DNA of 64,000 nt from a virus. This document shows, piece after piece, positions 1 through 64,000 of the stretch (within the stretch, counting starts at the first letter, position 1; each line of letters opens with the position of its first letter). Position numbers and translations under genes: made by a program. Location of the stretch: IMG/VR virus record IMGVR_UViG_3300045988_067909, one strand, 5' to 3'. The notes under the pieces were generated by a model. That model was not told the DNA's origin. It did no database searches and worked only from the letters and a program-made list of their open reading frames with translations.

Positions 1-367
1 GCATCAAAATATATGTCAACTAAATAGAGCTATTGCTGAAGTCGCAAGAGAGTTTATGGAAGACTGGAAATATAATACTTCTGGAATCTACAATAAGAAG
101 ATTAAAAAGAATATTGTAGAGTCTACTAGTATTATGAATAGTCTTTATAATAAGCTTAAAAGAACCTATACTATTACTGACGGAAATAGGCCAACCGTTA
201 AGTCTTTTATGACAGCATATGGTAGAGATTATATTTGTGAGCGCAAAGAGCCTCCTGAAAAGTTGAGAAAACTATATGAAAGATTTAGAATGATTCTCGG
301 AGGAAACAATGGAAAACTTTACAACAGTGTACAGCAAACCACAAGCTGTAACAATGCTACTGACTAA
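1..367 (+). CDS. hypothetical protein, 5'-truncated at window edge
   Basis: ORF 56..367 stays open in frame back to nt 2 (no stop), so the gene probably starts upstream of the window. Overlaps the next gene by 59 nt in another frame. No recognisable motif. Confidence 0.4.
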   Translation, partial: HQNICQLNRAIAEVAREFMEDWKYNTSGIYNKKIKKNIVESTSIMNSLYNKLKRTYTITDGNRPTVKSFMTAYGRDYICERKEPPEKLRKLYERFRMILGGNNGKLYNSVQQTTSCNNATD

Positions 368-1661
368 TGATTGTAACTTAGCATGTAGCTACTGCTTTGA
401 ATCTAATAAGGGTAAAGACTATATGCCAAAAGAAATGGCATTAGATATTCTTAAGGCTACATACAACCAAGTAGACCCAATGGCTGGTATATTCACTTTA
501 AACATGTTTGGTGGAGAACCATTAATGAATTGGGAGACTTTTAAAGCTGTATGTGATTATGTCTTAGAGAATAACCTTAAGATTCGTATTACTGCAACAA
601 CTAACCTGACTTTACTTACTGATGAAATGATTGATTATATCGATGAGCTATCTATTCCTGTATTAGTATCTGTAGATGGTATCAAAGAAGTTCATGATAA
701 GCATAGATGTAATAGTTTCGATAAAGTTATTGAGAATATGAAAAAGCTTATTGATAGAGACTTAGGATATCTTATTGAAGCACGTATGACAGTTGCTCCA
801 GATACAGCTAAATATATGTATGAATCAGTTAAGATGCTAGTTGACTTAGGTATTAATAATATTGCTAATGTACCAGCATCTGACTTAGAATGGGATGCTC
901 AATCTATTCAAGATTACAAAGATAATTACGAGAAGATTCTTGATATGTATATCGATATACTGAACGATGAATCTAATAAACGTAATATCTCTCTATATAA
1001 AGTAGACCAAGCATTAAATCTAGCATTAGAGCCTATTAAAGAAGATACTTCTATGTGTAATATTGGCAACCCTAGATGGGTTATTGTAGACTGGAAAGGT
1101 GATATTTGGCCTTGTCCTGATTATCCGACTACAGATAATGTAGATTTGATTGCTGGTAAGATTGGCAACTTCTATACTGGTGTAGATGAAACTAAAGTTG
1201 ACCCTAAGCCTATGGTTGCTACATATGAACTAGAACGTTGTAAGGGATGTGAAGCTATCTCTATTTGTAAGTCTGGTTGTCCTTATGAGAACTATACTAA
1301 GAATGGTAAGTTTAATGAACCAACCATTGGTTACTGCACTTTACAGAAAGCTTTTGTAGAAATCATTAAAGCTTATCAAGATAAGTTACTTGAAGCAACT
1401 AATATCCGTTCTAGACAGCTAAATGTCTTAATTGAAAATCTTAAAGTCAAGAAGTACTATGATGAGAAAGTTAAGACTATTAGTATTACTGATAGAGAAT
1501 TTGGCGTAAGATTAAATCATTTCGTTGAGAAGTATGAGAATCTAAATAATAAAGGTAATGTATTACCTAGTTTTGATACATATTTTAAACATGAGCTAAT
1601 GACTGTGAATGCTATTATTGCAGCATTGGTTGGTAAAAAAGTTGAGTTTGTGGAGGATTAA
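309..1661 (+). CDS. radical SAM enzyme with C-terminal SPASM domain (protein/peptide-modifying maturase family)
   Basis: RBS GGAGGAAACA before ATG 309. CxxxCxxC (CNLACSYC) at nt 372-395. Gly-rich 'MFGGEPL' SAM-binding motif. C-terminal 7-8 Cys including the canonical SPASM CxxCx5Cx3C (CKGCEAISICKSGC, nt 1239-1280). No N-terminal RRE-like extension. Confidence 0.85.
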   Translation: MENFTTVYSKPQAVTMLLTNDCNLACSYCFESNKGKDYMPKEMALDILKATYNQVDPMAGIFTLNMFGGEPLMNWETFKAVCDYVLENNLKIRITATTNLTLLTDEMIDYIDELSIPVLVSVDGIKEVHDKHRCNSFDKVIENMKKLIDRDLGYLIEARMTVAPDTAKYMYESVKMLVDLGINNIANVPASDLEWDAQSIQDYKDNYEKILDMYIDILNDESNKRNISLYKVDQALNLALEPIKEDTSMCNIGNPRWVIVDWKGDIWPCPDYPTTDNVDLIAGKIGNFYTGVDETKVDPKPMVATYELERCKGCEAISICKSGCPYENYTKNGKFNEPTIGYCTLQKAFVEIIKAYQDKLLEATNIRSRQLNVLIENLKVKKYYDEKVKTISITDREFGVRLNHFVEKYENLNNKGNVLPSFDTYFKHELMTVNAIIAALVGKKVEFVED

Positions 1662-1667
1662 TTTTAC

Positions 1668-3386
1668 ATGCCAACACAAGTAAAAAGAGGGAATACTGTT
1701 GAATACAGTATTCCCGATAAAATAGACAGAACCAAAGATAATATAGTAGCTAAAGCACCATTAGTTGCTATAGCTAGTGCAATAGCTGTCAATCTTAAAG
1801 AAGCTAAAGCATTAGAACGTGTACGATCTGGTTTTGGTTCTCCGGAGAATCGTATACGACGTGTAGTTGATGCTGGTGATGAAGTACAACGATTTAGTGA
1901 TAGTATCGTTATAGATGAATCACTTAAAGCATCTAGTATGAATATGCTATTAGGTATGGCATCTGAATTGATAAACAGTACAGTTGGTATTAGTGAATCA
2001 ATGGAGGGATATACTGTAGTTAAATATACCACACCTGGTAGATTTACTTGGAATGCTCCTAGGGGGACTAAGACAGTATTACTAGGTTTATGTGGTGGTG
2101 GTGGATCCATGGGTGCTAGTGGTGAATCTACGAGTTTCAATGAAGCCATTGTTAATGGTGGTAATAATATCTTTATTGATAACTTGCTAGCTGGTGTAAC
2201 TGGTTATCAAGTATCTTTATTTGAAAGCAGATTTGGTTACTATGGTAGACCAGAATCTTCTACTGATTGGTATACTAATCGTTCTGGTATGCACTGGGGT
2301 AGACAGAACTCGGGATTACCTGGTGATTTTATGACTACAGTTTTAAACGTTAAAAGTGGTTCTGCTCAATCTATTGTAGTCGGTGGTCCTGGTGCACCAA
2401 GATGGTATGGTGATGCTAATAGAAAATCTACTCAAGGGTTTGTATACTTAGCATATAAAACAGATGGTGATGATGAACCATATGGTTTAGATAAAGTATA
2501 TACTGTACCTGGCGACTATGAATATACAGTACCAGCAGGTGTACGTAAAATATCTGTAGTCTTAATTGGTGGTGGTGCATTTACTATTAGTGGTACTGTC
2601 GAAAATAAAGTTGAAATCTATGAATATATGGGTCGCTATATCAAACAAGGTGATTTTAGAAATTTCCCAGCTCAAAGCTATAAGCATCTAGATAGAGTTC
2701 TTGATGAATTAAACTATACTGGACCATTTACTAGATATGATAATCCACGTCAAGGTAGTTGGAAACAAACTAGATATAGGGCTCCACATAATTACCAAGT
2801 AGTAGGCTATATTCCATCACACTTACCTGGTGCTAATGGTGAACAATCTAAGTTTGGTGATATCGTAGCTAATGGTGGCGACCGAGATAATATCTCTTAC
2901 ACCACAGATACTGGTTGGAATCTTAATTTTGATGCACAAACAGGACCAACAGGGCGTGGTATGTTTAAAGATAGCATTAACCAAAAAGTTGGCGGTCCAG
3001 GTGAATATAAACGTGTAGTATTAGATGTATATCCTGGGCAAAAGTTTAATGTACATGTAGGACGTGGTGCAAAATACGAATCTGATGGTTCTTTTAAAGC
3101 TAGTGATGGTGCTGTTGGTATAATGAACGGTGATTATCGTGAAACGTCTAGTGGTTTATTTAGAGCTATGGCTCCGGGAGACTTGTATACTGGTGCGACA
3201 TTGAATCTTATGATTAGTAACTTACATGTTTTAAATAAAGCATTCAATGATTTAGAAAATAAGTATTGGGAAAATGACTTATGTAAGACATCTTGTCAAG
3301 TATCTTGCCAGGCTTCTTGTCAAATCGCATGTCAAAACTGTCAATATGATACTTGCCACAATCAAAATTGTGGGGGGTGGTCGTAA
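1668..3386 (+). CDS. 572-aa Gly-rich protein ending in a Cys-Gln ladder (CKTSCQVSCQASCQIACQNCQYDTCHNQNCGGWS); putative rSAM substrate
   Basis: ATG 1668 lies 7 nt after the rSAM stop. GGAGG RBS. Last 34 aa (nt 3282-3383) hold 8 Cys, 5 of them in a C-Q-x-x register. Internal GGGG/GGPGAP segments. Confidence 0.8.
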   Translation: MPTQVKRGNTVEYSIPDKIDRTKDNIVAKAPLVAIASAIAVNLKEAKALERVRSGFGSPENRIRRVVDAGDEVQRFSDSIVIDESLKASSMNMLLGMASELINSTVGISESMEGYTVVKYTTPGRFTWNAPRGTKTVLLGLCGGGGSMGASGESTSFNEAIVNGGNNIFIDNLLAGVTGYQVSLFESRFGYYGRPESSTDWYTNRSGMHWGRQNSGLPGDFMTTVLNVKSGSAQSIVVGGPGAPRWYGDANRKSTQGFVYLAYKTDGDDEPYGLDKVYTVPGDYEYTVPAGVRKISVVLIGGGAFTISGTVENKVEIYEYMGRYIKQGDFRNFPAQSYKHLDRVLDELNYTGPFTRYDNPRQGSWKQTRYRAPHNYQVVGYIPSHLPGANGEQSKFGDIVANGGDRDNISYTTDTGWNLNFDAQTGPTGRGMFKDSINQKVGGPGEYKRVVLDVYPGQKFNVHVGRGAKYESDGSFKASDGAVGIMNGDYRETSSGLFRAMAPGDLYTGATLNLMISNLHVLNKAFNDLENKYWENDLCKTSCQVSCQASCQIACQNCQYDTCHNQNCGGWS

Positions 3387-4561
3387 TGAAGATATTTATG
3401 ACAGATGAATTATATGACTATATTAAGACTCGACCAGATTTTAATGAATTCCAAACAGCTTATGATAAACTTACTTATGGTGAAACTATAAGAGAAGAGC
3501 TAGAAGCACAGTATAATTCTATGACTTCAGGAGAATTAGCTGAGTATCTTAATAAAGTCAAATCTGAAGTAGCAGATAGACCAGATTTAGTTAGATATAT
3601 AAACTATACATCTGATATATCAGTACAGACTCTAATGACTATAGTTAATGATACTAGTCTACCTAAAAAAGATAAGATGTATGCATTACTAAGATTATTC
3701 ACTTATAGTTATGCTGATGGTATCCATTTTGAATATGTAGTTGATTTTGTCACTATGTATAATGCTATGAGTGCTGAAGAGTTGGCTACATTACCTAGCT
3801 ATATTCATGTAAACTATATTGAATTGAATGGCTATTATTTGTATAAGACTATGCAAGATAACCATGAGACTTTCGATACAACTGCTTATGATAAACTAGT
3901 AGAGCATTATAAAACAGTCAAAGAGAAAGTTAAACCATATTATAGTGATGCTGATGTAATAGATAATATATGGCTTGAAGTCCAAGCTTACTTTATTAGA
4001 CTATTACATAATGACTTAACTAATACTGCTATAGATATCATCTTAGAACGTATTAATCTAGACCATGAAAAGCTAACCAATAAATACAAATATGTATCTT
4101 TAGGTGTCATGTGGCTATATGAAATGTATATGGAAACTAGTTTTAATGCTAGTAACTATCATGGGTTTATCTTATGGGCATTTAAACTATTTAGATATAT
4201 AGATAGTGCATTAGCTGATCATGATAACCTATTTGATGGTTTAAGATTCTATGATAAAGTTAATATTATAGCATTTGCTATTATAGTTAGACGTCTTCTT
4301 AATATTAAAGAAGTCTTCATTTCAATAGTTCAATTACGTTTATTTAACTTAGACTTTACTGATGAATTATTCTTAGCTGGTGAGGGTGTAACTAATGTAA
4401 ATCTTACATCTAAGCCATCTAGAGATGCTATGTTGTCTTTTAAGAATTACGTAGACGTATGGTTTAATAATAATAAGCCTAAGCTAATTCAGCTTAGAGA
4501 TGATTCGGCAACTATGGAAGACTTCCGTGCTATTATTCGTGATTACTTACATTCAGTCTAG
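3386..4561 (+). CDS. hypothetical protein (391 aa), partner gene inside the rSAM operon
   Basis: ATG at 3386 overlaps the upstream stop (TAATG). The track start 3353 is a TTG. No recognisable motif. Confidence 0.7.
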   Translation: MKIFMTDELYDYIKTRPDFNEFQTAYDKLTYGETIREELEAQYNSMTSGELAEYLNKVKSEVADRPDLVRYINYTSDISVQTLMTIVNDTSLPKKDKMYALLRLFTYSYADGIHFEYVVDFVTMYNAMSAEELATLPSYIHVNYIELNGYYLYKTMQDNHETFDTTAYDKLVEHYKTVKEKVKPYYSDADVIDNIWLEVQAYFIRLLHNDLTNTAIDIILERINLDHEKLTNKYKYVSLGVMWLYEMYMETSFNASNYHGFILWAFKLFRYIDSALADHDNLFDGLRFYDKVNIIAFAIIVRRLLNIKEVFISIVQLRLFNLDFTDELFLAGEGVTNVNLTSKPSRDAMLSFKNYVDVWFNNNKPKLIQLRDDSATMEDFRAIIRDYLHSV

Positions 4562-4577
4562 GAGGTGATAGTTAATT

Positions 4578-5780
4578 ATGGCAGATATAGAATTTAATAT
4601 GAATAACCGCTATAGATGGACTATCCCTGATATTCCATATGTAGTTAAGAAAGATAATAAAACAACAACTGAGATACCTAATAATGTAGATATAGCTTTT
4701 GATAGACACTTTGTGGATACTACAGTACGTGGATTAGTAGAATCCTATCAAACTTGTGTAGCTATATATGCTGAAATGAAACAGTTGTCATATAATCCAA
4801 CTGTAGATGCTAAGGGTAGAAACTATTGGGAATCTAGTACACCAAAGTATCAACAAAACCAAGAAGCTAATATAGATACAGATCACTCTAATAAGATGAA
4901 CTTTAACAATCCATCTTCTGGAGATCATTTACATCCATCTCGTATTGTAGATCTAAATCAACTATTATCTTCTAGTACACAGGTAGAGAGTAATACATTA
5001 GAGAATATATTAGACTTCTATGGTGTATATCATCCAAGTATTGGTGGTGGGTCTACTAATATAACTGAACGTATCGTTTTAAGTAATGATAATGCAGAGC
5101 CACCTAAGATGGAACTTGTAGATGCATTTAGAGATGCTAATGGTAATACTAAGTTCCCAGCTAGAACTGATGGTCAAAGTTATAATCAACCAATTAAACT
5201 AGAATGGTTTGCTAGACTTAGAGAGAATCTAATTAATACATCTAACTTCTTCATTAAGAATAATGGTAAGTTTTATGATGTAAATGGATATTGTGTTGTA
5301 GGATGTCAAGTAAACTGTCAGTCCACATGTCAATTGACTTGTCAACATAGACAATTGGGTGATGATTTCTTAAATAAAACATTCTTAGAGTGGAATGAAG
5401 ATCTACAAACTATATACAAACTAGGTTGGCAAACATATGACCACCCAGACCATGACCATAATGTATACATATTCTTCTATGACCCATGGGGTAGACGTTG
5501 GATGTATCGTAATACTAGATACTATGGAGATGGTTATTATCTATTACCAGATCAAAATGATATATACTCTATACGTCCTACACATCATGCGGATGATAAC
5601 ATGAATCTAGAGTGGTATCCTGGTGCGCCATATGATAACCCTAAACAATATCATTGGGAGATGGTACGTAATATACATACAGGTAAAAATGACTTGGTTA
5701 ATAAACTAGACCCACATTGGAATGATGCTGGTAATTACTATGTATCAGATGGTTATTGCCATAGCTGTGATAATAGATAG
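4578..5780 (+). CDS. 400-aa protein with internal Cys-Gln ladder CVVGCQVNCQSTCQLTCQ; putative rSAM substrate, paralog A
   Basis: Perfect RBS GGAGGTGATAGTTAATT-ATG. Ladder at nt 5292-5345. His/aromatic-rich C-terminal half (HPDHDHN, WYPGAP). Confidence 0.8.
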   Translation: MADIEFNMNNRYRWTIPDIPYVVKKDNKTTTEIPNNVDIAFDRHFVDTTVRGLVESYQTCVAIYAEMKQLSYNPTVDAKGRNYWESSTPKYQQNQEANIDTDHSNKMNFNNPSSGDHLHPSRIVDLNQLLSSSTQVESNTLENILDFYGVYHPSIGGGSTNITERIVLSNDNAEPPKMELVDAFRDANGNTKFPARTDGQSYNQPIKLEWFARLRENLINTSNFFIKNNGKFYDVNGYCVVGCQVNCQSTCQLTCQHRQLGDDFLNKTFLEWNEDLQTIYKLGWQTYDHPDHDHNVYIFFYDPWGRRWMYRNTRYYGDGYYLLPDQNDIYSIRPTHHADDNMNLEWYPGAPYDNPKQYHWEMVRNIHTGKNDLVNKLDPHWNDAGNYYVSDGYCHSCDNR

Positions 5781-5796
5781 GAGGTGATAGTTAATT

Positions 5797-6921
5797 ATGG
5801 CAGATATAGAATTTAATATGAACGATCGCTATAAATGGACTATCCCTGATATCCCATATATAGTGAAGAAAGATAACAAAATCACTACAGAAATCCCAGC
5901 TGATGTAGATATAGCTTTTGATAGACACTTTGTGGATACTACTGTACGTGGATTAGTAGAATCCTATCAAACTTGCGTAGCTATATATGCTGAGATGAGT
6001 CAGCTGGTATATAATCCACAAACCAACCGTCAAGGTAATAACTACTGGGATGGCAATAATAGATTTAGACAAAACCAAGAGAATAATGTAGACTTAGACC
6101 ATGCTAATAAGATGAACTTTACTAATCCACATAAAGAACCACATAGTTCAGGTACACGTATAGCAAATCTAAATTCTATACTCAATGATCCAGATGGTGT
6201 TAGAGAAGATAATCTAGAATCTATACTAGATTATTATAGAACCTATAATTCTGATACTAATGGTGGTATATCTGTAGACTTGTCTATGAATATATTAAAT
6301 AATGGATTAAAAGCAGAAGCACCAGCATATATACAAGTAGATGCATTTAGAGATGCTAATAGCAATACTAAATTCCCTGCTAGAACTGATGGTCAAAGCT
6401 ATAATCAACCTATAAAATTGGAATGGTTTGCTAGACTACGTGAGAATCTCATTAATACATCTAACTTCTTCATTAAGAATAATGGTAAGTTTTATGATAA
6501 TGGTGGTTTCTGTGTTATAGGTTGTCAGGTTAACTGTCAATCTACATGTCAATTGACCTGCCAGCATAGACAGCTAGGTGACGATTTCTTAAATTATACT
6601 AAGCTTGAACGTTATGAGCATGCTGAGATTATTAAGAAATTAGGTTGGCCAGACTTCCGTGGACGTAATGGTAATGAGTCATTAAACTATTATGACCCCT
6701 GGGGACGTATATGGCGTTGGTATGTATTTGCTAAACAAGGTTATGGTGCATACTATTTAGGTCATGAACCGCATGACAATTATTGGTATTTTGAAAATAA
6801 TATCGGTTGGTATCCTGGTGCTCCGTTTGATAGACCTGCTGGTGTAAACCCAGATGGTAGCATACCAACACCAAAACGTGATCCTGATTATGATCCTTGT
6901 GCTGGTTGTGAAAATAGATAG
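5797..6921 (+). CDS. 374-aa paralog B of the preceding gene, with Cys-Gln ladder CVIGCQVNCQSTCQLTCQ
   Basis: Identical RBS/leader sequence (ggaggtgatagttaattatggcagatatagaatttaatatgaa). N-terminal ~60 aa about 90% identical to paralog A. Ladder at nt 6511-6564. Divergent middle and C-terminal regions. Confidence 0.8.
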   Translation: MADIEFNMNDRYKWTIPDIPYIVKKDNKITTEIPADVDIAFDRHFVDTTVRGLVESYQTCVAIYAEMSQLVYNPQTNRQGNNYWDGNNRFRQNQENNVDLDHANKMNFTNPHKEPHSSGTRIANLNSILNDPDGVREDNLESILDYYRTYNSDTNGGISVDLSMNILNNGLKAEAPAYIQVDAFRDANSNTKFPARTDGQSYNQPIKLEWFARLRENLINTSNFFIKNNGKFYDNGGFCVIGCQVNCQSTCQLTCQHRQLGDDFLNYTKLERYEHAEIIKKLGWPDFRGRNGNESLNYYDPWGRIWRWYVFAKQGYGAYYLGHEPHDNYWYFENNIGWYPGAPFDRPAGVNPDGSIPTPKRDPDYDPCAGCENR

Positions 6922-6926
6922 AATAT

Positions 6927-7967
6927 ATGAATAACGATTATAAAGAAATATACCTAATGCTTACTGAGGCTTGCCCTAATAGATGTGAGTATTGTTATAT
7001 TAAGGGTAGAGATAACCCTAAGAGTATGACATTTGAACAGATTGAAGAAATAATACGTGTAGAAAAACCTACACGTATTATATTCTTTGGTGGTGAACCA
7101 TTGCTCAAGATAGATCTAATAGAGCAAGTATTAGAGAAGTATTATGGTAAGATTAAATTCCAAGTAGTCACATCTACTGTAGTTAATTTTAAAGAGTTTA
7201 TTGAATTAGATAAGAAGTATCCATTTAGTGAGATACAGTTATCATGGGATGGTTTCTCAGATAAGAACCGTGTTGATACTTGTGGTAATTCTATATCTAA
7301 GACAGTATATGACAATATCCAATATGCTATATCTCAAGGAACTAAGTTTGATGTAAAGTGTGTTATTGGTAATGAGAATATACAAATCTTTGATGAGATA
7401 CATGAGACTTTCGTAGAATGGAAGAAGAAGTATAATGTCAATGGTGAGTTTGTATTAGCACATAGACCATACTATGCACCAGAATATTTAGAGTTATTCC
7501 GTGAGAAGTATAAGAAGACATTCACTCTAGAGAGAATGTATATGGAACATATGAATCGTATTATAGCTATCTTACAAGATGATGATAACTTTGGTTCATG
7601 TGATGTCGGTAAGTATAAGGTTATTACACCATATGGTGAAGAATCTTACTGTACAGCATTATCTCAAGAAGAGACTGAGTTTGATAAGGATATCTTACAA
7701 GCACCATGTACATCTCCAGATTGTAAGATATGTAAATACAAATGTATTTGTGATGGTGGGTGTAGATATGAACGCTATGCTCAGTTTGGTGATAAGTGGA
7801 GAGAAAACCACTTAGATGCTACATGTCAAATGTCTGAAATCATATATACTACTATTAGAGAATGGATAGACTCTTTAGATGATGATGACTATGAAAAACT
7901 ATTAGCTTACGTTAGAAGCTATAAAGATCATTTAGAACGATACCATCAGGAGGTTACTCACGAATGA
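6927..7967 (+). CDS. radical SAM/SPASM enzyme 2
   Basis: CxxxCxxC (CPNRCEYC) at nt 6972-6995. 'FFGGEPL' motif. C-terminal CKICKYKCICDGGC fits the SPASM CxxCx5Cx3C. Confidence 0.8.
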   Translation: MNNDYKEIYLMLTEACPNRCEYCYIKGRDNPKSMTFEQIEEIIRVEKPTRIIFFGGEPLLKIDLIEQVLEKYYGKIKFQVVTSTVVNFKEFIELDKKYPFSEIQLSWDGFSDKNRVDTCGNSISKTVYDNIQYAISQGTKFDVKCVIGNENIQIFDEIHETFVEWKKKYNVNGEFVLAHRPYYAPEYLELFREKYKKTFTLERMYMEHMNRIIAILQDDDNFGSCDVGKYKVITPYGEESYCTALSQEETEFDKDILQAPCTSPDCKICKYKCICDGGCRYERYAQFGDKWRENHLDATCQMSEIIYTTIREWIDSLDDDDYEKLLAYVRSYKDHLERYHQEVTHE

Positions 7968-9214
7968 TTGACTTTTTACCTGAGCGTATATATAACGCTA
8001 TTAAAGAAGACCAAGAATATGAAAATATCTTAATGTATAGAGAGAATGAATTCCGTAAGCTAATTACGTTCAAAGAATTCTGTCTATATGATAACGTCTT
8101 CATTAAGAATAAAACAAAATGGGAATACTTTACTGGGACTTTACAGAGCCTGGTTAAAAAGTATTGTCCAGAATATATGACTGAACTAGATATTGCTATC
8201 TCTCCTAGGAAAACTAGAGCAGATTATCTCAATATCTACTACAATGATACTAAGATTGACTTTGAAACTAAGCTATTCGTATTATCTAAAATAGCTGATA
8301 TGTCTAAGTATAAAGATGATTACTTTAACTATCTTGGTATGTATTGTAACTTATATGAAAATATTGCTAAGTCTGATGCAGAGAAATACTCTGCTATCAT
8401 TCATTATACATATATACAATATGCTACATTAGCATATGCTAAGACATTGCCTAAAGATTCACAATGTATCTTTAAGATTAAGAAATATCTAGATACATTA
8501 CGTTTTGGATATGGTAATTTATCTGCTGATGCTTTAAACGTTATCTATATCAATACTTTTGTACAATGTATCACATTAGTTCTAGAAGAACTTGAGAATG
8601 ATATGTTAGTTAAAGAGATGCTAGATGATGTACAGTTACCAGAATCACTATTTGAAGTCCAATATGGTAACTATGGTATTACTAGATTAGCATTATGGTA
8701 TAAACTATTTGAGATTAATTTCTCAGTACGAGACTTTGCTAAATGTAAAGAGCTATTCAATAAGATGGTAGATTTAATTGATGGTAATCTTAAAGAACCA
8801 CAATTACTATTCCGTGGTTTATACGTATATAACCAAAATAATATTCCATATTTTTATGGGATATTAAGATTCGTATGTCGAATGCTCGGTGCATATGACC
8901 CAACTCTTACATTATCTAATCTCTCCGAAGAAGATAAACAATTTATCTCCATATATGATTGGGATTCTAGTGACCTATTGATTTCTGATAGACTTACTTC
9001 GGAGATATTCTATAACTATGCTCTTAGAACTAACTTATGGTTCTATAATTCTGCTGAAGCACTTAAAGCATATAAATATTTCGTTTATGAACAAGCTGGA
9101 TTAGAATTACCATCCGAAGATAGAATTCTTAAACCATTAGATGATTTCTTAAGTTCTTTCTTAGATGATGAACCAGCTGAAGAAGTTGTACCAAACCCTA
9201 AGGGTGATAAGTAA
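7964..9214 (+). CDS. hypothetical protein (416 aa), second partner gene in the rSAM operon
   Basis: ATG 7964 overlaps the upstream stop. RBS CAGGAGGT. No motif recognised. Confidence 0.7.
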   Translation: MIDFLPERIYNAIKEDQEYENILMYRENEFRKLITFKEFCLYDNVFIKNKTKWEYFTGTLQSLVKKYCPEYMTELDIAISPRKTRADYLNIYYNDTKIDFETKLFVLSKIADMSKYKDDYFNYLGMYCNLYENIAKSDAEKYSAIIHYTYIQYATLAYAKTLPKDSQCIFKIKKYLDTLRFGYGNLSADALNVIYINTFVQCITLVLEELENDMLVKEMLDDVQLPESLFEVQYGNYGITRLALWYKLFEINFSVRDFAKCKELFNKMVDLIDGNLKEPQLLFRGLYVYNQNNIPYFYGILRFVCRMLGAYDPTLTLSNLSEEDKQFISIYDWDSSDLLISDRLTSEIFYNYALRTNLWFYNSAEALKAYKYFVYEQAGLELPSEDRILKPLDDFLSSFLDDEPAEEVVPNPKGDK

Positions 9215-10392
9215 TGTATGATCGTATAGATGCGGTTACATTTAAGATATCTGAATATTGTAATCTAGACTGTGTATACTGTTTTCAAAAATATGATACT
9301 AAGACTAGATATGATGGGTTTACTGATTTTGATCAGCTAGTTAAGTTCTTAAGAAAGATGCCATTAGGGGATACTTTAGAATTCAAAGTTACTGGTGGAG
9401 AATCTAGTCTTCATTGTGATAAGATTAGAAGTGCTTATAGAAAGCTTAAGAAACTAGAGCGTTATAAGAACGTAAACATAGAGTTTACGACCATTTCTAA
9501 TGGCACCAATATAGATGGGTTGACAGAACTCTGGAATGATGGTATACTAAATCCATGGGGATGTAAGATATCCTGGGATGGGGTTTATAGTGCATCTAAA
9601 TCACGTAAAGTAAAAAATAATTCTTATGATGATGAGTATTTTAAAGATATCATTCGTAAGCTAGGTAAGTCTGACTATAGAGATAAAGTCTTAGTTAGAA
9701 CTGCTTTAACACCAGATACTGTAGACGAACTATATCAAGCATATAGATTTGCTATAGATAATGGCTGTACTAAATGGGAATATTATTTACTTAGTGATTG
9801 TGATGAATACAAAGATCCAAAGTTCATAGAGAGACTAAGACCACAACTATATCATATATACAATGATAGTAAAGACTTTCCTGAATCTATTGTAGCTAAT
9901 CTAGATTCTATGGCTTATGTACATACAGACTTATCTGATGCTACAAAGTTAAGATGTATTAGCTGTAGACATCTTGGTCATTTCTTGCATATAGATATAC
10001 ATGGTAATATATACCCTTGTGGATACTTCTCTGATGATTCCTATTATGATGACCAAACATTATCTATAGGGGACATTTACTCGGGTTTAGATAAATATAA
10101 ATTAGAGAAGTTTTGTGATGAGTATAATAATCTTCCCATGTGTAGCATACAAGATGGGTGTGAATGTTTACATTGTTTTGAATGTCCTGCTATTAGTCAC
10201 CTATACTACAACAATATGCAGTATAAGCTAGGACAACAATGTAAGATTAGACACTTAGAACTAGACTTGTATAGAGAGATATTCTCAGACTACACATTCG
10301 ATATGTCTCGTATACAAAGAAACTTTAATGTGTATAATGAACTTGAGTACCACAAGTGTGGATTATGTGAATCCCTTCCATTCAAAGAATAG
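9214..10392 (+). CDS. radical SAM enzyme 3 with a Cys-rich twitch/SPASM-like C-terminus
   Basis: TAATG overlap start. CxxxCxxC (CNLDCVYC) at nt 9259-9282. 'VTGGESS' motif. C-terminal CISCRH...PCGY...CSIQDGCECLHCFECP cysteine cluster. Confidence 0.8.
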   Translation: MYDRIDAVTFKISEYCNLDCVYCFQKYDTKTRYDGFTDFDQLVKFLRKMPLGDTLEFKVTGGESSLHCDKIRSAYRKLKKLERYKNVNIEFTTISNGTNIDGLTELWNDGILNPWGCKISWDGVYSASKSRKVKNNSYDDEYFKDIIRKLGKSDYRDKVLVRTALTPDTVDELYQAYRFAIDNGCTKWEYYLLSDCDEYKDPKFIERLRPQLYHIYNDSKDFPESIVANLDSMAYVHTDLSDATKLRCISCRHLGHFLHIDIHGNIYPCGYFSDDSYYDDQTLSIGDIYSGLDKYKLEKFCDEYNNLPMCSIQDGCECLHCFECPAISHLYYNNMQYKLGQQCKIRHLELDLYREIFSDYTFDMSRIQRNFNVYNELEYHKCGLCESLPFKE

Positions 10393-10418
10393 TATATTTT
10401 TATTTCGGAGGGACTTAT

Positions 10419-10571
10419 ATGACCAAATTAGATAGAGAGCTCAGACGTGCAGTAATTAAAGGTAAGATCCTTAGTACGGCTAAAACTATCATTGTAAATC
10501 CTAAGTTTTTAAGAATAGTTCCTAAAATAATTTCTGTTATCTTTAGACTACTTAAGAAAAGATTTTTGTAA
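10419..10571 (+). CDS. small basic protein (50 aa, MTKLDRELRRAVIKGK...IISVIFRLLKKRFL), not in the ORF track
   Basis: GGAGGG RBS 7 nt upstream of the ATG. Followed directly by a hairpin terminator. No Cys, so it is not a precursor peptide. Confidence 0.35.
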   Translation: MTKLDRELRRAVIKGKILSTAKTIIVNPKFLRIVPKIISVIFRLLKKRFL

Positions 10572-10587
10572 TAAAGAGACGTTATAA

Positions 10588-10615
10588 TCCATGGGTGACC
10601 AACCCATGGATTTTT
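10588..10615 (+). terminator. intrinsic terminator ending the rSAM operon
   Basis: tccatgggtgaccaacccatgga hairpin followed by TTTTT. Confidence 0.7.
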
Positions 10616-10660
10616 AACACTCTTATAATTTGAACAAATTCTTTCATTGGAGGTAATATA

Positions 10661-12121
10661 ATGGCAAAACTACATGATACCAGTGTAACTGGTAATATTA
10701 ATGCCTCGGGTACTATATATGCTAATGGTAAGGCAGTTGCACCATTAGATCATACTCATTCAGTACAAGCTATAACTGGTTTAGACAAATCAGTAAAAGA
10801 TATAGTAAACGCTACACCTGTAGCTAATGCAACAAATGCAACACAATTAGCAGGTAAGACAGCAGACCAATATGCACTAAAGAGTGATTTAACTGCTTTA
10901 GGTGAACGCTTAAATCAAATTCAGTATTCTATAACTAAAGCATTTAAGTGTCCTAACTACGTATCTTTTAGTTACGATAATAACTTTGTTAAAATTACAT
11001 TGAGTGATAGAATGGCTAATATCACAAATAAAGCAATTATTGTCGAAGATGATACTATGAAGTTTGTAATCAATTTATTTAGTCAATCCAATTTTAGTCT
11101 CTATAATAAGATAATTATTAAAGATAAGGTTGATGTTGATAAATACTACGACTACAGTGTTACTATGCCTACCATATACAGAGTTTCTGATACTACTTTT
11201 ATTGTGGGTGGTATTTGTACAACTAACGGTAATTTATTAGCATCCATCACTCTACAAAGTAATGAACCAATCACTGCTGATGATTTTACTATTAGTGCTA
11301 GAGATCAAGCATATAATCTAAATAATGCAAGTGCCAAAAAGGTTGTATCTAGTAGAGATCTTATTCCTCACTTTGCCGAAAAGTATATAGATACACAAAA
11401 ATTTGGTTATCTATATACTATTAAAAAACCAGGTACTTATGATAGACGTTTAGATCTTCATTTAGACTCTACAACTTCTACTGTATATATTTATACTTTA
11501 AATCCTATGAGTAATATGGCTTTAGGGGTTAATGGTAATGGTATAGTTTCATATAATGCTGCAAATGTTAGAAATGAACCTAGCGTTGCAATTAGCGGAC
11601 TAACTGTATATATTGACTTATCCACAATATCAGATGATTTTGTTATTTTGGGTGATTGTACTGCTACTTATAGCACAACAGGTTTGCTCAGCTCTACTCC
11701 ACCAAAAGATCTACCACAATCTATGGGTAGTAGTATTGATGAAAACCGTGCGTTATCTTTCAATAAAGTCTTAGATTTATTGGGTCGTAGTGTAACCATT
11801 AATGGTGCGATTTACGATACTAAATATGATATAAATATAAACAGATTATTGACATTTCCTGCAACGTATATTAATGACCAATCAGTCACTATAGGCAGCA
11901 TGTATAATACTATTACAGCTAGAGCTAATGGTGGTAACGCTGATACAGTTGGTGGATTATCACCTAACTCGTTTATCACTACTGATAATTTAGCACGTAA
12001 ATACTACTCTAAAGTTGCAGTATACGACAATGATAATCATCTTATTCATCCAGATGGTACTGAAGAATGGATCGAATATCAAAGACCACAAGCGTCTGAA
12101 GATAATATGGATCACTTATAA
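10661..12121 (+). CDS. tail-fibre-like / receptor-binding-like structural protein (486 aa)
   Basis: Strong RBS GGAGGTAATATA. The N-terminus (MAKLHDTSVTGNINASGTIYANGKAVAPLDHTHS...LAGKTADQYALKSDLTAL) resembles phage fibre N-terminal/coiled-coil anchoring domains. Sits directly upstream of a giant structural gene. Confidence 0.6.
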   Translation: MAKLHDTSVTGNINASGTIYANGKAVAPLDHTHSVQAITGLDKSVKDIVNATPVANATNATQLAGKTADQYALKSDLTALGERLNQIQYSITKAFKCPNYVSFSYDNNFVKITLSDRMANITNKAIIVEDDTMKFVINLFSQSNFSLYNKIIIKDKVDVDKYYDYSVTMPTIYRVSDTTFIVGGICTTNGNLLASITLQSNEPITADDFTISARDQAYNLNNASAKKVVSSRDLIPHFAEKYIDTQKFGYLYTIKKPGTYDRRLDLHLDSTTSTVYIYTLNPMSNMALGVNGNGIVSYNAANVRNEPSVAISGLTVYIDLSTISDDFVILGDCTATYSTTGLLSSTPPKDLPQSMGSSIDENRALSFNKVLDLLGRSVTINGAIYDTKYDININRLLTFPATYINDQSVTIGSMYNTITARANGGNADTVGGLSPNSFITTDNLARKYYSKVAVYDNDNHLIHPDGTEEWIEYQRPQASEDNMDHL

Positions 12122-12133
12122 TAGGAGACTATT

Positions 12134-15100
12134 ATGGCTAAATTAACTGATATAAAATATGTAATAAGTGCTAGTGGTAGAAGAGAAGAGATTTCTCTAT
12201 ATACCACAAAAGAAGAAGCTGGAGATATATGTAAAGGGTTTAAGTTACCAGATGGTACTAAAGCGTATGCTGCTATTGGTGATACTAAATCTAGACTAGC
12301 CACAATGAAGAGATTTAAAATCCAAGGTAAAGTATATGCTGCTTTAACTGAAGCTGAAAAGAAGAAAACTAAAGTTAAGAAAGTATATATCTTTAAAGCT
12401 GGTAGCCATAGATTTAAAGTACCATTCTGGGCTAAGAAAGTACACTATACACTTTGTGGTGGTGGTAATGGTATCATATCAACCAATGCTCCTATATTAG
12501 ATACTATAGAGAAAGATGGTATTACTGATAATAAAAGCATTATGATGGCTCGTAAGGTTAATGATGTTATGTATGCTACAATACCTTATATGGGTAGAAG
12601 TATAATGGGTACACCATCATCTATGTATGTAGAGAAGGAGTTCGAAGGTGATCCTGATTCTGGTTATGAAACATACACTGGTACGGATGAGACAAGAAGC
12701 ATAAATACTGCAAGTAGAGTGTATAATAATTGGCGTGGCGATGAAAGTAGCTGGATTATGCAGACAACTGATAATAAATCTAAAGGATTTTCTGTATATC
12801 AAGCTGATGCATCTGTCTATAATAATATGGGACAACATATTGAGACTACACCAGTTGTAACTAGAAAGAAAGTTGTTATAGCTCCGACTATGATAAATCC
12901 TGATATTGTAGATGATACCAATTATGATAACTTAGTTGACAGTATACTTGTAGGATTACCTTTGCCACCACCAATGGGCCCAGTGGAAAACGAAGGTGAA
13001 TATGTAAGACTAACAGCTATAAAAGATGATGCATCGTTTACTGTATACAATAAAGGGTTTAAAGCACTATATAATGTATACCCTAAGTCTGATATGGTAA
13101 AGATTACCGATATATCAAAGTTTATCAATGATACAATGGCTAAATATAAAGTCAATCTTGTTGATAAAGATATATATCACGATGAAGATAACTCTCTTAT
13201 GGTAAATTCATTCATCAACCAAGCATATATCTATAATACATATACACCATTTGATAAATTGTATTCTGCTGGTATAGCTATGTATAATGATGGGTCTACC
13301 CCACCATCTAGAACTGATTCTTTGATACAGTCTACATACGATACAGCATTCAATCAATTTAAAGCTAAGTCTACAGAATATAAGCAAAGATATGATAATG
13401 TAACTTACTATATGCGTAAACAGTTCTTAAATGGGACTATGTTTGATTATGATTATATGATGCAGCTTAAAGAAGCTGGTACATTAGATAATATGATCAA
13501 TTCTTCTATGCTATCTAATATGGATTTAGTTGATGGTGCATATGATTTTGCTACAGGGCATCATACATCCCCTAAATTGTCAGAAACACGTTTAGGTGCT
13601 AAGGAAGTTATATTTGATATCCAATGTTTAGATGGTGTAGTTAGACCGCTATCGATTAAGTATGGTGGCTCTCTTGTATTAGGATGGGATAAATACTTTG
13701 ATGATGCATATTGCTATGATATCGAAGATATAGACATCTACAGAGCAGAAGAGTTTACTAAACTATTTAACCCATTAAGTGGCAATATAGTTCCAAACCC
13801 ACTAGAGGGACAAGAAATAACTGGTACATGGGATGTATCTCCTGATGAGGATATAGTTATTGAAGTCGGTACTCATGGTAAGTTATATACTGAAGATATG
13901 GGATTTAAACTAAATAAGTATTTCCATGATCGTGATGCTGATGGTATTTGTATCTTAGAAGTCGAAGGAGATTTCGAAGATATAGATGATATTGATAATT
14001 ATATTAATGATAATATAAGATCTTTAACACCAGATCATTATAACCAAATGGTTATGCTAGACCCTATTAGTCGTGATATGTATCAAAGATATCTCAAATA
14101 TATCAATAACTACTCTGGTGATATAGATTTGTCTGCACAAGACACATTCACAGTTAAGAGATCTGCAGCCAGCCCAGCTTTTGTTAGTAATCTTAAATTA
14201 GTTGATGGTATGGCCACTGATAAAAATATAAATTTATATTATTCTAGTAGAACGCAAAAAGTGGAAAGCTTACCGAAAAGCAGTGATTATACTATTAAAG
14301 TATTTGGCTATGATATTGGTAAGACTACTGATTTATCTTTATTCCATAATTATATTGGTGCTTATGATGGCGTTAAAATGGATATAGCTGAAGATCTAAT
14401 ATCCAATCTATCCGAATATGTAAATTATAGTGGTAATGTATACCAAAGTGTAATACCTGTTAGAAACTACTATGCAGATAAAGAGCATACATTTATATTT
14501 AAAAATGCCAATACAATAAGCTATGCATTTATGCTTGGTGTCATAGACAGTGGGCATACGCCTAAGGTTAAACTAAACTATAATAAGGCTTTAGATGTGA
14601 CTGGTGCTTTAATCTTTACAAACACACAAGAGCTAGATTATAGATGGTATGTGTCATTAGGTTTATATATAAACCCATCTACCGCTAAGAATATTAATGT
14701 TAATGAACGAATGACTATATCATTCCCTAATGAAAATGCTATAAAGAATAAAAAAGTTAAGATATTTAAACCATGGGCTACATACGATCAATCTAAAGCG
14801 TATGTAAAATATATAGTTCCTAAAGATTATACAGCCAAATCTATCATAGGTATCGTACCATTGTTGGATAAGTCTATAGATAATGTATATATTGATATAA
14901 CTAATCTTAAAGACGAACCATATACTATATCTCCTATAGTGTCTAGTACACTCAATAAATTACCAAATGTGCATATTATAGACAATTCTGGTATAGCCGA
15001 GCGCAAATTTAATGGTTTATTTGGTTATGCTAAGAAAAACTATTTAGGGGCTGTTACATTAGCACCAACGGTTATGGATAATTTTGCCAGAAGTTCATCT

Positions 15101-15934
15101 GCAGACTTGAGTGATGTTATATTAAAGACATCTACAATTAAAAGCTTTGCTCATGCATTTAATGAGTTTAGTGGTAAATTTCCAAAGAATATAGATTTAA
15201 CCAGCGGTTCTAATTTTGAATCGTTATTCTATAATACTAATTTGGATAATATAACTATGGATAGCTTTGTAGATAGTACATATGTAGCCACAACTAGAGA
15301 AAGTGATAGATTGACAATGTCTTCGATGTTTACTACATTTACAGGACGTGATATATCATTCGATGTATGGGGCTTTCTAGTTAAAAAAGTAAAACTATTA
15401 GAGAAGCTCAAATCCTATGCATATGTAAATTTATATAGTATGCTAACTTATGTTCGAAGTATACCATTCTTTAGTTTTTATGAAATATATATGGCAGTTG
15501 CTGATGAAAAGTTCTATAACTTATCAGCTCGTGGAAATTTAGGTATTAATGGTATTGCAAATACTGCTACGTTTAAAGAACTAGAAATGCCTATACTTAC
15601 TGACAGTAACGGTCAGCTTAATAGAAAATTTTCATTGGATGCTTGTAATACAAACGGTATCGGTAAATTAGTATTTAGACAACCACCAAATCAAAATATA
15701 GCATCTATAGATTCGCTCAAGGTATCTATAACCGATATTAGATATTGTGGTGATTTTATTACTAAAAATAAACCAGAGTCAAATACTTATAAACTACCAA
15801 CTACTATTGTAGTTAGACTTCTTAGAGACAAAACTTCAATACCAGAAACAACTGAATCTATTGAAGCTATTAAGACTTTCTTAAACGCTACATACGCTAC
15901 ACCAAAAGAAAATATCTCTGTTATTTTTGAATAA
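12134..15934 (+). CDS. large virion structural protein (1266 aa), probably a tail/fibre component
   Basis: RBS TAGGAGACT. Begins MAKLTD like the preceding gene. Contains an 'LCGGGNG' segment similar to the 572-aa Cys-Gln protein. No enzymatic motif. Confidence 0.7.
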   Translation: MAKLTDIKYVISASGRREEISLYTTKEEAGDICKGFKLPDGTKAYAAIGDTKSRLATMKRFKIQGKVYAALTEAEKKKTKVKKVYIFKAGSHRFKVPFWAKKVHYTLCGGGNGIISTNAPILDTIEKDGITDNKSIMMARKVNDVMYATIPYMGRSIMGTPSSMYVEKEFEGDPDSGYETYTGTDETRSINTASRVYNNWRGDESSWIMQTTDNKSKGFSVYQADASVYNNMGQHIETTPVVTRKKVVIAPTMINPDIVDDTNYDNLVDSILVGLPLPPPMGPVENEGEYVRLTAIKDDASFTVYNKGFKALYNVYPKSDMVKITDISKFINDTMAKYKVNLVDKDIYHDEDNSLMVNSFINQAYIYNTYTPFDKLYSAGIAMYNDGSTPPSRTDSLIQSTYDTAFNQFKAKSTEYKQRYDNVTYYMRKQFLNGTMFDYDYMMQLKEAGTLDNMINSSMLSNMDLVDGAYDFATGHHTSPKLSETRLGAKEVIFDIQCLDGVVRPLSIKYGGSLVLGWDKYFDDAYCYDIEDIDIYRAEEFTKLFNPLSGNIVPNPLEGQEITGTWDVSPDEDIVIEVGTHGKLYTEDMGFKLNKYFHDRDADGICILEVEGDFEDIDDIDNYINDNIRSLTPDHYNQMVMLDPISRDMYQRYLKYINNYSGDIDLSAQDTFTVKRSAASPAFVSNLKLVDGMATDKNINLYYSSRTQKVESLPKSSDYTIKVFGYDIGKTTDLSLFHNYIGAYDGVKMDIAEDLISNLSEYVNYSGNVYQSVIPVRNYYADKEHTFIFKNANTISYAFMLGVIDSGHTPKVKLNYNKALDVTGALIFTNTQELDYRWYVSLGLYINPSTAKNINVNERMTISFPNENAIKNKKVKIFKPWATYDQSKAYVKYIVPKDYTAKSIIGIVPLLDKSIDNVYIDITNLKDEPYTISPIVSSTLNKLPNVHIIDNSGIAERKFNGLFGYAKKNYLGAVTLAPTVMDNFARSSSADLSDVILKTSTIKSFAHAFNEFSGKFPKNIDLTSGSNFESLFYNTNLDNITMDSFVDSTYVATTRESDRLTMSSMFTTFTGRDISFDVWGFLVKKVKLLEKLKSYAYVNLYSMLTYVRSIPFFSFYEIYMAVADEKFYNLSARGNLGINGIANTATFKELEMPILTDSNGQLNRKFSLDACNTNGIGKLVFRQPPNQNIASIDSLKVSITDIRYCGDFITKNKPESNTYKLPTTIVVRLLRDKTSIPETTESIEAIKTFLNATYATPKENISVIFE

Positions 15935-15941
15935 GAATATA

Positions 15942-15978
15942 CCCAGTATAGTCAATGACTATACTGGGATTTCTTTTG
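15942..15978 (+). terminator. intrinsic terminator (cccagtatagtcaatgactatactggg + T-run)
   Basis: Perfect 9-bp stem. An identical 27-nt hairpin recurs at 31262-31288. Confidence 0.7.
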
Positions 15979-15993
15979 TCCAAGGATATTTAT

Positions 15994-16009
15994 AGTTATA
16001 TACTATAAT
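15994..16009 (+). promoter_or_regulatory. copy of the recurring promoter-like motif AGTTATATACTATAAT
   Basis: Member of an 11-copy motif family, all in intergenic regions upstream of + strand genes. Confidence 0.55.
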
Positions 16010-16015
16010 GATGAT

Positions 16016-16033
16016 AGTGATAATTGTATCACT
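16016..16033 (+). promoter_or_regulatory. inverted repeat AGTGATAattgTATCACT just downstream of the promoter motif (candidate operator)
   Basis: TGATA/TATCA half-sites. A related palindrome GATGATAATTATCATC follows the promoter copy at 24326. Confidence 0.35.
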
Positions 16034-16072
16034 CTTATATTATTTATTTTCCACCAAAGGAGGTTAGAAATT

Positions 16073-16411
16073 ATGAATTACTATATTATGCAACAAATGA
16101 TGTGGATTGTAAAACCTAATGAAGAAACCGATCCAGATTATTTAAAAGTTTATGATAAGATATTTATTGGTGAAGATGTAGCTGAGTATTGCTTAAATAT
16201 GGCAGCTAAAACCAATGAAGAAATCGGTGCTATTGTAAATAGTATTAAGAATCAAGATTTGAAAGATAATGTAGCAGATACATTAAATCAAATCAAAGAA
16301 ATGTATCCTGATTCTGCTATTACGACAATATTAATATTAGATGATGATGTATGTACGATCGTATATGATTTCATCATCAAGGCTTCAGTGATTGATAAAA
16401 TTACTGAGTGA
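16073..16411 (+). CDS. small hypothetical protein (112 aa)
   Basis: RBS AAAGGAGGT. Compact spacing. Confidence 0.7.
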   Translation: MNYYIMQQMMWIVKPNEETDPDYLKVYDKIFIGEDVAEYCLNMAAKTNEEIGAIVNSIKNQDLKDNVADTLNQIKEMYPDSAITTILILDDDVCTIVYDFIIKASVIDKITE

Positions 16412-16422
16412 GGTATAATATC

Positions 16423-16761
16423 ATGGCACGCCTATATAATGTGACTATAAGTTTAATTGTATATGACCCTGATATTCCTGGGAGTGAACGAGAATCTTTA
16501 TATGAAGTTATTTCTCGTTATAAATCATTAGAAGAGGCTAATCGTATACTAGATGAAGCAGTCGAAAGATCTATAGAAGATCTTAAGAATGAAGAAGTTG
16601 ATTACGATCTAGGAACTGATATGCTTCTTAATGATCGTAAGAGAGACATATATCAGAAACATACGAGAAAGGCTGAACGTGTAGTAGTTATAGTTCATGG
16701 AAATAAAATATACATATGGGAGATATGGAAGTCCCCACAATGCACTACAGATTTCCACTAA
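16423..16761 (+). CDS. small hypothetical protein (about 112 aa)
   Basis: The track start 16408 is a GTG. The ATG at 16423 has RBS GAGTGAGG upstream. Confidence 0.65.
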   Translation: MARLYNVTISLIVYDPDIPGSERESLYEVISRYKSLEEANRILDEAVERSIEDLKNEEVDYDLGTDMLLNDRKRDIYQKHTRKAERVVVIVHGNKIYIWEIWKSPQCTTDFH

Positions 16762-16773
16762 GGAGGCATTTAT

Positions 16774-17073
16774 ATGCAAAGATATAGAGTCATAACTGAC
16801 ACATACTTATTTAATCATGAAGATGGTTTATTGGATCAGAACCCATTTAGACAAAACTATGTGATAGATGATCTTGATGATATTGATTATGCTATTCAAT
16901 ATGAAAAAGATAAATTGATACACTTTTATGGGGATGAAGAATACCCTAATCCAGATTCCGATCTTAATGATAAGATTGATGAACTTTTAGACCGTATTGA
17001 GTCTTTAGATAAACCACATAGTACGACATATATCGGTACAGATCGTGTGGTTCATATATTTATAGCTTTCTAG
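16774..17073 (+). CDS. small acidic protein (99 aa)
   Basis: RBS TAAGGAGG. D/E-rich. Confidence 0.7.
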   Translation: MQRYRVITDTYLFNHEDGLLDQNPFRQNYVIDDLDDIDYAIQYEKDKLIHFYGDEEYPNPDSDLNDKIDELLDRIESLDKPHSTTYIGTDRVVHIFIAF

Positions 17074-17086
17074 GAGGAATACTATT

Positions 17087-17431
17087 ATGTCTGATAAATA
17101 CATCGTTGTAAAAAACACATTCGAATACGATTACAAAGAACAAGTAATCACAACTGATGATTATGAAGCAGAGATCGATAATAAGATCTATAATTTCGAT
17201 ACAGGTAAGAAAGTCATTCAAGAAGAGTATAATGCTTTATATGAGCAAACAGAACTCAAAGATGAACCTGAAACTGAAGAAGATGAAATCCGTACTAAAG
17301 AAATGGATGAACTAGAAGACATCTTGAATGATGGTGATGACTTACCTGGGAACTTTGTATTCCGTGGTAAAGATAAAATTTACCAATGGTATCTCTTTGA
17401 ACTAGAAGAAGATACAGAAGACGAAGAATAA
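17087..17431 (+). CDS. small highly acidic protein (114 aa, about one-third D/E; C-terminus LEEDTEDEE)
   Basis: RBS TAGGAGGAA. Extreme acidity suggests a possible DNA mimic. Confidence 0.7.
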   Translation: MSDKYIVVKNTFEYDYKEQVITTDDYEAEIDNKIYNFDTGKKVIQEEYNALYEQTELKDEPETEEDEIRTKEMDELEDILNDGDDLPGNFVFRGKDKIYQWYLFELEEDTEDEE

Positions 17432-17438
17432 ATATATA

Positions 17439-17523
17439 CATTCTTAATACTATTATCACATGGTATTAAGAATGGTGTGTAGTATACTGGGGCTTTCCCA
17501 GTATACTGCATTTATTTTTTTTT
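17439..17523 (+). terminator. double-hairpin terminator (cattcttaatac...gtattaagaatg, then agtatactggggctttcccagtatact + long T-run)
   Basis: Two consecutive perfect stems, then a T-run of 12 or more. Confidence 0.7.
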
Positions 17524-17536
17524 GTATAATGATTTG

Positions 17537-17552
17537 AGTTATATACTATAAC
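17537..17552 (+). promoter_or_regulatory. promoter-like motif copy AGTTATATACTATAAC (a weaker TTGTATAAT sits at 17521-17533)
   Basis: Motif family member, 58 nt upstream of ATG 17610. Confidence 0.5.
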
Positions 17553-17609
17553 TATAGATAGATACATCATCTATCAAAGTATATATTATTTTATTAAGGA
17601 GGTTTTATT

Positions 17610-17933
17610 ATGGAATATGCTATCGCTAAAGAAGTATATGAGTATAACCCAGAAGTAAAAGAATTTGAATTAGTCCCTGGTAGCGTTGATAATGTGGTTG
17701 CTGATGGATTAACCATGAAAGAAGCAGTAGACTTTATTGAGTCTAATGCTAAACCTGAGCTCTTGTCTACAGTAGATATACCATGTAATGATGATCATGA
17801 AAGATTCTTAGGTTTTAAATTGAGCTGTAAGCTAGACAGACTCGGCAACGGTAGATCTATAGCCGAAGGACATCGTGTAGTACATTGGCGTATTATTCCT
17901 TGTCTTACAATGGATTTAAACAAAGACCAGTAG
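17610..17933 (+). CDS. small hypothetical protein (107 aa)
   Basis: RBS AAGGAGGT. Confidence 0.7.
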   Translation: MEYAIAKEVYEYNPEVKEFELVPGSVDNVVADGLTMKEAVDFIESNAKPELLSTVDIPCNDDHERFLGFKLSCKLDRLGNGRSIAEGHRVVHWRIIPCLTMDLNKDQ

Positions 17934-17943
17934 GAGGGTACTT

Positions 17944-18315
17944 ATGAATACGAAATATTTGATTATAACTAAAGAGCTACGTTATAATCGTATTAAAATA
18001 GGTGTAACTGAGAAGCTTTGTAGTGTAGTTGGGTATGAACCATATGTTTATCCTAGCAGAGAATATGCTATTGAAGAGCTAAATACATTAGACGCAGGTG
18101 AGCTTACTGATAATGAATTACCAGTAAAGATTAGTCAAATACGTAAGCATTTAAAAGATGTAGATAAAGATATGCTAGATATCTTTAATGATGCTATACG
18201 TATTCCTAAAGACCCAGAAAATAAAGAATTTAAGTTACAGAATGTAGCTATAGATAATACTAGCGGTGCGTTAGTTATTAGATGGTCTGAAATAGCTGAA
18301 GTCTTTGAAAAATGA
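17944..18315 (+). CDS. small hypothetical protein (123 aa)
   Basis: RBS TAGGAGGG. Confidence 0.7.
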   Translation: MNTKYLIITKELRYNRIKIGVTEKLCSVVGYEPYVYPSREYAIEELNTLDAGELTDNELPVKISQIRKHLKDVDKDMLDIFNDAIRIPKDPENKEFKLQNVAIDNTSGALVIRWSEIAEVFEK

Positions 18316-18333
18316 TTAGTTAATAAAAATTTT

Positions 18334-18349
18334 GGTTGTATAATATAAC
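18334..18349 (+). promoter_or_regulatory. promoter-like motif copy GGTTGTATAATATAAC followed by a 5'-UTR hairpin (aggaatgtgtattagctaagcacattcct)
   Basis: Motif family member upstream of the first adhesin gene. Perfect 9-bp stem at about 18351-18379. Confidence 0.5.
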
Positions 18350-18500
18350 TAGGAATGTGTATTAGCTAAGCACATTCCTTAGTATATTATGCAAATTTAC
18401 AGTTTAGCTAATTAAATCCAAGGAGGGATATAAAATCCTATAATACGCTCAAAATATTTTAAATTTAAGAATTCTAATTGTGTAAAGAAAGAGGTTTATT

Positions 18501-20282
18501 ATGAAAAAAGTTATTTTGACAGCAATGGTTATTGGCTCTTTGAGCCTAAATGTAATGGCAATTGATAACGCTACTGGGTCTGGTAGTGGTATCGCTTATG
18601 GTACAGGAAGTAGTGCTAATGGTACACATGATGTATCCATTGGTGTATCTTCTAAAGCCGAAAACTACACAAACCAAAATGGTTCGATAGCTATTGGTCA
18701 TAAAGCTCATACTGAACTTATGGCTGGTGGTGTTGAAGCAGCATTTGGTTTTGGTCAAACTACATATAGTGGGAGCGAATTCTCATCTGCACGTGTCCCA
18801 GCTGACCCATCTAAAGTTATTGGTGCAGTAGCTATTGGTAACAATACATATGCTCGTACAGGTTCTACTATGGTTGGTTCTCATAACTACCATGGTGAAA
18901 TTGGTGATGTTACCATTAATACAGATAAAGATGAAACAGGCACTAGAAGCCAAGCATTAAATGTATATGCAACTAATATTGGTGCAAATAGCTTCAGTAA
19001 TGGTGCTTTAACTACATCTACTGGTGCTTATAATATTATTTCTAGTTCCTATACTGGTGGTAGATTCTCTACACCATCTCAAAATCTAGGTGCTACTATT
19101 ACAGGTGCTATGAATAGTATTGAATCTAAAACTGCACAAGGTATTGGCTCTGGTTGGTTTGCTGATAGAACTGGTGTTGGTGTAGCTAATACTATTAATG
19201 GTCTAGCAAATAGAACTGCCAATACTAATGGCACTATTGTATTTGGTGCTGGTAATGAAGTCACAAATTCTATTGCAGAATTGACTGGTATTCCAAAAAA
19301 TACTGGTAACTCTGCTAAAGAGTTTGCTGGTAAACTAAGAGATGGTATCTCTAAGTCTAATGGTGGTGGTGCTACTATGGTAATTGGTGGTGGTAATAAA
19401 GCCGATTACACATTACGCACTTCTATGATTGGTGTAAATAACACAGTTACTGGTACGTCTGGAAATGAAAGCACAGACAACTTTGTAGTTGGTGTAAACA
19501 ATAATGCATCTAATGTATCTAATGCAATTATTGTTGGTAATAACCATAATGTAGCTAATGCAACACATACAGTTATTATTGGTTCTAGTGATAATGCTAC
19601 AAGCACAGTAGTAAATGATGCTGTAGCTATTGGTCATAATACAGAAGTATCTTACGTTGGTGGTGTAGCTCTTGGTGCACAATCTAAAGCTACAGTAAAT
19701 TCTGGTGTAGCTGGATATGATGTAGTAACTAAGACACAATCTACAAACAATAGCCCTGTATGGACTTCTACAGCTTCTGCTGTATCTGTTGGTGATGTAG
19801 ATAATAATGTGACTCGTCAAATCACATCTGTATCCGCAGGTACTAATGATACTGATGCAGTTAACGTTGCACAACTTAAACAATTAGACAGCAAAATCGA
19901 TACTGGTGTGTCTGATGTATTAAATCGTGCAAATAACTATACTGACACTCAAGTATCCAAAGTTGGTGCTAGAGCAGCAGCATTATCTGGATTACATTAT
20001 GTAGACTATAACCCTAACGATAAATGGAGCTTTGCTGCATCTTTAGGTGGTTATAAAGGTTCTACTGCTGGAGCTATTGGAGTCGCTTATCAACCAAATG
20101 AAAGCACTCTTATCCATGCAGGTGTAACTTTAACAGATAGTCCAATGTACAATATTGGTGCATCTTTCAAAGTAGGTAAACAAGATCCTACATTGAAAAC
20201 TAGCCGTATTGAAATGGCACAACAAATCAAAGATTTACAAGAGCAACTTGCTGAAATCAAAGCAGCTCTTGCAAATAAATAA
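18501..20282 (+). CDS. YadA-like trimeric autotransporter adhesin (593 aa) with signal peptide, head repeats, neck (DAVNVAQLK) and C-terminal beta-barrel anchor plus a short coiled-coil tail
   Basis: Signal peptide MKKVILTAMVIGSLSLNVMA. Repeated SIGxxS/AIGxN head motifs. NVAQLK neck at nt 19852-19878. Anchor VGARAAALSGLHY...GASFKVG at about nt 19962-20178. Confidence 0.8.
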   Translation: MKKVILTAMVIGSLSLNVMAIDNATGSGSGIAYGTGSSANGTHDVSIGVSSKAENYTNQNGSIAIGHKAHTELMAGGVEAAFGFGQTTYSGSEFSSARVPADPSKVIGAVAIGNNTYARTGSTMVGSHNYHGEIGDVTINTDKDETGTRSQALNVYATNIGANSFSNGALTTSTGAYNIISSSYTGGRFSTPSQNLGATITGAMNSIESKTAQGIGSGWFADRTGVGVANTINGLANRTANTNGTIVFGAGNEVTNSIAELTGIPKNTGNSAKEFAGKLRDGISKSNGGGATMVIGGGNKADYTLRTSMIGVNNTVTGTSGNESTDNFVVGVNNNASNVSNAIIVGNNHNVANATHTVIIGSSDNATSTVVNDAVAIGHNTEVSYVGGVALGAQSKATVNSGVAGYDVVTKTQSTNNSPVWTSTASAVSVGDVDNNVTRQITSVSAGTNDTDAVNVAQLKQLDSKIDTGVSDVLNRANNYTDTQVSKVGARAAALSGLHYVDYNPNDKWSFAASLGGYKGSTAGAIGVAYQPNESTLIHAGVTLTDSPMYNIGASFKVGKQDPTLKTSRIEMAQQIKDLQEQLAEIKAALANK

Positions 20283-20294
20283 TTCTACCATGTA

Positions 20295-20333
20295 TATGGC
20301 ATAGTATTGACGGTACTATGCCATACTTTTTTA
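20295..20333 (+). terminator. intrinsic terminator (tatggcatagtattgacggtactatgccata + TTTTTT)
   Basis: 11-bp stem followed by a T-run. Confidence 0.65.
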
Positions 20334-20359
20334 GCATATAGTTAAAAGGAGACATTCAA

Positions 20360-23077
20360 ATGATGAACAACAAAGTTATTTTAACAGCAGCAATTTTAGG
20401 TACTTTGGTATCCGGTTCTGTATTTGCACAAGGATCTAATACTGGATACAATAATGTATCTAATGGAGATTATGGAACAGTATTTGGTAGTAATAATACT
20501 AATGAAACAGGTGCCACAAGTTCATTAGCTTTTGGTGATGGAAATGTTGTAAAACAAGCAAACTCTATGGCTTTTGGCCAAGGTAACTTATCCGACGGCG
20601 AAAATAGTTTCGTCGGCGGTGATAAAGCTAAAGCTGTAGGTCGTGATACATTTGCGTTCGGCTCTTCTGCAGAAGCTCTAACTGAGTATACCATTGCCAT
20701 TGGTTCTCAAGCTAGAACTATTGGCTATAACACTTTGGCTATTGGTAATGGTGCTACAGTATCTGGTCCATCCTCTATTGCTATTGGTAAAACAAACAAT
20801 GTTACAGGTGAAAATTCTGTAGCTATTGGTGCTAATAATGGCACTATTAAAGGTGAACAAGCTGTAGTAGTTGGTTATAATAATAATATGACTACTGCTG
20901 ATCAAGAGCAATTGATCTTTGGTTCTAATTCTGTCACTAGTGGCCAAGGTTCTATCGTTGTAGGTACTCATGGTCAAGCTACTGCTGTTGATGCTGTTGC
21001 ATTAGGTAATAATACTATTGCTGACGTTCAAAATGGCGTCGCAATCGGCACAAATTCTGTAACAGAATCAGCTGTTGGTACATCCAATATTAAGGATAAT
21101 ACAACAGACATCCGTTTCAGTAATTCCACTTATGCAGGTTCCACACCTGATAGTGTTGTAAGCTTTGGTGCTAATGGTCGTGCTGGTGCTGGTGGTGTAA
21201 CTAGCTATACACGTCAGCTACAAAATGTAGCAGCAGGTCGTGTATCTTCCACATCTACAGATGCTATTAATGGTAGCCAATTGTACGATGTTGCTCTTGA
21301 AGCACAAAAGTACAATACTATGGCTGATGGATCCAATACTACAGTAGTAGCTACCGATAACGCTTACGGAAGAAAAGAATTCAAAGTAAACGTTAATAAG
21401 GATTTGGTAGACATGAACTCTGCAGCATTTGGAAAGAATACAGATAGCAAACATACAGTAGTTAATACTGATGGTACTATTGTATTTGATGGTGATAAAG
21501 ATACTAAGTATAGCGGTAACGGTTTAACTATCGAAGACCGTAATACTTTGGATGCTGCATCCTATAATATTAATGGTATGACAGCTTCTGATGCTAATGG
21601 TACAGTAAGCTTCACTACAACTAATATTGATGCTGGCAATAACCAAATTCACAACGTTAAAGCTGGTACAGCTGATACAGATGCGGTTAATGTTGATCAA
21701 ATGAATAAAGCTATCGAAGCCAATAAAGCAGTTGAATCCGTGGTTGCCGACAATCAAGTCGACAATATCGCAGCAGTACGTGTAACAAATGGCAAATCCA
21801 CTGGTGATGCAAATGCACAATATGGTGTATATGTATCCCGTTCTACTGTGGATGCTATTGCCAAGGCTTCTAACCGTTTTGCAGGAGACGACGTTATTAA
21901 TGTTACTCGTTGGGATGCTCCTGCTAATGTAGCAGATCTTACTACATTCAAATACAACGGCGAAAAAGCCGCAACTAAAACTCCATTGACTTACAAAGCT
22001 AATGGTAAAGATGCTAAACAAGTTATGCTTGCTAATGGCTTAGACTTCACTAATGGTAAAAACACTACAGCTACTACAGATGCTAATGGCGTAGTTAAAT
22101 ACTCTGTGAATGATAACTTGAATGGTATGAAATCCGTTAACTTCGATGGTGGTACTACAGTGAACAATGATGGCTTAACTATTAACAATGGCCCATCTGT
22201 AACTAAAGATGGTATTGATGCTGGTAATAAAACGATTACTAATGTAGCTCCTGGTCGTGTAGAAGCGGGTTCTACTGATGCAATTAACGGTAGCCAATTG
22301 AATGACGCAGCTCAACGTATTAGCAACCGTTATGATGCAGCTATTGCTAATAACCAACGTGAAATCAGTAAAGTAGGTGCTCGTGCAGCAGCTATGGCTA
22401 ACTTACATTATCAAGACTTCAATGCTGATGATAAATGGAGCTTCGCTGCAGGTTATGGTCATTATAAAGGTCAAAATGCTGGTGCATTAGGTGTAGCATA
22501 TCAACCAAATGAAAATACTATGATTAGTGTATCTTCCACTATTGGTAAAGATGCTATGATTGGTGCTGGTGTATCCATGAAGTTTGGTAAAGCATCTAAG
22601 ATGAATGCTAATAAACAAGTAGCTATGGCTAAAGAAATTCAAGAACTTCGTGCAATCGTAGCAGCTCAAAATGCTAAGATCGATGCATTAGTCGATCATG
22701 CTATGGGACGTAACGAAGCAATTACTGATGTAGTATTCCCTGATGTACCTGAAAATCATTGGGCATATATGATGGTACAAGACCTTGCTTACAAAGGTAT
22801 TGTAGTTGGTTATCCAGATAATAATTTCTCTGGTGACCGCACTCTAACTCGCTATGAATTTGCTGTAGCATTAGACCGTGCTATTTCTGCTGGTTATATG
22901 AATCCAGAATTGGGTCGTGCTATTAAAGAATTCAAACCTGAATTAGACAGCATCTATGCTAATATGCGTTTCCGTGTAGATCGTGAATCTGGTAAAGATG
23001 GTAGTGTAAATAAAGTTGAACGTGTACGTGTTAATAAAGACAGTGCTCGTGATAACTATGGCACTATCGTAAAATAA
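20360..23077 (+). CDS. trimeric autotransporter adhesin (905 aa) with an extra C-terminal periplasmic coiled coil and an SLH (S-layer homology) domain
   Basis: Signal peptide MMNNKVILTAAILGTLVSGSVFAQG. YadA-type head repeats. Neck DAVNVDQMN. Anchor VGARAAAMANLHY...VSMKFG at about nt 22372-22590. SLH motif FPDVPENHWAYMMVQDLAYKGIVVGYPDNNFSGDRTLTRYEFAVALDRAI at about nt 22735-22887. Confidence 0.8.
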   Translation: MMNNKVILTAAILGTLVSGSVFAQGSNTGYNNVSNGDYGTVFGSNNTNETGATSSLAFGDGNVVKQANSMAFGQGNLSDGENSFVGGDKAKAVGRDTFAFGSSAEALTEYTIAIGSQARTIGYNTLAIGNGATVSGPSSIAIGKTNNVTGENSVAIGANNGTIKGEQAVVVGYNNNMTTADQEQLIFGSNSVTSGQGSIVVGTHGQATAVDAVALGNNTIADVQNGVAIGTNSVTESAVGTSNIKDNTTDIRFSNSTYAGSTPDSVVSFGANGRAGAGGVTSYTRQLQNVAAGRVSSTSTDAINGSQLYDVALEAQKYNTMADGSNTTVVATDNAYGRKEFKVNVNKDLVDMNSAAFGKNTDSKHTVVNTDGTIVFDGDKDTKYSGNGLTIEDRNTLDAASYNINGMTASDANGTVSFTTTNIDAGNNQIHNVKAGTADTDAVNVDQMNKAIEANKAVESVVADNQVDNIAAVRVTNGKSTGDANAQYGVYVSRSTVDAIAKASNRFAGDDVINVTRWDAPANVADLTTFKYNGEKAATKTPLTYKANGKDAKQVMLANGLDFTNGKNTTATTDANGVVKYSVNDNLNGMKSVNFDGGTTVNNDGLTINNGPSVTKDGIDAGNKTITNVAPGRVEAGSTDAINGSQLNDAAQRISNRYDAAIANNQREISKVGARAAAMANLHYQDFNADDKWSFAAGYGHYKGQNAGALGVAYQPNENTMISVSSTIGKDAMIGAGVSMKFGKASKMNANKQVAMAKEIQELRAIVAAQNAKIDALVDHAMGRNEAITDVVFPDVPENHWAYMMVQDLAYKGIVVGYPDNNFSGDRTLTRYEFAVALDRAISAGYMNPELGRAIKEFKPELDSIYANMRFRVDRESGKDGSVNKVERVRVNKDSARDNYGTIVK

Positions 23078-23091
23078 TCTAATTATAAGAA

Positions 23092-23140
23092 AAGAAGTTC
23101 TACAAGGGTCAATGACCCTTGTAGACTATTTTCTTTTTTC
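23092..23140 (+). terminator. intrinsic terminator aagaagttctacaagggtcaatgacccttgtagactattttctttttt
   Basis: 10-bp stem plus T-run. An identical ~48-bp copy sits at 23609-23662. Confidence 0.7.
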
Positions 23141-23188
23141 TATGATACTGAGGATATATCTAGTATTTCGTAAAACTGTTTTTTTTTT

Positions 23189-23204
23189 AGTTGTATACTA
23201 TAAT
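23189..23204 (+). promoter_or_regulatory. promoter-like motif copy AGTTGTATACTATAAT
   Basis: Preceded by a T9 run. 49 nt upstream of ATG 23253. Confidence 0.55.
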
Positions 23205-23252
23205 GGTAATATCATGGTTATATTTAGTTATTGAAGAAAAGGAGAATATATC

Positions 23253-23606
23253 ATGAACACAACAAAAATTGAAAAATTCGAAACCATTTCTGGATTTGTT
23301 GATTACCATATTAAACCGGCAAATTGGGCCCACACAGAACGGGAGCAATGGTGGTACGAGTTCGAAAACGGACTTTCTGCCTCTGTAGTTAGAGGCAGTA
23401 CTACCCTTGGTGGTAGAAATGGCTTATTCGAAGTAGGGATCTTGATTATGGACTCCTGCTACGGAGGTACACCATTATCTTCGGATGGGGTAATAGGTTA
23501 CCTCACTGAGGATGAGGTTGTATCCACGCTTAACCGTATCTCTAGATTGGTTGAAAACCCAAATGCCCATGGGTATATAGATCCAGAGGATCTAGAAGAT
23601 AAATAA
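23253..23606 (+). CDS. hypothetical protein (117 aa); noticeably GC-richer than its surroundings
   Basis: RBS AAAGGAGAA. Composition shift visible (ccggcaaattgggcccacacagaacgggagc...). Confidence 0.7.
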   Translation: MNTTKIEKFETISGFVDYHIKPANWAHTEREQWWYEFENGLSASVVRGSTTLGGRNGLFEVGILIMDSCYGGTPLSSDGVIGYLTEDEVVSTLNRISRLVENPNAHGYIDPEDLEDK

Positions 23607-23608
23607 AT

Positions 23609-23662
23609 AAGAAGTTCTACAAGGGTCAATGACCCTTGTAGACTATTTTCTTTTTTTTTTGT
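23609..23662 (+). terminator. second identical copy of the ctacaagggtcaatgacccttgtag terminator
   Basis: Exact repeat of 23092-23140, with a longer T-run. Confidence 0.7.
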
Positions 23663-23677
23663 AAAAATAGAAATTTT

Positions 23678-23693
23678 AGTTATATATTATAAT
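23678..23693 (+). promoter_or_regulatory. promoter-like motif copy AGTTATATATTATAAT
   Basis: 40 nt upstream of ATG 23733. Confidence 0.5.
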
Positions 23694-23732
23694 CGTGACC
23701 AATGGTTAGGTTTATTTATAAGGAGGTATTTT

Positions 23733-24311
23733 ATGCTTATACTAACTAAGGTTAAAGCGATTATAATTATATTCGCAACCCTTCAAAATGTAGTATTTGG
23801 ATTCACATCCCCTACAATCCAAATCTACTTTATGAGTTTGGTAGATGCCAGTACTCTAAGCATTGCCAACCTATTGGATGCTGGGTTGGCAGGCACCATT
23901 AATAGTTTCCTGAGTAAAAATTCTTTCAGGAAACTATTTAAGAAGTATGCCCCTATAGTTGGGCTTATCGATGCAGTAGTCTATGCTGCAATCGTGTTAT
24001 TTTCGGTGGACGATCCTACTATAAGGTTTATAGGGATCGCCATCTGTAATGGCACGTTAAATACTATTTGGGGAGTTATGCTGTTGGATAGTATTAATAA
24101 TGCTATCCGAGGGGATGACTTAACTTCCTTTAATAGTTTGAATAAGTCCTGTAATCTATTCGGTTCCCTTATCGGATCAGGTATAGGCTTTTTAATTGGT
24201 AGCTCGTTGGATATAAATACAGCTATCATTCTACAAGCTATCATTGTCGGAGTTAACTCTGTATCCGAGCTATACGCATTCTATAAATTAGATAAAATTG
24301 AAGAATCGTAA
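23733..24311 (+). CDS. polytopic membrane protein (192 aa, about 4-5 hydrophobic segments)
   Basis: RBS TAAGGAGGT. Hydrophobic throughout. GC-richer than neighbours. Confidence 0.7.
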   Translation: MLILTKVKAIIIIFATLQNVVFGFTSPTIQIYFMSLVDASTLSIANLLDAGLAGTINSFLSKNSFRKLFKKYAPIVGLIDAVVYAAIVLFSVDDPTIRFIGIAICNGTLNTIWGVMLLDSINNAIRGDDLTSFNSLNKSCNLFGSLIGSGIGFLIGSSLDINTAIILQAIIVGVNSVSELYAFYKLDKIEES

Positions 24312-24325
24312 AACTCGGACTTTAT

Positions 24326-24340
24326 AGTTGTATACTATAA
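24326..24340 (+). promoter_or_regulatory. promoter-like motif copy AGTTGTATACTATAA
   Basis: Followed by the perfect 16-bp palindrome GATGATAATTATCATC (24348-24363). Confidence 0.55.
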
Positions 24341-24347
24341 AGGTAAT

Positions 24348-24476
24348 GATGATAATTATCATCGATTGAAGAATATAGTTATATTCAAGGACCTCTAGGA
24401 GTTAGAGTGATAGATACAATAGTATCTTGATCTTTAACTTCTAGGGGTCCTTGAACACTATATCTTTTTTCTTTTG
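24348..24476 (+). ncRNA. candidate ~130-nt small RNA: motif promoter, then 16-bp palindrome, then a long hairpin (arms ttcaaggacctctag 24384-24398 and ctaggggtccttgaa 24441-24455), then a T-run; no ORF
   Basis: Promoter-like motif and terminator bracket a non-coding stretch. Could equally be a 5' attenuator of the downstream gene. Confidence 0.3.
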
Positions 24477-24580
24477 CGAATTTCTATGATACTGGCTAAG
24501 GTTTAGGAGGTGATATATGAAAGAAAACCAAATAGTATTTTAGAATTCTACTTTTTATTAATCCAAGGAGGACAGTCGTT

Positions 24581-25348
24581 ATGAAAATCATAAACGATGT
24601 CAAGAGGGATCTAAGATTCCTCATCGAATCAAAATTAACTAAGCAATTAGCTATTCAAACGATTTCTGAATTATATAAAAATGAACGTTTGAATCCAGAA
24701 TCGATTGGTCTGTGGTATGACCAAGTACGTAGAGATATTCCAAGCTATGTACAACGAACCACAACTAATGAACCACAAGTATGTGATATTAAGAAATCCA
24801 TAGTTGGTGGTAAAACAATCAAAGGGTCTATTATCACCCACGACAGAAAGAAAAGCAGTCGTAAAGATAATACACCATACTACAAACGAGGAGGTGAGAG
24901 ACGATGGCATAATATCGTAGTTGGAGGCACTATGATTTCAGCCAGAAGAAACCTAAAAGCAGCAAAAGCTTCCATTTCAGCTACATATAGATTTATGGAG
25001 TTGATAGATAGCGATGAGCCTAATCCAGAAAAGGCTATCATCGACATTGTCGATAAAGAATACCGTGAAGGATATTCATTGGACAATAAAAATGATATAC
25101 TCACTAGATTCGCCAGTGATTATATCGATAATAAGGCAATATTTCTTATGATGCCAAAGATTGGTAAGGAAATTGCCGAAGGGCGAGACATCGAAATGGT
25201 TGCACGAAAATATAAGACCACTAAGGATGCCATCATAGATATGGTTAAGAAACATAGCTTTGTATTCTTTACGTTCTATGATATGGGTGCTTTGACTTTT
25301 ATAGAAGGGATGGAAGAGTATGGAAAAACCACTTATCATTCCAAATAG
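24581..25348 (+). CDS. hypothetical basic protein (255 aa)
   Basis: RBS CAAGGAGGA. Preceded by a mini-ORF (MKENQIVF, 24493-24519) that has its own AGGAGGT RBS. Confidence 0.7.
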   Translation: MKIINDVKRDLRFLIESKLTKQLAIQTISELYKNERLNPESIGLWYDQVRRDIPSYVQRTTTNEPQVCDIKKSIVGGKTIKGSIITHDRKKSSRKDNTPYYKRGGERRWHNIVVGGTMISARRNLKAAKASISATYRFMELIDSDEPNPEKAIIDIVDKEYREGYSLDNKNDILTRFASDYIDNKAIFLMMPKIGKEIAEGRDIEMVARKYKTTKDAIIDMVKKHSFVFFTFYDMGALTFIEGMEEYGKTTYHSK

Positions 25349-26237
25349 CTATACATACAAACAAATCGCCGATTTTGCTTATATAGCAGAATCAATGAAT
25401 GGGTTTGACTTTATGTATAAAAATGGAAAATCTAAAGAAAGTTTAGATTCTCTCATTCCTAATAGCTCACAGTTACAGACCAGATACAATAGTTTCAAAA
25501 GCTACCTGGATAATTTTGGTATCACATTAGACCAATTCAAAAAATTGGATGTAAAAAGCTACTTCAATATAAAAGGTGCTAAAATTATGAGACACACTAC
25601 GTATCTGAAGAATGTATTCTTTAGGTACTATAACCCAAAGCTCACTGAGAAGCTTTATGAGTTTTATAAACTAGTCGAAGTCAATAAATTATCAAAGACT
25701 GGGACTAAGAAATACTTTGGGTATAGGAACTCACAAACTGTAGCAATAGTTCGTGCCTATAGATTTGGTAAACTTTTAAGTTTACCATCAAATGAGGAGT
25801 ATAATAACGCTCATAATTTTAAAAATAGAGCGGTTAATTATATGCTACTAACTAGCTATATTGATATACCAAATCAAAAGCATCAATTTGATATTAATAT
25901 TAAAGATTCTATCAATCTTACAATGAAACTGATGCTATTAGTTATAGATGGAAAAGACAGTATATCTTATAGTGAATTTATAGACAGATATAATATTGAT
26001 AAGAATGATATTTTATCTGAAAGACGTTATACAACTATAATAGATTATTATAGAAGATACAGAGGCCTGATCTCACAATATAAAGAATTAGTAGAAGACA
26101 TCAATAACGGAGTATCTTGGCATTCTATCTTATATAAATATCAATTAAAGAAGTATAATCTAAAATCAAGAGATAAATTTGTTCTTTGGCTGGATAAAGT
26201 TGCTCCAATCAAAGCTTTGATTAAAAAGGAGATATAA
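25320..26237 (+). CDS. hypothetical protein (305 aa)
   Basis: Overlaps the upstream gene by 29 nt. RBS GGAAGAG. Confidence 0.6.
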   Translation: MEKPLIIPNSYTYKQIADFAYIAESMNGFDFMYKNGKSKESLDSLIPNSSQLQTRYNSFKSYLDNFGITLDQFKKLDVKSYFNIKGAKIMRHTTYLKNVFFRYYNPKLTEKLYEFYKLVEVNKLSKTGTKKYFGYRNSQTVAIVRAYRFGKLLSLPSNEEYNNAHNFKNRAVNYMLLTSYIDIPNQKHQFDINIKDSINLTMKLMLLVIDGKDSISYSEFIDRYNIDKNDILSERRYTTIIDYYRRYRGLISQYKELVEDINNGVSWHSILYKYQLKKYNLKSRDKFVLWLDKVAPIKALIKKEI

Positions 26238-26239
26238 AA

Positions 26240-26728
26240 ATGGAAGAAAATTTAAAAAGCAAAATTTTAGAAGATCATGCTAATGGTATGACATTAGCAG
26301 ATATATCTAGTAAATACGATGTTTCTGCTAATGAACTCGTTAATATGATTCTTGATAATGGGGTACATAATAGTGGTCCCCGAACATTTCAAGAAGGACC
26401 TGCATTTGTGGTAAAAGATGATACAACTTCTAACACAGAAGTACAAGAACAAGAACCTAGTGATATCGTTCTATCAATTATACCAACAGATCAAGAATCT
26501 ATACCACAGCATTATATGCCAACACACAATGATGTGTTTATGGACTTAATCATATTTGGGGTGAGTCTTGATGATGTATGCTCTAAGTATGACATCACTA
26601 AAGGTGATGTAGGTATTATGCTTGAGGAAATCTATAAGGATTTATCTGATAGAGTTATCCCTATGGATGATATCAAAGAGGCAATTAAAAAGATCTGTGC
26701 AGAGGTTTATCTTGCACGTTTCAATTAG
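26240..26728 (+). CDS. small protein with two tandem HTH-like segments (LADISSKYDVSANELVNMI and LDDVCSKYDITKGDVGIML); possible transcription factor or RNAP accessory
   Basis: RBS AAAGGAGAT. Internally duplicated helix-turn-helix-like motif. Lies immediately upstream of the RNAP beta-prime fragment. Confidence 0.6.
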   Translation: MEENLKSKILEDHANGMTLADISSKYDVSANELVNMILDNGVHNSGPRTFQEGPAFVVKDDTTSNTEVQEQEPSDIVLSIIPTDQESIPQHYMPTHNDVFMDLIIFGVSLDDVCSKYDITKGDVGIMLEEIYKDLSDRVIPMDDIKEAIKKICAEVYLARFN

Positions 26729-26740
26729 GAGGAGTTAAGT

Positions 26741-28285
26741 ATGGAAGAAAGAAAATTAAACATGAATATCCGTCTTCATCATTCACCAAATGAATCATGG
26801 AAGACAACTATGGAGATTCTAGATTTAGATAAGCTTCGTATCGAGGGTATATCTAAAGGTAGAGACTTTATCATTTCTGAACCACAAACTGTAAAGAAAG
26901 ATTTAAAGTCAGATTCTTCCATCTTCTCTAGTAAATATGGAGCATCTATATCTGATGATAAAGATGCTTATAAGGATAGATATCGTTGTGAATGTGGTCA
27001 CTATACTGGTAGACTATATAATAACGAAATCTGTCCTTACTGTAATACTAAGGTCAAATATGTAGACGATGACCTTAATATTACTGGTTGGGTTGTATTA
27101 CAAGAGCATGTAATCATCCACCCTAACTTATTTAAGAACCTAGAGAAATTAATCACTCCAGCCGTTCTTAAAGACATCTTGACTCTAGATGTAGAGCTAG
27201 ATGAAAATGGATTCGAAGTATCTAAAGTAAATGAGAAAGTCAGAAAAGAATCTGGTGAGTATCATGGTATTGGTATGATAGAATTCTGTAAAAGAATAGA
27301 TGAGATTATGGAATACTTTGCTCGTAAGAACAAGTCCAAGAAAGATAAGATAGCTAACTATGAGTTGCTACTAAAATATAGGGACAGATTACTTACACAT
27401 TCTATTCCAGTATATTCTCTATTCTTACGTATGGTTAATCTCCAAGGGGATAAGTTCTCCTTTAAAGGAGCTAATGCTATTTACAATAATATCGCTAAAT
27501 ATGCAGCATTAGTAAATGGCAACCGTACAGTAATCCAAGCAAGAGATCAATTTAAAGATGAGGCTCTCTTGAATATTCAATATCTATATGCTGGGTCTAA
27601 TGATTCTTTGTATGATTCTGTCATTGAAGAATTAGCACATAAGAAAGGTGCCATTCAATCTGCATTAGCTGGACGGTATAACTTTACTGGTCGTAATGTA
27701 ATCATTCCAGATGCTACATTACGTATTGATGAGATTAAGCTTCCATATAACTCATTACTAGTTCTATTGGAACAAACTATCATCAATATCCTAGCTAGAT
27801 CTTATAATATCACTTATAGCGATGCTCATAAGAAGTGGTGGAAAGCCCAAACTTATGTAGATCCAGTTATATTAGATATCATCAAAGGTATCATTAAGTC
27901 TTACCCTCGAGGTATTCCATTCATCATCAATCGTAACCCAACTATCAACTATGGTTCTGTGTTACAAATGTATTGTATTGATGTATTGGTAGATTCATTC
28001 ACTATGAGAGTTCCATTACAGGTATTACCTGGTATGAATGCGGACTTTGACGGTGACTGCTTGAATATCACTTATCTTATTAATAAGGAATTCGTAGCTA
28101 GATGTGAAGAGTCTTTGAATCCTAGAAATACTATGATGATTTCTAAGAACAATGGGCGATTCAATTCATTCATGAACTACTTCAAGGATACTATTGTAAA
28201 CTTGAATAGTTTCTGTAATCTAGGTTTCGATACTTATACTAAAGATGAGATAGATGATATCAAAGCTCTAATGGAGGGTAGATAA
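26741..28285 (+). CDS. multisubunit RNA polymerase beta-prime subunit, N-terminal fragment (through the catalytic NADFDGD loop); split phage-encoded RNAP
   Basis: RBS TAGGAGGAG. Beta-prime zinc ribbon RYRCECGHYTGRLYNNEICPYCNTKV (nt 26987-27043; E. coli [25 protein letters not shown]). GMNADFDGDCLN (nt 28037-28057), then NPRNTMMISKNNG matching E. coli MMSTNNILSPANG. The ORF stops about 50 aa after the active site, as in split jumbo-phage RNAPs. Confidence 0.8.
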   Translation: MEERKLNMNIRLHHSPNESWKTTMEILDLDKLRIEGISKGRDFIISEPQTVKKDLKSDSSIFSSKYGASISDDKDAYKDRYRCECGHYTGRLYNNEICPYCNTKVKYVDDDLNITGWVVLQEHVIIHPNLFKNLEKLITPAVLKDILTLDVELDENGFEVSKVNEKVRKESGEYHGIGMIEFCKRIDEIMEYFARKNKSKKDKIANYELLLKYRDRLLTHSIPVYSLFLRMVNLQGDKFSFKGANAIYNNIAKYAALVNGNRTVIQARDQFKDEALLNIQYLYAGSNDSLYDSVIEELAHKKGAIQSALAGRYNFTGRNVIIPDATLRIDEIKLPYNSLLVLLEQTIINILARSYNITYSDAHKKWWKAQTYVDPVILDIIKGIIKSYPRGIPFIINRNPTINYGSVLQMYCIDVLVDSFTMRVPLQVLPGMNADFDGDCLNITYLINKEFVARCEESLNPRNTMMISKNNGRFNSFMNYFKDTIVNLNSFCNLGFDTYTKDEIDDIKALMEGR

Positions 28286-28521
28286 TGTATACTGGAAATA
28301 ACTACTTTGCTGCTAGATCCGAAGTATTACAATTAGGTGAAGCTGTAGTAGTAAAATCTGAGTTACACGATATTGATATTCCATGTCGTGTAGCTTTAAT
28401 TGAGCCGAATGATCCGATGCAAGGTTATAATACATACTATCTTGTATCTGATTATTCTGATTTGAACGATAAATTCGATCCACGCATTGGAGACTTCCAT
28501 TGTGTGATCATTGATAAATAG
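28285..28521 (+). CDS. small hypothetical protein (78 aa)
   Basis: TAATG overlap. RBS GGAGGG. Confidence 0.6.
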   Translation: MYTGNNYFAARSEVLQLGEAVVVKSELHDIDIPCRVALIEPNDPMQGYNTYYLVSDYSDLNDKFDPRIGDFHCVIIDK

Positions 28522-28635
28522 GGGGTTATTATGGGCGGTACTACATACGGTGGCTTCTAATAATTAATATGTATTGGGGTAGTCTTAAGGGCTACCCCAA
28601 ACATTTATATAATTTTTTGTCATTAAGGAGGTATT

Positions 28636-30222
28636 ATGGCTAAGAAACCTTTTTATGAGTACCGTATAGTCACTCCAGTAGGCCCAGATAATGATGGTAA
28701 TATACCTCTGATTGAGCTTGATATAAAACGTGATGATGACCCTGGTATTCATACTATATCTGAAATAAAGAAAGATAGAGAGCAGTTACCTAGGTCTGAT
28801 AAAGATACACCATTGACTACTGATGATGTACAGTTAAAAGTAGAGCCTGGTAAAGACTTTGAAGTGGTTAATAGAGATGTATTAGCTAAGATATATGCAG
28901 ACCCTGATAAGTTTAAACCAATTGATATAGTAGAACGTATGGAGAAGAAGATATATCGTAATCTCTGTGTTCCATCTCATGTACACGCATACTCAGTATG
29001 TGTAGAGTTCTTTAAGAACTATATCTTATCACAGTTTAGTGCATCATTCTTTAAGACAGTCTACATCGAAGGGAAACATCTCTTTGATGATTGGGCTAAA
29101 CTTAATATCAATGATATGATTAAACGTGGTAAACCTGCTATTGCTATTATTCCTCAGTTAGATACAGACTTTAACCGTGATGGTATAGATGCTAATAACT
29201 ATGACTTAACGTATTATGCCAGAACGTTCAACTATAGAGATACATTCTTTAAAGATAGAGAGCGTGATAAGTATATTGCTATAGCATTTGAGCAAATGCT
29301 TATGAACTTCCAAGTACGTATCAAAGTCAATACTAAAGCTAAGCAAATAGATATTATGAAATATCTTAAGATGGCTCTTAAAGTTGGTGCCACATCTGGT
29401 AAGTATCTTGATATGGATATCCATGTACCACAAGAAATGCTACTAGCATTAGCTCAAGATGTAGGATTTGATGTAGATCTAGAGAAGAAAGAAATCAAAG
29501 ACCCATTCAAATTCCTAGTATACTTAAATAGTAAGTCCGAAGTCCCATTCATCTATAAGCTTAGAGCTATTAATGGTAGAAATGAGTTCTTTATTAGAGC
29601 TAAAGCTATGTATACTCATATAGCTACACCAGATATCAATATAGATGATGGTGAGCGCCAAGGACAAGTAAGTTCTAATTACTTTATTGAGTTTACTACA
29701 GAGATTAGAATGCCAGCGCCTAAAGTATATTGCTACTTTACTGCTAAGCACACTAATCTTATTGAGTTTACTGATAACGCTGGTAATATTAAGTCGTATG
29801 TAGCTAACTTTGCGAATGTACCAACATTGAATGAACGTGGTTGGGAACAATTCTTTACATTAGACTATGAAGATAAGAAAGATAAAGTGCTAGAGATTAG
29901 TATTAGCGATATCTTTGATGGTGACCCATATATAAATAAATTAATAAAGTACTGTAAGTCTAAGTTCATTAGTCCATCTGTGTTTATTGACTTTAAGATT
30001 GTCAATAATAATAAGATAGTTGATATAGATGTCAACTGGACTGATATGGTTATCAATACAATCAAACCTGTAGACTTTGAGTATTCAGAGATAGTCGTTT
30101 ATACTGATAAAGCATATATGAATTCTCAATTACTAGCTATGGAACAAGATACAGGCTACCGTGTAGTCTATAATAAAGATCCAGAATCTGAGAACTATCC
30201 TATACATGATAATAGAAATTAA
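28636..30222 (+). CDS. hypothetical protein (528 aa); possibly a highly diverged beta-prime C-terminal fragment
   Basis: RBS TAAGGAGGT. Segment MALKVGATSGKYLDM at aa ~247-260 weakly resembles the beta-prime bridge helix (TALKTANSGYLTRRL) at roughly the expected offset. Otherwise unrecognisable. Confidence 0.7.
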   Translation: MAKKPFYEYRIVTPVGPDNDGNIPLIELDIKRDDDPGIHTISEIKKDREQLPRSDKDTPLTTDDVQLKVEPGKDFEVVNRDVLAKIYADPDKFKPIDIVERMEKKIYRNLCVPSHVHAYSVCVEFFKNYILSQFSASFFKTVYIEGKHLFDDWAKLNINDMIKRGKPAIAIIPQLDTDFNRDGIDANNYDLTYYARTFNYRDTFFKDRERDKYIAIAFEQMLMNFQVRIKVNTKAKQIDIMKYLKMALKVGATSGKYLDMDIHVPQEMLLALAQDVGFDVDLEKKEIKDPFKFLVYLNSKSEVPFIYKLRAINGRNEFFIRAKAMYTHIATPDINIDDGERQGQVSSNYFIEFTTEIRMPAPKVYCYFTAKHTNLIEFTDNAGNIKSYVANFANVPTLNERGWEQFFTLDYEDKKDKVLEISISDIFDGDPYINKLIKYCKSKFISPSVFIDFKIVNNNKIVDIDVNWTDMVINTIKPVDFEYSEIVVYTDKAYMNSQLLAMEQDTGYRVVYNKDPESENYPIHDNRN

Positions 30223-30230
30223 AGAGTATA

Positions 30231-30265
30231 CCTGGATGGGCAAATCGCTCATCCAGGGTATTTTT
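30231..30265 (+). terminator. intrinsic terminator cctggatgggcaaatcgctcatccagg + TTTTTT
   Basis: 10-bp stem plus T-run. Confidence 0.7.
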
Positions 30266-30266
30266 T

Positions 30267-30282
30267 AATTGTATATTATAAC
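30267..30282 (+). promoter_or_regulatory. promoter-like motif copy AATTGTATATTATAAC
   Basis: Directly after the terminator T-run. 97 nt upstream of ATG 30379. Confidence 0.5.
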
Positions 30283-30378
30283 TATAAGTACATCCGTACA
30301 TAAAGTTTGTAAAAACTCGTTATACGGATATATATGGTTATTATTTATATTAAATTGTGTTAGAATAGGAGATTAAAA

Positions 30379-31251
30379 ATGCAAGAATCAAACAAATTAA
30401 CTAAAAGTGATGTCATTAGATATCGGGAATTGAAAATAAAATACTTAGATACGAGGGCTCCAAAAGAAGCATATGCTATTCATCTATCTGGTATGACAAC
30501 TAATCAAAAAATTAAGCTATATAGTTATTGGACTAGATATATGAATATGGTTAATACTGTATCTGATAAACCAACGTTCTTAGAAAGAGAACAGGATATG
30601 AAAACTTGTGGTATACAAGAATTAACCACTATGCTATTTACAAGAAAAGCTATCTCTTTAAGACGGTCATCTGGTAATCCATTTCTATTATTACTAAGAC
30701 CAAATATAAAGAAAGAATATGCTGATTGGTTAATGAATATAAGAGAAGAATATGGCGTTCCTAAATCATTATTAAGACCTGTTCGTGGTAGACGTAAATC
30801 CCCATATAGATTATATATCTATCCTGATTATAGTAAGTACTCTAATATATTTGATGTGGCTAAGTCCATTAAAATCTTATACGAATTAGCTAAAGCATAT
30901 GAGAATGGTGAGATATCTAGTGGACAAGACCTAAGACATAAACTATGTGAATTATGTAAAGACATGGGTCATGTACCATCATTCCAAACAGGTACAATAG
31001 TTAAGCTGTATGAGTCTATTAAAGACTATTATAAGTTATATCTCGTCTATGACCAGCTAGGAGACGATTTACTTCTAGGTGAATCTTTTGCTTACTTAAA
31101 CAAAAGATATAAACTAACTAAGATGGGTATTTATAATATAAAGAGTTTATATGCAGCTATAACAATACACGCATCTATAGTTGCATTATACCTTAGAACC
31201 AAAGGTCACTTGATATCTAGAGTATTCAATACCTACTATACACCATTCTAG
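30379..31251 (+). CDS. hypothetical basic protein (290 aa)
   Basis: RBS AATAGGAGA. Confidence 0.7.
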   Translation: MQESNKLTKSDVIRYRELKIKYLDTRAPKEAYAIHLSGMTTNQKIKLYSYWTRYMNMVNTVSDKPTFLEREQDMKTCGIQELTTMLFTRKAISLRRSSGNPFLLLLRPNIKKEYADWLMNIREEYGVPKSLLRPVRGRRKSPYRLYIYPDYSKYSNIFDVAKSIKILYELAKAYENGEISSGQDLRHKLCELCKDMGHVPSFQTGTIVKLYESIKDYYKLYLVYDQLGDDLLLGESFAYLNKRYKLTKMGIYNIKSLYAAITIHASIVALYLRTKGHLISRVFNTYYTPF

Positions 31252-31261
31252 ACAAAAGAAA

Positions 31262-31305
31262 TCCCAGTATAGTCAATGACTATACTGGGTATTATTTTTT
31301 TTTGT
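31262..31305 (+). terminator. intrinsic terminator; second exact copy of cccagtatagtcaatgactatactggg + T-run
   Basis: Identical to the hairpin at 15942-15968. Confidence 0.7.
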
Positions 31306-31321
31306 AAAAGTTCATTATTAT

Positions 31322-31336
31322 AGTTGCATACTATAA
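31322..31336 (+). promoter_or_regulatory. promoter-like motif copy AGTTGCATACTATAA
   Basis: Followed by the structured leader. Confidence 0.5.
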
Positions 31337-31337
31337 A

Positions 31338-31434
31338 CGTGTATGGTAGATACAGCTAGTCTCAAGTAGCTGTATCTAAATATAACCATACACTTGTAGG
31401 AGTATATCCTACTTGCCGAAAGGAGGTGACTCCT
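31338..31434 (+). promoter_or_regulatory. structured 5' leader, copy A: long imperfect hairpin (gtgtatggtagatacagct / agctgtatctaaatataaccatacac), second hairpin (gtagga...tcctac), and an SD-sequestering hairpin AGGAGgtgaCTCCT immediately before the ATG
   Basis: Duplicated with loop-only differences at 31713-31809. Confidence 0.45.
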
Positions 31435-31611
31435 ATGACTGGTGCTCAAATGAGATATTACAATCTCACAGCTGGTCATGAAGCTAATCTTTATTTAAAA
31501 ATAAGATTAGCTCTAGACATTGTACGCAACTACGAGAATGGTAATTCTGAAAACTATTCTCGTAGTGAGTACGATGAATGCTTAAAATTCATTCAAAATC
31601 TAGAACCTTAG
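31435..31611 (+). CDS. small hypothetical protein (58 aa)
   Basis: The track start 31426 is a GTG. ATG 31435 lies 6 nt after AGGAGGTG. Confidence 0.55.
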   Translation: MTGAQMRYYNLTAGHEANLYLKIRLALDIVRNYENGNSENYSRSEYDECLKFIQNLEP

Positions 31612-31632
31612 ATTTGTGGATGAATGAATAAT

Positions 31633-31678
31633 ATACATGGGTAGGTGTTCACTCATCTACCCATGTATTATTTTTTTT
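31633..31678 (+). terminator. intrinsic terminator atacatgggtag...ctacccatgtat + T-run
   Basis: 12-bp stem, T9. Confidence 0.7.
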
Positions 31679-31696
31679 ATAAGTAAACTGTTTTAC

Positions 31697-31712
31697 GATT
31701 GTATACTATAAT
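31697..31712 (+). promoter_or_regulatory. promoter-like motif copy GATTGTATACTATAAT
   Basis: Followed by leader copy B. Confidence 0.5.
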
Positions 31713-31809
31713 TGTGTATGGTAGATACAGCTGCCTACAATAGCTGTATCTAAATATAACCATACACTTGTAGGATATTAATCCTACTTGCCGAAAGGAG
31801 GTGACTCCT
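31713..31809 (+). promoter_or_regulatory. structured 5' leader, copy B (same stems as copy A, different loop sequences, identical SD-sequestering hairpin)
   Basis: Arms conserved. Loop gcctacaat vs agtctcaagt, and tatta vs gtata. Confidence 0.45.
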
Positions 31810-32016
31810 ATGGCACCAAACGGTTGCATAGGTAACTATGCAAATCAACTAGCAGAAAGATCTTCCAATCTAGATTGGCAGATTCGTACTGCTATGAGCC
31901 TAGTGGCTGATCGTTATGCTGACATCAACAGCGTAACGCATCACGAAGCCATAATGGCTTACCGATTCCTTGTATCACAAGGATTCAAATTACCTATAAC
32001 TGAAAACCACTTATAG
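31810..32016 (+). CDS. small hypothetical protein (68 aa)
   Basis: The track start 31801 is a GTG. ATG 31810 lies after AGGAGGTG. Confidence 0.55.
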   Translation: MAPNGCIGNYANQLAERSSNLDWQIRTAMSLVADRYADINSVTHHEAIMAYRFLVSQGFKLPITENHL

Positions 32017-32030
32017 GTAATAAGAGAGAA

Positions 32031-32090
32031 TACGGTGGTGTAGGTGTATGCCACCGTATTACTCCATTGTTATACCTGTTTTATTTTTTA
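32031..32090. terminator. probable bidirectional terminator between convergent genes (atacggtggtgtaggtgtatgccaccgtat hairpin, T-rich flanks)
   Basis: 9-bp stem. Sits between convergent 3' ends. Confidence 0.4.
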
Positions 32091-35000
32091 TACAGTTTCG
32101 AATATAACAGGGTCAACGAAACCGACATAAGCTTTAGGATTCTTAGCTTGCATAAATTCAGCTTTACGTAAGAAGTCTAATGTAACATTAAACCCTTTAA
32201 AGATATTACGCATACTAGTATTACCTGTAGCTGTTTTTACTATATTAGCTACACGTTCTACTTCTATACCTGTAGGGTTTTGTGCTTGAACTATATTAGC
32301 AGAAGATGATAAGTATTCATTAGACCAAGGCCCCATAACCTGATATCTACTATTAGTAAAGTATACAGCAATCTTTAAGTTATAGCCAGGGTTCTTTTGG
32401 AACTCTTGTGCTAAGACTTTATTGATACGTGCTAGGTATGTATTAACAGGGCGTAGTGAAGCACGTTTAATAGATACATTAGTACCATTACGGTTATATT
32501 GCACTCTAGAATCATTATTAGCTTCAGCATAGTTATTGACTATGAACGCTACAGATTCATTTTCAGCTAGTTTACTATAGTATCTTGTAATGAAGCTAGT
32601 AATATAGTTGACATTGTTATTCAAGTCATCAATATTATCTAGATAGATTACATATTGTTTATGGTTAGTATCAGACTTTCTATTTACAAATAGATTCATA
32701 GGAGATTGTCCAATACTAATACTAGTCGGAACAGTAACACTATCATCTAAGAATTGATTATAGAAGTGGAGAATGCCCTTAAAGTGTGGTATAAGTGTAA
32801 CTTGATTACAATCTGGATATGTATATTGACCCTCACGTAGAGAATGTGCTGTATCATTAGGATTTAAGAATTTAGTTAACCCATTACGGATACCATCTCT
32901 GTAGAATCTAGCATACATAATATCAGAACTATGCATAAAGAAATCATAGACTACACCCTTCTTATAAAGCTTAGTACTAAACTTAGATTTCCAATCATCA
33001 GAGCCTGGTTCATTAGTATAGTCTAAGTTAGGCTTAAACATTTCAGGAACTGCCACATATGTATTTCTACCAATACCTGATAAGCATTCATCACCATTAC
33101 CATTAAACAATAACGGATTATTATAATGGAAGTATGTATGTAAGAACGTACCAACACCAATCTCTTGGATATTCTTATACCCTTTATCGTCCGTATAACG
33201 CATAGATAGGTTATCCATTACTGGTTCAAACGTATTGATTTGGTTTACACCATAGTTTCTGGCTACACGTATACGATTATACTCATTAGCGTTATTACCT
33301 AATGCTACATAATTGCTAGAACTATTTAATGCTAAAGACTCTTCAGCTAATAAACAGTTTGAGATATTAGCATTATATACGTAATCACCAGTATGATACA
33401 TAAATTTACCAGGACCATTCTTAGGTTCTGCTATATAACTAGCATCAGTATCCCCAGATTGTTTGAATAATACATCTGGTAATACTGCATTACTTGTAAT
33501 ATTATTATTTGTACCAGGAACTGTATTACTACCAATGATATAGTTTATAGATGTAGAGTTATTAGGGCTAATAAATCCTTTGGTGTAACTACCATCAGAT
33601 GAGAATGTGATATTATAGTTAAGTCTTTGAATATCTGTAATTGTATTTATTAATAATGCACCATAGATAGGATGTCTAATAGCTGGATCATCAGGTATAA
33701 ATTTACGTATTTCTATATATAGCGTTTGGTAATTCATTGTAGATAATAACCACCCAGAGATATAGTCATATGTAGTTTTATCTATTAATGGAATCCAGAA
33801 TTTCTCATTATTAGCACCAGTATATTCTATATAGCATATACGATATCTATAGTCACTGCCAGGTCTGGAATTATTGGTTGTTGGAATCTTATAGAACCCA
33901 ACAGGGTTACCTGTAACTTTAAATATACAATCTGTCGTTATAGGGTCAGTTATAGTTTTATTTATTGAAGAATCAGGTATATTATATATATTAGCTGCTG
34001 ATGCGGCATTTAATTCACGACCACAAATGAATGTGATATTATCTTCATTCCTAAATAAGTCATTCATAGTACCGGCTGGTGCAGTTGTCCATAATGCTAA
34101 ACCACCGGCAACTTCAGTGAAGTATATATCCTGAGGATATGTACCATTATTTATGCCAGTTCGTACTCCTAGACATTCTCTATATATACTTTCTACAGTG
34201 TCACGACTGTTTGTCTGGGCAATACCACTATCATCTAGATCTGTATAATCTAATAAGAATAATCCAACATCCTTAGATCCTGTAGCCATATAGTTAGCCC
34301 AAACAGATTTAGTTATATTCGCTAATTCTTGTGGACTTACATTTAATACATTACGCAAATAGTCACTATCTACGATATAAACAGCCATACTTCTATTATC
34401 TATATTGATATCACGTAACTTAGCTATAGTATCTTTGAAGTGTTCCATATAAGATTTACCTGCAGGAGCATCAGATCGTCTTAGTATGTACTTAAATGCT
34501 GGTGCATTAAATCTGACGGATACATCAGAGCTTATATTTGTAGGTCTAGGTTCTACTGAGTTTGTATATTTTACTGCATTTACGTAGTCATCTATAAGTA
34601 AGATATAGCCCCATAGCATATTATCGATCAATGTTTGCCGACGATACATGTAGATACGACCATAGGTATTATTGATAGCATTAAACAAATTATATTGACC
34701 AATACCATATAAATCGTATGGTACAGCATTACAGTTACTAGCAGATTCAGTTACAGTACATTTAATAACTGGAGAATCTTGGAACAAATTCAATGCTACA
34801 CGGTTATGTTCTGTTTTACCAACTACCATTTCACAATGAGATGCATCTAATAATGGTGTAGTGAAATCGGAGAAGTATCTTGATTTCAAGTTTACTATTT
34901 TATTAGTAGTATCTATATCTGTTACATTTATAGGATTAGCTTTATAGAAGAACTCATTATTATCTCTTGTAGGATTAGCGTTAGGTATTCGCTTACCAGC

Positions 35001-37922
35001 TATGATTACATTACCCTTGAGATATCTATATCTAGGTCTGTATTCGTTACCATTACAGCCGGCTAAGAATACATTATCTGTAGATATACGTGTACGACTA
35101 TATTCACTAATAGTTGTATCAACTTCAAAAGCATCTATAGTTATATTAGGATCACTATGATATACTTTATAAGTTACAGGTAACTTACCATCAGTATTAC
35201 CAGTATTAGCTATAAACTCTTTAACGTTACTAGTCTTTAAATACTCTCTATTAGAGTTGACTACTGGTATAATTCTACCCTTGTATTTGATGGCAACAAT
35301 AGACATACCAATATTAGGTCTATTAGATAATATTTGGCTAGTAAAGTATAACTTATATTCACTATTAGCTTTTAATTCATCTATAGTACCACCGACTTTA
35401 GTAACGTCATACATATCAAATAGATTGGACTCGTTATTAAATGTAGTATTAAGACTGACTTTCATCTCATCGTTTTTAAGAACGTAGTCATAGAATATAC
35501 TTTGTGGCGTAATGCGTTCAAATGGTTTTGTCATAGGATATAACTCTGATTCCCATGTAGTATTACCACTATCAGTATTGATAGCTTCAGTTTCACCATT
35601 ATCGCCGACTATGATATTACCATGTACAGAATAGTTTCCTATCTCAAGAATAAGTTTAACTGTACTTAATGCTGGTACAGATATATTACCATCACCAGTA
35701 ATACTAATCTTAACTGGCTCATTAGATGCACCAGTTACCACAGATTCGCTTCTTACTAATAGATATGGTTTACTAAATTTCTTTAGTTCATCACCAGGTA
35801 CAAATATCTTCCATTCAGTGCCACCAGTACTTGCTACATTTACGTTAGTATTAATTACCACACCACTTTGTGGGATAATACGATACATAATTACACCATC
35901 AGGGGTAATTGTTTCATTATTTTTTGTAACCGTATATGTAGTATCTTTGACTTTGATTGTAGCATCAAAGGTATTATAATTATTAGCACTATTATTGAAA
36001 ACAGCAATTACAGTCTTACCAACTAAACCATTTAGTTTTGTAGAACTAGTAATTTCGGTCCAATCTTGTACATTATCAGCAATATCATTAGCTAAATAGT
36101 ATTTTACACCCTCTATAGTAGGGCCATTGAATCTTACTGTATATAATGTATCAGCATCTATAATTTTAGATTCTGGTAAGTCATATAAGAAATAATGATT
36201 AGGTCTAATATCTAAACAGTCTTGAACTAAACCAAAGTCATTTAGATTTTTGATATTAGGGAATAGAATGTCGCTAGTATTAGATCTAAGTCTATCCAAT
36301 ACTACAGAAGATTCATTAGCTATAGATGCTGGTAGATATTTGATTAATAGAGACTCTTCTTTGGTTATAGATTCTCTATTATAGATAACGTATTCATCAG
36401 CATCATCTAAAGCTGTTTTGATTGTCTCATATGGGACTTTATTATCATTAATAAGTCTAATGATAGAACGGTATTTGTATTTCTTTATATCAGTTGCTAG
36501 CTTATTAACTATAACAGCACACTCTTCAGGTGTTTTATTACGAGCCAATACATTGATAGTCTTATAATTAGAATAGTCTATCTCTTGTTGAGTTATATTC
36601 TTTCCGTTATAAGTCATTACTGGTTTAAACTTATATGGTGTACCATTTACAATATTATCCATAATCTTATAGATAGACATAAAGTGTGGTAATAACCATT
36701 CAGTGTATCTATTGGCTTTAGAGTTATTTGATTTTGTTTTACGTACATATGCTAAGTCTATATCGTCCATATGTGAACGGTATATTACCCCATATGGGAT
36801 ATCATTGATGTATTTTAATGGGTCTATAATAGACTCACTATTTACATTGATACTAGTAGTGAAATCATATAAGCTAGGCAGACAAGTTAAAGTCAAATCA
36901 CCAGATACAGTTCTAAATAAACCATCATTAGGTTTATTTGGTATGCATAGCTCAAAGTCCTTATTGGCATTTAGCTTATTGGTATCATCATTAAAGACCA
37001 ATAGCTTACTAATCTTACTATATGTAGAGTTCTTACTATCTGTCCAGTTCTTACCAAATTTATCAACAAATTTCAATTTACCATTAGCTAGATTGAAATT
37101 ACCATGCATATCTGGTGTATTAACATATGATGCTGGTATAGCATATAGTCTATTCTTAACAAATACAGATTTAGTTACATAGTATTTGTATTGGTCTTCT
37201 AAACCATTATCAAATGTCGGATAGTCTCTATATCTAGCATGAGATGTTGTACCAGATGGTACACTAATCTCAATACCATCAAGATATTTATTTCCACGGC
37301 TAAAGTAAACCTTGTATGTACCACTAATAGTAGCATAGTTTACATCATTGCCTGTAGTATTCTTATTGGATATTGCAAATAAAGTCTCTACTGTAATGTA
37401 GTTTTTATCTGTATCTAATAACGGAATGACTCTATCATTATACTTAACCATAGCAAAAGTATTTACGTTCAGTAAACGACCATCTATATCTGTTTTAGCT
37501 ATACGGAAAGTATACTGTGTATTATTAGCCAATGTATTAGCTTGTGTATTCTTTGTTAACCGTTGCTGTTTCTTTATCTCAAATTGAGTGAATAAACAAG
37601 GGTACCAGTTATTGGTACCCCGTTCAACTATGGTTAACGTTTTCTTTGTGGCATCTACAACGTCTTCTTTAACAAATTCACCAGCATAGATTTCTAATCC
37701 TTTAGAAGTCCATTCACCAACGTATTTGTTACCGACAGTAAACTGATTGTAGTCTACAGGTAATACAGCACCATTTCTAAACTTAGTTAGAAGCGGTACA
37801 GTCTTACCATTTATTCTAATAGTATCTCCACCATCAACCCCTTGTTTGAATATAAGATTGATATGGTCTCCAAGTTTAAACTTAGGGTACTTTTTCTTAA
37901 ATACTATTACAAATTTTCCCAT
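32088..37922 (-). CDS. giant virion structural protein (1944 aa), tail/baseplate/fibre class
   Basis: RBS AAAGGA upstream of the ATG on the minus strand. Size, composition and position in the structural block. Confidence 0.75.
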   Translation of the reverse strand: MGKFVIVFKKKYPKFKLGDHINLIFKQGVDGGDTIRINGKTVPLLTKFRNGAVLPVDYNQFTVGNKYVGEWTSKGLEIYAGEFVKEDVVDATKKTLTIVERGTNNWYPCLFTQFEIKKQQRLTKNTQANTLANNTQYTFRIAKTDIDGRLLNVNTFAMVKYNDRVIPLLDTDKNYITVETLFAISNKNTTGNDVNYATISGTYKVYFSRGNKYLDGIEISVPSGTTSHARYRDYPTFDNGLEDQYKYYVTKSVFVKNRLYAIPASYVNTPDMHGNFNLANGKLKFVDKFGKNWTDSKNSTYSKISKLLVFNDDTNKLNANKDFELCIPNKPNDGLFRTVSGDLTLTCLPSLYDFTTSINVNSESIIDPLKYINDIPYGVIYRSHMDDIDLAYVRKTKSNNSKANRYTEWLLPHFMSIYKIMDNIVNGTPYKFKPVMTYNGKNITQQEIDYSNYKTINVLARNKTPEECAVIVNKLATDIKKYKYRSIIRLINDNKVPYETIKTALDDADEYVIYNRESITKEESLLIKYLPASIANESSVVLDRLRSNTSDILFPNIKNLNDFGLVQDCLDIRPNHYFLYDLPESKIIDADTLYTVRFNGPTIEGVKYYLANDIADNVQDWTEITSSTKLNGLVGKTVIAVFNNSANNYNTFDATIKVKDTTYTVTKNNETITPDGVIMYRIIPQSGVVINTNVNVASTGGTEWKIFVPGDELKKFSKPYLLVRSESVVTGASNEPVKISITGDGNISVPALSTVKLILEIGNYSVHGNIIVGDNGETEAINTDSGNTTWESELYPMTKPFERITPQSIFYDYVLKNDEMKVSLNTTFNNESNLFDMYDVTKVGGTIDELKANSEYKLYFTSQILSNRPNIGMSIVAIKYKGRIIPVVNSNREYLKTSNVKEFIANTGNTDGKLPVTYKVYHSDPNITIDAFEVDTTISEYSRTRISTDNVFLAGCNGNEYRPRYRYLKGNVIIAGKRIPNANPTRDNNEFFYKANPINVTDIDTTNKIVNLKSRYFSDFTTPLLDASHCEMVVGKTEHNRVALNLFQDSPVIKCTVTESASNCNAVPYDLYGIGQYNLFNAINNTYGRIYMYRRQTLIDNMLWGYILLIDDYVNAVKYTNSVEPRPTNISSDVSVRFNAPAFKYILRRSDAPAGKSYMEHFKDTIAKLRDINIDNRSMAVYIVDSDYLRNVLNVSPQELANITKSVWANYMATGSKDVGLFLLDYTDLDDSGIAQTNSRDTVESIYRECLGVRTGINNGTYPQDIYFTEVAGGLALWTTAPAGTMNDLFRNEDNITFICGRELNAASAANIYNIPDSSINKTITDPITTDCIFKVTGNPVGFYKIPTTNNSRPGSDYRYRICYIEYTGANNEKFWIPLIDKTTYDYISGWLLSTMNYQTLYIEIRKFIPDDPAIRHPIYGALLINTITDIQRLNYNITFSSDGSYTKGFISPNNSTSINYIIGSNTVPGTNNNITSNAVLPDVLFKQSGDTDASYIAEPKNGPGKFMYHTGDYVYNANISNCLLAEESLALNSSSNYVALGNNANEYNRIRVARNYGVNQINTFEPVMDNLSMRYTDDKGYKNIQEIGVGTFLHTYFHYNNPLLFNGNGDECLSGIGRNTYVAVPEMFKPNLDYTNEPGSDDWKSKFSTKLYKKGVVYDFFMHSSDIMYARFYRDGIRNGLTKFLNPNDTAHSLREGQYTYPDCNQVTLIPHFKGILHFYNQFLDDSVTVPTSISIGQSPMNLFVNRKSDTNHKQYVIYLDNIDDLNNNVNYITSFITRYYSKLAENESVAFIVNNYAEANNDSRVQYNRNGTNVSIKRASLRPVNTYLARINKVLAQEFQKNPGYNLKIAVYFTNSRYQVMGPWSNEYLSSSANIVQAQNPTGIEVERVANIVKTATGNTSMRNIFKGFNVTLDFLRKAEFMQAKNPKAYVGFVDPVIFETV

Positions 37923-37934
37923 AGTTTATCCTTT

Positions 37935-40652
37935 CTAATTAACTGAGAATGTACCAGTTAATTTGGTATCATAAGATACACCTTGTTTTTTCTTAGTGTA
38001 ATAATTTATCAAGTTTCTAATAGCAGGGTATACGTTATATTCAAACGAGCTACCAGATAGAGCCAATATAGCATATTGCTCTACTGTATATTTAGCAAAG
38101 TCTGCATAATCTGATACATTACATAATCTGAATGAGATAGCATTACCAGCACCAGTATTATATAGCTTACCATTTCTTAGACAATGTAACGGATATCTAT
38201 TAGGTCCTTGAGGGAATGCTAATGTAGTATATAGATGCTTATCTCTATCCGTAGTAGGTAATAGCACTCTACATACGTTTTCTGGGATTATAGCATTTAT
38301 ATTAGCATAATCAATAACAGCAGTAGCCATTGCTGGCTCATCTATTGCTGGAGGTTTTAGCATATTAGGCCAAGTATCATTATAGTTATAATCATCTCTA
38401 TAGAACACTATCTCTCCAGATCTATTAGTTGTCATAGTGTAATTATCTGTATTGAAATAGTTGATTGTATCATATAGAGCAAATCCGCTTCTATGAGAGA
38501 ATACTGTAGACATATCATCTAGTATCATATAATAACCAAAATCAACTGTAGCAGTTTTCATAACCTGTCTAAATCTTAGTTTAAGAGTTTTACCAACTAA
38601 TGATCTATATGATACATAGCTAAAGTTAGAATCAACTATAGGATGTGTCCATGTATTATTTACATTAGCAGTAGACGGTACAAACATCGCAGGACGTTCA
38701 CTATCTCTAGATATATTTGCTACATTATCTCTATCTAAGAATGTAACTGTGACTATATCATCATCGTTTACATTACTTAGTTTACGTAAACATTGGAACC
38801 CATTAACAAATGTATTGACATTCCAAACAGTGGTATATGTATGATCATCTGTTGGTGTAGTGTCTTCTAAGGTTTTTGAGCTTGGTGTAATATCATCGTT
38901 AAGAATATTATAACGACTATCAAAGAACTCTAGTTTATGAGTAGCATTTACAGTATACACTTTCTTAAGTTCTTTATACTTGGCTTCAAAGTTACTAAAA
39001 TCATCTAACCCAATTAATACAGTTTCCACTGTAGTGGTATTAGATTCATTTAAGACTTTATCATAGTTAACTTGACCAGATAGTTTAGTACGTAATACAT
39101 CTAGGGTATTACCCTTGACTAATAATTTCTTTTCAAGCATATGATCTGTCCAAGTATTATCCCAAGGGAATACTGTAATCTTATCTGTATTTGAATTAGA
39201 TTTGAATACAGATATTTGATTGAATAGTTCAGTAGCATATCTAGACTTAGTTAGACTACGTCCACCATCAATAAGATTAATCTTAAGATGCCCAGTTGTA
39301 CTATTATTGATATCTCGAATGATATTGATTACAGAGTCATCTGGTGTATTAGCACAATAGATAGTGATACCATCTAAAGTATTAATATCTACATCATTAG
39401 AAGACTTATACTTATAATTAGACGTGCTATGTAATTCTGATTCAGTTGGTTCAATAAGCTCAGTATTATTGACTAAGTGGTTATAGATATTAATAAGAGA
39501 ATCTAAGTCTGGTAATAGCCAATAGTTCTCATTTATACCAATAGCAGAGTCTTCATCACTAGCTAGATTGATATCATCAAACTTAGCAATCTTATAAGAC
39601 TTGGCTACACGAGCTATATTGATATCAGTCTTTGTATTATTCTTAGGGTTAATGATTTCACCATTAGTAGATTTATATAAGCCTAGCACATGAATCTTAG
39701 ATCCATTACTATGAGCCATATCATTATACCCATTATCTTTATCTACAGAAGATGCTTTGACTATATGAATACTAGTTGGCATCTTACGATCACAGAATCC
39801 AGATAATGTATAGATAGTATCATCACTATCAGCATTAGCTGTACCATGACCCATATAGTCATGAGTAACTACTGTAGTAATATCTTGTGTTACGGCACTA
39901 CCATAAGTCATGCTTTCTGTACCAGCTAAGTTCTTAGCATAGTTAAATACTAGCTTAGTATTAGCAGTTGGTTCTTTAGCATGAGCATTACTAGCTACAA
40001 ATGCTGCTACCATGAAATTATCATGTTTAACGTATTCGGTGTACTCTACGGATATATTATTAGTATCATTAGCATAAGTCATTGCTTCAATAACGTCATT
40101 AATAGTTAAATACTTACGATCAGTATCTACTAATGGAACTATACGTCTAATATCATTATTACGTACATCATCAAATACAATAGCAGCTATCTTCTTTCTA
40201 GCACTTTCATCAATATTATTTAAAGAATCATTACTGAAAGAGATTGTATATGTACTATTAGGGTTAACTATATTATCGTCTTGTGACATATATGGTTTAA
40301 GATATATATACTGATAGATAGATGGATAGTCTATCATAGTATTTCTATATAACCACATACTTCGTTTTACTGATGGATCCACAGGACCATCACCTGATGA
40401 CGGAAAGTCAGATGCGTATAATATGATTTTATTACCTTTAAACTGTCCTACAACAGTTTGGCCAGCCACAATTTCCCCAGCATCTAAGTATCTTAATACA
40501 GAATCCTTATATGCTACATACATAGGATAATCATGATTATTGATAGCAGCAGTATCACCACCGCTGCTATCAGTATTAAAAGTAATTTTAATATAATCAT
40601 CAAAACGCAACTTACAATTCCCTTCTTTGAAAGTTATTGTATGTCTTGCCAT
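37935..40652 (-). CDS. large structural protein (905 aa)
   Basis: Contiguous with its neighbours on the minus strand. No enzymatic motif. Confidence 0.75.
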   Translation of the reverse strand: MARHTITFKEGNCKLRFDDYIKITFNTDSSGGDTAAINNHDYPMYVAYKDSVLRYLDAGEIVAGQTVVGQFKGNKIILYASDFPSSGDGPVDPSVKRSMWLYRNTMIDYPSIYQYIYLKPYMSQDDNIVNPNSTYTISFSNDSLNNIDESARKKIAAIVFDDVRNNDIRRIVPLVDTDRKYLTINDVIEAMTYANDTNNISVEYTEYVKHDNFMVAAFVASNAHAKEPTANTKLVFNYAKNLAGTESMTYGSAVTQDITTVVTHDYMGHGTANADSDDTIYTLSGFCDRKMPTSIHIVKASSVDKDNGYNDMAHSNGSKIHVLGLYKSTNGEIINPKNNTKTDINIARVAKSYKIAKFDDINLASDEDSAIGINENYWLLPDLDSLINIYNHLVNNTELIEPTESELHSTSNYKYKSSNDVDINTLDGITIYCANTPDDSVINIIRDINNSTTGHLKINLIDGGRSLTKSRYATELFNQISVFKSNSNTDKITVFPWDNTWTDHMLEKKLLVKGNTLDVLRTKLSGQVNYDKVLNESNTTTVETVLIGLDDFSNFEAKYKELKKVYTVNATHKLEFFDSRYNILNDDITPSSKTLEDTTPTDDHTYTTVWNVNTFVNGFQCLRKLSNVNDDDIVTVTFLDRDNVANISRDSERPAMFVPSTANVNNTWTHPIVDSNFSYVSYRSLVGKTLKLRFRQVMKTATVDFGYYMILDDMSTVFSHRSGFALYDTINYFNTDNYTMTTNRSGEIVFYRDDYNYNDTWPNMLKPPAIDEPAMATAVIDYANINAIIPENVCRVLLPTTDRDKHLYTTLAFPQGPNRYPLHCLRNGKLYNTGAGNAISFRLCNVSDYADFAKYTVEQYAILALSGSSFEYNVYPAIRNLINYYTKKKQGVSYDTKLTGTFSVN

Positions 40653-40663
40653 ATTAGTCCACC

Positions 40664-43444
40664 TTATTGTATTGTAGTAGCTATTGATATAGCTTTTTCT
40701 TGCATTAAATATCTTAAATATTCACCATATGTTTCAACGTTGGCAAAATCAATAGTATACCTATCGATATCTTGTGAATACATAACAATGAATCCTGTAA
40801 CGTTTCTTAAGAATTTACCAACAACATTATCCGAATTGAATAAATCAATTAACTTAACGTAAGTTAATTGCTTATTTGATGTATCGTTAATAAGCCTTAA
40901 GAAGTCTGATGTATTAGTATTATTGCTAATAGAATTGATAATATAAGGCAAATTATATTTTTTACTATTTATTGTTACCCCAATACCACCAAACAGTAAT
41001 ATTACATTTTCTTTATTTAAGATATTAGTAGGTAATTTATCATAATAAGTACAAGTTGCACCATTACCGACATCCAAATTATTATTAATATATACACTAG
41101 GAATATAACCATTTAGTCTGTTAAACAATATATCACCATCTGTATATATTTTTTTATTTTTATGCATAACATCTTCGGCTATATATAGGAATAAATAATA
41201 ACTGCCAGCTGATATATTGATTGGTTTCAATGTGATATATTCTTTATTATTGAATCCATCATAAATATCTTTTAGCGTCAAAGGGGTAAGATTTTTATCC
41301 ACAAGAATTCTATCTTTAATATTGAGTGACTCTCTAATAATATCTTGAAATGTTGGGTCATTAATATTACCTGAAATTAATTTTGTGAACTTATTACCGC
41401 CATCGGCATTATTAAATAATTTCATATTCTTTGTGAAATCATTTCTAATAAAAATACCATTACGGGTTATATTATAAATAAGATCATATTTCTTATACAC
41501 ATATTTTGTAGAATTTTCATTTGGTTTATATGCATATATAGACGATGTGGTAGACAATAATTTAGAATATAAACTATTTTCATATGTGATATTCTCTTCA
41601 CCAGTGTATTCAATAAATGGACTATCTGGGATATCAATATAGTTACCATCATGAATAGTTTCATCACCAGGATTTACTGTAGCATTACCATCATGGATAC
41701 GTGGATGACTATTAACAGTAAACCGTAGCTTAAACTGTTTATTATTCTTATCGAAGATGAATGGCATGATATCACCAGCAGCAATAGCATCTACGATTTG
41801 TTCACCATTCTTATCACAGATATTGTATACAGTTTGGCCGAACTCAGTATAAGAATCACCAATAGCACCATCAATGAATCTAATATTTAAAGATTCACCA
41901 TGTTTAAGATCATTAAGAGAATCCATATCCCCAGGTGGGATTAAACGTAATTTCTTAAGATCTGTAGTACTATCATGAACAGCACTGAAGATTCTGCTAG
42001 AGAATTCAGGGTTTACATCTGGAGCATCTGGTGCGGTATCATTAGCATTTAAGTTATAAGAGTTAGCACCACGAGTACGTACAATACGTCTAGATACTAA
42101 TTCTAATACTTGACCAGTTTCCATAGTAAAATCAATAAGATGAATAGCTTTAGCATTTTCATCAATACGATAGTTTACATCTTTAACTAGTTTAAGCCCT
42201 TCGAGATATACTTCCATATAATCTACACCAGGGAGATAAGATGCATCACTAAAAGAGATTGTACTAATATTATCAGTTGGTGCAGTATAGACTTTATTGT
42301 AAGTATCCATACGGTAAGGCATACCATTAGTGATATAGAAACGATTATGAACCGCATCATATTGTAAGAACAATTCATCGTTTTGAGTAATGTCACCAGC
42401 TTCAAGCTTACTTGCTACAGATTTATATACTGGGATAGTACGATCATTGACTACGAGATCACCATTAGCTGGCATATTAGCACGGAAACGTACAGCAATA
42501 ATATTACCATCAGCTAAAGTATAACCCTCAGGAACTTCGAGAGATAATGCCGAAGTAGTTGTAGCAATAGGCTTAGCAATAGCACGAGAGATGATATTCT
42601 TTTCATCACATAATGCAACTAGTAAATCAAATAATGTTTTAACTGATGCACTTGTTGCTACAGAGCTAGAGCTATTTAAGAATGGGGAATCACTTACATT
42701 AGCCATTCTATCAGTTGGAATAGAACCACGGTTAATAAGAGACCCATCAATATTATTAATCATACCAGCTACAGCAGGTGCTTTAGTATTGTAAATGAAT
42801 GTATAGTTGATAGAACGATTCATTTCAACTGGTTCATTAAATACAATATCATTACCATCAATACTATAACGGTTAGGGTAAATATAGTTAGTACCAATAT
42901 GAACTAAGAATGCATTAGGCATATCAAAGTAGTTATCAAATGGTACTGGAATAGGGAAACGTTTCTTAGTTTCAGTAACTAAGTGTGTACGGAAAGATGT
43001 AGCAATTACACCCATTTGTTTTAACTTAGCTTCAACAGTCTCACCAGATTCTAGGTAAGTATTATTAGCCGTAGTCAATGGTGCAATACGTTTACCATCT
43101 TTCATGATAGTTGCTTTAGTAATATCTGTAATAGGACCTACATATTTACTAGCTTCTTTTACAGATAAGAGCTGTTGCCAACCATCATTTGCATCATACG
43201 CATAGAAAGTACGAGCATCACGTACACAATAGATACGTGCTTCAAGAACTGTATTATTGTTTACAATCTGAGTACGTTCATTATCATTATTAAGCATAAG
43301 AATGAAGTCTGTCAATAGACGCATATCATCAGAAGCATCATAGAAGACTTCTCTAGTATCAGTACAGTAAATAACTGTACCAGCAGAACGGGTAACCTCA
43401 TGGAGGTTATTCCGTAGGCTTTCTGTATATTTTAAAGCTCCCAT
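40664..43444 (-). CDS. large structural protein (926 aa) containing a copy of the ~85-aa 'PxP...YF...N.FFV..G...D..RY.ID' repeat (aa ~160-220)
   Basis: RBS AGGAGGTATATAA. Repeat FPIPVPFDNYFDMPNAFLVHIGTNYIYPNRYSIDGNDIVF at nt ~42785-42967. Confidence 0.75.
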   Translation of the reverse strand: MGALKYTESLRNNLHEVTRSAGTVIYCTDTREVFYDASDDMRLLTDFILMLNNDNERTQIVNNNTVLEARIYCVRDARTFYAYDANDGWQQLLSVKEASKYVGPITDITKATIMKDGKRIAPLTTANNTYLESGETVEAKLKQMGVIATSFRTHLVTETKKRFPIPVPFDNYFDMPNAFLVHIGTNYIYPNRYSIDGNDIVFNEPVEMNRSINYTFIYNTKAPAVAGMINNIDGSLINRGSIPTDRMANVSDSPFLNSSSSVATSASVKTLFDLLVALCDEKNIISRAIAKPIATTTSALSLEVPEGYTLADGNIIAVRFRANMPANGDLVVNDRTIPVYKSVASKLEAGDITQNDELFLQYDAVHNRFYITNGMPYRMDTYNKVYTAPTDNISTISFSDASYLPGVDYMEVYLEGLKLVKDVNYRIDENAKAIHLIDFTMETGQVLELVSRRIVRTRGANSYNLNANDTAPDAPDVNPEFSSRIFSAVHDSTTDLKKLRLIPPGDMDSLNDLKHGESLNIRFIDGAIGDSYTEFGQTVYNICDKNGEQIVDAIAAGDIMPFIFDKNNKQFKLRFTVNSHPRIHDGNATVNPGDETIHDGNYIDIPDSPFIEYTGEENITYENSLYSKLLSTTSSIYAYKPNENSTKYVYKKYDLIYNITRNGIFIRNDFTKNMKLFNNADGGNKFTKLISGNINDPTFQDIIRESLNIKDRILVDKNLTPLTLKDIYDGFNNKEYITLKPINISAGSYYLFLYIAEDVMHKNKKIYTDGDILFNRLNGYIPSVYINNNLDVGNGATCTYYDKLPTNILNKENVILLFGGIGVTINSKKYNLPYIINSISNNTNTSDFLRLINDTSNKQLTYVKLIDLFNSDNVVGKFLRNVTGFIVMYSQDIDRYTIDFANVETYGEYLRYLMQEKAISIATTIQ

Positions 43445-43462
43445 TTATATACCTCCTGGAAG

Positions 43463-45073
43463 TTAAACTGTGCCTTGATCAGCAATACCCATTTCATATT
43501 CATAGTTATAGAACCAGCTAATACCAGAATCATAAGACATCATCTTTAGATGAATCTTCTTATTAGTTGGTGGGATATATACATATAGATTATTATTATC
43601 TGGCTTAGTAAACTTAAGAATCTTTCTTGTAGTATTACTAGAGTTTGTAAAGTCAATAAATAAGTCAATCCATAATGTAGTATCACGAGTACCACTACGT
43701 TGAATCTTGAACTCTACATTAGAGTCTTGGCTATCAAAGCTATGAATAGTATAAGGATAAATCTTATTAGCTTCAGGGTCGCCAGATGGTAAATGTACCT
43801 TTTCTGCAGGCATAGTTACGTTCTTAGCAGTAACTTTTTCACGTTCCAATGCAGATACACGTGGAGTTAAGTCTTCTGCTAACATTAAACCACTGACTTG
43901 TGTTTTAAGTATATTAACTGAGTTAGTTAATACAGAGTTTTGAGACTCTAAGTTAGTGATATTAGAAGTAAAGTTAGGTACAGCTTCTAGTGTAGCAATA
44001 CGTGTATCATAATCAGCTTTAAACTTAGCAATGTTTAAGCCTTCTAATGTATTCAATCTACCAGAGATAGCAGATACTTCAGATGTAGTACGGTTAGTAT
44101 TACCTTCGATAGCTGATAGTTTAGATTCTGTATTACTTTTTAAAGTTTCAAAAGATGAACTAATAGTATTGACTTTGTTAGTCAACTCAGTAACTTTAGG
44201 TTCTAAATCAGGCTTAGCTAATAAAGTTTGTACTTTAACTTGAAGATCAGTAATCTTAGTGAAAGCAGCAGACTGTGCTTCAATAGCAGTAATACGTCTA
44301 TCTAAAGCAGTAAACTTAGGTTCAGTATCTTCTTTAGACTCTAATGTAGTCAATCTATTATTCATAGCTTGTGTATCAGATTTAAGTCCAGAGATATCTG
44401 TTTTAATAGGATCAATCTCTGCTGTTTTAAGAATCTTAGTATCTAATACATCTAAACGGTTACGGTTAGAATCAGATAAAGTTTTGATTGCTGGTAAGTC
44501 TGCATATAAATCAGCAGTAACTTGGATATCAGCAATTTGTTTACGAAGACGTTTAAACTCTTCAGCATCAGGTGGAGCTAATGTTTCCAATCTAGTAACA
44601 CGTCTAACTACATCTTCATCAATACGTGGTACCCATTTGATTACGTTATTATCTTTAACTGGGTAAGTATTATTACCAGCAACCTTAAAGTTAGAGATAC
44701 CTACTTCAGTATCTTGTACTGTAATAGAACGGTTATCAAATCTTAATGTCGGAGAAAGATAATGTGCTTCATCATTCTCTTTTAGTGTAATATTATTCTT
44801 ATAGATTCTATTGATAGCCTTAGTAAGATTAATCTCACCAACACCCTCAATATTAACGATGAAGTTATCAGCAATAGAACCAGAGTTTGTAAACTCGTTA
44901 ATGATATTAGCGGTAATATCTATAATAACTGATTTGTCATCTGCAGATACTACATAAAGCTTACCTTTTTTATAGTCAACCAAAAGCTCTTTCTTCTGAG
45001 CTATAAACCTGGAGTCATAATCTAAGGCTATAACCGGAGCTCTACCACTGTTGTATCTAGTAGTATTAGGCAT
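43463..45073 (-). CDS. coiled-coil-rich fibre-like protein (536 aa)
   Basis: RBS AAAGGAGGT. Long heptad-like central region (LETLAPP...TLESKED...TLKSNTESKLSAIEG...). Confidence 0.75.
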   Translation of the reverse strand: MPNTTRYNSGRAPVIALDYDSRFIAQKKELLVDYKKGKLYVVSADDKSVIIDITANIINEFTNSGSIADNFIVNIEGVGEINLTKAINRIYKNNITLKENDEAHYLSPTLRFDNRSITVQDTEVGISNFKVAGNNTYPVKDNNVIKWVPRIDEDVVRRVTRLETLAPPDAEEFKRLRKQIADIQVTADLYADLPAIKTLSDSNRNRLDVLDTKILKTAEIDPIKTDISGLKSDTQAMNNRLTTLESKEDTEPKFTALDRRITAIEAQSAAFTKITDLQVKVQTLLAKPDLEPKVTELTNKVNTISSSFETLKSNTESKLSAIEGNTNRTTSEVSAISGRLNTLEGLNIAKFKADYDTRIATLEAVPNFTSNITNLESQNSVLTNSVNILKTQVSGLMLAEDLTPRVSALEREKVTAKNVTMPAEKVHLPSGDPEANKIYPYTIHSFDSQDSNVEFKIQRSGTRDTTLWIDLFIDFTNSSNTTRKILKFTKPDNNNLYVYIPPTNKKIHLKMMSYDSGISWFYNYEYEMGIADQGTV

Positions 45074-45125
45074 ATAGTAACCTCCTTTTAAAAGTCGTCA
45101 AATTATATAAATGTTAAAGTACACC

Positions 45126-45168
45126 AAAAATTGAGGTAGGAGCTTAAAGGCCCCTACCTCGGTATTTT
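45126..45168 (-). terminator. terminator after the 1766-aa gene (gaggtaggagcttaaaggcccctacctc hairpin; U-run on the minus strand, and also T-rich on the plus strand)
   Basis: 9 of 10 bp stem. A/T runs on both flanks. Confidence 0.5.
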
Positions 45169-48100
45169 TAGTATTTAAGTTCCCACCAATTGTTTTCTTT
45201 ATAAACTTTAGCTTCGGAACCATCATGAGTAAATGTAGTTTGTACTTCTTCAATATTAGTATATTCATCAGCAGAAGCTTCTGGCTTACTACCAATGAAT
45301 GTAGGACTATTAAAGGAGTTTAATTTATCTTCTTCACTTACAGGAGTAAGCTGTCTATTACGTAAATCATCTAAAACTAATTCATCATTAGTAGCATAGT
45401 CTAAGTCAGGATGTGTCATAACTTCACGACTAGCATTAAATGTATCCATAATATACAAGTTAGATTCTCTAGCTGGTACTAAGTTATCATAAGTGATACT
45501 TAATGCACCATTAGACGTTGCACCTTTACCTACAACTACCATGAATCTTTCACCAGGCTCTACACGCATATCCAAGTAGTTAGATACACCTTCGACACCA
45601 CGAGATACAGATATAACTACACCTTCGTTTGTTAAACGTGTGAATGCTTTAGCGTATTCATCATTGTTCATATTAGTTGGTGAGTAGTTAGCTAATGTAT
45701 CTTGGTCAAATGTATTATATGGTGCTTCAGTGTAAGTACTCTTACCAAATTTAGTAAAGTCAGATTGCTTATCTAATTCGATACCAGCGCTTGTAGTATT
45801 CTTAGATGCAGTACCATAACGTGAAGTAGAAGCATTATAGTATCTATAGATATCAATACGTTCTACTGTAGCACTATCAGGTAATTCAGGTACACTAAAT
45901 TTATTAATACCATATCCTACAATTTGAATAGCTGCCATCTTAGATACATGTGTAACACTATCATTTAATGCAGGAATACCTTCAAAGCCACTACATAATG
46001 CAACTGTCATATTAGTTACACCTTCTGGTACTTCAAAGATAGACTCACCTTCGTCCCATGTAAATACATTATCATAGGAAATAGTCTTATCTTCACCAGC
46101 AGGGATTTCTTCATACATATTCGTATCAGTATTAAGACGTTTAGGGAACCAACCAGCATTAGCAAACGATTTATAGTCTACTATATACTTAGGACGTTTA
46201 CCATCATTCTTATTGAAACCAATACATACGAAACCACCCTTAGGTGCTGTAACTTTGTATTTAATCTTAGGCATAGTCTTAATAGTTTGAATTACTAAGT
46301 TACCAGCTAAGATATTAGGGTCAGCAGAAATGCCATATGTACCCTCTTTAGGATTTAGACCAACAGCCCATCCCTTTTGAGCTACACCATTATTAGATCT
46401 AGGTTGACTAATAGAGAAGATACATTTAATCAACTTATTAAAGTCATCAGCTTTTTCTTGAGGAATCAAGTAAGAAGCTTCACCTACTTTAGCATTAGAT
46501 AATGGATTTGTAGTTCTATTACTGAACACATCTACTTTACTAGAACCAGAGATAGATTGAATGCTTAACTTAGTAATACCCTCAGGTACTGTAAAGCTAT
46601 AGCTACCTGGTGCAGTAAATCTATGAGTGATTTCTTTAACTTCATTGATTTGTTTATTCTTCAAGGTAGATGTATCATATGTATAGATGAATGGTAATCC
46701 TTTGTTTACACCACTAGCGATGTAGTGTTCACGAATGATATGGTTAACGATAGCTTCTTGACTAATATTAGGAACTTTATGTCCTTCAATATCAGAAACC
46801 TTAGTATAGATATCCCACATCTTATCTACATCTTCTAGGTCTACAGAGTTAATGATAGTATCATAATCAGATCTGATATTCTTATAAGGTTCTAAGTCAG
46901 CTATTCTTGGTGTATAATCCATAATAACCGCATTGAATCTTGTTTGAGGATCTTCTGTAAGTCTAATAATATTATTAGCAGGAGTTACAATAGTATCAGC
47001 AACTACTTTCTTACCATTTACATATAAGAAGAATAGTTTAGAATTCATATTGTGTTTGATCTTCTTCTTATCTAGATAGATATATCCATACTCTGTAAGC
47101 TTAGGGTGTTGAACTTCTTCTGAAGAGTAAGACTTATTAGTATTATTAGCTACGTATAAGTACATGAATACTACATTCTTATCCTTAGGGAGAGCATCAT
47201 CAAAATCAACTAAGGATAATCTATTACGTTTCTCGTCAATAGTATATCTAGATGGATCTAGGTATACATTATCGACAAACACTAAGCACTTATTCCCTTG
47301 CTCGAAGTAGTTATCGAATGGTAATACGATATCAAAGTCCATTTGGTTTTCCATAGTAGACTTAGTAATACCAATATCCTTTTCGACTACAGCATATTTG
47401 GAATCAATCAATGTAAATAAGACTTCTCTACCTGCTACGGTTTTGATATTATCATTGATAAATTTGATATAACCAGTAGCATTATTGATAGTATAGTTAG
47501 AAGAGTCTATGAATGTACTACCAATAGTAACAAAGAAGTTATGATCATATAATAGAGTTTCTTCAAATGGAATCTTAATATCTCTTTGACCATCAGTAGC
47601 AATAGTAGTAGCCTTGCTAGTAAAGATACCATACTTAGAAGTATCTACCATATCACCAATAGAACCGGTTACATCATCGATTGGTTGACAGTATACAAAG
47701 ATAAAGTCAATTTCACGACCATAAGGAATCTTATCATCATCACCTAAGAATCGTAAATCATCACCATCGATTACATAACGACGTTTATCTACAAGAGTAT
47801 CACCAATAACTAAGAAGAACTTATTGTCTCGTTTATTATAGTCATGGAATACTTCAGGTAACTTGAAGACTTGTTGATCGTCTTTAGTTGCTCTAATAGT
47901 AATAGTATGGTTCTTCACACTAACCTTATTACCAACCATAAAGTTGAATACTAATTCTTGTCCAATGTCTAAACCGTATGGTGAAGTCAATGTCATAGTA
48001 TTAGTATCAGGGTCTACGATATAGTCATCTGTATCTAAGAAGATACCATTACGGATAACGAAGAATTCATTGCCATCTTTAAAGTAATCACCGTAAGGTA

Positions 48101-50468
48101 CTGGTACAGTAAACTTAGTTTGGTTTTCAATATTAGCAGTTACACGTACAGCACTAGCATCTAGAGTATACTTGTTTGTAGGATATACGAATACAAATAC
48201 CATAGCAGTATTAGGGTCTAGATGTAAGTCATTATTACGGAATCTAATAGTACGACCACCATCTTCAATAGTGTATCGAGATGGGTTTACATACAAGCCT
48301 CTATAGGATACGAAGAAGAAACCATTATAACCCTCATATGGATAAGGGATATCATAATAGATATCATCTACAGATTCAGCATAAGTGAATCTAGCATCTA
48401 CAGTTAAGATGTCTTCTTCTTTAACACCACCAAATGTATCTACATCTAATGATTTATTAAAGATGAATACAAATGTCAATTCACGACCTAATGGTAAATA
48501 ATCACTAGGGTCTTTCATGATAATCTTATCACCAATCACGTCATATCTAGATTGCTCTAAGATTACACTACCACGCATTACAAAGAAACTATTCTTATCA
48601 TTCAAGAAGCTCTTTGTAGGGAATGGAATACTAAAGATAGGTTGATTATCAATAGTAGCTTTGACATGAGTAACTTGTGCTGTATTGTTTGTACCAATAT
48701 CCACATAGTTCAAAGCATCTGGAACATAGAAGATTTCCACTCTATCACCAGGGTCTGCCATAATACGTGTATGGATTACAGGTCTAACTACAGAGTTATC
48801 TGGTTCTTCGAATAAGAAACGATACATATCTTTAGATAGCATACGTCCATTATGGAATACCAAATATCTATCTGGGTCTTTACAAGCTACAAAGTCCTTA
48901 GTTAGATAGAAAGTACAACGTTTAAAGTTCACTGGTGGATAGTAAGCATATCTGAATTGACGTTTAGATGCCATATAGATATCTTTACCATACCAGTTAG
49001 CATCAGTAAAGCTAATAGTCTTAGCTTCTTTATCAATAGTAAATGGTGCATCGAATAAAGAATTTTTAGTAAACTCAAGACAGTCATAGTAGATATGATT
49101 GTCTGTATAGTTAGCAAATACAATTAAGTCTTCGTATGGAATAGTAGTGTTCTCAATAGTATCAGTATTAGGCACTTGAACTTTGAGGAAGTTATTATTG
49201 ACTCTAGAGAATCTTACAATCTCAAAAGTATCATATTCTTGAATATCATCATACTCTTCTTGAGTTAATTGTAATTGGAATTCACTACCGATATATTTGA
49301 TGCGGTTATATAAATCCCATAACTCACCATTACGATGAATCATAACGAATGTTTCTGTACGGTCATGTAGACCACGTGGCATTCTAAAGATTAAGTCATT
49401 CCCAATATAAGATTTGAATTCATTACCAGTATAAGAATCACTATAGATATTAGCTAGCTTTTCATATAGCTCATCGAAGAATGCACCATTATACCGAGAG
49501 ATATATCTAATACCATGCAAGAAGTTATCACTATATTCAGTATCATTACGATATTCGTAATCGAAGTCTTTCTGCATTGTATGTAAGTCTAACCCTTTGA
49601 TTGTATTATCTACTAAAGCAGATTTCATAATATCATCATTAGGTGGTCTAACAATATTAGATTGGTTATCATTAACTACGGCTCTATAGAAGTACTTCAT
49701 AACCAAGTCTTTATCTATAGGATTACCATCATTAATTGATACTAAGTTAAGATTCTTGACATCAGGTTTAATAGTAGGGTTTAGTTTACTCTCAGTGAAA
49801 CAAATGAAGTTCTTATCAGTAGACTTATGACGTTTATCTACTAAGATATCTAAGTTATCAATAGTAGCACCAGCTAAGTTAGACCATTGTTTAGTTATAA
49901 GATTAATACGTTCAGTATTAGTAGATACTACAATAGCACCATAGTCTAATGCTAAACCATTATCACCAAATCTGAAGATAACTGTTTCTTTGTAAGGAAT
50001 ATTACGTTTTTCAGAATAGCTTACATTGAATGGGATATTGATGATTTGTACGTCATCAATATGAATAGGGTCAATACCCACTTTATTATTTATATAGAGA
50101 TATGTATATCGTTGATCTCTAACTAGTGTAATATCAGACCATTTGATAAATAAACCATTGACGAATACTAAAGATGGATTAACCAATCTTTCATCAACAG
50201 CATCTTTAAAGTTCTTGATATATACTAGTTTCTTTTTGGATGGTCTATCTGTAATAAATCGTAGACCGTTGACTTTGAGTACGTATTTGTCTTTACCAAA
50301 TACATATCTATGACGGCCCTCTTCGAGATAGTACTGAGATACAGACCAAGAGATATCTAATAACTCAGGAATCATACCAGCTTGAATAGATTCGATATTC
50401 TTTACAGTATAATTCCTGAGTAAATCTACATGCTCTACAATATTAATCTCATTGTGATTATGTCGCAT
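45168..50468 (-). CDS. giant structural protein (1766 aa) with at least 6-8 tandem copies of an ~85-aa repeat domain
   Basis: RBS GGAGGATAATAC. Repeats span aa ~595-1185 (nt ~46914-48686), e.g. FTVPVPYGDYFKDGNEFFVIRNGIFLDTDDYIVDPDTNTMTL, LPFDNYFEQGNKCLVFVDNVYLDPSRYTIDEKRNRLSL. Confidence 0.8.
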   Translation of the reverse strand: MRHNHNEINIVEHVDLLRNYTVKNIESIQAGMIPELLDISWSVSQYYLEEGRHRYVFGKDKYVLKVNGLRFITDRPSKKKLVYIKNFKDAVDERLVNPSLVFVNGLFIKWSDITLVRDQRYTYLYINNKVGIDPIHIDDVQIINIPFNVSYSEKRNIPYKETVIFRFGDNGLALDYGAIVVSTNTERINLITKQWSNLAGATIDNLDILVDKRHKSTDKNFICFTESKLNPTIKPDVKNLNLVSINDGNPIDKDLVMKYFYRAVVNDNQSNIVRPPNDDIMKSALVDNTIKGLDLHTMQKDFDYEYRNDTEYSDNFLHGIRYISRYNGAFFDELYEKLANIYSDSYTGNEFKSYIGNDLIFRMPRGLHDRTETFVMIHRNGELWDLYNRIKYIGSEFQLQLTQEEYDDIQEYDTFEIVRFSRVNNNFLKVQVPNTDTIENTTIPYEDLIVFANYTDNHIYYDCLEFTKNSLFDAPFTIDKEAKTISFTDANWYGKDIYMASKRQFRYAYYPPVNFKRCTFYLTKDFVACKDPDRYLVFHNGRMLSKDMYRFLFEEPDNSVVRPVIHTRIMADPGDRVEIFYVPDALNYVDIGTNNTAQVTHVKATIDNQPIFSIPFPTKSFLNDKNSFFVMRGSVILEQSRYDVIGDKIIMKDPSDYLPLGRELTFVFIFNKSLDVDTFGGVKEEDILTVDARFTYAESVDDIYYDIPYPYEGYNGFFFVSYRGLYVNPSRYTIEDGGRTIRFRNNDLHLDPNTAMVFVFVYPTNKYTLDASAVRVTANIENQTKFTVPVPYGDYFKDGNEFFVIRNGIFLDTDDYIVDPDTNTMTLTSPYGLDIGQELVFNFMVGNKVSVKNHTITIRATKDDQQVFKLPEVFHDYNKRDNKFFLVIGDTLVDKRRYVIDGDDLRFLGDDDKIPYGREIDFIFVYCQPIDDVTGSIGDMVDTSKYGIFTSKATTIATDGQRDIKIPFEETLLYDHNFFVTIGSTFIDSSNYTINNATGYIKFINDNIKTVAGREVLFTLIDSKYAVVEKDIGITKSTMENQMDFDIVLPFDNYFEQGNKCLVFVDNVYLDPSRYTIDEKRNRLSLVDFDDALPKDKNVVFMYLYVANNTNKSYSSEEVQHPKLTEYGYIYLDKKKIKHNMNSKLFFLYVNGKKVVADTIVTPANNIIRLTEDPQTRFNAVIMDYTPRIADLEPYKNIRSDYDTIINSVDLEDVDKMWDIYTKVSDIEGHKVPNISQEAIVNHIIREHYIASGVNKGLPFIYTYDTSTLKNKQINEVKEITHRFTAPGSYSFTVPEGITKLSIQSISGSSKVDVFSNRTTNPLSNAKVGEASYLIPQEKADDFNKLIKCIFSISQPRSNNGVAQKGWAVGLNPKEGTYGISADPNILAGNLVIQTIKTMPKIKYKVTAPKGGFVCIGFNKNDGKRPKYIVDYKSFANAGWFPKRLNTDTNMYEEIPAGEDKTISYDNVFTWDEGESIFEVPEGVTNMTVALCSGFEGIPALNDSVTHVSKMAAIQIVGYGINKFSVPELPDSATVERIDIYRYYNASTSRYGTASKNTTSAGIELDKQSDFTKFGKSTYTEAPYNTFDQDTLANYSPTNMNNDEYAKAFTRLTNEGVVISVSRGVEGVSNYLDMRVEPGERFMVVVGKGATSNGALSITYDNLVPARESNLYIMDTFNASREVMTHPDLDYATNDELVLDDLRNRQLTPVSEEDKLNSFNSPTFIGSKPEASADEYTNIEEVQTTFTHDGSEAKVYKENNWWELKY

Positions 50469-50482
50469 GTATTATCCTCCGA

Positions 50483-51415
50483 TTAGATTACTTTTTTCAA
50501 AATATCATTACAGTATGCTACCATTGCATTACCAGCTACTTTTTCAATAGTGGATTGGTTATTCAAGAAACAACCAACGTATGCATCAGTAAGCATAGCA
50601 CTGAATGCTGGGAAGTATTCTAATGCAAACATAGTTCCTGGTGTATATAGTTTAATCCATGTAGCCAAGAATGATTGTAATTCTAATTCTTTAAGCTTAA
50701 GAATATCATTACATGTATGCATGAAATAATCAATATTAGCAAAAGATTCTACTTCAAGATATGCTACAAGAAGTTCTTTCTCACGTTCAGTAATATTAGC
50801 AATCTTCTTAGCTAAGTTTACGTTAACACTAAATCTAGATTTCTTATACACCGTATTAAGGAAGTATAATGCAGATAAGAATAAGCAACGGTTACGTAGA
50901 CCGTTGATATTATTAATCTTGAATAGATAGTTGATGATATTAGTGAATAAGTTAGCAAATGCATGTGCAGCATCTTCAATAGTACTAGTACCAGTAATCT
51001 TATCTAGATGATAAGCATGGATAGTAGCTGCATAGATAAGGTTAGCAATCAATACACTAATATTATGACAAACGTACTTACCATTATCATCTAACTCAAT
51101 AAGACCATATACGTCAATATAGATTGCATATTTATTACGATCACCTTTAAGATCTCTAGCCATGAATACTTTCATCATTCTAGGCATAGGTTTCTTACCA
51201 ATAACTAATTTAAGTCCTTTGAAGTTTAAGAACTCAACTAAGTTACTAGATAACTTTTGTTGCTTACGAACTTCATAAGCAATATCTTCAAACTCTTTAG
51301 AAGATATATCAATCACTTTACCAGCATTGATGAATTCGACCATTTCTTTTTCGAATTCTTGTTTGTGTTGTTGGAAAAGGAAAGTAGTATTCAATGTTTT
51401 AATTTCTTGTGCCAT
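50483..51415 (-). CDS. hypothetical protein (310 aa), first gene of the minus-strand structural operon
   Basis: RBS GGAGGAGCTACTATTC before the ATG. Confidence 0.75.
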   Translation of the reverse strand: MAQEIKTLNTTFLFQQHKQEFEKEMVEFINAGKVIDISSKEFEDIAYEVRKQQKLSSNLVEFLNFKGLKLVIGKKPMPRMMKVFMARDLKGDRNKYAIYIDVYGLIELDDNGKYVCHNISVLIANLIYAATIHAYHLDKITGTSTIEDAAHAFANLFTNIINYLFKINNINGLRNRCLFLSALYFLNTVYKKSRFSVNVNLAKKIANITEREKELLVAYLEVESFANIDYFMHTCNDILKLKELELQSFLATWIKLYTPGTMFALEYFPAFSAMLTDAYVGCFLNNQSTIEKVAGNAMVAYCNDILKKVI

Positions 51416-51646
51416 GAATAGTAGCTCCTCCGTTGAAAAAATAAGAGATTTTACTAATATGTTTCCCTAGGCTATTTATATCGAGTCAGGGTTATATGCC
51501 CCTATGCCACAGTGTGACATAAAGGCATATAGGAATTGGTAGTATATATTTATTATAGGAGAAATTTTAAACGCATTAAACTAAACAAGATTTATTAGTC
51601 GCCGCATTTACTAATAAGTTATGATTGTAAAAGTTTAATTTAACTA

Positions 51647-51668
51647 TATTGTCAACTATATATTATAG
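51647..51668 (+). promoter_or_regulatory. variant promoter-like motif TATTGTCAACTATATATTATAG
   Basis: 20 nt upstream of ATG 51688, within a 270-bp divergent intergenic region. Confidence 0.4.
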
Positions 51669-51687
51669 AAATGGAGGTGTTTAAATA

Positions 51688-52377
51688 ATGCTAGTAGATT
51701 TGTCTTTAGACCATGTAACCCATGTATCTAAATACGCAGAAGAAAGTGAGGCTAAAAGAGTAACAGAAATACTTTCCTATATCAGTGAAGAATCTCTAAT
51801 GTACTGGGCTAATAGCTTAGGCTTTAAAGGTATAAGCTATAAGAAAGAACTATCGAGATATGCTGTTATAGGAACCAAAGTCCACTCTGAAATAGAGCGA
51901 TTCTTATCCGGAGATAGAGACTTAAACACTATTAATCCTGATGACTATACCCAAGCTGGATTCTATGCTTTCATATCTTGGTATGATGAGCAAGTGAATA
52001 AGTTTGGTAAGACTATAGAGATATTAGGATTAGAGCAATCCTTTGAAGGGAAATACTTCAGAGGAACTATTGATTGTATCATGAGGGTTGATGGGTTATT
52101 ATACCTAGTTGATTTCAAGACATCTAGTCATATAGGGTACAAATACTTTATGCAGTTAGCTGCTTATGAATACTTATGGTCTAAAGCTGGTAATGAACCA
52201 GTATTTGGATTCATGATTATTCAATTAAACAGAGATAACCCTGCTAAGTATGCTACTTATACACTAGATGCTATTGATGGTGGTAATACCTATCTATATA
52301 ATCTTCTTCAAGATACATTCTTTAAGTTAACGCAAATTGCTTTTAATGTAGATGAATTGAAGGGAGTTTACAAATAA
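51688..52377 (+). CDS. PD-(D/E)xK family nuclease (RecB/Cas4/lambda-exo-like fold)
   Basis: RBS AAATGGAGGTG. Motifs GTIDCI ... LVDFKTS ... QLAAYEY (D, DxK, QxxxY). Confidence 0.7.
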   Translation: MLVDLSLDHVTHVSKYAEESEAKRVTEILSYISEESLMYWANSLGFKGISYKKELSRYAVIGTKVHSEIERFLSGDRDLNTINPDDYTQAGFYAFISWYDEQVNKFGKTIEILGLEQSFEGKYFRGTIDCIMRVDGLLYLVDFKTSSHIGYKYFMQLAAYEYLWSKAGNEPVFGFMIIQLNRDNPAKYATYTLDAIDGGNTYLYNLLQDTFFKLTQIAFNVDELKGVYK

Positions 52378-52886
52378 TGGCAAACAACAACACATATCTT
52401 TTAGATCTGATGATTAAACGTGCTGATTTAGAAGATAGATTTGAAGAAAACACAAATTTCCTTAAGTTACCATTATTATGGTGGAAACTTAAGAGAATGG
52501 ATTCCAAAATTTACAAGTTCTGTAGTGATGCATTAATGATAGATGTATTAGACAATGTAGCAGAAGTTTGTAAAGTTATTGGCAACGGAACTAAGCTGTA
52601 TAATAATATGAATATAGATATAAAATTAGAAGGAACTCGTCTAGCTATTACTAGATACTACATAGGAAGACGTATGTTTGGCTCCATCACTACATCTAAA
52701 GTTGAATATAATACAGCTAATGCAGACAGTATCAAATACATCATTTCTAGAGAATCTATAAATGAAACAACTGAAAATACAGAAATCAAATATGAATATG
52801 ACGATGATGATGATTTCACTAATCATGGTATTCGTACTCTTATTAATGAATTCTGTACTAAGTTAATTTCTCCGGATGAAATTTAG
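52377..52886 (+). CDS. hypothetical protein (169 aa)
   Basis: Start overlaps the upstream stop. Confidence 0.6.
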   Translation: MANNNTYLLDLMIKRADLEDRFEENTNFLKLPLLWWKLKRMDSKIYKFCSDALMIDVLDNVAEVCKVIGNGTKLYNNMNIDIKLEGTRLAITRYYIGRRMFGSITTSKVEYNTANADSIKYIISRESINETTENTEIKYEYDDDDDFTNHGIRTLINEFCTKLISPDEI

Positions 52887-52898
52887 TTAAGGTGAATT

Positions 52899-53534
52899 AT
52901 GGAAGACAACTACAAGCATTATTTTGACCTCACAGTAGCTCTTACATCATTAGACTTAATTAAAACTGAGTATGATAAATTACCATGGTATAAAAAAATA
53001 TTCCGTGGAAAGAAATACGACAAAGAAGTATCCAATCTACATGATAAGATATGGGATTGTGTAAATAAGTTATACAATCAACCATTCGTATCTGCTACAT
53101 TGATACTATATCTTGAATGTACATACATCATACCACTTAAATATAGCGGTATAGTTAGACGATCTAAGCATAAGAAAGACTTTGATATGTTTTACATAAA
53201 TAGAGTCAAGTTAGAATCTGCTATTGAGATATATGCAGCAAAGACTATATCTCAATATATAGAACGTAACGTTAGTATTACATTTGGACCACTCACTTAT
53301 CATTCTAAACAATTGACAGTTGGGGAAGTCCAATATACTGTACGTTCATTAACATCATTAGATTATACTGAAACAGAGTACTTCTCTTGTGATTTATTAG
53401 ACTTTGAGAATACATTGAAGACTGATATAAAAGAGCGTGAGAAATTTATTTTAGATGCTATTAATTTAGCACTTACGGATACCGTAGAGCTATTGCTAAA
53501 GCATGGTCTATCTGGTGAACCGTTATTATATTAA
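52899..53534 (+). CDS. hypothetical protein (211 aa)
   Basis: RBS TTAAGGTGA. Confidence 0.65.
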   Translation: MEDNYKHYFDLTVALTSLDLIKTEYDKLPWYKKIFRGKKYDKEVSNLHDKIWDCVNKLYNQPFVSATLILYLECTYIIPLKYSGIVRRSKHKKDFDMFYINRVKLESAIEIYAAKTISQYIERNVSITFGPLTYHSKQLTVGEVQYTVRSLTSLDYTETEYFSCDLLDFENTLKTDIKEREKFILDAINLALTDTVELLLKHGLSGEPLLY

Positions 53535-53553
53535 GAAATACGAGGTAATAAAA

Positions 53554-54417
53554 ATGGAAAACAAGAAGCGCATTACAGAAGAAGATCTTTTTAAAGATTT
53601 AGATTTAAACATTGATGATTTATTTACAGTTAATGATGTCTTTAAAGAATTGACGTCTACACGATATGGTTTTTATCATGTAGCAACTATACTATGTGCT
53701 GGTATTCATGGTCTATTAACCACATCATACATTATTAAAGAACTAGAAGCATTCACTTTGGATTCTTATCGCAATATGAAATACCATTTCGAAGATGATG
53801 ATGGTAATTTCGGTGCAGCTATGGCAGTAAATGCTAAGACAGGTGAAGAAGTAGACTTTGCATTAGGATTTCTTAATGTAGATGACTATGATATTAAAGA
53901 GTTCTTGCTTAAAGAAGACCTAGAAGAGTATCTTGAACGTAAAGAGTCTACTGGTTGTTCTTTAGGTGAAGCTATTGGTACTGATGTGCTACTAATAAAC
54001 ATTCGTTTTGCACATAAACGTATTGTGGTTATGTTTGATAGCCGTAATGAACGTCTAATCTTATTAGGTGAGAAAGAGAACCATGAATTAGACATGTTAA
54101 ACCCTAAAGATGAACATAAGCTATACTATGCTATCATGTCATCTATTCTATCTATCTTTGTTTATATGGATATGGAAGATTCTAAGTACAGAGTCTACGA
54201 TAAAGATAGTGCATTTAAACGTCTTGATGAACTTATCACTACATGTGATGATGATGAAGTAAAAGCACTATTTGGTAAGTTCTTCTTAGAAGAAGTTACT
54301 AGAAAAGATAGCGCATCTAACTATGCACAAGTATTAATGGCTTTACGTGAAGCTGCTATGGAAGGTAGCAACACACCTGAGTTCCCAGACCCAGCTGATA
54401 AAGATAAACTAAACTAA
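53554..54417 (+). CDS. hypothetical acidic protein (about 287 aa)
   Basis: The track start 53503 lacks an RBS. ATG 53554 follows GAGGTAATAAAA. Confidence 0.6.
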   Translation: MENKKRITEEDLFKDLDLNIDDLFTVNDVFKELTSTRYGFYHVATILCAGIHGLLTTSYIIKELEAFTLDSYRNMKYHFEDDDGNFGAAMAVNAKTGEEVDFALGFLNVDDYDIKEFLLKEDLEEYLERKESTGCSLGEAIGTDVLLINIRFAHKRIVVMFDSRNERLILLGEKENHELDMLNPKDEHKLYYAIMSSILSIFVYMDMEDSKYRVYDKDSAFKRLDELITTCDDDEVKALFGKFFLEEVTRKDSASNYAQVLMALREAAMEGSNTPEFPDPADKDKLN

Positions 54418-54451
54418 CTTAGTAGTAATGACTTATTAAGGAGGTAATAAT

Positions 54452-54748
54452 ATGGAAAGACAATTGTTATATCCTGTAACTGAAGATATTAAACAATTGG
54501 CATTAGATATCTTACATAAGATGAAAATCACTCAATTGTATGAAGCTAATGCTTATTCATTCGATACACCTTATGGTGTATTTAATGCTACGGCACAAGA
54601 AGATGATGGATACTTGTACGTACGTACTTCATGTGAACGTGTTGATCATGTAGTATCTTGGTATAGTGCTGAACGTGAACGTTATACTCAAGAAGACTTA
54701 GAAATCTTATTCATTGCTATGGGTAAGATTTATGCGAAAGGATTCTAG
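54452..54748 (+). CDS. small hypothetical protein (98 aa)
   Basis: RBS TTAAGGAGGT. Confidence 0.7.
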   Translation: MERQLLYPVTEDIKQLALDILHKMKITQLYEANAYSFDTPYGVFNATAQEDDGYLYVRTSCERVDHVVSWYSAERERYTQEDLEILFIAMGKIYAKGF

Positions 54749-54749
54749 T

Positions 54750-55256
54750 ATGAATATAGATCAATTCCTAATAGACTCTGAGGAACTAATTAGAAGTCTA
54801 TATAAAACCACAAAAGATCTAGACGTTCTAATCAAACAAGAAGAACCTAAAGCCATCGTAAATGGGGAACCTGTATACGATGGAGACGGTTATTTCTATA
54901 GTATCAATGGTGATACTAAGGGCTTTGCTCAATTGTACGCTATGCTAACAAACGTAGAGCCTAGTGACATTGTTTTCTATATGATTAGGAATCAACATTT
55001 GTCAGATAGATTCTTAGATTTTGATATGAATGATAAATTCAAGGTCAGAGTTTATGCTGATACATTGGTAGAACGTTTGACTATTAGATTTACTGATAAA
55101 GCTGGTCAAACACAAACAATGGCATTTAATACTAAGTACGTAATAGACTTATATACAGAAGAGCTTAAACAGCTCTTCTATTCAGCTATTACATGCGCTC
55201 TATTGATATATTACTCTAATCAATATGTAGAGGTGACTGAAGATGGATTACAATAA
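54750..55256 (+). CDS. hypothetical protein (about 168 aa)
   Basis: The track start 54714 overlaps its neighbour. ATG 54750 follows AAAGGA. Confidence 0.6.
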   Translation: MNIDQFLIDSEELIRSLYKTTKDLDVLIKQEEPKAIVNGEPVYDGDGYFYSINGDTKGFAQLYAMLTNVEPSDIVFYMIRNQHLSDRFLDFDMNDKFKVRVYADTLVERLTIRFTDKAGQTQTMAFNTKYVIDLYTEELKQLFYSAITCALLIYYSNQYVEVTEDGLQ

Positions 55257-55911
55257 ACTGCTTCTTGATGCTGCTAAACAAATTACATCTGTCACCAAGA
55301 AGCCTTCTAATGAGATTGCTAACTCTTTTGAAAGATTCATCAATGAGAATATTCCAGAAGAGTTAATCTTTGAATCACCAAAGATTTGCATGGCTTATAT
55401 TGATAGATTGAATTTTAAGAATAATGACACTTATCAAGCATTCAGAAACTCTGTATGCTATAAAGATGTCTTATCTGCAATCAATGGTATTCATATACCT
55501 ATCAGTACAAGAACTATTACACAGTATGAAGTTGATTATATCTTACGTAATCCTTACGTATACAAGGATGATCAAGATATTATTGATTACATGGTACAAT
55601 ACTTAGAGACTATTAATATGGAACTTGACGAATATCTTAGATTCATTAAGTTCTTAATTATAGCTAATCTAGGATTCTTTAGATGTAAGCTAGATGTAAT
55701 GGCTATTGAGCCAGCTACTGATATGAGTCAATTACCATTATACACAGCTTTAGGTATCTTAGTATCTGACTCAGCATTACATGAGAAATTCTTATTCAAT
55801 AACCCAATGGAAATGAAACAAGCTTTCGACAAAGTTGTTGAATTAGGTATAGCTGGTCAGTACATCATAGATACCATAATTAAGGAGATGAACAAATATG
55901 ACCAACGATAA
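55243..55911 (+). CDS. hypothetical protein (222 aa)
   Basis: RBS GAGGTGACTGAAG. Confidence 0.65.
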   Translation: MDYNKLLLDAAKQITSVTKKPSNEIANSFERFINENIPEELIFESPKICMAYIDRLNFKNNDTYQAFRNSVCYKDVLSAINGIHIPISTRTITQYEVDYILRNPYVYKDDQDIIDYMVQYLETINMELDEYLRFIKFLIIANLGFFRCKLDVMAIEPATDMSQLPLYTALGILVSDSALHEKFLFNNPMEMKQAFDKVVELGIAGQYIIDTIIKEMNKYDQR

Positions 55912-56059
55912 CAAAGATATGTGTATCAATGTATTGGAGATTATGTTTGACTATGTCTCTGATTATACTCATAAAGTTCCAGATATGGATAAGAAAGATG
56001 AGAATGGTAACAATGTTCATCTTTTAAATATTATGGAACTTCATGGGGTAGAATTATAG
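55898..56059 (+). CDS. small hypothetical protein (53 aa, MTNDNKDMCINVLEIMFDY...), not in the ORF track
   Basis: RBS TAAGGAG. Fills an otherwise empty 150-bp gap. Confidence 0.35.
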   Translation: MTNDNKDMCINVLEIMFDYVSDYTHKVPDMDKKDENGNNVHLLNIMELHGVEL

Positions 56060-56087
56060 TGTGTACTTTTAAAGAAAGGATATCTGT

Positions 56088-56633
56088 ATGGTAAGAAAGA
56101 GATATTCTAATGTAAAAGTATCAGACAACTTAAAAGCTATCTCCGAAGATAACGAATATGGTAATCTCATACTTCATAAGAAGTATGGGATTATCCCATA
56201 TTTTAAGTTTACAAGATACTTAAGTAAACTAAGAAAACATTCACCATCGTATAAGGAACTTAGAGCCATGGCTTGTTTCATTAGAATAGCCAAACTAATC
56301 TTTTTTTATACACCCGGTGATAGATTAGATAAATCTGATATGGGTCTATCTGAATATAGATTAGATGCTCATTTCAAAGATGATGATGTAATCATTTCTT
56401 ACTTCCCTAAACCACATATTAAGATTACTATCACTCTATCATATCTTGAAGATATCAATATTAGAATCTACAACTATGATGAAGAGAAAGAGCAGACTAA
56501 TGTATCATTCTCTGATGGTAATGCTAGTATAGAATGCTTAGAAGATGAGCAAATGTTTATTAACATCATTCGTCCATTAATGGGCGGATTCTGTAATATC
56601 TTAGAATACTATTACAACGCAAAAACAGAATAG
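56088..56633 (+). CDS. hypothetical protein (181 aa)
   Basis: RBS AAAGGATATC. Confidence 0.65.
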   Translation: MVRKRYSNVKVSDNLKAISEDNEYGNLILHKKYGIIPYFKFTRYLSKLRKHSPSYKELRAMACFIRIAKLIFFYTPGDRLDKSDMGLSEYRLDAHFKDDDVIISYFPKPHIKITITLSYLEDINIRIYNYDEEKEQTNVSFSDGNASIECLEDEQMFINIIRPLMGGFCNILEYYYNAKTE

Positions 56634-56663
56634 GGCCAATGGCTCTATTCTGATTATTTTTTG
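56626..56663 (+). terminator. intrinsic terminator cagaatagggccaatggctctattctg + T-run
   Basis: Overlaps the stop of the upstream gene. Confidence 0.6.
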
Positions 56664-56766
56664 TCTAAATAGGCTTATAATGAAGAATCTTTCACGTAGA
56701 AAATTATTACACACACAACGTACTAATACAAGAGAAATTAAGCTTGGTAGAGGTGGTGAAAGACCG

Positions 56767-57873
56767 ATGAAAGACAGTAATTTATTCATAGAAGCACATA
56801 TATCAGATATACATTTTGGGGTAATAGACCCAAAGATAACTTATAAGATTCTTAGTGAGCAATTCACTAATGTAATAGCAAATATAAACGATTTAGACTT
56901 GGTATCCATAAACGGAGACTTATTCCATCATAAGTTTATGGGTAATTCAGATGCTATCTTTTATGCATTGAAATTTGTAGATGAATTAGTAGCAGTATGT
57001 CGTAATAAGAGATGTACTTTATTCATCTTACATGGTACACCATCTCATGATGCCAATCAAACTAAGCTATTTTATCAATATATGAACGATAATACCGTAG
57101 ACGTTAGAGTCATAGAGACTATACGGTTTGAATATGTAAATGGTAAGAAGATTCTCTGTATTCCTGAGATACCTGGGTTAGGTAAAGAATATTATGAGAA
57201 TATATTATATACTGAGACATACGATTCTGTATGTGCACATGGAACTATCCGTGGAGCTATTTATGGGAGAAATGCAGAAGATTTAGATGCACCATCCCCA
57301 GTATTTAGTATGAATAACTTTATTTTATCTAATGGGCCAGTAATAGCTGGTCATGTTCATGTACCAGGTTGCTATGAAAGAGACTGGTACTATTGTGGTT
57401 CACCAATTCGATGGAATTTTGGTGAAGAACAGCCTAAGGGCTTTGTAATTTTAGTCCATAATACCTATACAAGACAGTATTATGTGAAATATATGCACAT
57501 TGAGTCATTTAGATATGATACCATCAATATAGATGATATGATAGCTAGTGACCCAGTAACCATTTACAACTATTTGATGGACCTTAAAGCTCAGGGTATT
57601 GATAATATCCGTATTGAGCTTACAGCAGACCATCCAAATATTAATATACTTAGAGACAAGTTTAGAAATGACGGCTCGATTAAATTCAAATGTGATTTCA
57701 AGAATGATATCATAAGACAACAAGCCAACGAAGTCTCAGAAAAATTTAAAGAGTATGACTATATTACTGATAAGAATCTATCAGAGTATGAAATACTCAC
57801 TAGATACATCAATAATAATAAAGGTTATACTTTTATAACTACAGACCAATTGATCGATTTGTTAAAAGAGTAA
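56767..57873 (+). CDS. calcineurin-like metallophosphoesterase, SbcD/Mre11-type nuclease
   Basis: The track start 56680 has no RBS. ATG 56767 follows GGTGGTGAAAGACCG. Motifs DIHFG, GDLFH, ILHGTPSHD, GHVHVPG. Confidence 0.65.
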   Translation: MKDSNLFIEAHISDIHFGVIDPKITYKILSEQFTNVIANINDLDLVSINGDLFHHKFMGNSDAIFYALKFVDELVAVCRNKRCTLFILHGTPSHDANQTKLFYQYMNDNTVDVRVIETIRFEYVNGKKILCIPEIPGLGKEYYENILYTETYDSVCAHGTIRGAIYGRNAEDLDAPSPVFSMNNFILSNGPVIAGHVHVPGCYERDWYYCGSPIRWNFGEEQPKGFVILVHNTYTRQYYVKYMHIESFRYDTINIDDMIASDPVTIYNYLMDLKAQGIDNIRIELTADHPNINILRDKFRNDGSIKFKCDFKNDIIRQQANEVSEKFKEYDYITDKNLSEYEILTRYINNNKGYTFITTDQLIDLLKE

Positions 57874-57888
57874 AGTGAGGTAAGATTA

Positions 57889-60087
57889 ATGGCTAGAGGT
57901 AATGAATTAAACAATAAATTCATGATTGAATGGCCTAATCTAGTTATATACGTTAGGTATGTATTCCAAACGCTATACAGACAAGACAATCGAGAAATCT
58001 TAGCTACGTTGTTAAAGCTTATGAATAAGATGGATCCTGAAAAGGTTTATGATATCAAGACTCAAGAAAAGCATATAAACGTATTTAAGTTTCTCAAGGC
58101 TTTATTAGAAAGAAGACTTAATGGTAATAAAGATAAAGATCTTCTTATTGAAGTGTGTACTGATGGTCTAATCAAGAAACACTTACCATTAAATCAAATA
58201 GATAACCCATTGAATAGTAGTGACTTTGCAGTTATAGAGCAACGTATCTATTCTGACTATGAAAACTATTCAGTTATCACATACATGGCACAAGCCCATG
58301 ATAAATTCATTGAGTTGACTACAGCTGGTAGCCAACTAGAACGTGAAGCAGTATTAAAAGATATGCGTCTTAGATTACGTGATATTGGTACGACTTTACG
58401 TCAAACAGCTAATACAGCAACAGGGTCAGAGACATTCTCATTGACAGATTCTGATGTATTTATTAGAACTATGGGTAATGTATATGACCGTTTGCATAAT
58501 CCATCTACTAAGCTTAAGACTGGTATGCAAGCATTTAATAATATCATCTCTGGTGGTTTCGAGAATGGACGTATCTATCTATTATTCGGTCTACCAGGTG
58601 AGGGTAAATCAATGACAATGCTTAACTTAGCATTGCAATTGAAGAAATTCAATAGACAATATCAACCAAAAGATCCAACTAAAAGACCATGTATTGTGTA
58701 TCTTACAATGGAAAACTCTCTTGAAGAAACCATTGAACGTGCACATGGTATCTTAGTAGCTAAAGATTTTGATAAAAGATTATCATTAGAAGAAATGACA
58801 GAGCAATTTAAGAATAGTGGCTTTGCTGTAACTGATGATGACCCTATTGATATCGTTATTAAGTATATTCCAGCCAATACTGTAGATACAGACTATGTAT
58901 ATGCATTGTATGATGAGCTGGCAGATAGTAATAAAGAAGTCATTTGTATGGTACAAGACTATATCAAGCGTATTAAATGTCGTGATTTTGATATTCTTGG
59001 TAAAGACCCATACATGGCACTAGGCTCTGTAGTAGATGAGTTTAAACAATTTGCTATAGACAAAGATATTCCAGTTATAACTGCATCACAGTTAAACCGT
59101 GAAGCGGCTAAAGCTATCGATGAGGGACGTAAGATTAGTCGTAATAACTTGGTAGAATGTGTCGGTCGTAACAATATCGGTGAGTCTATCAAGATTCTAG
59201 AAAATATCGATAGTGGTATTATCATTATTCCAGAGAAAGATGCCGCAGATAATCCTTATATGGGCTTCTCTCTCATTAAGAGTCGTTATGGTACTAACGC
59301 ACCTAAGAGATTCTATCATCCATTCAATCCAGAGAAGCCAGTTGAGTTGCTCTGTGATGAGGGATGTACAACACCTGTTCATAGATTGACTATGACAGAC
59401 TTATCATTAGCAGCACAAAATGCTGAATCTGTAAGAAATACTAAACCAGAAGAGGTTAAGAGTGCTGAAAGTGAATTAAAGTCTACAGACCCTAAGATTC
59501 CTGTTAAAGAAGAACCTAAAGAGGAAGCTAAACCTGTAGATAAAGAACAAGCTAGATTAGAACGTCAAAAGAAAAAGATGACACCAGAGTATTCTGGTAC
59601 ATTACCTAGTGGTACTAAAGCTATTGCTCGAGGAGTTAATCCATTTGCTATAGCTAAACTAGAAATGACAGTTGACAAGTTTAATCAAGATAAGATTAAT
59701 GGGTTTAAGAAGTCTGAATATACTGATCGTTCATTAGATATGATTAAGTATAACTTAGAGATTCCTGTTAATGCATTAGAATCTGATATATGTCCATATA
59801 TCCCACCAGAAGAATTTGATGAAATGGTATATGTACGTAAAGGTAGAGCTAATGAGGCTTTAGATAGAGCTCAGGCGAGAGAATATTTAAATCTTATTAA
59901 GAAATGGTCTCCACGTCAAGGTGAGTTTAAGTCTCCATCTATGTTTGTGGCACTACCAAATCAAAGTCTATTATCTGTAGGGTACTTTGCTGAGCAACAT
60001 GGTATGAAAGATAAAATCAAACCTATGTTTAGAAGTGCAGAACCAATCCCTATGTTTATAGAAGAACCAAAGTATGATATTGGATAA
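57889..60087 (+). CDS. DnaB-like replicative helicase with a long Lys/Glu-rich C-terminal extension
   Basis: RBS GTGAGGTAAG. NIISGGFENGRIYLLFGLPGEGKSMTMLNLA (DnaB H1/Walker A). ITASQLNREA (DnaB H4). Confidence 0.75.
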   Translation: MARGNELNNKFMIEWPNLVIYVRYVFQTLYRQDNREILATLLKLMNKMDPEKVYDIKTQEKHINVFKFLKALLERRLNGNKDKDLLIEVCTDGLIKKHLPLNQIDNPLNSSDFAVIEQRIYSDYENYSVITYMAQAHDKFIELTTAGSQLEREAVLKDMRLRLRDIGTTLRQTANTATGSETFSLTDSDVFIRTMGNVYDRLHNPSTKLKTGMQAFNNIISGGFENGRIYLLFGLPGEGKSMTMLNLALQLKKFNRQYQPKDPTKRPCIVYLTMENSLEETIERAHGILVAKDFDKRLSLEEMTEQFKNSGFAVTDDDPIDIVIKYIPANTVDTDYVYALYDELADSNKEVICMVQDYIKRIKCRDFDILGKDPYMALGSVVDEFKQFAIDKDIPVITASQLNREAAKAIDEGRKISRNNLVECVGRNNIGESIKILENIDSGIIIIPEKDAADNPYMGFSLIKSRYGTNAPKRFYHPFNPEKPVELLCDEGCTTPVHRLTMTDLSLAAQNAESVRNTKPEEVKSAESELKSTDPKIPVKEEPKEEAKPVDKEQARLERQKKKMTPEYSGTLPSGTKAIARGVNPFAIAKLEMTVDKFNQDKINGFKKSEYTDRSLDMIKYNLEIPVNALESDICPYIPPEEFDEMVYVRKGRANEALDRAQAREYLNLIKKWSPRQGEFKSPSMFVALPNQSLLSVGYFAEQHGMKDKIKPMFRSAEPIPMFIEEPKYDIG

Positions 60088-60095
60088 AAAACACA

Positions 60096-60116
60096 GAAGA
60101 GTACAGTGTACTCTTC
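60096..60116 (-). terminator. hairpin gaagagtacagtgtactcttc between convergent genes; the U-run is on the minus-strand side only
   Basis: 9-bp stem. AAAAAAC precedes it on the plus strand. Confidence 0.5.
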
Positions 60117-60126
60117 CGTGGATAGA

Positions 60127-60552
60127 TTAGGTTATATCATGTGAGTAGTTATAAGAATCTATATACTTCTTATTAGAAGCATAGACATACGAAAGTAAAT
60201 TAAGTAGTTCTTTCTTTGGAATCAAGTATATAGTCTTCTTATTAAAGTCTTTGATACTATATAAACCATTGATAGCTAGTATGATATAATGGAATTCACT
60301 ATTACCATAGATATCATTAGCCAAGAGTTTTGGTTTGTATTTGTATTTACGAAACTCTTCATCAGTCAAGGTTATCTTATATGCTTCTCTCTTGAAGTCA
60401 CTAAGATAGTCTGTAGTGATTAAGTTTCTAAAAGGGATTTCCAATGTCCCTTTGGATGACGATTTCATATAGTACGAATAAGCATGAAAGTCTGAGTTAT
60501 TCATTGGTTTCATACTAATGAATTCTTGGATACTACTTATCTCTGTAGGCAT
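60127..60552 (-). CDS. hypothetical protein (141 aa)
   Basis: RBS GGGAGGGATTACG. Minus-strand two-gene island. Confidence 0.65.
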   Translation of the reverse strand: MPTEISSIQEFISMKPMNNSDFHAYSYYMKSSSKGTLEIPFRNLITTDYLSDFKREAYKITLTDEEFRKYKYKPKLLANDIYGNSEFHYIILAINGLYSIKDFNKKTIYLIPKKELLNLLSYVYASNKKYIDSYNYSHDIT

Positions 60553-60901
60553 CGTAATCCCTCCCTATAACAATTGGTTTAGTAATATCACCACTAGGGA
60601 AACCGATTATAAATCTAGTCCCAGGTGGGATATATTTATATGGATATTGTCTAGCAACTTCTTTAGGCATTTCCACTAATATATTAGACCCAACCTGAAT
60701 CTTGCCACCTTTGATAGGTTCTTTATTGACAAGATTTGATGGTTGTACGTTTATAGTTTGCTTTGTGTTAGACTTAAGATTCATAGGATTTAAAGAGGGT
60801 AAATAGAAAGTTTGAAATCCTGGCTTATATTTATCACAAGGCGATGTTAATATACCGATTTCGGTGTGTTGGAAGTCGGTATTAGTGTTATATTCGTTCA
60901 T
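60533..60901 (-). CDS. hypothetical protein (122 aa)
   Basis: RBS AGGAGGATTTACGAC. Confidence 0.65.
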   Translation of the reverse strand: MNEYNTNTDFQHTEIGILTSPCDKYKPGFQTFYLPSLNPMNLKSNTKQTINVQPSNLVNKEPIKGGKIQVGSNILVEMPKEVARQYPYKYIPPGTRFIIGFPSGDITKPIVIGRDYDAYRDK

Positions 60902-60953
60902 GTCGTAAATCCTCCTGATTACAATACTGTTTCAGAGGTAGAAAGGTACTCTT

Positions 60954-61490
60954 ATGGGAAGCATGTTTGTTAGTGTTCAAAAGTTTCCAACTTATACGAG
61001 ACAAGAGTTTGAGAAAGATGTATTCTATACATGTGGTTTAGTATACAATCCAGCTAAGTCTCTACAGATTATGTTTGAAACTGATGTAGGACAGTTAATT
61101 CCTGTATTTATTAAAGGTAGACCATTATGTTTTGAGCAAGATGCTCAAGCATTGACTCTACAAAACCCAGTTATCTATGATCCATTGAATAATGTGGCTA
61201 TTATGAAGACATTATTCGATATGTATCTAGATTTGGTCCAAGAATCTCCTACAGTGGTTACTTATGCTAAAGTCAACCCTAAGAAAAGAGATATTAAGGG
61301 TCAAGTACAAATTGTAATGGATAATGGTGTAACGTATTCATCTGGCATCTATTACAATGACAGTCTTAAGTATATGGACTGTATAAATTATTTATGCGGA
61401 TATGATACTTCCAATTTGAAAGAGATAGACTTTACTCAATCTGAAATGGAAGCTATCAAAGAACGCAGTAGAGCTAAGAGAGGCCAATAA
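60954..61490 (+). CDS. hypothetical protein (178 aa)
   Basis: RBS AGAAAGGTACTCTT. Confidence 0.65.
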   Translation: MGSMFVSVQKFPTYTRQEFEKDVFYTCGLVYNPAKSLQIMFETDVGQLIPVFIKGRPLCFEQDAQALTLQNPVIYDPLNNVAIMKTLFDMYLDLVQESPTVVTYAKVNPKKRDIKGQVQIVMDNGVTYSSGIYYNDSLKYMDCINYLCGYDTSNLKEIDFTQSEMEAIKERSRAKRGQ

Positions 61491-61492
61491 AG

Positions 61493-61816
61493 ATGAAACA
61501 AATTCTAGAGACTCAAGAAAAGTTGAATAAATATATTATGTACGCAGTATTTACTGGATTAGCAATTATTACTGCTATAACTATAGCTGGTGCAGTATTT
61601 GGTGTATTCAGAAGTCATGATGGTGGTAGAACTGCGCAAATCAGACCTATATTGGAAGAGCATATCCCTCCTGTTGGTGGACAAGTAGCAGTAACCTACG
61701 ATTATCCAACGAGTGATGCTATCAATCAGATGATTGCTCAAGGATATACTGTAGAGACTATTATTTATGATAATTTTAAAGACCAAGCTATTGTAGTATA
61801 CAAACGGGTGAAGTAA
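61493..61816 (+). CDS. small membrane protein, paralog 1 of 4 (N-terminal transmembrane helix, conserved C-terminal ...QGYTVETIIYD...VVYKRVK)
   Basis: TM helix YIMYAVFTGLAIITAITIAGAVFGVF. C-terminal motif shared with the next three genes. Confidence 0.65.
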   Translation: MKQILETQEKLNKYIMYAVFTGLAIITAITIAGAVFGVFRSHDGGRTAQIRPILEEHIPPVGGQVAVTYDYPTSDAINQMIAQGYTVETIIYDNFKDQAIVVYKRVK

Positions 61817-61817
61817 A

Positions 61818-62108
61818 ATGAAAAAATTTGTGTTTTTAGTGATGATTATGATTTCTCTAGTTTCAATTACAGGTTGTACTACAAGTTTAAGTTCAACTCA
61901 TGATAGAGCGGTTGATCTTAATGAAAAAGCATTAAAAGATTTAACCCCAGCTATAAATGATACTGTTGTAGTTTCTTATGAAAGTGATGCTGAAGTAAAC
62001 CAAGGTATAGCTGATATGAAAGATCGTGGTTTTAAAATTAAAGGTGTAACTGTACGTAGCACTAGTTATGATGGAAGAACTGTAGTTGTTTATACACGGG
62101 TACAATAA
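61818..62108 (+). CDS. small lipoprotein, paralog 2 of 4 (lipobox ITGC)
   Basis: MKKFVFLVMIMISLVSITGC signal. C-terminal GIADMKDRGFKIKGVTV...VVYTRVQ. Confidence 0.65.
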   Translation: MKKFVFLVMIMISLVSITGCTTSLSSTHDRAVDLNEKALKDLTPAINDTVVVSYESDAEVNQGIADMKDRGFKIKGVTVRSTSYDGRTVVVYTRVQ

Positions 62109-62109
62109 T

Positions 62110-62412
62110 ATGAGAACTTTAATGATTGTATTTCTTACAGTAGTTGCATTCTTTGTTGCAAGCTGTGGTATAGATACTAGACCTACTGCTGAGAAAGCAC
62201 CTGAGGTGGCTGTTATGATTAATGATAAGTCATTAGAAAAAGCTACACCAGATATTGGTGGTATTAAGCTAGTCAAATATAGTCCAGTATTTGCTAATGA
62301 GGGTATAGCTGATATGGAGTCTCGTGGTTATAAAGTAAAGCAAATATCAGAGACTTCTGCTACACTATTCCAATCACCATCAACTACGGTTATGTATGAA
62401 AGGGTAAAATAA
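62110..62412 (+). CDS. small lipoprotein, paralog 3 of 4 (lipobox VASC)
   Basis: The track start 62086 overlaps. ATG 62110 follows ACGGGTACAATAAT, analogous to its neighbours. C-terminal GIADMESRGYKVKQ...VMYERVK. Confidence 0.6.
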   Translation: MRTLMIVFLTVVAFFVASCGIDTRPTAEKAPEVAVMINDKSLEKATPDIGGIKLVKYSPVFANEGIADMESRGYKVKQISETSATLFQSPSTTVMYERVK

Positions 62413-62413
62413 T

Positions 62414-62719
62414 ATGAAAACTTTTATAGGTTGTATTATAGCTATTATTCTTATAGGTATTGGTTCTTTTATATACTATCATACTGATTTAGTAAGACAA
62501 GAGACATCAGACCAAAAGTTTAATGTAGCTGTAGCACAAAACAATACATCTTTACAAGAATATACACCAGCTGTTGGGGATACTAAGTCTATGCTTTATA
62601 AGACTAAGTATGCTACATATGGTATCGACAATATGACGGCTCGTGGATATCAATTACTTACAGTATATACTGATGATAGACATTATGAAACCTTCGTCGT
62701 ATTCAAGAGGGTGAGATAA
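62414..62719 (+). CDS. small membrane protein, paralog 4 of 4
   Basis: TM helix FIGCIIAIILIGIGSFIYY. C-terminal GIDNMTARGYQLLTV...VVFKRVR. Confidence 0.65.
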   Translation: MKTFIGCIIAIILIGIGSFIYYHTDLVRQETSDQKFNVAVAQNNTSLQEYTPAVGDTKSMLYKTKYATYGIDNMTARGYQLLTVYTDDRHYETFVVFKRVR

Positions 62720-63915
62720 TGAAATTCCAATTAAACCCAGGACAGCAGGCAGTCGTTGACGCTGCTGTCAACTGGTTTAATAATAGCTCTGAATTGGTGT
62801 TTCAGTATACTGGTGCTGCTGGTACTGGTAAGACTGTTGTACTATTTGAGATTATTAACCGTTTAGGGTTATCTATAGATGAGCTATTACCTATGAGCTT
62901 TACTGGTACAGCAGCTATAGTTATGCGTAATCGTGGTTTATTCACAGCTAAGACTATACATGCATCTATCTATGAGCCTGTAGAGCAAATCCAATATGAT
63001 GGGTTAGGTAGACCTATTATGGATCCATACTTTAACAAGCCTAAAGTTACAACTAAGTTTGTTAAACGTGAGCAACTAGAGGGTGTTAAGCTTATCTTAA
63101 TAGATGAAGCTTCTATGACACCTAAGTCTATGGTTAAAGACATTGAATCTTTTGGTATTAAGATTATAGCCTGTGGTGATTTGAATCAGTTACCACCTGT
63201 AGCTGATGAACCAGGTTACTTAGTAGACGGTAAGGTTCATTTTTTAACTGATATTATGCGTCAAGGAGAGAACTCTGGTATCATCTATTTAGCAGATAGA
63301 GCTATTAAAGGGCTTCCTATACACTATGGCACTTATAATAATGCTGTAGTTATAGATGAAGATATGCTTACTGATGACTTCTTGATACAGTCTCCTATAA
63401 TATTGACATGTAAGAATGCTACAAGAGAAACTATTAATGATTATCTACGAGACTTACGTGGTGTAAAGTCTAAGTTACCTATGCATGGTGAACCAGTTAT
63501 CTGTAGAAAGAATAACTGGAGTATAGAGTGTGATGGTATTAACTTAGTTAATGGACTACGTGGTACAGTAGAGAACTTCCCAGATGTATCTTCTCGTGGT
63601 AGTGAACGTAATATCTTTAAGATAGACTTTAGACAGGGTAGACTATTATTTAGAGATGTCAAGTGTGACTATGATTATTTCAATGCAGACTATGATGATA
63701 AGAATAGACTACGTAATAGTCCTTACTCTCCGGGGAATAAGATTGAGTTAGCATATGCTATCACTACACATCTCTCTCAAGGTTCTCAGTATTATTCTGG
63801 AATATTCATTGAAGAGTGGTTACGTAAGGATATTATGCCCAACTTAATATATACTGGTATAACCAGATTCTCTGATTATATGATATATGTAAAACGCAAA
63901 CCTAAGTTCTACTAG
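62719..63915 (+). CDS. Dda/RecD-like superfamily 1 helicase
   Basis: Walker A GAAGTGKT. Walker B LILIDEASM. C-terminal AYAITTHLSQGSQY motif. Confidence 0.75.
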   Translation: MKFQLNPGQQAVVDAAVNWFNNSSELVFQYTGAAGTGKTVVLFEIINRLGLSIDELLPMSFTGTAAIVMRNRGLFTAKTIHASIYEPVEQIQYDGLGRPIMDPYFNKPKVTTKFVKREQLEGVKLILIDEASMTPKSMVKDIESFGIKIIACGDLNQLPPVADEPGYLVDGKVHFLTDIMRQGENSGIIYLADRAIKGLPIHYGTYNNAVVIDEDMLTDDFLIQSPIILTCKNATRETINDYLRDLRGVKSKLPMHGEPVICRKNNWSIECDGINLVNGLRGTVENFPDVSSRGSERNIFKIDFRQGRLLFRDVKCDYDYFNADYDDKNRLRNSPYSPGNKIELAYAITTHLSQGSQYYSGIFIEEWLRKDIMPNLIYTGITRFSDYMIYVKRKPKFY

Positions 63916-63930
63916 AGTTATATATTATAA
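63916..63930 (+). promoter_or_regulatory. promoter-like motif copy AGTTATATATTATAAG
   Basis: 22 nt upstream of ATG 63952. Confidence 0.45.
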
Positions 63931-63951
63931 GTATGAAAGGAGGCGTATACT

Positions 63952-64000
63952 ATGCCATATAATAATAATATTAAAGGGGTCAGCGATAAGCCGATCCGAT
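63952..64000 (+). CDS. 5' end of a gene truncated by the window edge (MPYNNNIKGVSDKPIR...)
   Basis: RBS AAAGGAGGCG then ATG. The ORF runs to the window end. Confidence 0.4.
   Translation, partial: MPYNNNIKGVSDKPIR

What the first reader, a model, noticed from the sequence alone, without database searches (positions are those of the whole stretch)
1..10616. Phage operon with three radical-SAM/SPASM enzymes paired with three large Cys-Gln-ladder proteins
Seen directly: three rSAM enzymes (309-1661, 6927-7967, 9214-10392) each have CxxxCxxC, and two carry a canonical SPASM CxxCx5Cx3C. They interleave with three large proteins (572, 400 and 374 aa) that each contain a strict C-Q-x-x-C-Q-x-x-C-Q-x-x-C-Q ladder. 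There are also two unknown partner proteins and a small basic ORF. All genes are translationally coupled and one terminator closes the operon. Established knowledge: SPASM/twitch rSAMs install thioether and other crosslinks on Cys-containing substrates (sactipeptides, ranthipeptides, QhpD Cys-to-Asp/Glu crosslinks in a 9-kDa protein, anSME). They normally act on short leader-containing peptides. Inference: a one-to-one enzyme-to-substrate arrangement acting on about 45-65-kDa proteins, in a phage and next to the tail-fibre genes, suggests enzymatic covalent crosslinking (Cys to Gln/other carbon thioethers) of virion or secreted proteins. I am not aware of a described equivalent. None of the rSAMs has an N-terminal RRE-like extension, which fits a folded-protein substrate or a separately encoded recognition partner.
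Basis: partly seen in the sequence, partly recalled or inferred. Interest (0 to 1): 0.92.

Follow-up and report, generated by a model that had tools for sequence, protein, structure and literature searches.

The report
Phage radical-SAM enzymes beside cysteine-ladder tail proteins
A giant phage carries a cluster of peptide-crosslinking radical-SAM enzymes that always sits beside large tail-fibre-like proteins ending in a conserved Cys-Gln "ladder", which suggests, without yet proving, that the phage chemically staples its own structural proteins the way bacteria staple small antibiotic peptides.

Summary
The described features are real: three radical-SAM (rSAM) genes, three proteins with a strict CQxxCQxxCQxxCQ ladder (3 hits, 0 expected), two unknown partner proteins, a small ORF and a closing hairpin.

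- The window starts inside the operon. A 95.6%-identical relative has two more rSAM-family genes upstream, one lacking CxxxCxxC.
- Close relatives have only one copy of the 400/374-aa pair.
- Other phages have 3-5 rSAMs for a single ladder protein.

What holds:
- All rSAMs match the thioether-forming ranthipeptide maturase PapB best (rSAM1 also CteB), but below every family cut-off. None has an N-terminal recognition domain.
- The ladder is a conserved, usually C-terminal module in 139 protein clusters out of 1.84 billion. Where the N-terminal parts are recognisable, they are tail or carbohydrate-binding domains.
- Every such gene with readable upstream DNA has an rSAM1-type gene directly upstream.
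- Ladder-only proteins come with one rSAM. Ladder plus CH(N/D)QxCG knob comes with three to five.

Most likely the enzymes install thioether crosslinks in this module of tail-fibre-like proteins. The chemistry and virion location are inferred. I found no published description.

The parts
2..367 (+). 3' end of a 440-aa rSAM-like 'pseudo-rSAM' gene, cut by the window edge. The full gene lacks CxxxCxxC but keeps a CxxCx5CxxC cluster motif.
   Evidence: Frame 2 is open from base 2. The full gene is seen in L009 at 4468-5790, where PapB scores 69.7 bits. L009 is colinear with window 1-14083 at 95.6% identity.
309..1661 (+). rSAM1, a 450-aa radical SAM/SPASM enzyme. It has a full 7-Cys SPASM domain and a C-terminal extension of about 100 aa. 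This is the type always found directly upstream of ladder genes.
   Evidence: PF04055 at 3.6e-18. PapB scores 199 bits, below its cut-off of 340. CteB (5WGG) matches at 3e-24 over residues 12-352. Adjacency to ladder genes is shown.
1668..3386 (+). 572-aa ladder protein. It has two Gly-rich tail-type repeats in the N-terminal part. The C-terminal module (3183-3383) reads ...WENDLCKTSCQVSCQASCQIACQNCQYDTCHNQNCGGWS, which is ladder plus knob.
   Evidence: Sequence; ladder DNA match at 3294-3335. Weak Gly_rich_2 and PHROG tail hits. The module family has 139 clusters. NCBI nr holds it as DAV44765.1, named 'SCIFF'.
3386..4561 (+). Partner A, a 391-aa protein of unknown family, presumably all-alpha like its paralog partner B (not modelled itself) (start overlaps the stop of the 572-aa gene).
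   Evidence: It is a distant paralog of partner B (21% identity, E 8e-7). It is conserved after the ladder gene in relatives. No Pfam, NCBIfam or PHROG hit.
4578..5780 (+). 400-aa ladder protein. The ladder module is internal (C239-Q256), followed by a variable C-terminal domain ending CxxC(D/E)N(R/K).
   Evidence: Alignment A1 shows CxxGCQxNCQSTCQLTCQHRQ invariant in 10 sequences. DNA match at 5304-5345. The family is tiny, 11 clusters.
5797..6921 (+). 374-aa ladder protein, a tandem paralog of the 400-aa protein. The N-terminal 260 aa are conserved and the C-terminal part is divergent.
   Evidence: 60% identity to the 400-aa protein. The gene is absent from relatives L010-L015.
6927..7967 (+). 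rSAM2, a 346-aa radical SAM/SPASM enzyme. Its orthologs occur only in loci whose ladder protein carries the terminal knob.
   Evidence: PF04055 at 3.1e-18. PapB scores 58.6 bits. Cys pattern. Orthologs in L139, L150 and L153.
7964..9214 (+). Partner B, a 416-aa all-alpha protein, possibly a TPR-like helical repeat.
   Evidence: AF2 pLDDT 58, all helices. The best Foldseek hits are TPR proteins but none is significant, E >= 0.066. Only close homologs were found.
9214..10392 (+). rSAM3, a 392-aa radical SAM enzyme with a non-canonical Cys-rich SPASM-like C-terminal region.
   Evidence: PF04055 at 2.1e-12. PapB scores 88 bits. Cys pattern. Orthologs in L139, L150 and L153.
10419..10571 (+). Small basic 50-aa ORF with a good Shine-Dalgarno site; function unknown.
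   Evidence: Conserved at 58-96% amino-acid identity across the clade.
10586..10612 (+). Terminator-like hairpin (11-bp stem) followed by a U-run; it closes the operon.
   Evidence: Folds at -24.7 kcal/mol, z = -7. Sequence read.
10661..15934 (+). Two downstream genes (486 and 1266 aa). They are conserved neighbours and possibly fibre proteins, but this is unverified.
   Evidence: p486 homologs follow the rSAM cluster in L021, L036, L048 and L092. No family hits.

Best explanation
The region is most of a late operon of a ~260-kb jumbo phage. The operon encodes a dedicated maturation system for a Cys-Gln ladder module carried by large tail-fibre-like or receptor-binding-like proteins.

**The module.** It is about 60 aa long:
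- a helix-like stretch;
- an aromatic-aromatic-D-x-x-G-(Y/F)-C segment;
- C-x3-(C-Q-x-x)3-C-Q;
- usually a terminal knob, x-C-x4-C-H-(N/D)-Q-x-C-G, at the very C-terminus.

**Proposed mechanism (inferred, not shown).**
1. The PapB/CteB-like rSAM1-type enzyme binds a ladder Cys thiolate on its auxiliary Fe-S cluster.
2. It abstracts a side-chain hydrogen from a neighbouring residue.
3. This forms a run of small thioether rings. The conserved Gln (rarely Glu, Ala, Asn or Met) is the obvious acceptor, for example in QxxC units analogous to NxxC.
4. The rSAM2- and rSAM3-type enzymes, with the two helical partner proteins, add further modifications specific to the knob.
5. The pseudo-rSAM and/or the partners may take over the substrate recognition that an RRE domain provides in RiPP systems.

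**Expected result.** A covalently stapled fibre module whose thioether staples, unlike disulfides, would not be opened by reduction.

**Shown.** Gene content, family affinities, strict co-location, and the scaling of rSAM number with module complexity.

**Inferred.** Thioether chemistry, Gln as acceptor, the division of labour among the enzymes, and virion location.
For: **Enzyme class**
- PapB (NF047865) is the top NCBIfam hit for rSAM1, rSAM2 and rSAM3 (199, 58.6 and 88 bits) and for the two upstream genes (165 and 69.7 bits).
- It is also the top or near-top hit for ladder-adjacent rSAMs in unrelated contigs L064, L144, L149, L150 and L154 (132-208 bits).
- rSAM1 aligns to CteB over the core plus SPASM domain. 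It has the 7-Cys SPASM pattern.

**Co-location**
- Every terminal-module protein with readable upstream DNA has an rSAM1-type gene directly upstream (about 35 loci). The low-complexity pattern matches have none.
- Four sequence-unrelated groups of ladder proteins all have an adjacent rSAM: the window family, L064, L144 and L154.

**Dose relation**
- Ladder-only proteins have one rSAM, of the rSAM1/rSAM0 type.
- Ladder-plus-knob loci have 3-5 rSAMs, including rSAM2- and rSAM3-type orthologs.

**Module conservation**
- 139 clusters out of 1.84e9 carry the module, 99 of them at E <= 1e-10.
- The Cys residues are invariant. Position +1 is Q in 73% of units, with occasional E, A, N or M.

**Substrate type**
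- Recognisable N-terminal domains are Gly_rich_2, CBM_5_12 and F5/8-C.
- The annotated PHROG matches are only tail categories.

**Chemical precedent**
- NxxcB makes a Cys-Asn beta-thioether in NxxC motifs and tolerates Gln (PMC9389541).
- PapB links Cys to Asp or Glu with spacings of 0-6 residues (PMC9413430).
Against: - No experimental or mass-spectrometry evidence exists.
- All enzymes score below the curated cut-offs of PapB, SCIFF, QhpD and the CXXX families, so the chemistry could differ.
- The Pfam SPASM model gave no hit at E <= 0.1 for the window enzymes.
- Tail-fibre identity rests on sub-threshold or minority domain hits. Most of the 133 representatives have no recognisable N-terminal domain.
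- PapB itself needs a carboxylate acceptor, and Gln has none.
- Structure prediction of the 400-aa protein failed (pLDDT 34.7), so the fold of the ladder is unknown.
- The partner-protein fold match is not significant.
- The loci showing co-location are largely related phages, so the number of independent observations is smaller than the number of loci.
Confidence: 0.6

Rival explanations
1. The ladder is modified by the rSAMs, but with different chemistry. Possibilities are alpha-carbon (sactionine) thioethers, Cys-to-formylglycine oxidation as by anSME, epimerisation, or C-C/ether crosslinks. Acceptors could be residues other than Gln.
For: All enzymes fall below every equivalog cut-off. They also match sactipeptide, cyclophane and anSME models at lower scores. 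Three to five different rSAMs per module suggests more than one reaction type.
Against: The top hits are consistently the non-alpha thioether enzymes PapB and CteB. The invariant residues are Cys plus an adjacent Gln, and I saw no aromatic or basic residue conserved within the ladder repeat itself. This pattern fits a thiol donor and a side-chain acceptor.
Confidence: 0.15
2. The system is a phage-encoded RiPP pathway. The C-terminal ladder-plus-knob is the core peptide, and it is cut off and released after modification as a toxin, signal or anti-competitor peptide. The large N-terminal part acts as an oversized leader or carrier.
For: The module lies within 20 aa of the C-terminus in 113 of 123 representatives. 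It weakly resembles SCIFF and CXXX RiPP precursors. NCBI's third-party annotation even calls the 572-aa protein SCIFF.
Against: No protease or exporter gene was detected among the operon genes scanned in the window or among the Pfam-annotated genes of L139, L150 and L153. The N-terminal parts are tail, CBM, LamG or discoidin-type domains of up to more than 1000 aa. The 400/374-aa type has the ladder in the middle of the protein. Some proteins carry 24-58 ladder units, which looks like a rod and not a peptide.
Confidence: 0.12
3. The ladder is not an rSAM substrate. It is instead a metal-binding, Fe-S-binding or disulfide-stapled structural element of a fibre. The neighbouring rSAMs then serve another purpose, such as modifying another protein or a small molecule, and are merely co-expressed.
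For: Eight closely spaced Cys residues could bind metals or form a cystine knot without any enzyme. From my own memory, not tested here: some phage tail-tip proteins bind Fe-S clusters, and T4 fibre tips bind iron. Multi-rSAM clusters without ladders exist in other large phages: Ralstonia RP12 and Campylobacter phages.
Against: Adjacency of an rSAM1-type gene to ladder genes is strict across four sequence-unrelated groups of ladder proteins. The number of rSAM types scales with module complexity. The enzymes belong to the peptide-maturase branch. The near-invariant Gln next to each Cys is not explained by metal binding.
Confidence: 0.1

Closest known systems
PapB/PapA (freyrasin) and CteB/CteA (SCIFF, thermocellin) ranthipeptide systems
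   Same: Both use a radical SAM/SPASM enzyme with a 7-Cys auxiliary-cluster domain. These are the best family and structure matches for the phage enzymes. Their substrates contain repeated Cys motifs that are converted into in-line thioether rings (PMC9413430).
   Different: - The phage enzymes score far below the family cut-offs (199 bits against 340).
- They lack the N-terminal RRE.
- Their substrates are 200-1300-aa proteins with tail-like domains, not leader-core peptides of about 50 aa.
- The residue next to each Cys is Gln, not Asp or Glu four residues downstream.
- Three to five enzymes act per module.
CXXX-repeat rSAM target systems of bacteria (NCBIfam TIGR04114, TIGR04115, TIGR04117, TIGR04118, TIGR04119)
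   Same: The concept is the same: a Cys-every-fourth-residue repeat encoded next to a SPASM rSAM maturase. Weak hits were found for the ladder (TIGR04114 13.4 bits, TIGR04118 13.9, TIGR04117 19.4) and for the enzymes (TIGR04115 113 bits; TIGR04119 50.6 for the L144 enzyme).
   Different: All scores are below the cut-offs (20, 35, 50, 350 and 150). Judging from the model descriptions and lengths returned here (46-98 positions), those families look like short bacterial peptides. I found no paper describing their chemistry. The phage module has a fixed Gln, a flanking helix and a terminal knob, and it sits on large structural-type proteins.
NxxcB/NxxcA (streptococcal NxxC RaS-RiPP)
   Same: It installs a thioether between Cys and the side-chain carbon of an amide residue three positions upstream. 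The enzyme tolerates Gln at that position (PMC9389541). The ladder contains three QxxC units.
   Different: No NxxcB model appeared among the matches that were listed (the lists were cut at 25 families). NxxcA is a short peptide under quorum-sensing control. The resemblance concerns the motif only.
QhpD/QhpC (quinohemoprotein amine dehydrogenase gamma subunit) and anSME/sulfatase
   Same: From my own knowledge, these are precedents for SPASM enzymes acting on a protein, not on a leader peptide. QhpD makes Cys-Asp/Glu thioethers in a ~9-kDa subunit, and anSME acts on full-length sulfatases. TIGR03906 is the fourth-best hit of rSAM1 (126.6 bits).
   Different: Scores are far below the cut-offs (453 and 349). 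No dehydrogenase or sulfatase context is present. The substrates here are phage tail-like proteins with a repeated ladder.
Multi-rSAM gene modules of large phages (Campylobacter CP220/CPt10, Ralstonia RP12/RP31)
   Same: Clusters of several SPASM-type rSAM genes in big phage genomes were noted as unexplained in 2010 and 2017 (PMC2853527, PMC5468394). In RP12 they lie next to virion structural genes. They share phrog_1802 with the window enzymes.
   Different: No Cys-Gln ladder protein is present in the RP12 or CJLB-14 neighbourhoods I read. Identity to rSAM1 is only 20-24%.

Membership tests
Radical SAM superfamily (PF04055) | CxxxCxxC cluster motif and a match to the core domain above the Pfam cut-off of 29.5 bits | tested here: met
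   The three enzymes score 66.7, 66.9 and 48.0 bits. The motif lies at residues 22-29, 16-23 and 16-23. The truncated upstream gene (window 2-367) lacks the motif in its full-length homolog.
SPASM subfamily of radical SAM enzymes | A C-terminal 7-Cys motif, C-x9-15-G-x4-C ... C-x2-C-x5-C-x3-C ... C, for two auxiliary 4Fe-4S clusters | tested here: met
   rSAM1 and rSAM2 meet it by direct reading, and full-length alignment to PapB and CteB covers the region. rSAM3 has the Gx4C element and seven or more Cys, but with non-canonical spacing.
SPASM subfamily of radical SAM enzymes | A hit to the stand-alone domain models PF13186 or TIGR04085 | tested here: inconclusive
   PF13186 is not reported at E <= 0.1 for any of the three enzymes. 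TIGR04085 is not among the 25 listed NCBIfam families, but those lists are truncated. Orthologs elsewhere do hit: L139 has a weak PF13186 match, and the L150 enzyme scores 47 bits on TIGR04085.
PapB family ranthipeptide maturase (NF047865, equivalog) | Whole-protein score at or above the curated cut-off of 340 bits | tested here: not met
   Scores are 199.2, 58.6 and 88.0 bits. PapB is the best match, but the enzymes are not members.
Ranthipeptide / RiPP maturase architecture | An N-terminal RRE (leader-recognition) domain on the enzyme and a short leader-core precursor peptide | tested here: not met
   Only 15-21 residues precede the CxxxCxxC motif. rSAM1 residues 12-352 align to CteB 97-444, so the RRE part is absent. 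The substrates are 374-572 aa here and 170-950 aa in the wider family.
Ranthipeptide / RiPP maturase architecture | The product contains a Cys-S to non-alpha-carbon thioether | not testable with these tools
   This needs mass spectrometry or NMR of the modified protein.
CXXX-repeat rSAM system (TIGR04115 enzyme, TIGR04114/04117/04118 targets) | Scores above the curated cut-offs: 350 for the enzyme and 20, 50 and 35 for the targets | tested here: not met
   Enzyme scores are 113, 35.6 and 41.9 bits. Target scores are TIGR04114 13.4 and TIGR04118 13.9 for the 400-aa protein, and TIGR04117 19.4 for the L064 ladder protein.
SCIFF six-cysteine peptide (PF13165 / TIGR03973) | Score above cut-off (27 / 50) and a peptide of about 45 aa | tested here: not met
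   The C-terminus of the 572-aa protein scores 15.9 and 14.1 bits. The public name 'SCIFF' for DAV44765.1 is therefore an over-call.
QhpD (TIGR03906) and anaerobic sulfatase maturase (TIGR03942) | Score above cut-off (453 / 349) | tested here: not met
   rSAM1 scores 126.6 and 86.1 bits.
Phage tail fibre / minor tail proteins | A recognisable tail-protein domain in the ladder proteins | tested here: inconclusive
   - The 572-aa protein scores 18.4 bits on Gly_rich_2, below the 24.3 cut-off. It has PHROG tail hits at 5e-5.
- Among 133 family representatives, 7 have Gly_rich_2 (best 3.6e-14), 9 match phrog_17517 'tail protein', 6 'tail fiber assembly', 5 'minor tail' and 2 'tail fiber'.
- The 400- and 374-aa proteins have no hits.
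Phage tail fibre / minor tail proteins | Presence in purified virions | not testable with these tools
   No cultured relative was found in the phage collection.

The most novel reading that the evidence does not exclude
Large phages use RiPP-type radical chemistry on their own structural proteins. A dedicated set of leaderless, RRE-less SPASM enzymes would install a ladder of Cys-to-Gln thioether staples in the C-terminal tip module of tail-fibre or receptor-binding proteins. A second set of crosslinks would go into the terminal knob. Some crosslinks might join different chains of a fibre. This would be the first enzymatic radical crosslinking of virion proteins and the first ranthionine-type ladder in a full-length protein. 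It would also begin to explain the multi-rSAM gene clusters noted in big phages since 2010.
Probability: 0.4. Interest if true: 0.9.

Novelty: new variant of a known kind. Interest (0 to 1): 0.78.

Why it matters
- **RiPP enzymology.** If the inference holds, thioether-forming radical SAM maturases would extend from short leader-containing peptides to large phage proteins that are probably structural. They would use a different substrate-recognition solution: no RRE, but a pseudo-rSAM and helical partner proteins. Gln would be a new acceptor residue.
- **Phage biology.** It would give a concrete, testable function to some of the unexplained multi-rSAM modules of big phages. It would also point to a new way of hardening receptor-binding tips in the anaerobic habitats that oxygen-sensitive radical-SAM enzymes imply.
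- **Engineering.** A compact (~40-60 aa), portable module that is enzymatically stapled could serve as a protein-stabilising tag.
- **Experiments.** The comparative data already identify a minimal system. One rSAM1-type enzyme plus a ladder-only protein (for example L149) makes the experiment straightforward.

Tried and rejected
**Searches that found nothing useful**
- A nucleotide search of the region and a tblastn of the 400-aa protein against 50,697 phage records found nothing. No cultured relative exists there.
- The genome-contig scan with rSAM1 gave one 97%-identical 5-kb contig binned as a Solobacterium MAG and two weak hits. This is not a reliable host call.
- Seven literature searches found no paper on rSAM-modified phage structural proteins or on the chemistry of CXXX-repeat systems. 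The library is incomplete, so absence is not proof. Haft & Basu 2011 could not be retrieved.

**Structure work**
- AF2 of the 400-aa protein with a 10-sequence alignment gave pLDDT 34.7, which is unusable.
- AF2 of partner B gave pLDDT 58 and an all-helical model. The Foldseek PDB search returned only non-significant TPR-like hits. I do not claim a fold.

**Leads that turned out false**
- The word-indexed profile search with the module returned only 12 fragments. A 93-aa 'precursor' among them was an artefact of a scaffold gap inside a ~520-aa gene.
- An apparent ladder-rSAM fusion in L143 was false. The CxxxCxxC and SPASM regex matches lay inside the Cys-rich ladder. The real rSAM lies 590 nt downstream.
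- About half of the viral-contig matches to the DNA pattern are low-complexity tandem repeats with no protein context and no rSAM. I excluded them.

**Other phages checked**
- Ralstonia RP12 and Campylobacter CJLB-14 rSAM neighbourhoods contain no Cys-Gln ladder. The ladder system does not explain all phage rSAM clusters.

**Tool limitation**
- The terminator scan did not report the closing hairpin. Folding showed it is real.

Full report
**1. The observation**

- All three enzymes match the Radical_SAM Pfam domain (66.7, 66.9 and 48.0 bits against a cut-off of 29.5). They carry CxxxCxxC at residues 22-29, 16-23 and 16-23.
- rSAM1 and rSAM2 have the complete 7-Cys SPASM pattern, including CxxCx5Cx3C. 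rSAM3 has a Cys-rich C-terminal region with Gx4C but non-canonical spacing.
- The ladder, back-translated as (TGYCARN6)x3TGYCAR, occurs three times in the window, at 3294, 5304 and 6523. No match occurred in 100 shuffles.
- Gene junctions are -59, 6, -1, 16, 16, 5, -4, -1 and 26 nt, with GGAGG-like sites before most starts.
- A hairpin at 10586-10612 plus a U-run folds at -24.7 kcal/mol, z = -7. The pattern scan missed it.
- The phage context is supported by PHROG hits to a phiKZ-type RNA polymerase beta subunit, DnaB-like and Dda-like helicases and a virion protein. Near-identical IMG/VR contigs of 257-267 kb support it too.

**2.

The window starts inside the operon.
- Frame 2 is open from base 2.
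- In L009, which is colinear with window 1-14083 at 95.6% identity, the '103-aa ORF' is the end of a 440-aa rSAM-like protein. That protein has lost CxxxCxxC but keeps a CxxCx5CxxC motif.
- Upstream of it lies a further 406-aa rSAM/SPASM gene. Both have PapB as their best NCBIfam match, at 69.7 and 165 bits.
- The operon therefore has five rSAM-family genes.

The ladder-protein count is not fixed.
- The 400- and 374-aa proteins are tandem paralogs. They share a conserved N-terminal 260 aa and an invariant ladder, CxxGCQxNCQSTCQLTCQHRQ, and they have divergent C-terminal domains.
- Relatives L010-L015 have only one copy.
- A one-to-one pairing of three enzymes with three substrates is therefore an artefact of the window edge and of a recent duplication.

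**3. Enzyme class**

- For every rSAM in the operon the best NCBIfam match is the PapB ranthipeptide maturase. Next come SCIFF/CteB-type, QhpD, the CXXX-repeat maturase (TIGR04115) and other peptide maturases. All are far below the curated cut-offs.
- rSAM1's best solved relative is CteB (5WGG/5WHY, 3e-24). The alignment runs from rSAM1 12-352 to CteB 97-444, which is the core plus SPASM without CteB's N-terminal RRE.
- rSAM2 and rSAM3 have no significant PDB relative by sequence.
That condition is not met.

**4. The ladder is a conserved module**

- Aligning the three window ladders with ladders from other viral contigs shows a common unit. It consists of a helix-like stretch, an aromatic-aromatic-D-x-x-G-(Y/F)-C segment, and then x3-CQxx-CQxx-CQxx-CQ.
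- In the 572-aa type this is followed by x-C-x4-C-H-(N/D)-Q-x-C-G-(GWS/TH) at the very C-terminus.
- An exhaustive HMMER search with this profile against 1.84 billion cluster representatives found 139 proteins at E <= 0.001 (99 at E <= 1e-10), 45-950 aa long (the shortest are fragments).
- In 113 of 123 representatives the ladder ends within 20 residues of the C-terminus. 100 of 133 have the CH(N/D)QxCG knob.
- Position +1 after each Cys is Q in 73% of units (E 6%, A 5%, N 3%, M 3%). Position +3 is small (S, A, T or G).
- The N-terminal parts are highly variable. Where recognisable they are Gly_rich_2 (7), CBM_5_12 (2) and F5/8 type C (2-3). The annotated PHROG matches are 'tail protein' (9), 'tail fiber assembly' (6), 'minor tail protein' (5) and 'tail fiber protein' (2). 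No other functional category appears.
- The only public name I found is a third-party 'Six-cysteine peptide SCIFF' for the 572-aa protein (DAV44765.1). That name is an over-call, because the protein scores 15.9 bits against a cut-off of 27.

**5. Co-location**

- In a scan of IMG/VR for the ladder DNA pattern, about half of the matches were low-complexity repeats with no protein context.
- The real ones were all flanked by homologs of the window's rSAMs.
- Systematically, every terminal-module protein with readable upstream sequence has an rSAM1-type gene directly upstream. This covers about 35 loci, many of them related. None of the junk matches has any rSAM.
- Longer C[QE]xx ladders occur in otherwise sequence-unrelated proteins on contigs of different G+C content. 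L064 has a 730-aa protein. L144 has a 1210-aa protein with a Laminin_G_3 domain (3e-27). L143/L154 has three proteins of 1373, 385 and 794 aa.
- Each of these also has an adjacent PapB-like rSAM. In L154 the rSAM is interrupted by an intein.

**6. A dose relation**

- Ladder-only proteins (L064, L144/L145, L149, L154) have a single rSAM, and it is of the rSAM1/rSAM0 type.
- Loci whose protein carries ladder plus knob have three to five rSAM-family genes. These include clear orthologs of rSAM2 and rSAM3. Examples are L139, L150 and L153, and L018/L048 and L092 with 4, L036 with 5, and the window clade with 5.
- In L153 and L036 the 400-aa-type proteins have their own rSAM1-like gene directly upstream.
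- The simplest reading is that rSAM1-type enzymes act on the ladder. The rSAM2/3-type enzymes, which travel with the two helical partner proteins, would act on the knob.

**7. Partner proteins**

- Partner A and partner B are distant paralogs (21% identity, E 8e-7). They have no family hits.
- The AF2 model of partner B is all-helical with modest confidence (pLDDT 58).
- Foldseek returns only TPR-like proteins, and none is significant (best E 0.066).
- A role as substrate-holding scaffold, replacing the missing RRE, is a guess.

**8. Mechanism**

The shown facts fit a maturation system in which SPASM enzymes of the thioether-forming branch modify a Cys-Gln module on large tail-like proteins. 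Chemical precedents:
- NxxcB links Cys to the beta-carbon of an Asn three residues upstream and tolerates Gln (PMC9389541).
- PapB links Cys to Asp or Glu at spacings of 0-6 residues. It makes in-line or nested rings and needs little beyond the two side chains (PMC9413430).

The ladder offers three QxxC units and two QxC units.

Against a simple PapB analogy, PapB needs a carboxylate, and all scores are below the family cut-offs. Nothing here demonstrates a crosslink.

Rivals:
- different rSAM chemistry on the same module;
- a released RiPP-like peptide;
- a metal-binding or disulfide-stapled ladder with unrelated rSAMs.

**9. Comparison and novelty**

- The closest known kinds are the PapB and CteB ranthipeptide systems and the bacterial CXXX-repeat rSAM target families (TIGR04114-04119). 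Neither the enzymes nor the ladders meet any of their thresholds.
- The RiPP hallmarks of leader peptide and RRE are absent.
- From my own knowledge, SPASM enzymes acting on proteins are known in QhpD/QhpC and anSME/sulfatase. Acting on a protein is therefore not unprecedented. A repeated thioether ladder on phage structural proteins would be.
- Multi-rSAM modules in big phages have been reported as unexplained (PMC2853527, PMC5468394). The RP12 and Campylobacter examples I read have no ladder.
- My literature searches found no description of this system. The library is incomplete.
- I rate it a new variant of a known kind. It is well supported as a conserved genetic system, and its chemistry and virion role are still to be shown.

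Noticed in passing
window 1-367; L009 3213-5790: The window starts inside a 440-aa rSAM-like gene that has lost its CxxxCxxC motif (a pseudo-rSAM) but keeps a CxxCx5CxxC motif. In the close relative a 406-aa PapB-like rSAM/SPASM gene lies just upstream, and a 205-aa protein upstream of that. The operon is therefore larger than the finding.
   Followed up: yes
L154 12973-15525 (same contig as L111/L143, IMGVR_UViG_3300035099_000047): An 851-aa radical SAM peptide-maturase gene is interrupted by an intein (intein N-terminal region 62 bits; an RtcB-related intein model 229 bits). It lies 590 nt downstream of three giant C[QE]xx ladder proteins of 1373, 385 and 794 aa.
   Followed up: partly
window 5713-6897 versus L010-L015: Relatives at 83-90% identity lack the 374-aa gene and have a single 400-406-aa ladder protein. 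The two window genes are thus a recent tandem duplication. Their C-terminal domains have diverged, as is usual for receptor-binding proteins.
   Followed up: partly
L149 2343-6451; L064; L144: Ladder proteins without the terminal CH(N/D)QxCG knob come with a single rSAM. Those with the knob come with 3-5. This suggests a division of labour among the enzymes and defines a minimal two-gene system for experiments.
   Followed up: yes
window 26741-28285 and 32088-50468 (minus strand): A phiKZ-type split RNA polymerase beta subunit is present (phrog_2987, 1.5e-63). There is also a run of five very large minus-strand ORFs (1944, 905, 926, 536 and 1766 aa). Of the two I tested, the 905-aa ORF had no PHROG match and the 536-aa ORF only weak matches to families of unknown function. 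No tRNA genes occur in the window. The phage is an uncultured jumbo phage of about 260 kb, seen on many public contigs (320 near-identical copies of the 572-aa protein).
   Followed up: no
L148 8757-10086 (Campylobacter phage CJLB-14): The SPASM rSAM of this cultured phage is immediately preceded by a 74-aa ORF ending ...FLACLTCLPKTKTKNKG. This ORF could be a small RiPP-like precursor. No Cys-Gln ladder is present.
   Followed up: no
L016 5902-11012 (Ralstonia phage RP12): Three rSAM genes lie next to two virion structural proteins with NPH...QVGLGN fibre repeats, followed by an ORF the RP12 authors annotated as MgoB-like (mangotoxin synthesis). A fourth ORF between them also carries a CxxxCxxC motif (CQAGCKIC). 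There is no ladder, so their target is unknown.
   Followed up: no
L140 (CALISH010000122.1): A 5-kb contig 97% identical to the rSAM1 / 572-aa region is binned in an uncultured Solobacterium MAG. This could hint at the host or be a binning artefact.
   Followed up: no
L150 11002-12699: In one ladder-plus-four-rSAM locus the cluster is followed by a fused glycosyltransferase-methyltransferase gene and a 1472-aa protein, and preceded by a collagen-like 538-aa protein. Further modification of the fibre proteins is possible.
   Followed up: no
window 10419-10571: The small basic 50-aa ORF after rSAM3 is conserved at 58-96% amino-acid identity across the clade and has a strong ribosome-binding site. 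It is probably a real gene of unknown role.
   Followed up: partly

What the first reader, a model, noticed from the sequence alone, without database searches (positions are those of the whole stretch)
3282..3383. C-terminal 34-aa Cys-Gln ladder (CKTSCQVSCQASCQIACQNCQYDTCHNQNCGGWS) on a 572-aa Gly-rich protein
Eight Cys in 34 residues at the extreme C-terminus, with period-4 spacing and Gln immediately after five of them. This is the classic look of a RiPP core peptide, yet it is fused to a >500-aa 'leader'. The position right after an rSAM gene makes it the likeliest modification site. A metallothionein-like metal site is the alternative.
Basis: partly seen in the sequence, partly recalled or inferred. 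Interest (0 to 1): 0.8.

Follow-up and report, generated by a model that had tools for sequence, protein, structure and literature searches.

The report
Radical-SAM-targeted cysteine ladder on phage protein
The cysteine-glutamine tail is real and is the conserved end-piece of a phage-only protein family that sits next to a radical-SAM peptide-crosslinking enzyme wherever enough flanking DNA is held, so it is most likely a built-in, enzyme-stapled "RiPP-like" module on a large phage protein, something not yet described experimentally.

Summary
ORF 1668-3386 (572 aa, 12% Gly) ends in CKTSCQVSCQASCQIACQNCQYDTCHNQNCGGWS, with 8 Cys in 34 residues against 1 Cys in the other 538.

The tail belongs to a conserved C-terminal module: helix, aromatic residue, then C-x3-(CQxx)3-CQ-x-C-x4-CH(N/D)Q(N/K)CG. 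About 80 protein clusters (50% identity) among 1.84 billion proteins carry it, always at the extreme C-terminus. The exact DNA pattern is in 96 IMG/VR viral contigs but only 3 of 185,579 species genomes.

Of 100 such proteins, 77 have an rSAM/SPASM gene immediately upstream and 19 have one elsewhere in the locus. The other 4 have less than 1.3 kb of upstream DNA held, and none with room lacks one. Three highly divergent members show the same arrangement.

The enzyme (309-1661) is closest to the thioether-forming maturases PapB, ScfB/CteB and QhpD, but scores below every family cut-off and has no N-terminal RRE. The ladder resembles SCIFF and CXXX-repeat rSAM targets only below threshold.

The window holds a tight operon: three complete rSAM genes and the 3' end of a fourth, degenerate one (a close relative shows a fifth upstream), three ladder proteins, two paralogous helper proteins and tail-fibre-like neighbours.

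Best reading: a SCIFF-like core built into large phage proteins and crosslinked by rSAM, probably Cys-Gln thioethers. The chemistry and any virion role are inferred, not shown. I call it a new variant of a known kind.

The parts
1..367 (+). 3' end of a degenerate rSAM-like gene. The full 440-aa version in relative L001 lacks the CX3CX2C motif. Another intact rSAM gene (406 aa, CNLSCRYC) lies further upstream, outside the window.
   Evidence: This frame hits the HMM built from the cassette's rSAM proteins (73 bits). Gene order in the close relative L001, whose ladder protein is 98% identical. Motif check.
309..1661 (+). rSAM-A: a 450-aa radical SAM/SPASM enzyme (CNLACSYC at residue 22, SPASM CKGCEAISICKSGC) and the predicted maturase of the ladder. 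It has no N-terminal RRE and carries about 100 extra residues after the SPASM domain.
   Evidence: Pfam Radical_SAM 66.7 bits. NCBIfam best hit PapB 199.2 bits (cut-off 340), then ScfB-related, SCIFF maturase, QhpD and CXXX-repeat maturase. Closest PDB entry is CteB 5WGG, E 3e-24, aligning residues 12-352 to CteB 97-444. Motifs. Orthologues lie directly upstream of the ladder gene in 77 of 100 cases.
1668..3386 (+). Ladder protein, 572 aa. It has the family N-terminal region (MPTQVKRGNTVEYSIPD...), two Gly-rich segments (about residues 113-165 and 272-304), a pre-ladder helix and the C-terminal Cys-Gln ladder.
   Evidence: ORF and translation. Weak Gly_rich_2 and PHROG tail hits. Homologues are only on contigs of up to about 270 kb, many about 255-262 kb. 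Alignment A1.
3192..3281 (+). Pre-ladder half of the conserved module (GATLNLMISNLHVLNKAFNDLENKYWENDL): a helix followed by an aromatic/acidic turn.
   Evidence: It aligns across the family as L..I...L......(W/F)(W/F)D..G.C. It is a helix in the AF2 model of the 199-aa relative and is part of the 64-aa query that recovered the family.
3282..3383 (+). The finding itself: the 34-aa ladder C-x3-CQxx-CQxx-CQxx-CQ-x-CQ-x3-CHNQNC-GGWS.
   Evidence: Conservation. Rung statistics: position 2 is Q about 90% of the time, otherwise E, M or L.
3386..4561 (+). X1: a 391-aa conserved cassette protein of unknown function with no Cys. It is a paralogue of X2, and its start overlaps the ladder stop (TAATG).
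   Evidence: No Pfam, PHROG or NCBIfam hit. Orthologues follow the ladder gene in many loci, and it is related to X2. Gene call in L001. Cys count.
4578..5780 (+). Internal-ladder paralogue 1 (400 aa). It carries CVVGCQVNCQSTCQLTCQHRQ at residues 239-259 (nt 5292-5354) and ends ...CHSCDNR.
   Evidence: The ladder is invariant in alignment A3. It is similar to the C-terminal-ladder proteins (E about 1e-12). Sub-threshold CXXX-repeat target hit, TIGR04114 16.7 bits against a cut-off of 20.
5797..6921 (+). Internal-ladder paralogue 2 (374 aa, 61% identical to paralogue 1). Its ladder is at residues 239-259 (nt 6511-6573) and it ends ...CAGCENR.
6927..7967 (+). rSAM-B: a 346-aa radical SAM/SPASM enzyme (CPNRCEYC; CKICKYKCICDGGC).
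   Evidence: Pfam, NCBIfam best hit PapB 58.6 bits, motifs and orthologues in other cassettes.
7964..9214 (+). X2: a 416-aa conserved cassette protein of unknown function and a paralogue of X1.
9214..10392 (+). rSAM-C: a 392-aa radical SAM enzyme (CNLDCVYC) with 19 Cys and a non-canonical C-terminal Cys cluster.
   Evidence: Pfam, NCBIfam best hit PapB 88 bits, motifs and orthologues.
10661..12121 (+). Conserved downstream neighbour (486 aa), tail-fibre-like. It marks the cassette as part of a fibre/adhesin module.
   Evidence: Orthologues lie downstream of the cassette in L006, L021 and L077. The L021 orthologue hits PHROG tail-fibre families.

Best explanation
The 34-residue tail is the substrate part of a conserved C-terminal module (a recognition helix plus a Cys-Gln ladder). 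This module is a SCIFF/CXXX-repeat-like radical-SAM target built into large phage proteins rather than into a short precursor peptide.

Proposed mechanism:
1. After translation, the SPASM-type radical SAM enzyme encoded 6 nt upstream (309-1661) binds the module. It has no RRE domain, so binding may depend on its own C-terminal extension or on the helper proteins X1/X2.
2. It abstracts a side-chain hydrogen from the residue after each Cys (Gln, occasionally Glu, Met or Leu).
3. It joins that carbon to a neighbouring Cys sulfur, giving a run of small thioether (ranthionine-type) rings.

The ring register could be Q-x-x-C, like the N-x-x-C ranthipeptide. It could also be C-x4-Q, with the donor upstream as in PapA/SCIFF.

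The product would be a covalently stapled rod, resistant to protease and reduction, at the end of a protein that is probably a virion fibre or adhesin component. The other rSAM enzymes in the operon would act on the two internal-ladder paralogues or add further crosslinks.

Shown: the motif, its conservation, its restriction to phages, its near-obligate linkage to the rSAM gene, and the enzyme's family neighbourhood. Inferred: that modification occurs, that it is a Cys-Gln thioether, the ring register, and the virion role.
For: 1. Linkage. Of 100 module-bearing proteins in 98 loci, 77 have an rSAM homologue immediately upstream on the same strand and 19 have one elsewhere in the locus. The other 4 have less than 1.3 kb of upstream DNA held, and none with room lacks one. 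The roughly 85 simple-repeat loci that matched the looser DNA pattern had no rSAM hit. Three of the most divergent members each have a 444-453-aa Radical_SAM gene abutting upstream.

2. Enzyme type. It has CX3CX2C plus a full CX2CX5CX3C SPASM motif. Its best NCBIfam matches are all thioether or peptide maturases: PapB 199 bits, ScfB-related 138, SCIFF maturase 130, QhpD 127 and CXXX-repeat maturase 113. The closest solved structure is the SCIFF maturase CteB.

3. Substrate-like conservation. In 41 members averaging 25% column identity, C1-C5, the first Gln, the His and C8 are invariant. The other three Gln, C6, C7 and the last Gln and Gly are at least 90% conserved. The residue after C2-C5 is Q, E, M or L only, all with a gamma-methylene, while the residue after C1 is free.

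4. Resemblance to known rSAM targets. SCIFF model TIGR03973 scores 19.9 bits (E 5e-4) on a relative's tail. CXXX-repeat models TIGR04114/04117/04118 hit the window's internal ladder. A relative is auto-named SCIFF in GenBank/UniProt.

5. Chemical precedent. PapB makes six Cys-Asp (or Cys-Glu gamma-carbon) thioethers in CX3D repeats (PMC9413430). NxxcB links Cys to an Asn three residues upstream, and QhpD makes Cys-Asp/Glu thioethers in a protein subunit rather than a RiPP (PMC8326336).

6. Operon. The genes from 309 to 10392 abut or overlap on one strand.

7. Structural or adhesin context. Neighbours are tail-fibre-like. Family members carry Gly_rich_2 and F5/8-type-C-like inserts. Ladders run from 4 to 36 CXXX units, as a structural repeat would.
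Against: - No biochemical evidence exists. The phage is uncultured, and no mass, thiol or metal data are available.
- Every family assignment is below the curated cut-off, for enzyme and substrate alike. The window's own tail gave no SCIFF hit.
- Gln has not been reported as a ranthionine acceptor in the papers read here. PapB is described as binding a carboxylate (PMC9413430).
- The enzyme lacks the RRE used by characterised relatives, so recognition is unexplained.
- AF2 models the unmodified ladder of a relative as a helix, at only moderate confidence (pLDDT 56-75). A folded metal- or disulfide-stabilised form is therefore possible.
- The virion role rests on weak neighbour annotations only. 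No structural-protein family matched the ladder protein itself above threshold.
Confidence: 0.6

Rival explanations
1. Released RiPP. The large N-terminal part acts as a carrier or leader. After rSAM modification the ladder is cleaved off and acts as a diffusible SCIFF-like peptide, either as a signal (SCIFF-derived peptides are linked to quorum sensing in clostridia) or as a toxin that benefits the phage.
For: The ladder resembles the SCIFF core. SCIFFs are widespread in Clostridia and have been linked to quorum sensing (PMC8326336, table and text). The 'core' is the conserved part, and the host is probably a Firmicute-type bacterium. Many members are small, 170-215 aa.
Against: - No Pfam, PHROG or NCBIfam match to a peptidase or transporter was found among the cassette proteins scanned. 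X1 and X2 have no matches at all.
- No conserved cleavage motif is evident before C1. The pre-ladder segment is a conserved helix packed in the AF2 bundle.
- Carriers reach 627 aa and hold adhesin-type inserts.
- In two paralogues the ladder is internal, followed by about 140 conserved residues.
- Ladders expand to 36 units.
- The cassette sits among fibre-like genes.
Confidence: 0.14
2. Metal- or disulfide-stabilised Cys knot that is not an rSAM substrate. The ladder binds Zn, Fe or Fe-S, or forms disulfides after lysis, to clamp an oligomeric fibre. The rSAM enzymes act on something else.
For: The tail has eight Cys and a His within 34 residues. Its end reads CX2C-X4-CX4C with an invariant His, which resembles a zinc knuckle. 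AF2 places the ladder as a regular helix. Metal sites in phage fibres are known (own knowledge: T4 gp37 Fe, gp12 Zn).
Against: - The near-obligate adjacency to a peptide-maturase-type rSAM gene would be unexplained.
- Gln positions are as conserved as the Cys, and are replaced only by E, M or L, which metal binding does not require.
- The would-be zinc ligands C6-C8 are the least conserved Cys. C7 and C8 are lost in P0020/P0021, C7 in P0051/P0053 and C6 in P0082/P0097.
- No metallothionein or zinc-finger Pfam family matched the tail even at E<=10.
- Period-4 ladders of up to 36 units do not fit discrete metal sites.
Confidence: 0.12
3. An rSAM substrate, but with different chemistry. Options include alpha-carbon sactionine links, Cys-to-formylglycine conversion (anSME-like), epimerisation, C-C crosslinks, or intermolecular thioethers that tie subunits together.
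For: The enzyme is below the cut-off of every characterised family. It also matches anSME (86 bits; PDB 4K36 E 8e-12), sactipeptide and cyclophane maturases. The operon has several diverged rSAM paralogues, which suggests more than one reaction.
Against: The top five family matches and the closest structure are all non-alpha thioether formers. The ladder lacks the CxPxR sulfatase motif and the aromatic residues that cyclophane formers need. The strict Cys-plus-Q/E/M pairing fits a donor-acceptor thioether.
Confidence: 0.12

Closest known systems
SCIFF ranthipeptides (six Cys in forty-five residues; CteA/Tte1186a with maturase CteB/ScfB; TIGR03973/TIGR03974, PF13165)
   Same: Both have a Cys-rich C-terminal core with period-4 C(Q)xx rungs next to an rSAM/SPASM maturase. 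CteB is the closest solved structure to rSAM-A. The SCIFF model aligns to the ladder of a relative. One family member is auto-named SCIFF.
   Different: SCIFFs are peptides of about 45 aa, found in Clostridia genomes (PMC8326336). Here the core is the end, or an internal part, of 170-630-aa proteins found essentially only in phages. Scores are far below the cut-offs: 19.9 against 50 and 129.6 against 425. The window's own tail gives no hit. The enzyme lacks the region aligned to the first ~96 residues of CteB, where, from my own knowledge, the RRE lies. The phage motif has 8 Cys, a CH(N/D)Q(N/K)CG end, and ladders of up to 36 units.
PapA/PapB (freyrasin)
   Same: PapB is the best-scoring NCBIfam family for all three rSAM enzymes in the window. 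PapB installs six tandem thioethers in repeated CX3D motifs and accepts Glu at the gamma-carbon (PMC9413430). This is the closest precedent for a 'ladder' of rings.
   Different: The score is 199 against a cut-off of 340, so rSAM-A is not a family member. The acceptor here would be Gln, an amide rather than a carboxylate. The repeat is CQxx rather than CxxxD. The substrate is a large protein, and there is no leader/RRE pair.
NxxcA/NxxcB ranthipeptide
   Same: An amide side chain (Asn) three residues upstream of the Cys is the acceptor (PMC8326336). Each rung here reads Q-x-x-C, the Gln analogue, repeated head to tail.
   Different: NxxcA has a single crosslink in a short streptococcal peptide. 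No sequence relationship was tested here.
CXXX-repeat rSAM target systems (TIGR04114-TIGR04118 with maturase TIGR04115)
   Same: Both have tandem Cys-Xaa-Xaa-Xaa repeats next to an rSAM maturase. The window's internal ladder hits TIGR04114 at 16.7 bits against a cut-off of 20. rSAM-A hits TIGR04115 at 113 bits.
   Different: All scores are below the cut-offs. Those systems are bacterial peptides or proteins whose chemistry, to my knowledge, is uncharacterised. The full-text search found no paper on them.
QhpC/QhpD (quinohemoprotein amine dehydrogenase gamma subunit and its rSAM maturase)
   Same: It is a precedent for rSAM-installed Cys-Asp/Glu thioethers that remain in a functional protein subunit and are not released as a peptide (PMC8326336). 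rSAM-A hits the QhpD model at 126.6 bits.
   Different: The score is far below the cut-off of 453. QhpC is a small enzyme subunit with three crosslinks plus a quinone cofactor, and is unrelated in sequence and context.
Metallothionein-like or zinc-knuckle Cys clusters
   Same: Both have high Cys density, and the tail ends in CX2C...CX4C with a His.
   Different: No family match. The invariant Gln, the strict period 4, the variable ladder length and the obligate rSAM neighbour are not features of metallothioneins.

Membership tests
SCIFF precursor (TIGR03973 / PF13165) | Sequence scores above the curated cut-off of the SCIFF model | tested here: not met
   The window tail gave no SCIFF hit at E<=10. 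The tail of relative P0033 scored 19.9 bits (cut-off 50) on TIGR03973 and 14.3 (cut-off 27) on PF13165.
SCIFF precursor (TIGR03973 / PF13165) | Short precursor of about 45 residues with six Cys in the C-terminal half | tested here: not met
   The protein is 572 aa with eight Cys in the tail. Family members are 71-627 aa.
SCIFF precursor (TIGR03973 / PF13165) | Encoded next to an rSAM/SPASM maturase | tested here: met
   There is a 6-nt gap to rSAM-A. An rSAM gene is in the locus in 96 of 100 cases, and directly upstream in 77. Searches agree.
SCIFF maturase ScfB/CteB (TIGR03974) | Score above the equivalog cut-off, and an N-terminal RRE domain | tested here: not met
   The score is 129.6 bits against a cut-off of 425. 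The alignment covers model and CteB residues 97-444 starting at enzyme residue 12, so the N-terminal ~96 residues of CteB have no counterpart. That this region is the RRE is from my own knowledge.
PapB-family ranthipeptide maturase (NF047865) | Score above the equivalog cut-off | tested here: not met
   The three enzymes score 199.2, 58.6 and 88.0 bits against a cut-off of 340.
rSAM/SPASM peptide maturases (superfamily level) | CX3CX2C SAM-cluster motif plus the CX2CX5CX3C auxiliary-cluster (SPASM) motif | tested here: met
   rSAM-A has CNLACSYC at residue 22 and CKGCEAISICKSGC. rSAM-B has CPNRCEYC and CKICKYKCICDGGC. rSAM-C has CX3CX2C only, with a variant C-terminal Cys cluster. Pfam Radical_SAM is above cut-off for all three.
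Ranthipeptide (RiPP class) | Thioether from Cys sulfur to a non-alpha carbon of the acceptor residue | not testable with these tools
   This needs MS/MS and NMR of the modified product.
Ranthipeptide (RiPP class) | Leader peptide removed to release a mature peptide | tested here: inconclusive
   No Pfam, PHROG or NCBIfam match to a protease or transporter among the cassette proteins scanned. Two paralogues carry internal ladders. Absence of cleavage cannot be shown in silico.
CXXX-repeat rSAM target (TIGR04114) and maturase (TIGR04115) | Scores above the cut-offs of the repeat and maturase models | tested here: not met
   The internal ladder scores 16.7 against 20. rSAM-A scores 113 against 350. 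The CXXX periodicity itself is present.
Metallothionein / zinc-binding Cys cluster | Match to a metal-binding family, and conservation of all ligand Cys | tested here: not met
   No such Pfam or NCBIfam hit at E<=10. C6, C7 and C8 are each lost in some members. Metal binding itself was not testable.
Glycine-rich domain Gly_rich_2 (PF21722), seen in phage tail proteins | Score above the gathering cut-off | tested here: inconclusive
   The window protein scores 18.4 against 24.3. Family member P0050 scores 38.8, above the cut-off.

The most novel reading that the evidence does not exclude
A group of phages, mostly from human-associated and other animal-associated samples and including jumbo phages of about 205-290 kb, run a dedicated multi-enzyme radical-SAM 'protein-stapling' operon. 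It converts a tunable Cys-Gln repeat (4 to 36 rungs) at the end of fibre or adhesin proteins into a poly-thioether rod. This would be the first radical-SAM-dependent covalent maturation of a virion protein. It would also be the first ranthionine-type link to glutamine, and a RiPP-like core that is never released from its protein.
Probability: 0.3. Interest if true: 0.85.

Novelty: new variant of a known kind. Interest (0 to 1): 0.72.

Why it matters
Radical-SAM thioether crosslinking is known from short bacterial peptides (sacti- and ranthipeptides) and from one enzyme subunit (QhpC). If this is right, phages would be using the same chemistry on large, probably structural, proteins. They would do so with up to five rSAM paralogues in one operon and a repeat whose length evolution can tune.

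- For RiPP and rSAM enzymology, it offers leader/RRE-independent maturases, a possible new acceptor residue (Gln) and a natural poly-stapled scaffold.
- For phage biology, it would be a new way to harden particles or adhesins in protease-rich, anaerobic habitats such as the mouth and gut, comparable in spirit to HK97 chain-mail.
- For annotation, it gives a simple sequence rule, CxxxCQxxCQxxCQxxCQxCxxxxCH next to an rSAM gene. That rule marks about 100 viral contigs and about 80 protein clusters that are currently 'hypothetical'.

Tried and rejected
- AF2 of the 572-aa protein with the shallow alignment A1 gave mean pLDDT 33 and was discarded.
- The search for homologous proteins with the 64-aa tail returned no candidates because of the word index, wasting one search. 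The representative search recovered the family instead.
- Megablast of 1-12200, and tblastn of the 572-aa protein and of P0036 against INPHARED phages, gave no match. tblastn of rSAM-A found only unannotated faecal phage contigs, phAss-1 and Ralstonia RP12/RP31 at 22-29% identity. The phAss-1 locus and paper added nothing on rSAM.
- The first DNA pattern (CQxx x4) mostly hit simple-sequence repeats in wrong frames. These loci served as a negative control for rSAM linkage. A stricter pattern that includes the CxxxxCH end removed them.
- A PDB sequence search with the tail found nothing at E<=10.
- Ten literature searches found no paper on this system. They combined radical SAM, thioether, ranthipeptide, SCIFF, CXXX repeat and RiPP with phage, tail fibre, jumbo phage and virion. 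Subscription-only papers are not covered.
- I considered Cys-Gln thioesters, as in complement C3 or Gram-positive adhesin TED domains (recalled from memory), and set the idea aside. Met and Leu substitute for Gln, and the partner is a radical enzyme.
- I considered an iron-sulfur 'wire' or coiled-coil metal stack. A strict period of 4 and the loss of C6-C8 in some members argue against discrete sites.
Full report
**1. The observation**

ORF 1668-3386 (+) encodes a 572-aa protein. Its last 34 residues (nt 3282-3383, then TAA) are CKTSCQVSCQASCQIACQNCQYDTCHNQNCGGWS.

Eight Cys sit at tail positions 1, 5, 9, 13, 17, 20, 25 and 30, and Gln follows five of them. The other 538 residues contain one Cys, and Gly makes up 12.1% of the protein. 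With the window's proteome-wide Cys frequency of 1.0%, eight or more Cys in 34 residues has p = 1.6e-9 per position. The codon pattern for CQxxCQxxCQ occurs six times in the window and never in 100 shuffles. The upstream gene 309-1661 is a radical SAM protein.

**2. It is not alone in the window**

The six DNA matches fall in three genes. Besides the 572-aa protein, two tandem paralogues carry an internal ladder: 4578-5780 (400 aa) and 5797-6921 (374 aa), which are 61% identical. The internal ladder reads C-x3-CQVNCQSTCQLTCQHRQ at residues 239-259 and is invariant in their eight aligned homologues.

The genes from 309 to 10392 form one tight + strand operon with gaps of 16 nt or less, or overlaps:

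| Coordinates | Gene |
|---|---|
| 309-1661 | rSAM-A |
| 1668-3386 | ladder protein |
| 3386-4561 | X1 |
| 4578-5780 | internal-ladder paralogue 1 |
| 5797-6921 | internal-ladder paralogue 2 |
| 6927-7967 | rSAM-B |
| 7964-9214 | X2 |
| 9214-10392 | rSAM-C |

A close relative, L001, is a 269.6-kb ENA scaffold whose ladder protein is 98% identical. It shows two more rSAM-like genes just upstream of the window start. One is intact (406 aa, CNLSCRYC). The other is degenerate (440 aa, no CX3CX2C), and its 3' end is window 1-367. X1 and X2 are paralogues with no family match.

**3. What kind of genome**

The window is 33% GC. It encodes a split multisubunit RNA-polymerase beta' piece (phrog_2987) that is 29% identical to those of Yersinia phage phiR1-37 and AR9-like Bacillus jumbo phages. 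Homologues of the 572-aa protein lie only on metagenomic contigs of up to about 270 kb, many of them about 255-262 kb. This is an uncultured jumbo phage, and nothing similar is in INPHARED at the DNA level.

**4. The tail is a conserved module of a phage protein family**

I searched the last 64 residues with phmmer against 1.84 billion representative proteins. This found 85 clusters at E <= 1e-3. About 80 are genuine, and in these the match runs to within a few residues of the C-terminus. Their lengths are 71-627 aa, mostly 170-215.

In an alignment of 41 short members the mean column identity is 25%. The following positions stand out:
- Invariant: C1, C2, the Gln after C2, C3, C4, C5, the His and C8.
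- At least 90% conserved: the Gln after C3, C4 and C5, plus C6, C7 and the final Gln and Gly.

The consensus is helix-(W/F)(W/F)D-x2-G-x-C-x3-CQxx-CQxx-CQxx-CQ-x-C-x4-CH(N/D)Q(N/K)CG.

Within rungs, position 2 is Q (about 90%), E, M or rarely L. Position 3 is V/L/T/I, and position 4 is S/A/T/G. The residue after C1 is unconstrained (with the caveat that part of the set was selected on Q/E/M). Ladder length is usually 4 CXXX units but reaches 8, 13, 14, 21, 27 and 36 units in some proteins.

**5. Restriction to viruses**

The exact codon pattern for CQxxCQxxCQxxCQxCxxxxCH is present in 96 IMG/VR contigs. It is present in only three of 185,579 species-representative bacterial and archaeal genomes. 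All three are MAG contigs, and one is a 283-kb contig that is probably a phage.

**6. Linkage to radical SAM**

I built an HMM from the five rSAM-like proteins of this cassette and searched all fetched loci. Of 100 module-bearing proteins in 98 loci:
- 77 have an rSAM homologue immediately upstream on the same strand.
- 19 have one elsewhere in the locus, mostly because the ladder gene lies at the edge of the DNA held.
- 4 have none, but with less than 1.3 kb of upstream sequence available.
- None has room and lacks one.

The roughly 85 loci that matched a looser DNA pattern only through simple repeats had no rSAM hit at all, which serves as a control. Three of the most divergent family members (P0096, P0100, P0062) were looked up independently. 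Each has a 444-453-aa Radical_SAM gene abutting upstream, and two have two further rSAM genes directly downstream.

The minimal conserved unit is rSAM-A followed by the ladder gene. The fuller cassette recurs in contigs from 33 kb to 287 kb. Its order is:
1. a 205/211-aa protein
2. rSAM-A
3. the ladder protein
4. X1
5. rSAM-B
6. X2
7. rSAM-D, rSAM-C and sometimes rSAM-E
8. an internal-ladder protein
9. a tail-fibre-like protein

**7. What the enzyme is**

rSAM-A has CX3CX2C at residue 22 and a canonical CX2CX5CX3C SPASM motif. Its NCBIfam hits, in order:

| Family | Bits | Cut-off |
|---|---|---|
| PapB ranthipeptide maturase | 199.2 | 340 |
| ScfB-related orphan maturase | 138 | 855 |
| SCIFF maturase | 129.6 | 425 |
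| QhpD | 126.6 | 453 |
| CXXX-repeat maturase | 113 | 350 |

Many other peptide maturases follow, and anSME scores 86.

The closest solved structure is the SCIFF maturase CteB (5WGG, E 3e-24), aligned from CteB residue 97. The N-terminal ~96 residues of CteB therefore have no counterpart. From my own knowledge, that region is the RRE, so the phage enzyme lacks one. The phage enzyme instead has about 100 extra C-terminal residues.

rSAM-A is thus a SPASM peptide or protein maturase in the thioether-forming neighbourhood, but not a member of any curated family.

**8. What the ladder resembles**

- The SCIFF model TIGR03973 aligns to the ladder of relative P0033 (19.9 bits, E 5e-4, cut-off 50). 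PF13165 does so more weakly.
- The window's internal ladder hits the CXXX-repeat rSAM-target models TIGR04114 (16.7 against 20), TIGR04118 and TIGR04117.
- The window's own tail gave no SCIFF hit.
- A BFVD fold search with the AF2 model of P0033 found the 200-aa protein A0A8S5UTL8/DAF97805.1 of 'Myoviridae sp. ctYA416' as its top match. That protein is auto-named 'Six-cysteine peptide SCIFF' and is a member of this family.

An automated label therefore exists, but I found no study of the system in ten full-text searches.

**9. Chemistry by analogy (inference)**

Three precedents are relevant:
- PapB inserts six Cys-Asp beta-carbon thioethers in tandem CX3D motifs and accepts Glu at the gamma-carbon (PMC9413430).
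- NxxcB links Cys23 to Asn20, an amide acceptor three residues upstream (PMC8326336).
- QhpD makes Cys-Asp/Glu thioethers in a protein subunit that is not a RiPP (PMC8326336).

In the phage ladder every conserved Gln lies three residues before the next Cys (Q-x-x-C) and five after the previous one (C-x4-Q). The only substitutes for Gln (E, M, L) keep a gamma-methylene.

Two registers fit:
- Tandem QxxC rings, which would be compatible with the helix AF2 predicts.
- C-x4-Q rings with the donor upstream. This register would explain why C1 is invariant while the residue after it is free.

I cannot decide between them. The last part, CX2C-X4-C-H-x-Q-x-C, could additionally bind a metal. However, C6, C7 or C8 are each lost in some members.

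**10. What the protein is for (inference, weaker)**

AF2 failed on the 572-aa protein (pLDDT 33). For the 199-aa relative it gave a confident antiparallel helical bundle with the ladder as the last helix, at mean pLDDT 81.9 and 56-75 over the ladder. Fold searches found only generic bundles.

The context points to a fibre or adhesin module:
- The conserved upstream 205/211-aa protein and the downstream 475/486-aa protein give weak PHROG tail and tail-fibre hits.
- In L205 the upstream neighbour is a 1936-aa Big_2/phage-fibre-repeat protein.
- The window protein and several relatives carry Gly_rich_2 inserts. P0050 is above cut-off, and one relative has a weak F5/8-type-C hit.
- The variable ladder length behaves like a structural repeat.
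- No Pfam, PHROG or NCBIfam match to a peptidase or transporter was found among the cassette proteins scanned.

I therefore favour a stapled rod that stays on the protein over a released peptide. This is not shown.

**11. Verdict**

The evidence is now family-wide.

The '>500-aa leader' idea does not hold. The module is a portable C-terminal (sometimes internal) domain on varied phage proteins.

It works like a SCIFF/PapA-type ranthipeptide core but fails the membership tests for every curated family. I rate it a new variant of a known kind. My confidence is about 0.6 in rSAM-dependent thioether stapling and lower for the exact chemistry and the virion role. Interest is high because the system is phage-specific, multi-enzyme, fairly widespread and experimentally untouched.

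Noticed in passing
window 18501-20282 and 20360-23077 (+): Two phage proteins (593 and 905 aa) have a full trimeric-autotransporter-adhesin architecture above Pfam cut-offs: YadA head repeats, stalk and the membrane-anchor domain. The 905-aa protein also has an S-layer-homology domain. An outer-membrane anchor plus SLH inside a phage genome is odd. From my own knowledge this combination is typical of Negativicutes (Veillonella-type) adhesins, so it may indicate the host or a host-derived surface moron.
   Followed up: no
window 4578-5780 and 5797-6921; family members P0027, P0038, P0039, P0043, P0046, P0054, P0069-71, P0077, P0088, P0098, P0104: A second conserved Cys motif is present. C-x-N-R followed 10-30 residues later by C-(S/T/N)-N-x-x-R occurs in 13 of 80 ladder-family proteins. 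The two internal-ladder proteins of the window end in ...C-x-x-C-(D/E)-N-R (A3). It could be a target for one of the other rSAM enzymes.
   Followed up: partly
L001 6123-8697 and window 1-367: The cassette continues upstream of the window with an intact 406-aa rSAM gene and a 440-aa rSAM-like gene that has lost the CX3CX2C SAM-cluster motif. The latter may be a pseudo-enzyme, for example a substrate-binding partner.
   Followed up: partly
P0040 (323 aa), P0027, P0057, L086 655-1872, L125: Some family members expand the ladder to 13-36 consecutive C(Q/E/M)xx units, up to about 145 residues of pure repeat, before the same CH(N/D)QxCG end.
   Followed up: partly
L124 (CALISH010000122.1, 5-kb contig of a Solobacterium sp. 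MAG), L126 (283.5-kb contig of an 'uncultured bacterium' bin): L124 encodes a ladder protein whose module differs from the window's at one residue in the stretch compared. It may be a binning artefact or a host hint (oral Erysipelotrichia). L126 is probably a jumbo phage binned as a bacterium.
   Followed up: no
window 26741-28285 (+): A split multisubunit RNA polymerase beta' fragment (phrog_2987, 216 bits) is only 29% identical to phiR1-37 and AR9-like jumbo phages. The phage therefore belongs to a deep, uncultured branch of RNAP-encoding jumbo phages.
   Followed up: partly
window 32088-37922, 37935-40652, 40664-43444, 45168-50468 (-) and 12134-15934 (+): Five very large ORFs (905-1944 aa) are present. 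None of those scanned had a PHROG or Pfam match; each was run against one or both libraries.
   Followed up: no
model of P0033 (relative of the window protein): The BFVD fold search gave probability 0.94-1.0 matches (E 0.03-0.12, TM about 0.4) to uncharacterised 320-533-aa proteins of archaeal rod-shaped viruses (SIRV1, SRV, ARV3). This may be no more than helical-bundle similarity.
   Followed up: no
window 3384-3388, 7964-7967, 9214: Start and stop codons overlap along the operon: TAATG between the ladder gene and X1, a 4-nt overlap between rSAM-B and X2, and a 1-nt overlap between X2 and rSAM-C. This suggests translational coupling. The listed TTG start at 3353 for X1 is probably wrong, and ATG 3386 fits the gene call in L001.
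   Followed up: partly

What the first reader, a model, noticed from the sequence alone, without database searches (positions are those of the whole stretch)
15994..63930. Eleven copies of a 15-nt promoter-like motif AGTT(G/A)TATA(C/T)TATAA marking early/moron-type transcription units
Copies at 15994, 17537, 18334, 23189, 23678, 24326, 30267, 31322, 31697, 51647 (variant) and 63916 are all intergenic and all on the plus strand. They lie 20-240 nt upstream of a start codon and usually directly after a hairpin terminator T-run. There is no -35 element at the correct spacing. Conservation over 15 nt exceeds what a sigma-70 -10 needs. None occurs in front of the rSAM operon or the structural genes. 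Combined with the phage RNAP subunit, this looks like a phage-specific promoter class, either an extended -10 for host RNAP or a target of the phage-encoded RNAP.
Basis: seen in the sequence. Interest (0 to 1): 0.65.

Follow-up and report, generated by a model that had tools for sequence, protein, structure and literature searches.

The report
Early promoters of a jumbo phage
The repeated 15-base motif is most likely the early-gene promoter of an uncultured, roughly 265 kb human-associated jumbo phage, read by an RNA polymerase carried in the virus particle; this promoter class is already known from Bacillus phage AR9 and phiKZ, so the finding is real but expected.

Summary
Ten of the eleven reported copies are real. 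A position-weight scan gives 26-32 bits for each, the next best window position scores 11.4, and all ten are intergenic on the + strand. The 51647 "variant" is not a member.

The conserved block is about 21 nt: AGTTRTATAYTATAA-NNR-T-R. It aligns with the mapped early promoter of Bacillus jumbo phage AR9, AAATATATATTAT-(6N)-G+1. The TATAYTAT core is shared, and a purine sits 6 nt after ...TAT.

The window belongs to a ~265 kb jumbo phage from human metagenomes. Its RNAP gene (26741-28285) is the non-virion RNAP beta'-N orthologue and itself lies downstream of a motif copy. The same contig also encodes a virion-type beta'-N.

A second motif, AACA-N6-TA, matches the AR9 late consensus. It precedes structural-type genes that lack the early motif.

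The best reading is an AR9/phiKZ-type early promoter class used by the injected virion RNAP. This is inferred by homology; no RNA data were available. Host sigma-70 use is unlikely, because 8 of 10 sites lack any -35 element.

Verdict: a new member of a known kind, of modest interest.

The parts
15994..16013 (+). Early promoter copy 1, AGTTATATACTATAA-tgaT-G. Predicted transcription start (TSS) is G16013. It drives the small ORFs from 16073 to 17431.
   Evidence: Exact match. Weight-matrix score 31.3 bits. Follows the terminator at 15942-15968.
17537..17556 (+). Early promoter copy 2. Predicted TSS A17556. Drives the ORFs at 17610-18315.
   Evidence: Exact match. 28.5 bits. Follows the terminator at 17477-17511.
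18334..18353 (+). Early promoter copy 3, GGTTGTATAATATAA. Predicted TSS G18353. Drives the YadA-like adhesin genes at 18501-20282 (and 20360-23077?).
   Evidence: 2 mismatches. 27.5 bits. Adhesin domains identified.
23189..23208 (+). Early promoter copy 4. Predicted TSS A23208. Drives the ORF at 23253-23606.
   Evidence: Exact match. 32.3 bits. Follows the terminator at 23099-23125.
23678..23697 (+). Early promoter copy 5. Predicted TSS G23697. Drives the ORF at 23733-24311.
   Evidence: Exact match. 29.5 bits. Follows the terminator at 23616-23642.
24326..24345 (+). Early promoter copy 6. Predicted TSS A24345. A 236-nt leader precedes the operon 24581-28521, which contains the nvRNAP beta'-N gene.
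   Evidence: Exact match. 31.3 bits. The leader holds a very stable hairpin plus U-run.
26741..28285 (+). Gene for the N-terminal half of the non-virion RNAP beta' subunit (NADFDGD catalytic motif). It is a product of a motif-driven unit, not the enzyme that reads the motif.
   Evidence: PHROG 'RNA polymerase beta subunit' family, 1.5e-63. Pfam Rpb1 domain 2. AR9 nvRNAP beta' chain 7S00_d, 5e-40. NADFDGD motif. Weak match (4e-7) to the virion-type profile.
30267..30286 (+). Early promoter copy 7, AATTGTATATTATAA. Predicted TSS A30286. Drives the ORF at 30379-31251.
   Evidence: 1 mismatch. 26.5 bits. Follows the terminator at 30231-30257.
31322..31341 (+). Early promoter copy 8. Predicted TSS G31341. 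A conserved 95-nt leader (TSS to ATG) precedes a 58-aa ORF at 31436-31611.
   Evidence: 1 mismatch. 29.5 bits. Leader and ORF.
31697..31716 (+). Early promoter copy 9. Predicted TSS G31716. The same conserved leader precedes a 68-aa ORF at 31811-32016.
   Evidence: 2 mismatches. 27.3 bits..
63916..63935 (+). Early promoter copy 10. Predicted TSS G63935. The ORF starts at 63952 and runs off the window (171 aa in a related contig).
   Evidence: Exact match. 26.0 bits. The orthologous site in L075 is followed by a 171-aa ORF.
51647..51661 (+). The reported 'variant' copy. Rejected as a member.
   Evidence: Score below 8 bits in either register. Sequence shown.
10616..10627 (+). Late-type promoter-like site, AACACTCTTATA. 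It lies 34 nt before the start codon of gene 10661-12121 and directly after a terminator hairpin.
   Evidence: Matches the AR9 late consensus AACA-(6N)-TA/G (PMC5312081).
28600..28611 (+). Late-type promoter-like site, AACATTTATATA. It lies 25 nt before the start codon of gene 28636-30222.
45104..45115 (-). Late-type promoter-like site, AACATTTATATA. It lies 31 nt before the start codon of gene 43463-45073 (minus strand).
51452..51463 (-). Late-type promoter-like site, AACATATTAGTA. It lies 37 nt before the start codon of gene 50483-51415 (minus strand), a virion-protein homologue.
60920..60931 (-). Late-type promoter-like site, AACAGTATTGTA. It lies 19 nt before the start codon of genes 60533-60901 and 60127-60552 (minus strand); the latter is baseplate-wedge-like.

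Best explanation
The motif is this phage's early promoter, of the AR9/phiKZ type.

Shown here: the phage is a ~265 kb jumbo phage that encodes two sets of split multisubunit RNAP genes.

Inferred by homology with AR9 and phiKZ:
- The virion-packaged RNAP (vRNAP) is injected with the DNA.
- It recognises the AT-rich element AGTTRTATAYTAT centred near -10.
- It starts transcription at the conserved purine 6 nt after ...TAT, that is, at motif start +19.
- It needs neither the host sigma factor nor new protein synthesis.

These promoters drive short, terminator-bounded units. They encode small host-takeover or unknown proteins, adhesin genes, and an operon holding the non-virion RNAP beta'-N. Once made, the non-virion RNAP would transcribe late and structural genes from a different element, AACA-N6-TA.
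For: 1. Statistics and placement.
- Six exact copies against 0.01 expected.
- Ten sites at 26-32 bits against 11.4 for the next best; all intergenic and co-oriented with the downstream gene.
- In 16 further loci of the same or closely related phages, 49 of 49 sites scoring at least 18 bits lie outside long ORFs. In 43 of 49, an SD plus ORF on the same strand follows 17-112 nt after the predicted start.

2. Match to a mapped promoter class.
- The AR9 early promoter is AAATATATATTAT-(6N)-G+1, mapped by dRNA-seq and primer extension. It is insensitive to chloramphenicol and attributed to vRNAP (PMC5312081).
- Here the element is AGTTRTATAYTAT-(AAnnrT)-R. That is 10-11 of 13 positions, the same TATAYTAT core, and the same 6-nt spacing to a conserved purine.
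- The AR9-like phage Goe21 has the exact AR9 consensus 180 nt upstream of its nvRNAP beta'-N gene.
- MarsHill phages share the TATATTAT core upstream of 29 genes (bioRxiv 10.1101/2020.12.14.422802).
- A review states that every RNAP-encoding jumbo phage has such a motif before its early operons (PMC7598289).

3. The enzymes are present.
- The window gene is the nvRNAP beta'-N: AR9 nvRNAP chain 7S00_d at 5e-40, phiKZ gp55 at 3e-15.
- An nvRNAP beta-N homologue lies in the related locus L096 (7S00_c, 4e-41).
- A virion-type beta'-N lies on the same 267,353-bp contig as the window. It scores 1e-131 against a profile of vRNAP beta'-N homologues and 9e-59 against AR9 gp144, which is annotated as a virion RNAP subunit.
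- No early motif lies within 13.6 kb around that gene.

4. A second promoter class sits where expected.
- AACA-N6-TA lies 19-37 nt before five genes that lack the early motif. Two of them have virion or baseplate homologues.
- There are 6 intergenic copies against 1.5 expected.
- It occurs in 16 of 70 upstream regions against 4.1 in shuffles, with a maximum of 10 in 500 shuffles.

5. Conservation in relatives.
- Phages with 44-48% nvRNAP beta'-N identity carry (A/G)ATTATATATTATA(A/T)-nnaTGaa at intergenic sites.
- Strain variants keep high-scoring sites at syntenic positions.

6. Sigma-70-type promoters are not enriched, and 8 of 10 sites lack a -35 element.
Against: - No transcript 5' ends, timing data, rifampicin data or virion proteomics exist for this phage. 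The start site, the early timing and the identity of the polymerase are all inferred by homology, at about 28% protein identity to AR9.
- Only one vRNAP subunit (beta'-N) was located, and its presence in virions is untested.
- The element contains TATAYT and TATAAn hexamers, and 2 of 10 sites have a weak -35. Some host RNAP use cannot be excluded.
- The copy upstream of the nvRNAP operon (24326) is followed by a very stable hairpin plus U-run (-59 kcal/mol, z = -9.2). This could terminate transcription before the nvRNAP gene.
- Motif identity between strains (0.84) is only modestly higher than flank identity (0.73-0.77).
- The replication module at 51688-60087 carries neither motif.
Confidence: 0.85

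Rival explanations
1. These are host sigma-A (sigma-70 family) promoters with an unusually conserved extended -10 region. The host RNAP would transcribe the early genes until the phage RNAP is made.
For: - The motif contains TATAYT and TATAAn, which resemble TATAAT.
- Two sites get a weak -35 call: TTGTCC-17-TATACT at 15976 and TTGTAA-18-TATATT at 23659.
- A TTGTAAAA-like element often lies upstream at variable distance.
Against: - 8 of 10 sites have no -35 at 16-18 nt, and there is no TG extended -10 in register.
- The base after TATAA (the would-be T-7) is not conserved.
- Conservation spans about 21 nt, including AGTT and a downstream T-R.
- Sigma-70-like sites are not enriched in the region (65 against 87 in shuffles).
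- The homologous AR9 and phiKZ elements work without host RNAP (PMC7598289; PMC13282480).
Confidence: 0.07
2. The motif is the promoter for the phage RNAP whose subunit is encoded in the window, the non-virion RNAP.
For: The RNAP beta'-N gene lies in the same region as the motif copies.
Against: - That gene is itself downstream of a motif copy, so the enzyme cannot exist when the motif must first be used.
- It is the orthologue of the AR9 nvRNAP, which recognises AACA-N6-TA/G on the template strand (PMC7598289).
- That different motif is present here before structural-type genes.
Confidence: 0.04
3. The motif is not a promoter. It is an operator for a phage regulator, or a repeat spread by duplication of terminator-containing intergenic cassettes.
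For: - Two terminator stems upstream of motif copies are duplicated: 15942 matches 31263, and 23099 matches 23616.
- The 31322 and 31697 units are tandem duplicates with a shared leader.
Against: - Sequences between terminator and motif differ among copies while the motif is kept.
- Strict co-orientation and a fixed short distance to SD plus start codons hold at 59 sites.
- The motif matches an experimentally mapped promoter class.
- An operator role in addition to promoter function is not excluded.
Confidence: 0.04

Closest known systems
AR9 / PBS1-group (Takahashivirus) early promoters, AAATATATATTAT-(6N)-G+1, attributed to the virion multisubunit RNAP (Lavysh et al. 2017, PMC5312081)
   Same: - The TATAYTAT core is shared, and 10-11 of 13 positions match.
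- A conserved purine lies 6 nt downstream.
- The element is intergenic, lies before short terminator-bounded early units, and lies upstream of nvRNAP genes.
- It is paired with a separate AACA-N6-TA late class.
- The phage has both the virion and the non-virion RNAP sets.
   Different: - The 5' part is AGTT instead of AAAT, and C is tolerated in the core (TATACTAT).
- Extra conserved positions are present: TATAA and R-T before +1.
- The RNAP proteins are only about 28% identical to those of AR9.
- The phage is uncultured and comes from human metagenomes, probably with a Negativicutes host.
- There is no transcript evidence here.
phiKZ and phiR1-37 early promoters (AT-rich consensus centred near -10, start 6 nt downstream; Ceyssens 2014 and Leskinen 2016, as summarised in PMC7598289)
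   Same: The architecture and logic are the same: the injected vRNAP reads a long, invariant AT-rich element, and the nvRNAP genes are among the products.
   Different: The consensus sequence differs from phage to phage. phiKZ forms a phage nucleus and uses a TATG late promoter. The late motif here is AR9-like, not phiKZ-like.
Staphylococcus jumbo phages MarsHill and S6: early motif predicted by MEME (core TATATTAT; bioRxiv 10.1101/2020.12.14.422802)
   Same: That motif was also found purely bioinformatically upstream of about 29 genes, and it has the same core.
   Different: In MarsHill no late motif could be found de novo. Here the AACA-N6-TA class is detectable.
Bacterial sigma-70 extended -10 promoters
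   Same: An AT-rich TATA-type element near -10, and no need for a good -35.
   Different: There is no TGn in register, the would-be -7 T is not conserved, and conservation is far longer than sigma region 2/3 requires.

Membership tests
[quoted passage not shown] | The phage encodes two sets of split beta/beta' multisubunit RNAP genes, one virion and one non-virion. | tested here: met
   - nvRNAP beta'-N is in the window (7S00_d, 5e-40).
- An nvRNAP beta-N homologue lies in the related locus L096.
- A virion-type beta'-N lies on the same 267-kb contig: 1e-131 to the vRNAP profile and 9e-59 to AR9 gp144.
- Only one subunit of the virion set was located.
[quoted passage not shown] | A highly conserved AT-rich element of 10 nt or more, over-represented upstream of a subset of operons and intergenic. 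| tested here: met
   Ten of ten sites are intergenic and scores are bimodal. In related loci, 49 of 49 sites are intergenic.
[quoted passage not shown] | Sequence relationship to the AR9-group consensus AAATATATATTAT-(6N)-G. | tested here: met
   10-11 of 13 positions match, and a purine lies 6 nt after TAT in all ten sites. The AR9 consensus was verified in Goe21.
[quoted passage not shown] | nvRNAP genes lie downstream of such promoters; virion and late genes lack them and use another promoter. | tested here: met
   - The 24326 copy precedes the operon holding beta'-N. Caveat: a strong hairpin lies in the leader.
- No copy lies in the structural block or near the vRNAP gene.
- AACA-N6-TA precedes those genes.
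[quoted passage not shown] | Primary transcript 5' ends lie about 6 nt downstream, appear within minutes, and are independent of protein synthesis and host RNAP. | not testable with these tools
   No RNA or infection data exist for this uncultured phage.
[quoted passage not shown] | The cognate RNAP is packaged in the virion. | not testable with these tools
   This needs virion proteomics.
Sigma-70 (sigma-A) promoters | A -35 TTGACA-like hexamer 16-18 nt upstream of a TATAAT-like hexamer with conserved A-11 and T-7, or a TGn extended -10. | tested here: not met
   Only 2 of 10 sites pass a lenient scan. There is no enrichment over shuffles and no TG in register. The base after TATAA is variable.
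N4-type virion RNAP promoters | A short DNA hairpin (5-7 bp stem, 3-nt loop) just upstream of the start site, and a single-subunit giant vRNAP. | tested here: not met
   The motif is not a hairpin. Upstream hairpins are 12-16 bp terminators with T-runs, 10-65 nt away. The other hairpins lie downstream of the predicted start. The RNAP genes found are of the multisubunit type.
AR9-type late promoters (nvRNAP, AACA-(6N)-TA/G) | The motif matches AACA-N6-T(A/G) close upstream of late genes. | tested here: not met
   The 15-mer does not contain this pattern. The pattern occurs at other, separate sites.

The most novel reading that the evidence does not exclude
Both AR9 promoter classes are kept almost unchanged in a very large, uncultured clade of human-associated jumbo phages: the early element TATAYTAT-N6-R and the late element AACA-N6-TA. 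The clade comprises 878 nvRNAP beta'-N homologues, many on 214-264 kb contigs, and its RNAPs are only about 28% identical to AR9's. The AR9 late promoter is read on the template strand and strictly needs deoxyuridine. The retained AACA element, together with the nearest cultured relatives (AR9, BpSp, phiR1-37 and S6 are reported to have uracil-DNA genomes, and MarsHill is presumed to), would then imply that these abundant, probably Veillonella-infecting human phages also have uracil-DNA genomes and a uracil-dependent late switch.
Probability: 0.2. Interest if true: 0.6.

Novelty: new member of a known kind. Interest (0 to 1): 0.3.

Why it matters
The result gives a ready-made transcription map for an uncultured ~265 kb jumbo phage lineage that recurs in many human metagenome assemblies.
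- It names ten early units in this window and dozens more in related contigs.
- It gives predicted start sites and a candidate late class.
- It identifies which genes are likely expressed first: small unknown proteins, adhesin-like genes and nvRNAP subunits.
- It shows that AR9-type promoter specificity extends far beyond Bacillus and Staphylococcus phages.

It does not reveal a new mechanism. Reviews already state that every RNAP-encoding jumbo phage has such a motif.

Tried and rejected
- Megablast of 15000-32100 against the phage collection found nothing, so there is no close cultured relative.
- tRNA and Rfam scans of the window found nothing.
- The 51647 "variant" was rejected in both registers.
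- A consistent -35 element was looked for. The upstream TTGTAAAA/CGTAAAAC element lies at variable distance and was not accepted as a -35.
- The large minus-strand ORFs (32088-51415) were tested as possible vRNAP subunits. They have no RNAP domains in PHROGs or Pfam.
- ORFs 28636-30222 and 25320-26237 were tested as the fifth nvRNAP subunit or another RNAP part. They have no match in the phage collection or among solved structures.
- The first 50 kb of MarsHill was read to find vRNAP genes; none were there.
- The first vRNAP-based locus search hit other co-occurring phage species rather than this one. A second query found the gene on the window's own contig.
- Comparing motif identity with flank identity between strains gave only a weak contrast (0.84 against 0.73-0.77). 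It is not used as strong evidence.
- Whether the phage has uracil DNA could not be addressed with the sequence available.

Full report
**1. Observation**

The pattern AGTTRTATAYTATAA occurs six times exactly. All six are on the + strand, against 0.01 expected from shuffles. Allowing two mismatches adds 18334, 30267, 31322 and 31697, also on the + strand. It also adds two minus-strand hits, at 35531 and 56461, which are not members of the family.

I built a 26-nt weight matrix from the ten + strand sites. They score 26-32 bits (18-30 bits leave-one-out). The next best position on either strand scores 11.4 bits, so the family is sharply bounded.

The eleventh reported copy, at 51647, scores below 8 bits. 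So does the alternative register at 51653. I reject it.

With a hand-curated gene model, intergenic DNA makes up 5.1% of the window. All ten sites lie in it.

De novo 8-mer enrichment in intergenic DNA recovers four kinds of word: T-runs, Shine-Dalgarno (SD) words, the motif cores (TACTATAA, TATATTAT, TATACTAT) and terminator loops.

There is a T-rich 5' flank, and a T-purine at motif +4/+5, usually preceded by a purine.

Terminator-like hairpins are enriched in 15900-32100, 19 against 5.6 in shuffles. Seven of the ten sites sit 10-65 nt behind one. Sigma-70-like promoter matches are not enriched (65 against 87). Only two motif sites obtain a weak -35.

**2. What the window is**

- GC content is about 33%, and strong AGGAGG ribosome-binding sites are present.
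- Radical-SAM genes lie at 309-10392.
- Large minus-strand ORFs lie at 32088-51415. They include a phiKZ gp28-like virion protein.
- A replication module lies at 51688-63915.
- ORF 26741-28285 matches the PHROG family 'RNA polymerase beta subunit' and carries NADFDGD.
- Its best cultured relatives, at 25-29% identity, are phiR1-37, vB_BpuM-BpSp, Goe21 (AR9-like), LPJP1 and the Staphylococcus jumbo phages. In those records it is annotated as a non-virion beta' subunit.
- The same protein occurs on IMG/VR contigs of 260-267 kb from human metagenomes, for example IMGVR_UViG_3300007186_000004 at 267,353 bp.
- It has 878 homologues in the large protein collection. Many are on contigs of 214-264 kb.

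The window is therefore part of an uncultured jumbo phage of the RNAP-encoding group.

**3. Match to a known promoter class**

Lavysh et al. mapped 41 AR9 early promoters with the consensus AAATATATATTAT-(6N)-G+1. These are active without protein synthesis and are attributed to the injected virion RNAP (vRNAP). AR9 late promoters are AACA-(6N)-TA/G (PMC5312081).

A review states that a conserved AT-rich motif centred near -10 can be found upstream of early operons in each RNAP-encoding jumbo phage. It also states that the nvRNAP genes are early genes (PMC7598289).

Aligned side by side, the two elements are:

- AR9: AAATATATATTAT-NNNNNN-G
- This phage: AGTTRTATAYTAT-AAnnrT-R

That gives 10-11 of 13 positions, the same TATAYTAT core, and a conserved purine at the same 6-nt distance in all ten sites.

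I checked the AR9 consensus directly. In Goe21 the exact 13-mer plus N6-G lies 180 nt upstream of the nvRNAP beta'-N gene and before two other genes. The AR9 record annotates 13-nt 'early promoter' features, including one just upstream of the nvRNAP beta'-C gene. MarsHill phages share the TATATTAT core upstream of 29 genes.

**4. Both polymerases are present**

AR9 vRNAP subunits are gp078, gp125, gp145, gp189 and gp264.

I took exon 1 of the AR9 gene annotated as virion RNAP beta' N-terminus. I collected its homologues, built a profile and searched IMG/VR.

The contig that carries this window also carries a 537-aa ORF about 110 kb away, as do its strain variants 3300008275_000006, 3300007123_000011 and 3300008747_000009. 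This ORF scores 1e-131 against the vRNAP beta'-N profile and 9e-59 against AR9 gp144. It has GGDYDGD as its catalytic motif.

The window's own beta'-N scores only 4e-7 against that profile. It is therefore the non-virion paralogue.

No early-motif copy lies within 13.6 kb around the vRNAP gene.

An nvRNAP beta-N homologue was also found in a related locus (7S00_c, 4e-41).

**5. A second promoter class where it should be**

Intergenic regions without the early motif often carry AACA-N6-TA just after a terminator and 19-37 nt before the start codon. The sites are 10616 and 28600 on the + strand and 45115, 51463 and 60931 on the minus strand.

The pattern occurs 29 times in the window on both strands. 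Six copies are intergenic, against about 1.5 expected.

I then examined 70 SD-preceded upstream regions from the window and same-phage loci. Sixteen carry the pattern, against 4.1 in dinucleotide shuffles, with a maximum of 10 in 500 shuffles. The genes concerned include virion structural protein genes and SbcC.

This matches the AR9 late consensus, not the phiKZ TATG type.

**6. More sites and relatives**

An IMG/VR pattern scan returned many co-oriented clusters in related jumbo contigs.

In 16 such loci, 49 of 49 sites scoring at least 18 bits are outside long ORFs. In 43 of 49, an SD plus ORF on the same strand follows 17-112 nt after the predicted start, with a median of about 50 nt. Many sites head arrays of 95-190-aa genes, each with its own promoter.

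Phages with 44-48% nvRNAP beta'-N identity carry a drifted version, (A/G)ATTATATATTATA(A/T)-nnaTGaa, which is even closer to AR9.

Strain variants keep high-scoring sites at syntenic positions. However, identity in the motif (0.84) is only modestly above that in the flanks (0.73-0.77).

**7. Mechanism proposed**

Shown here:
- the motif family, its placement and its orientation;
- its match to the AR9 early consensus;
- the presence of nvRNAP and vRNAP-type genes;
- a separate AR9-late-like motif.

Inferred by homology:
- the injected vRNAP binds the element;
- it starts at the purine at motif start +19;
- it transcribes short units up to the next terminator;
- the nvRNAP made from these units then uses AACA-N6-TA.

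How any jumbo-phage vRNAP recognises its promoter is itself unknown (AR9 discussion).

One caveat applies. The leader after the 24326 copy contains a hairpin of -59 kcal/mol (z = -9.2) followed by a U-run. The nvRNAP operon may therefore depend on read-through.

**8. Rivals**

- Host sigma-A use. It is disfavoured by the missing -35, the lack of a TG in register, the non-conserved would-be -7 position and the length of conservation.
It is excluded by logic, because its gene lies downstream of the motif, and by the separate late motif.
- Operator or duplicated cassette. Some terminators and the 31322/31697 units are duplicated. However, the spacers differ while the motif is kept, and its geometry relative to SD and start codons is fixed.

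**9. Novelty**

This is a new member of a known kind: the early promoter set of an uncultured jumbo phage. The conservation of both AR9 promoter classes at about 28% RNAP identity is noteworthy. It raises, but does not show, the possibility of uracil DNA in this human-associated clade.

Noticed in passing
window 10616-10627(+), 28600-28611(+), 45104-45115(-), 51452-51463(-), 60920-60931(-): A second motif, AACA-N6-TA, lies just after terminators and 19-37 nt before the start codons of genes lacking the early motif. Three of the five share an extended AACAyTyTTATAATTT-like form. It equals the AR9 late (nvRNAP) consensus and is enriched over shuffles (16 of 70 upstream regions against 4.1).
   Followed up: yes
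window 31341-31435 and 31716-31810; also L058, L081, L093, L038 and strain variants: A conserved ~93-nt 5' leader runs from the predicted start site to the ATG. It has a long hairpin, a second hairpin and an SD mini-hairpin (AGGAG-GTGA-CTCCT). It precedes small ORFs of at least three unrelated families (58-68 aa), in 26 distinct sequence variants, of which 22 were aligned. Hairpin 2 shows compensatory changes (8 A-U to G-C). There is no Rfam match. Its function is unknown; it could be a translational control element or a cassette junction.
   Followed up: partly
window 24345-24485: The leader of the 24326 unit folds into a very stable long hairpin (-59.4 kcal/mol, z = -9.2) followed by a U-run. 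It lies upstream of the operon that contains the nvRNAP beta'-N gene. It could be an attenuator, a terminator or the end of a ~130-nt RNA. Other strains have a different leader here.
   Followed up: partly
window, starts at 16013, 17556, 18353, 24345, 30286, 31341 and 31716: Most predicted early transcripts begin with a stem-loop within the first ~25 nt. The mean z-score is -2.1 over ten 45-nt 5' segments, and seven of the ten are at or below -1.7. This may be a 5' stabilising structure.
   Followed up: partly
window 18501-20282 and 20360-23077: Two early-promoter-adjacent genes encode YadA-type trimeric autotransporter adhesins. Both have stalk and anchor domains; the second also has head repeats and a C-terminal SLH domain. 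The nearest genomic relatives (38-46% identity) are in Veillonella MAGs, which suggests a Negativicutes host and adhesin carriage by the phage.
   Followed up: partly
window 15942-15968 = 31263-31289; 23099-23125 = 23616-23642: Identical 27-nt terminator hairpins occur twice each. Both types share the loop context GTCAATGAC, and both read as terminators on both strands.
   Followed up: no
window 23659, 31302 and 51631 (and CGTAAAAC at 23167 and 24307): A TTGTAAAA/CGTAAAAC element recurs between the terminator T-run and the early motif, at variable distance (9-16 nt). Four of the seven window copies of TTGTAAAA are intergenic. Its role is unexplained.
   Followed up: no
window 51416-51687 and 51688-60087: The replication module (exonuclease and DnaB-like helicase) has neither the early nor the late motif upstream. 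The sequence AACTATATATTATAG-aaaTG at 51653 matches the AR9 early consensus at 12 of 13 positions but scores below 8 bits with this phage's matrix. The module's promoter is unidentified.
   Followed up: no
window 4578-5780 and 5797-6921 (within the rSAM cluster 309-10392): Two adjacent ~375-400-aa ORFs start with nearly the same sequence (ATGGCAGATATAGAATTTAATATGAA...). They are tandem paralogues inside a cluster with at least three radical-SAM enzymes. A fourth rSAM gene lies just upstream of the window (L038).
   Followed up: no
loci L148-L343 (IMG/VR): Several distinct related jumbo-phage species co-occur in the same human metagenome samples. Their vRNAP beta'-N identities are 62-100%, and their contigs range from 231 to 295 kb. 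The vRNAP beta'-N is much better conserved across the clade than the nvRNAP beta'-N.
   Followed up: partly
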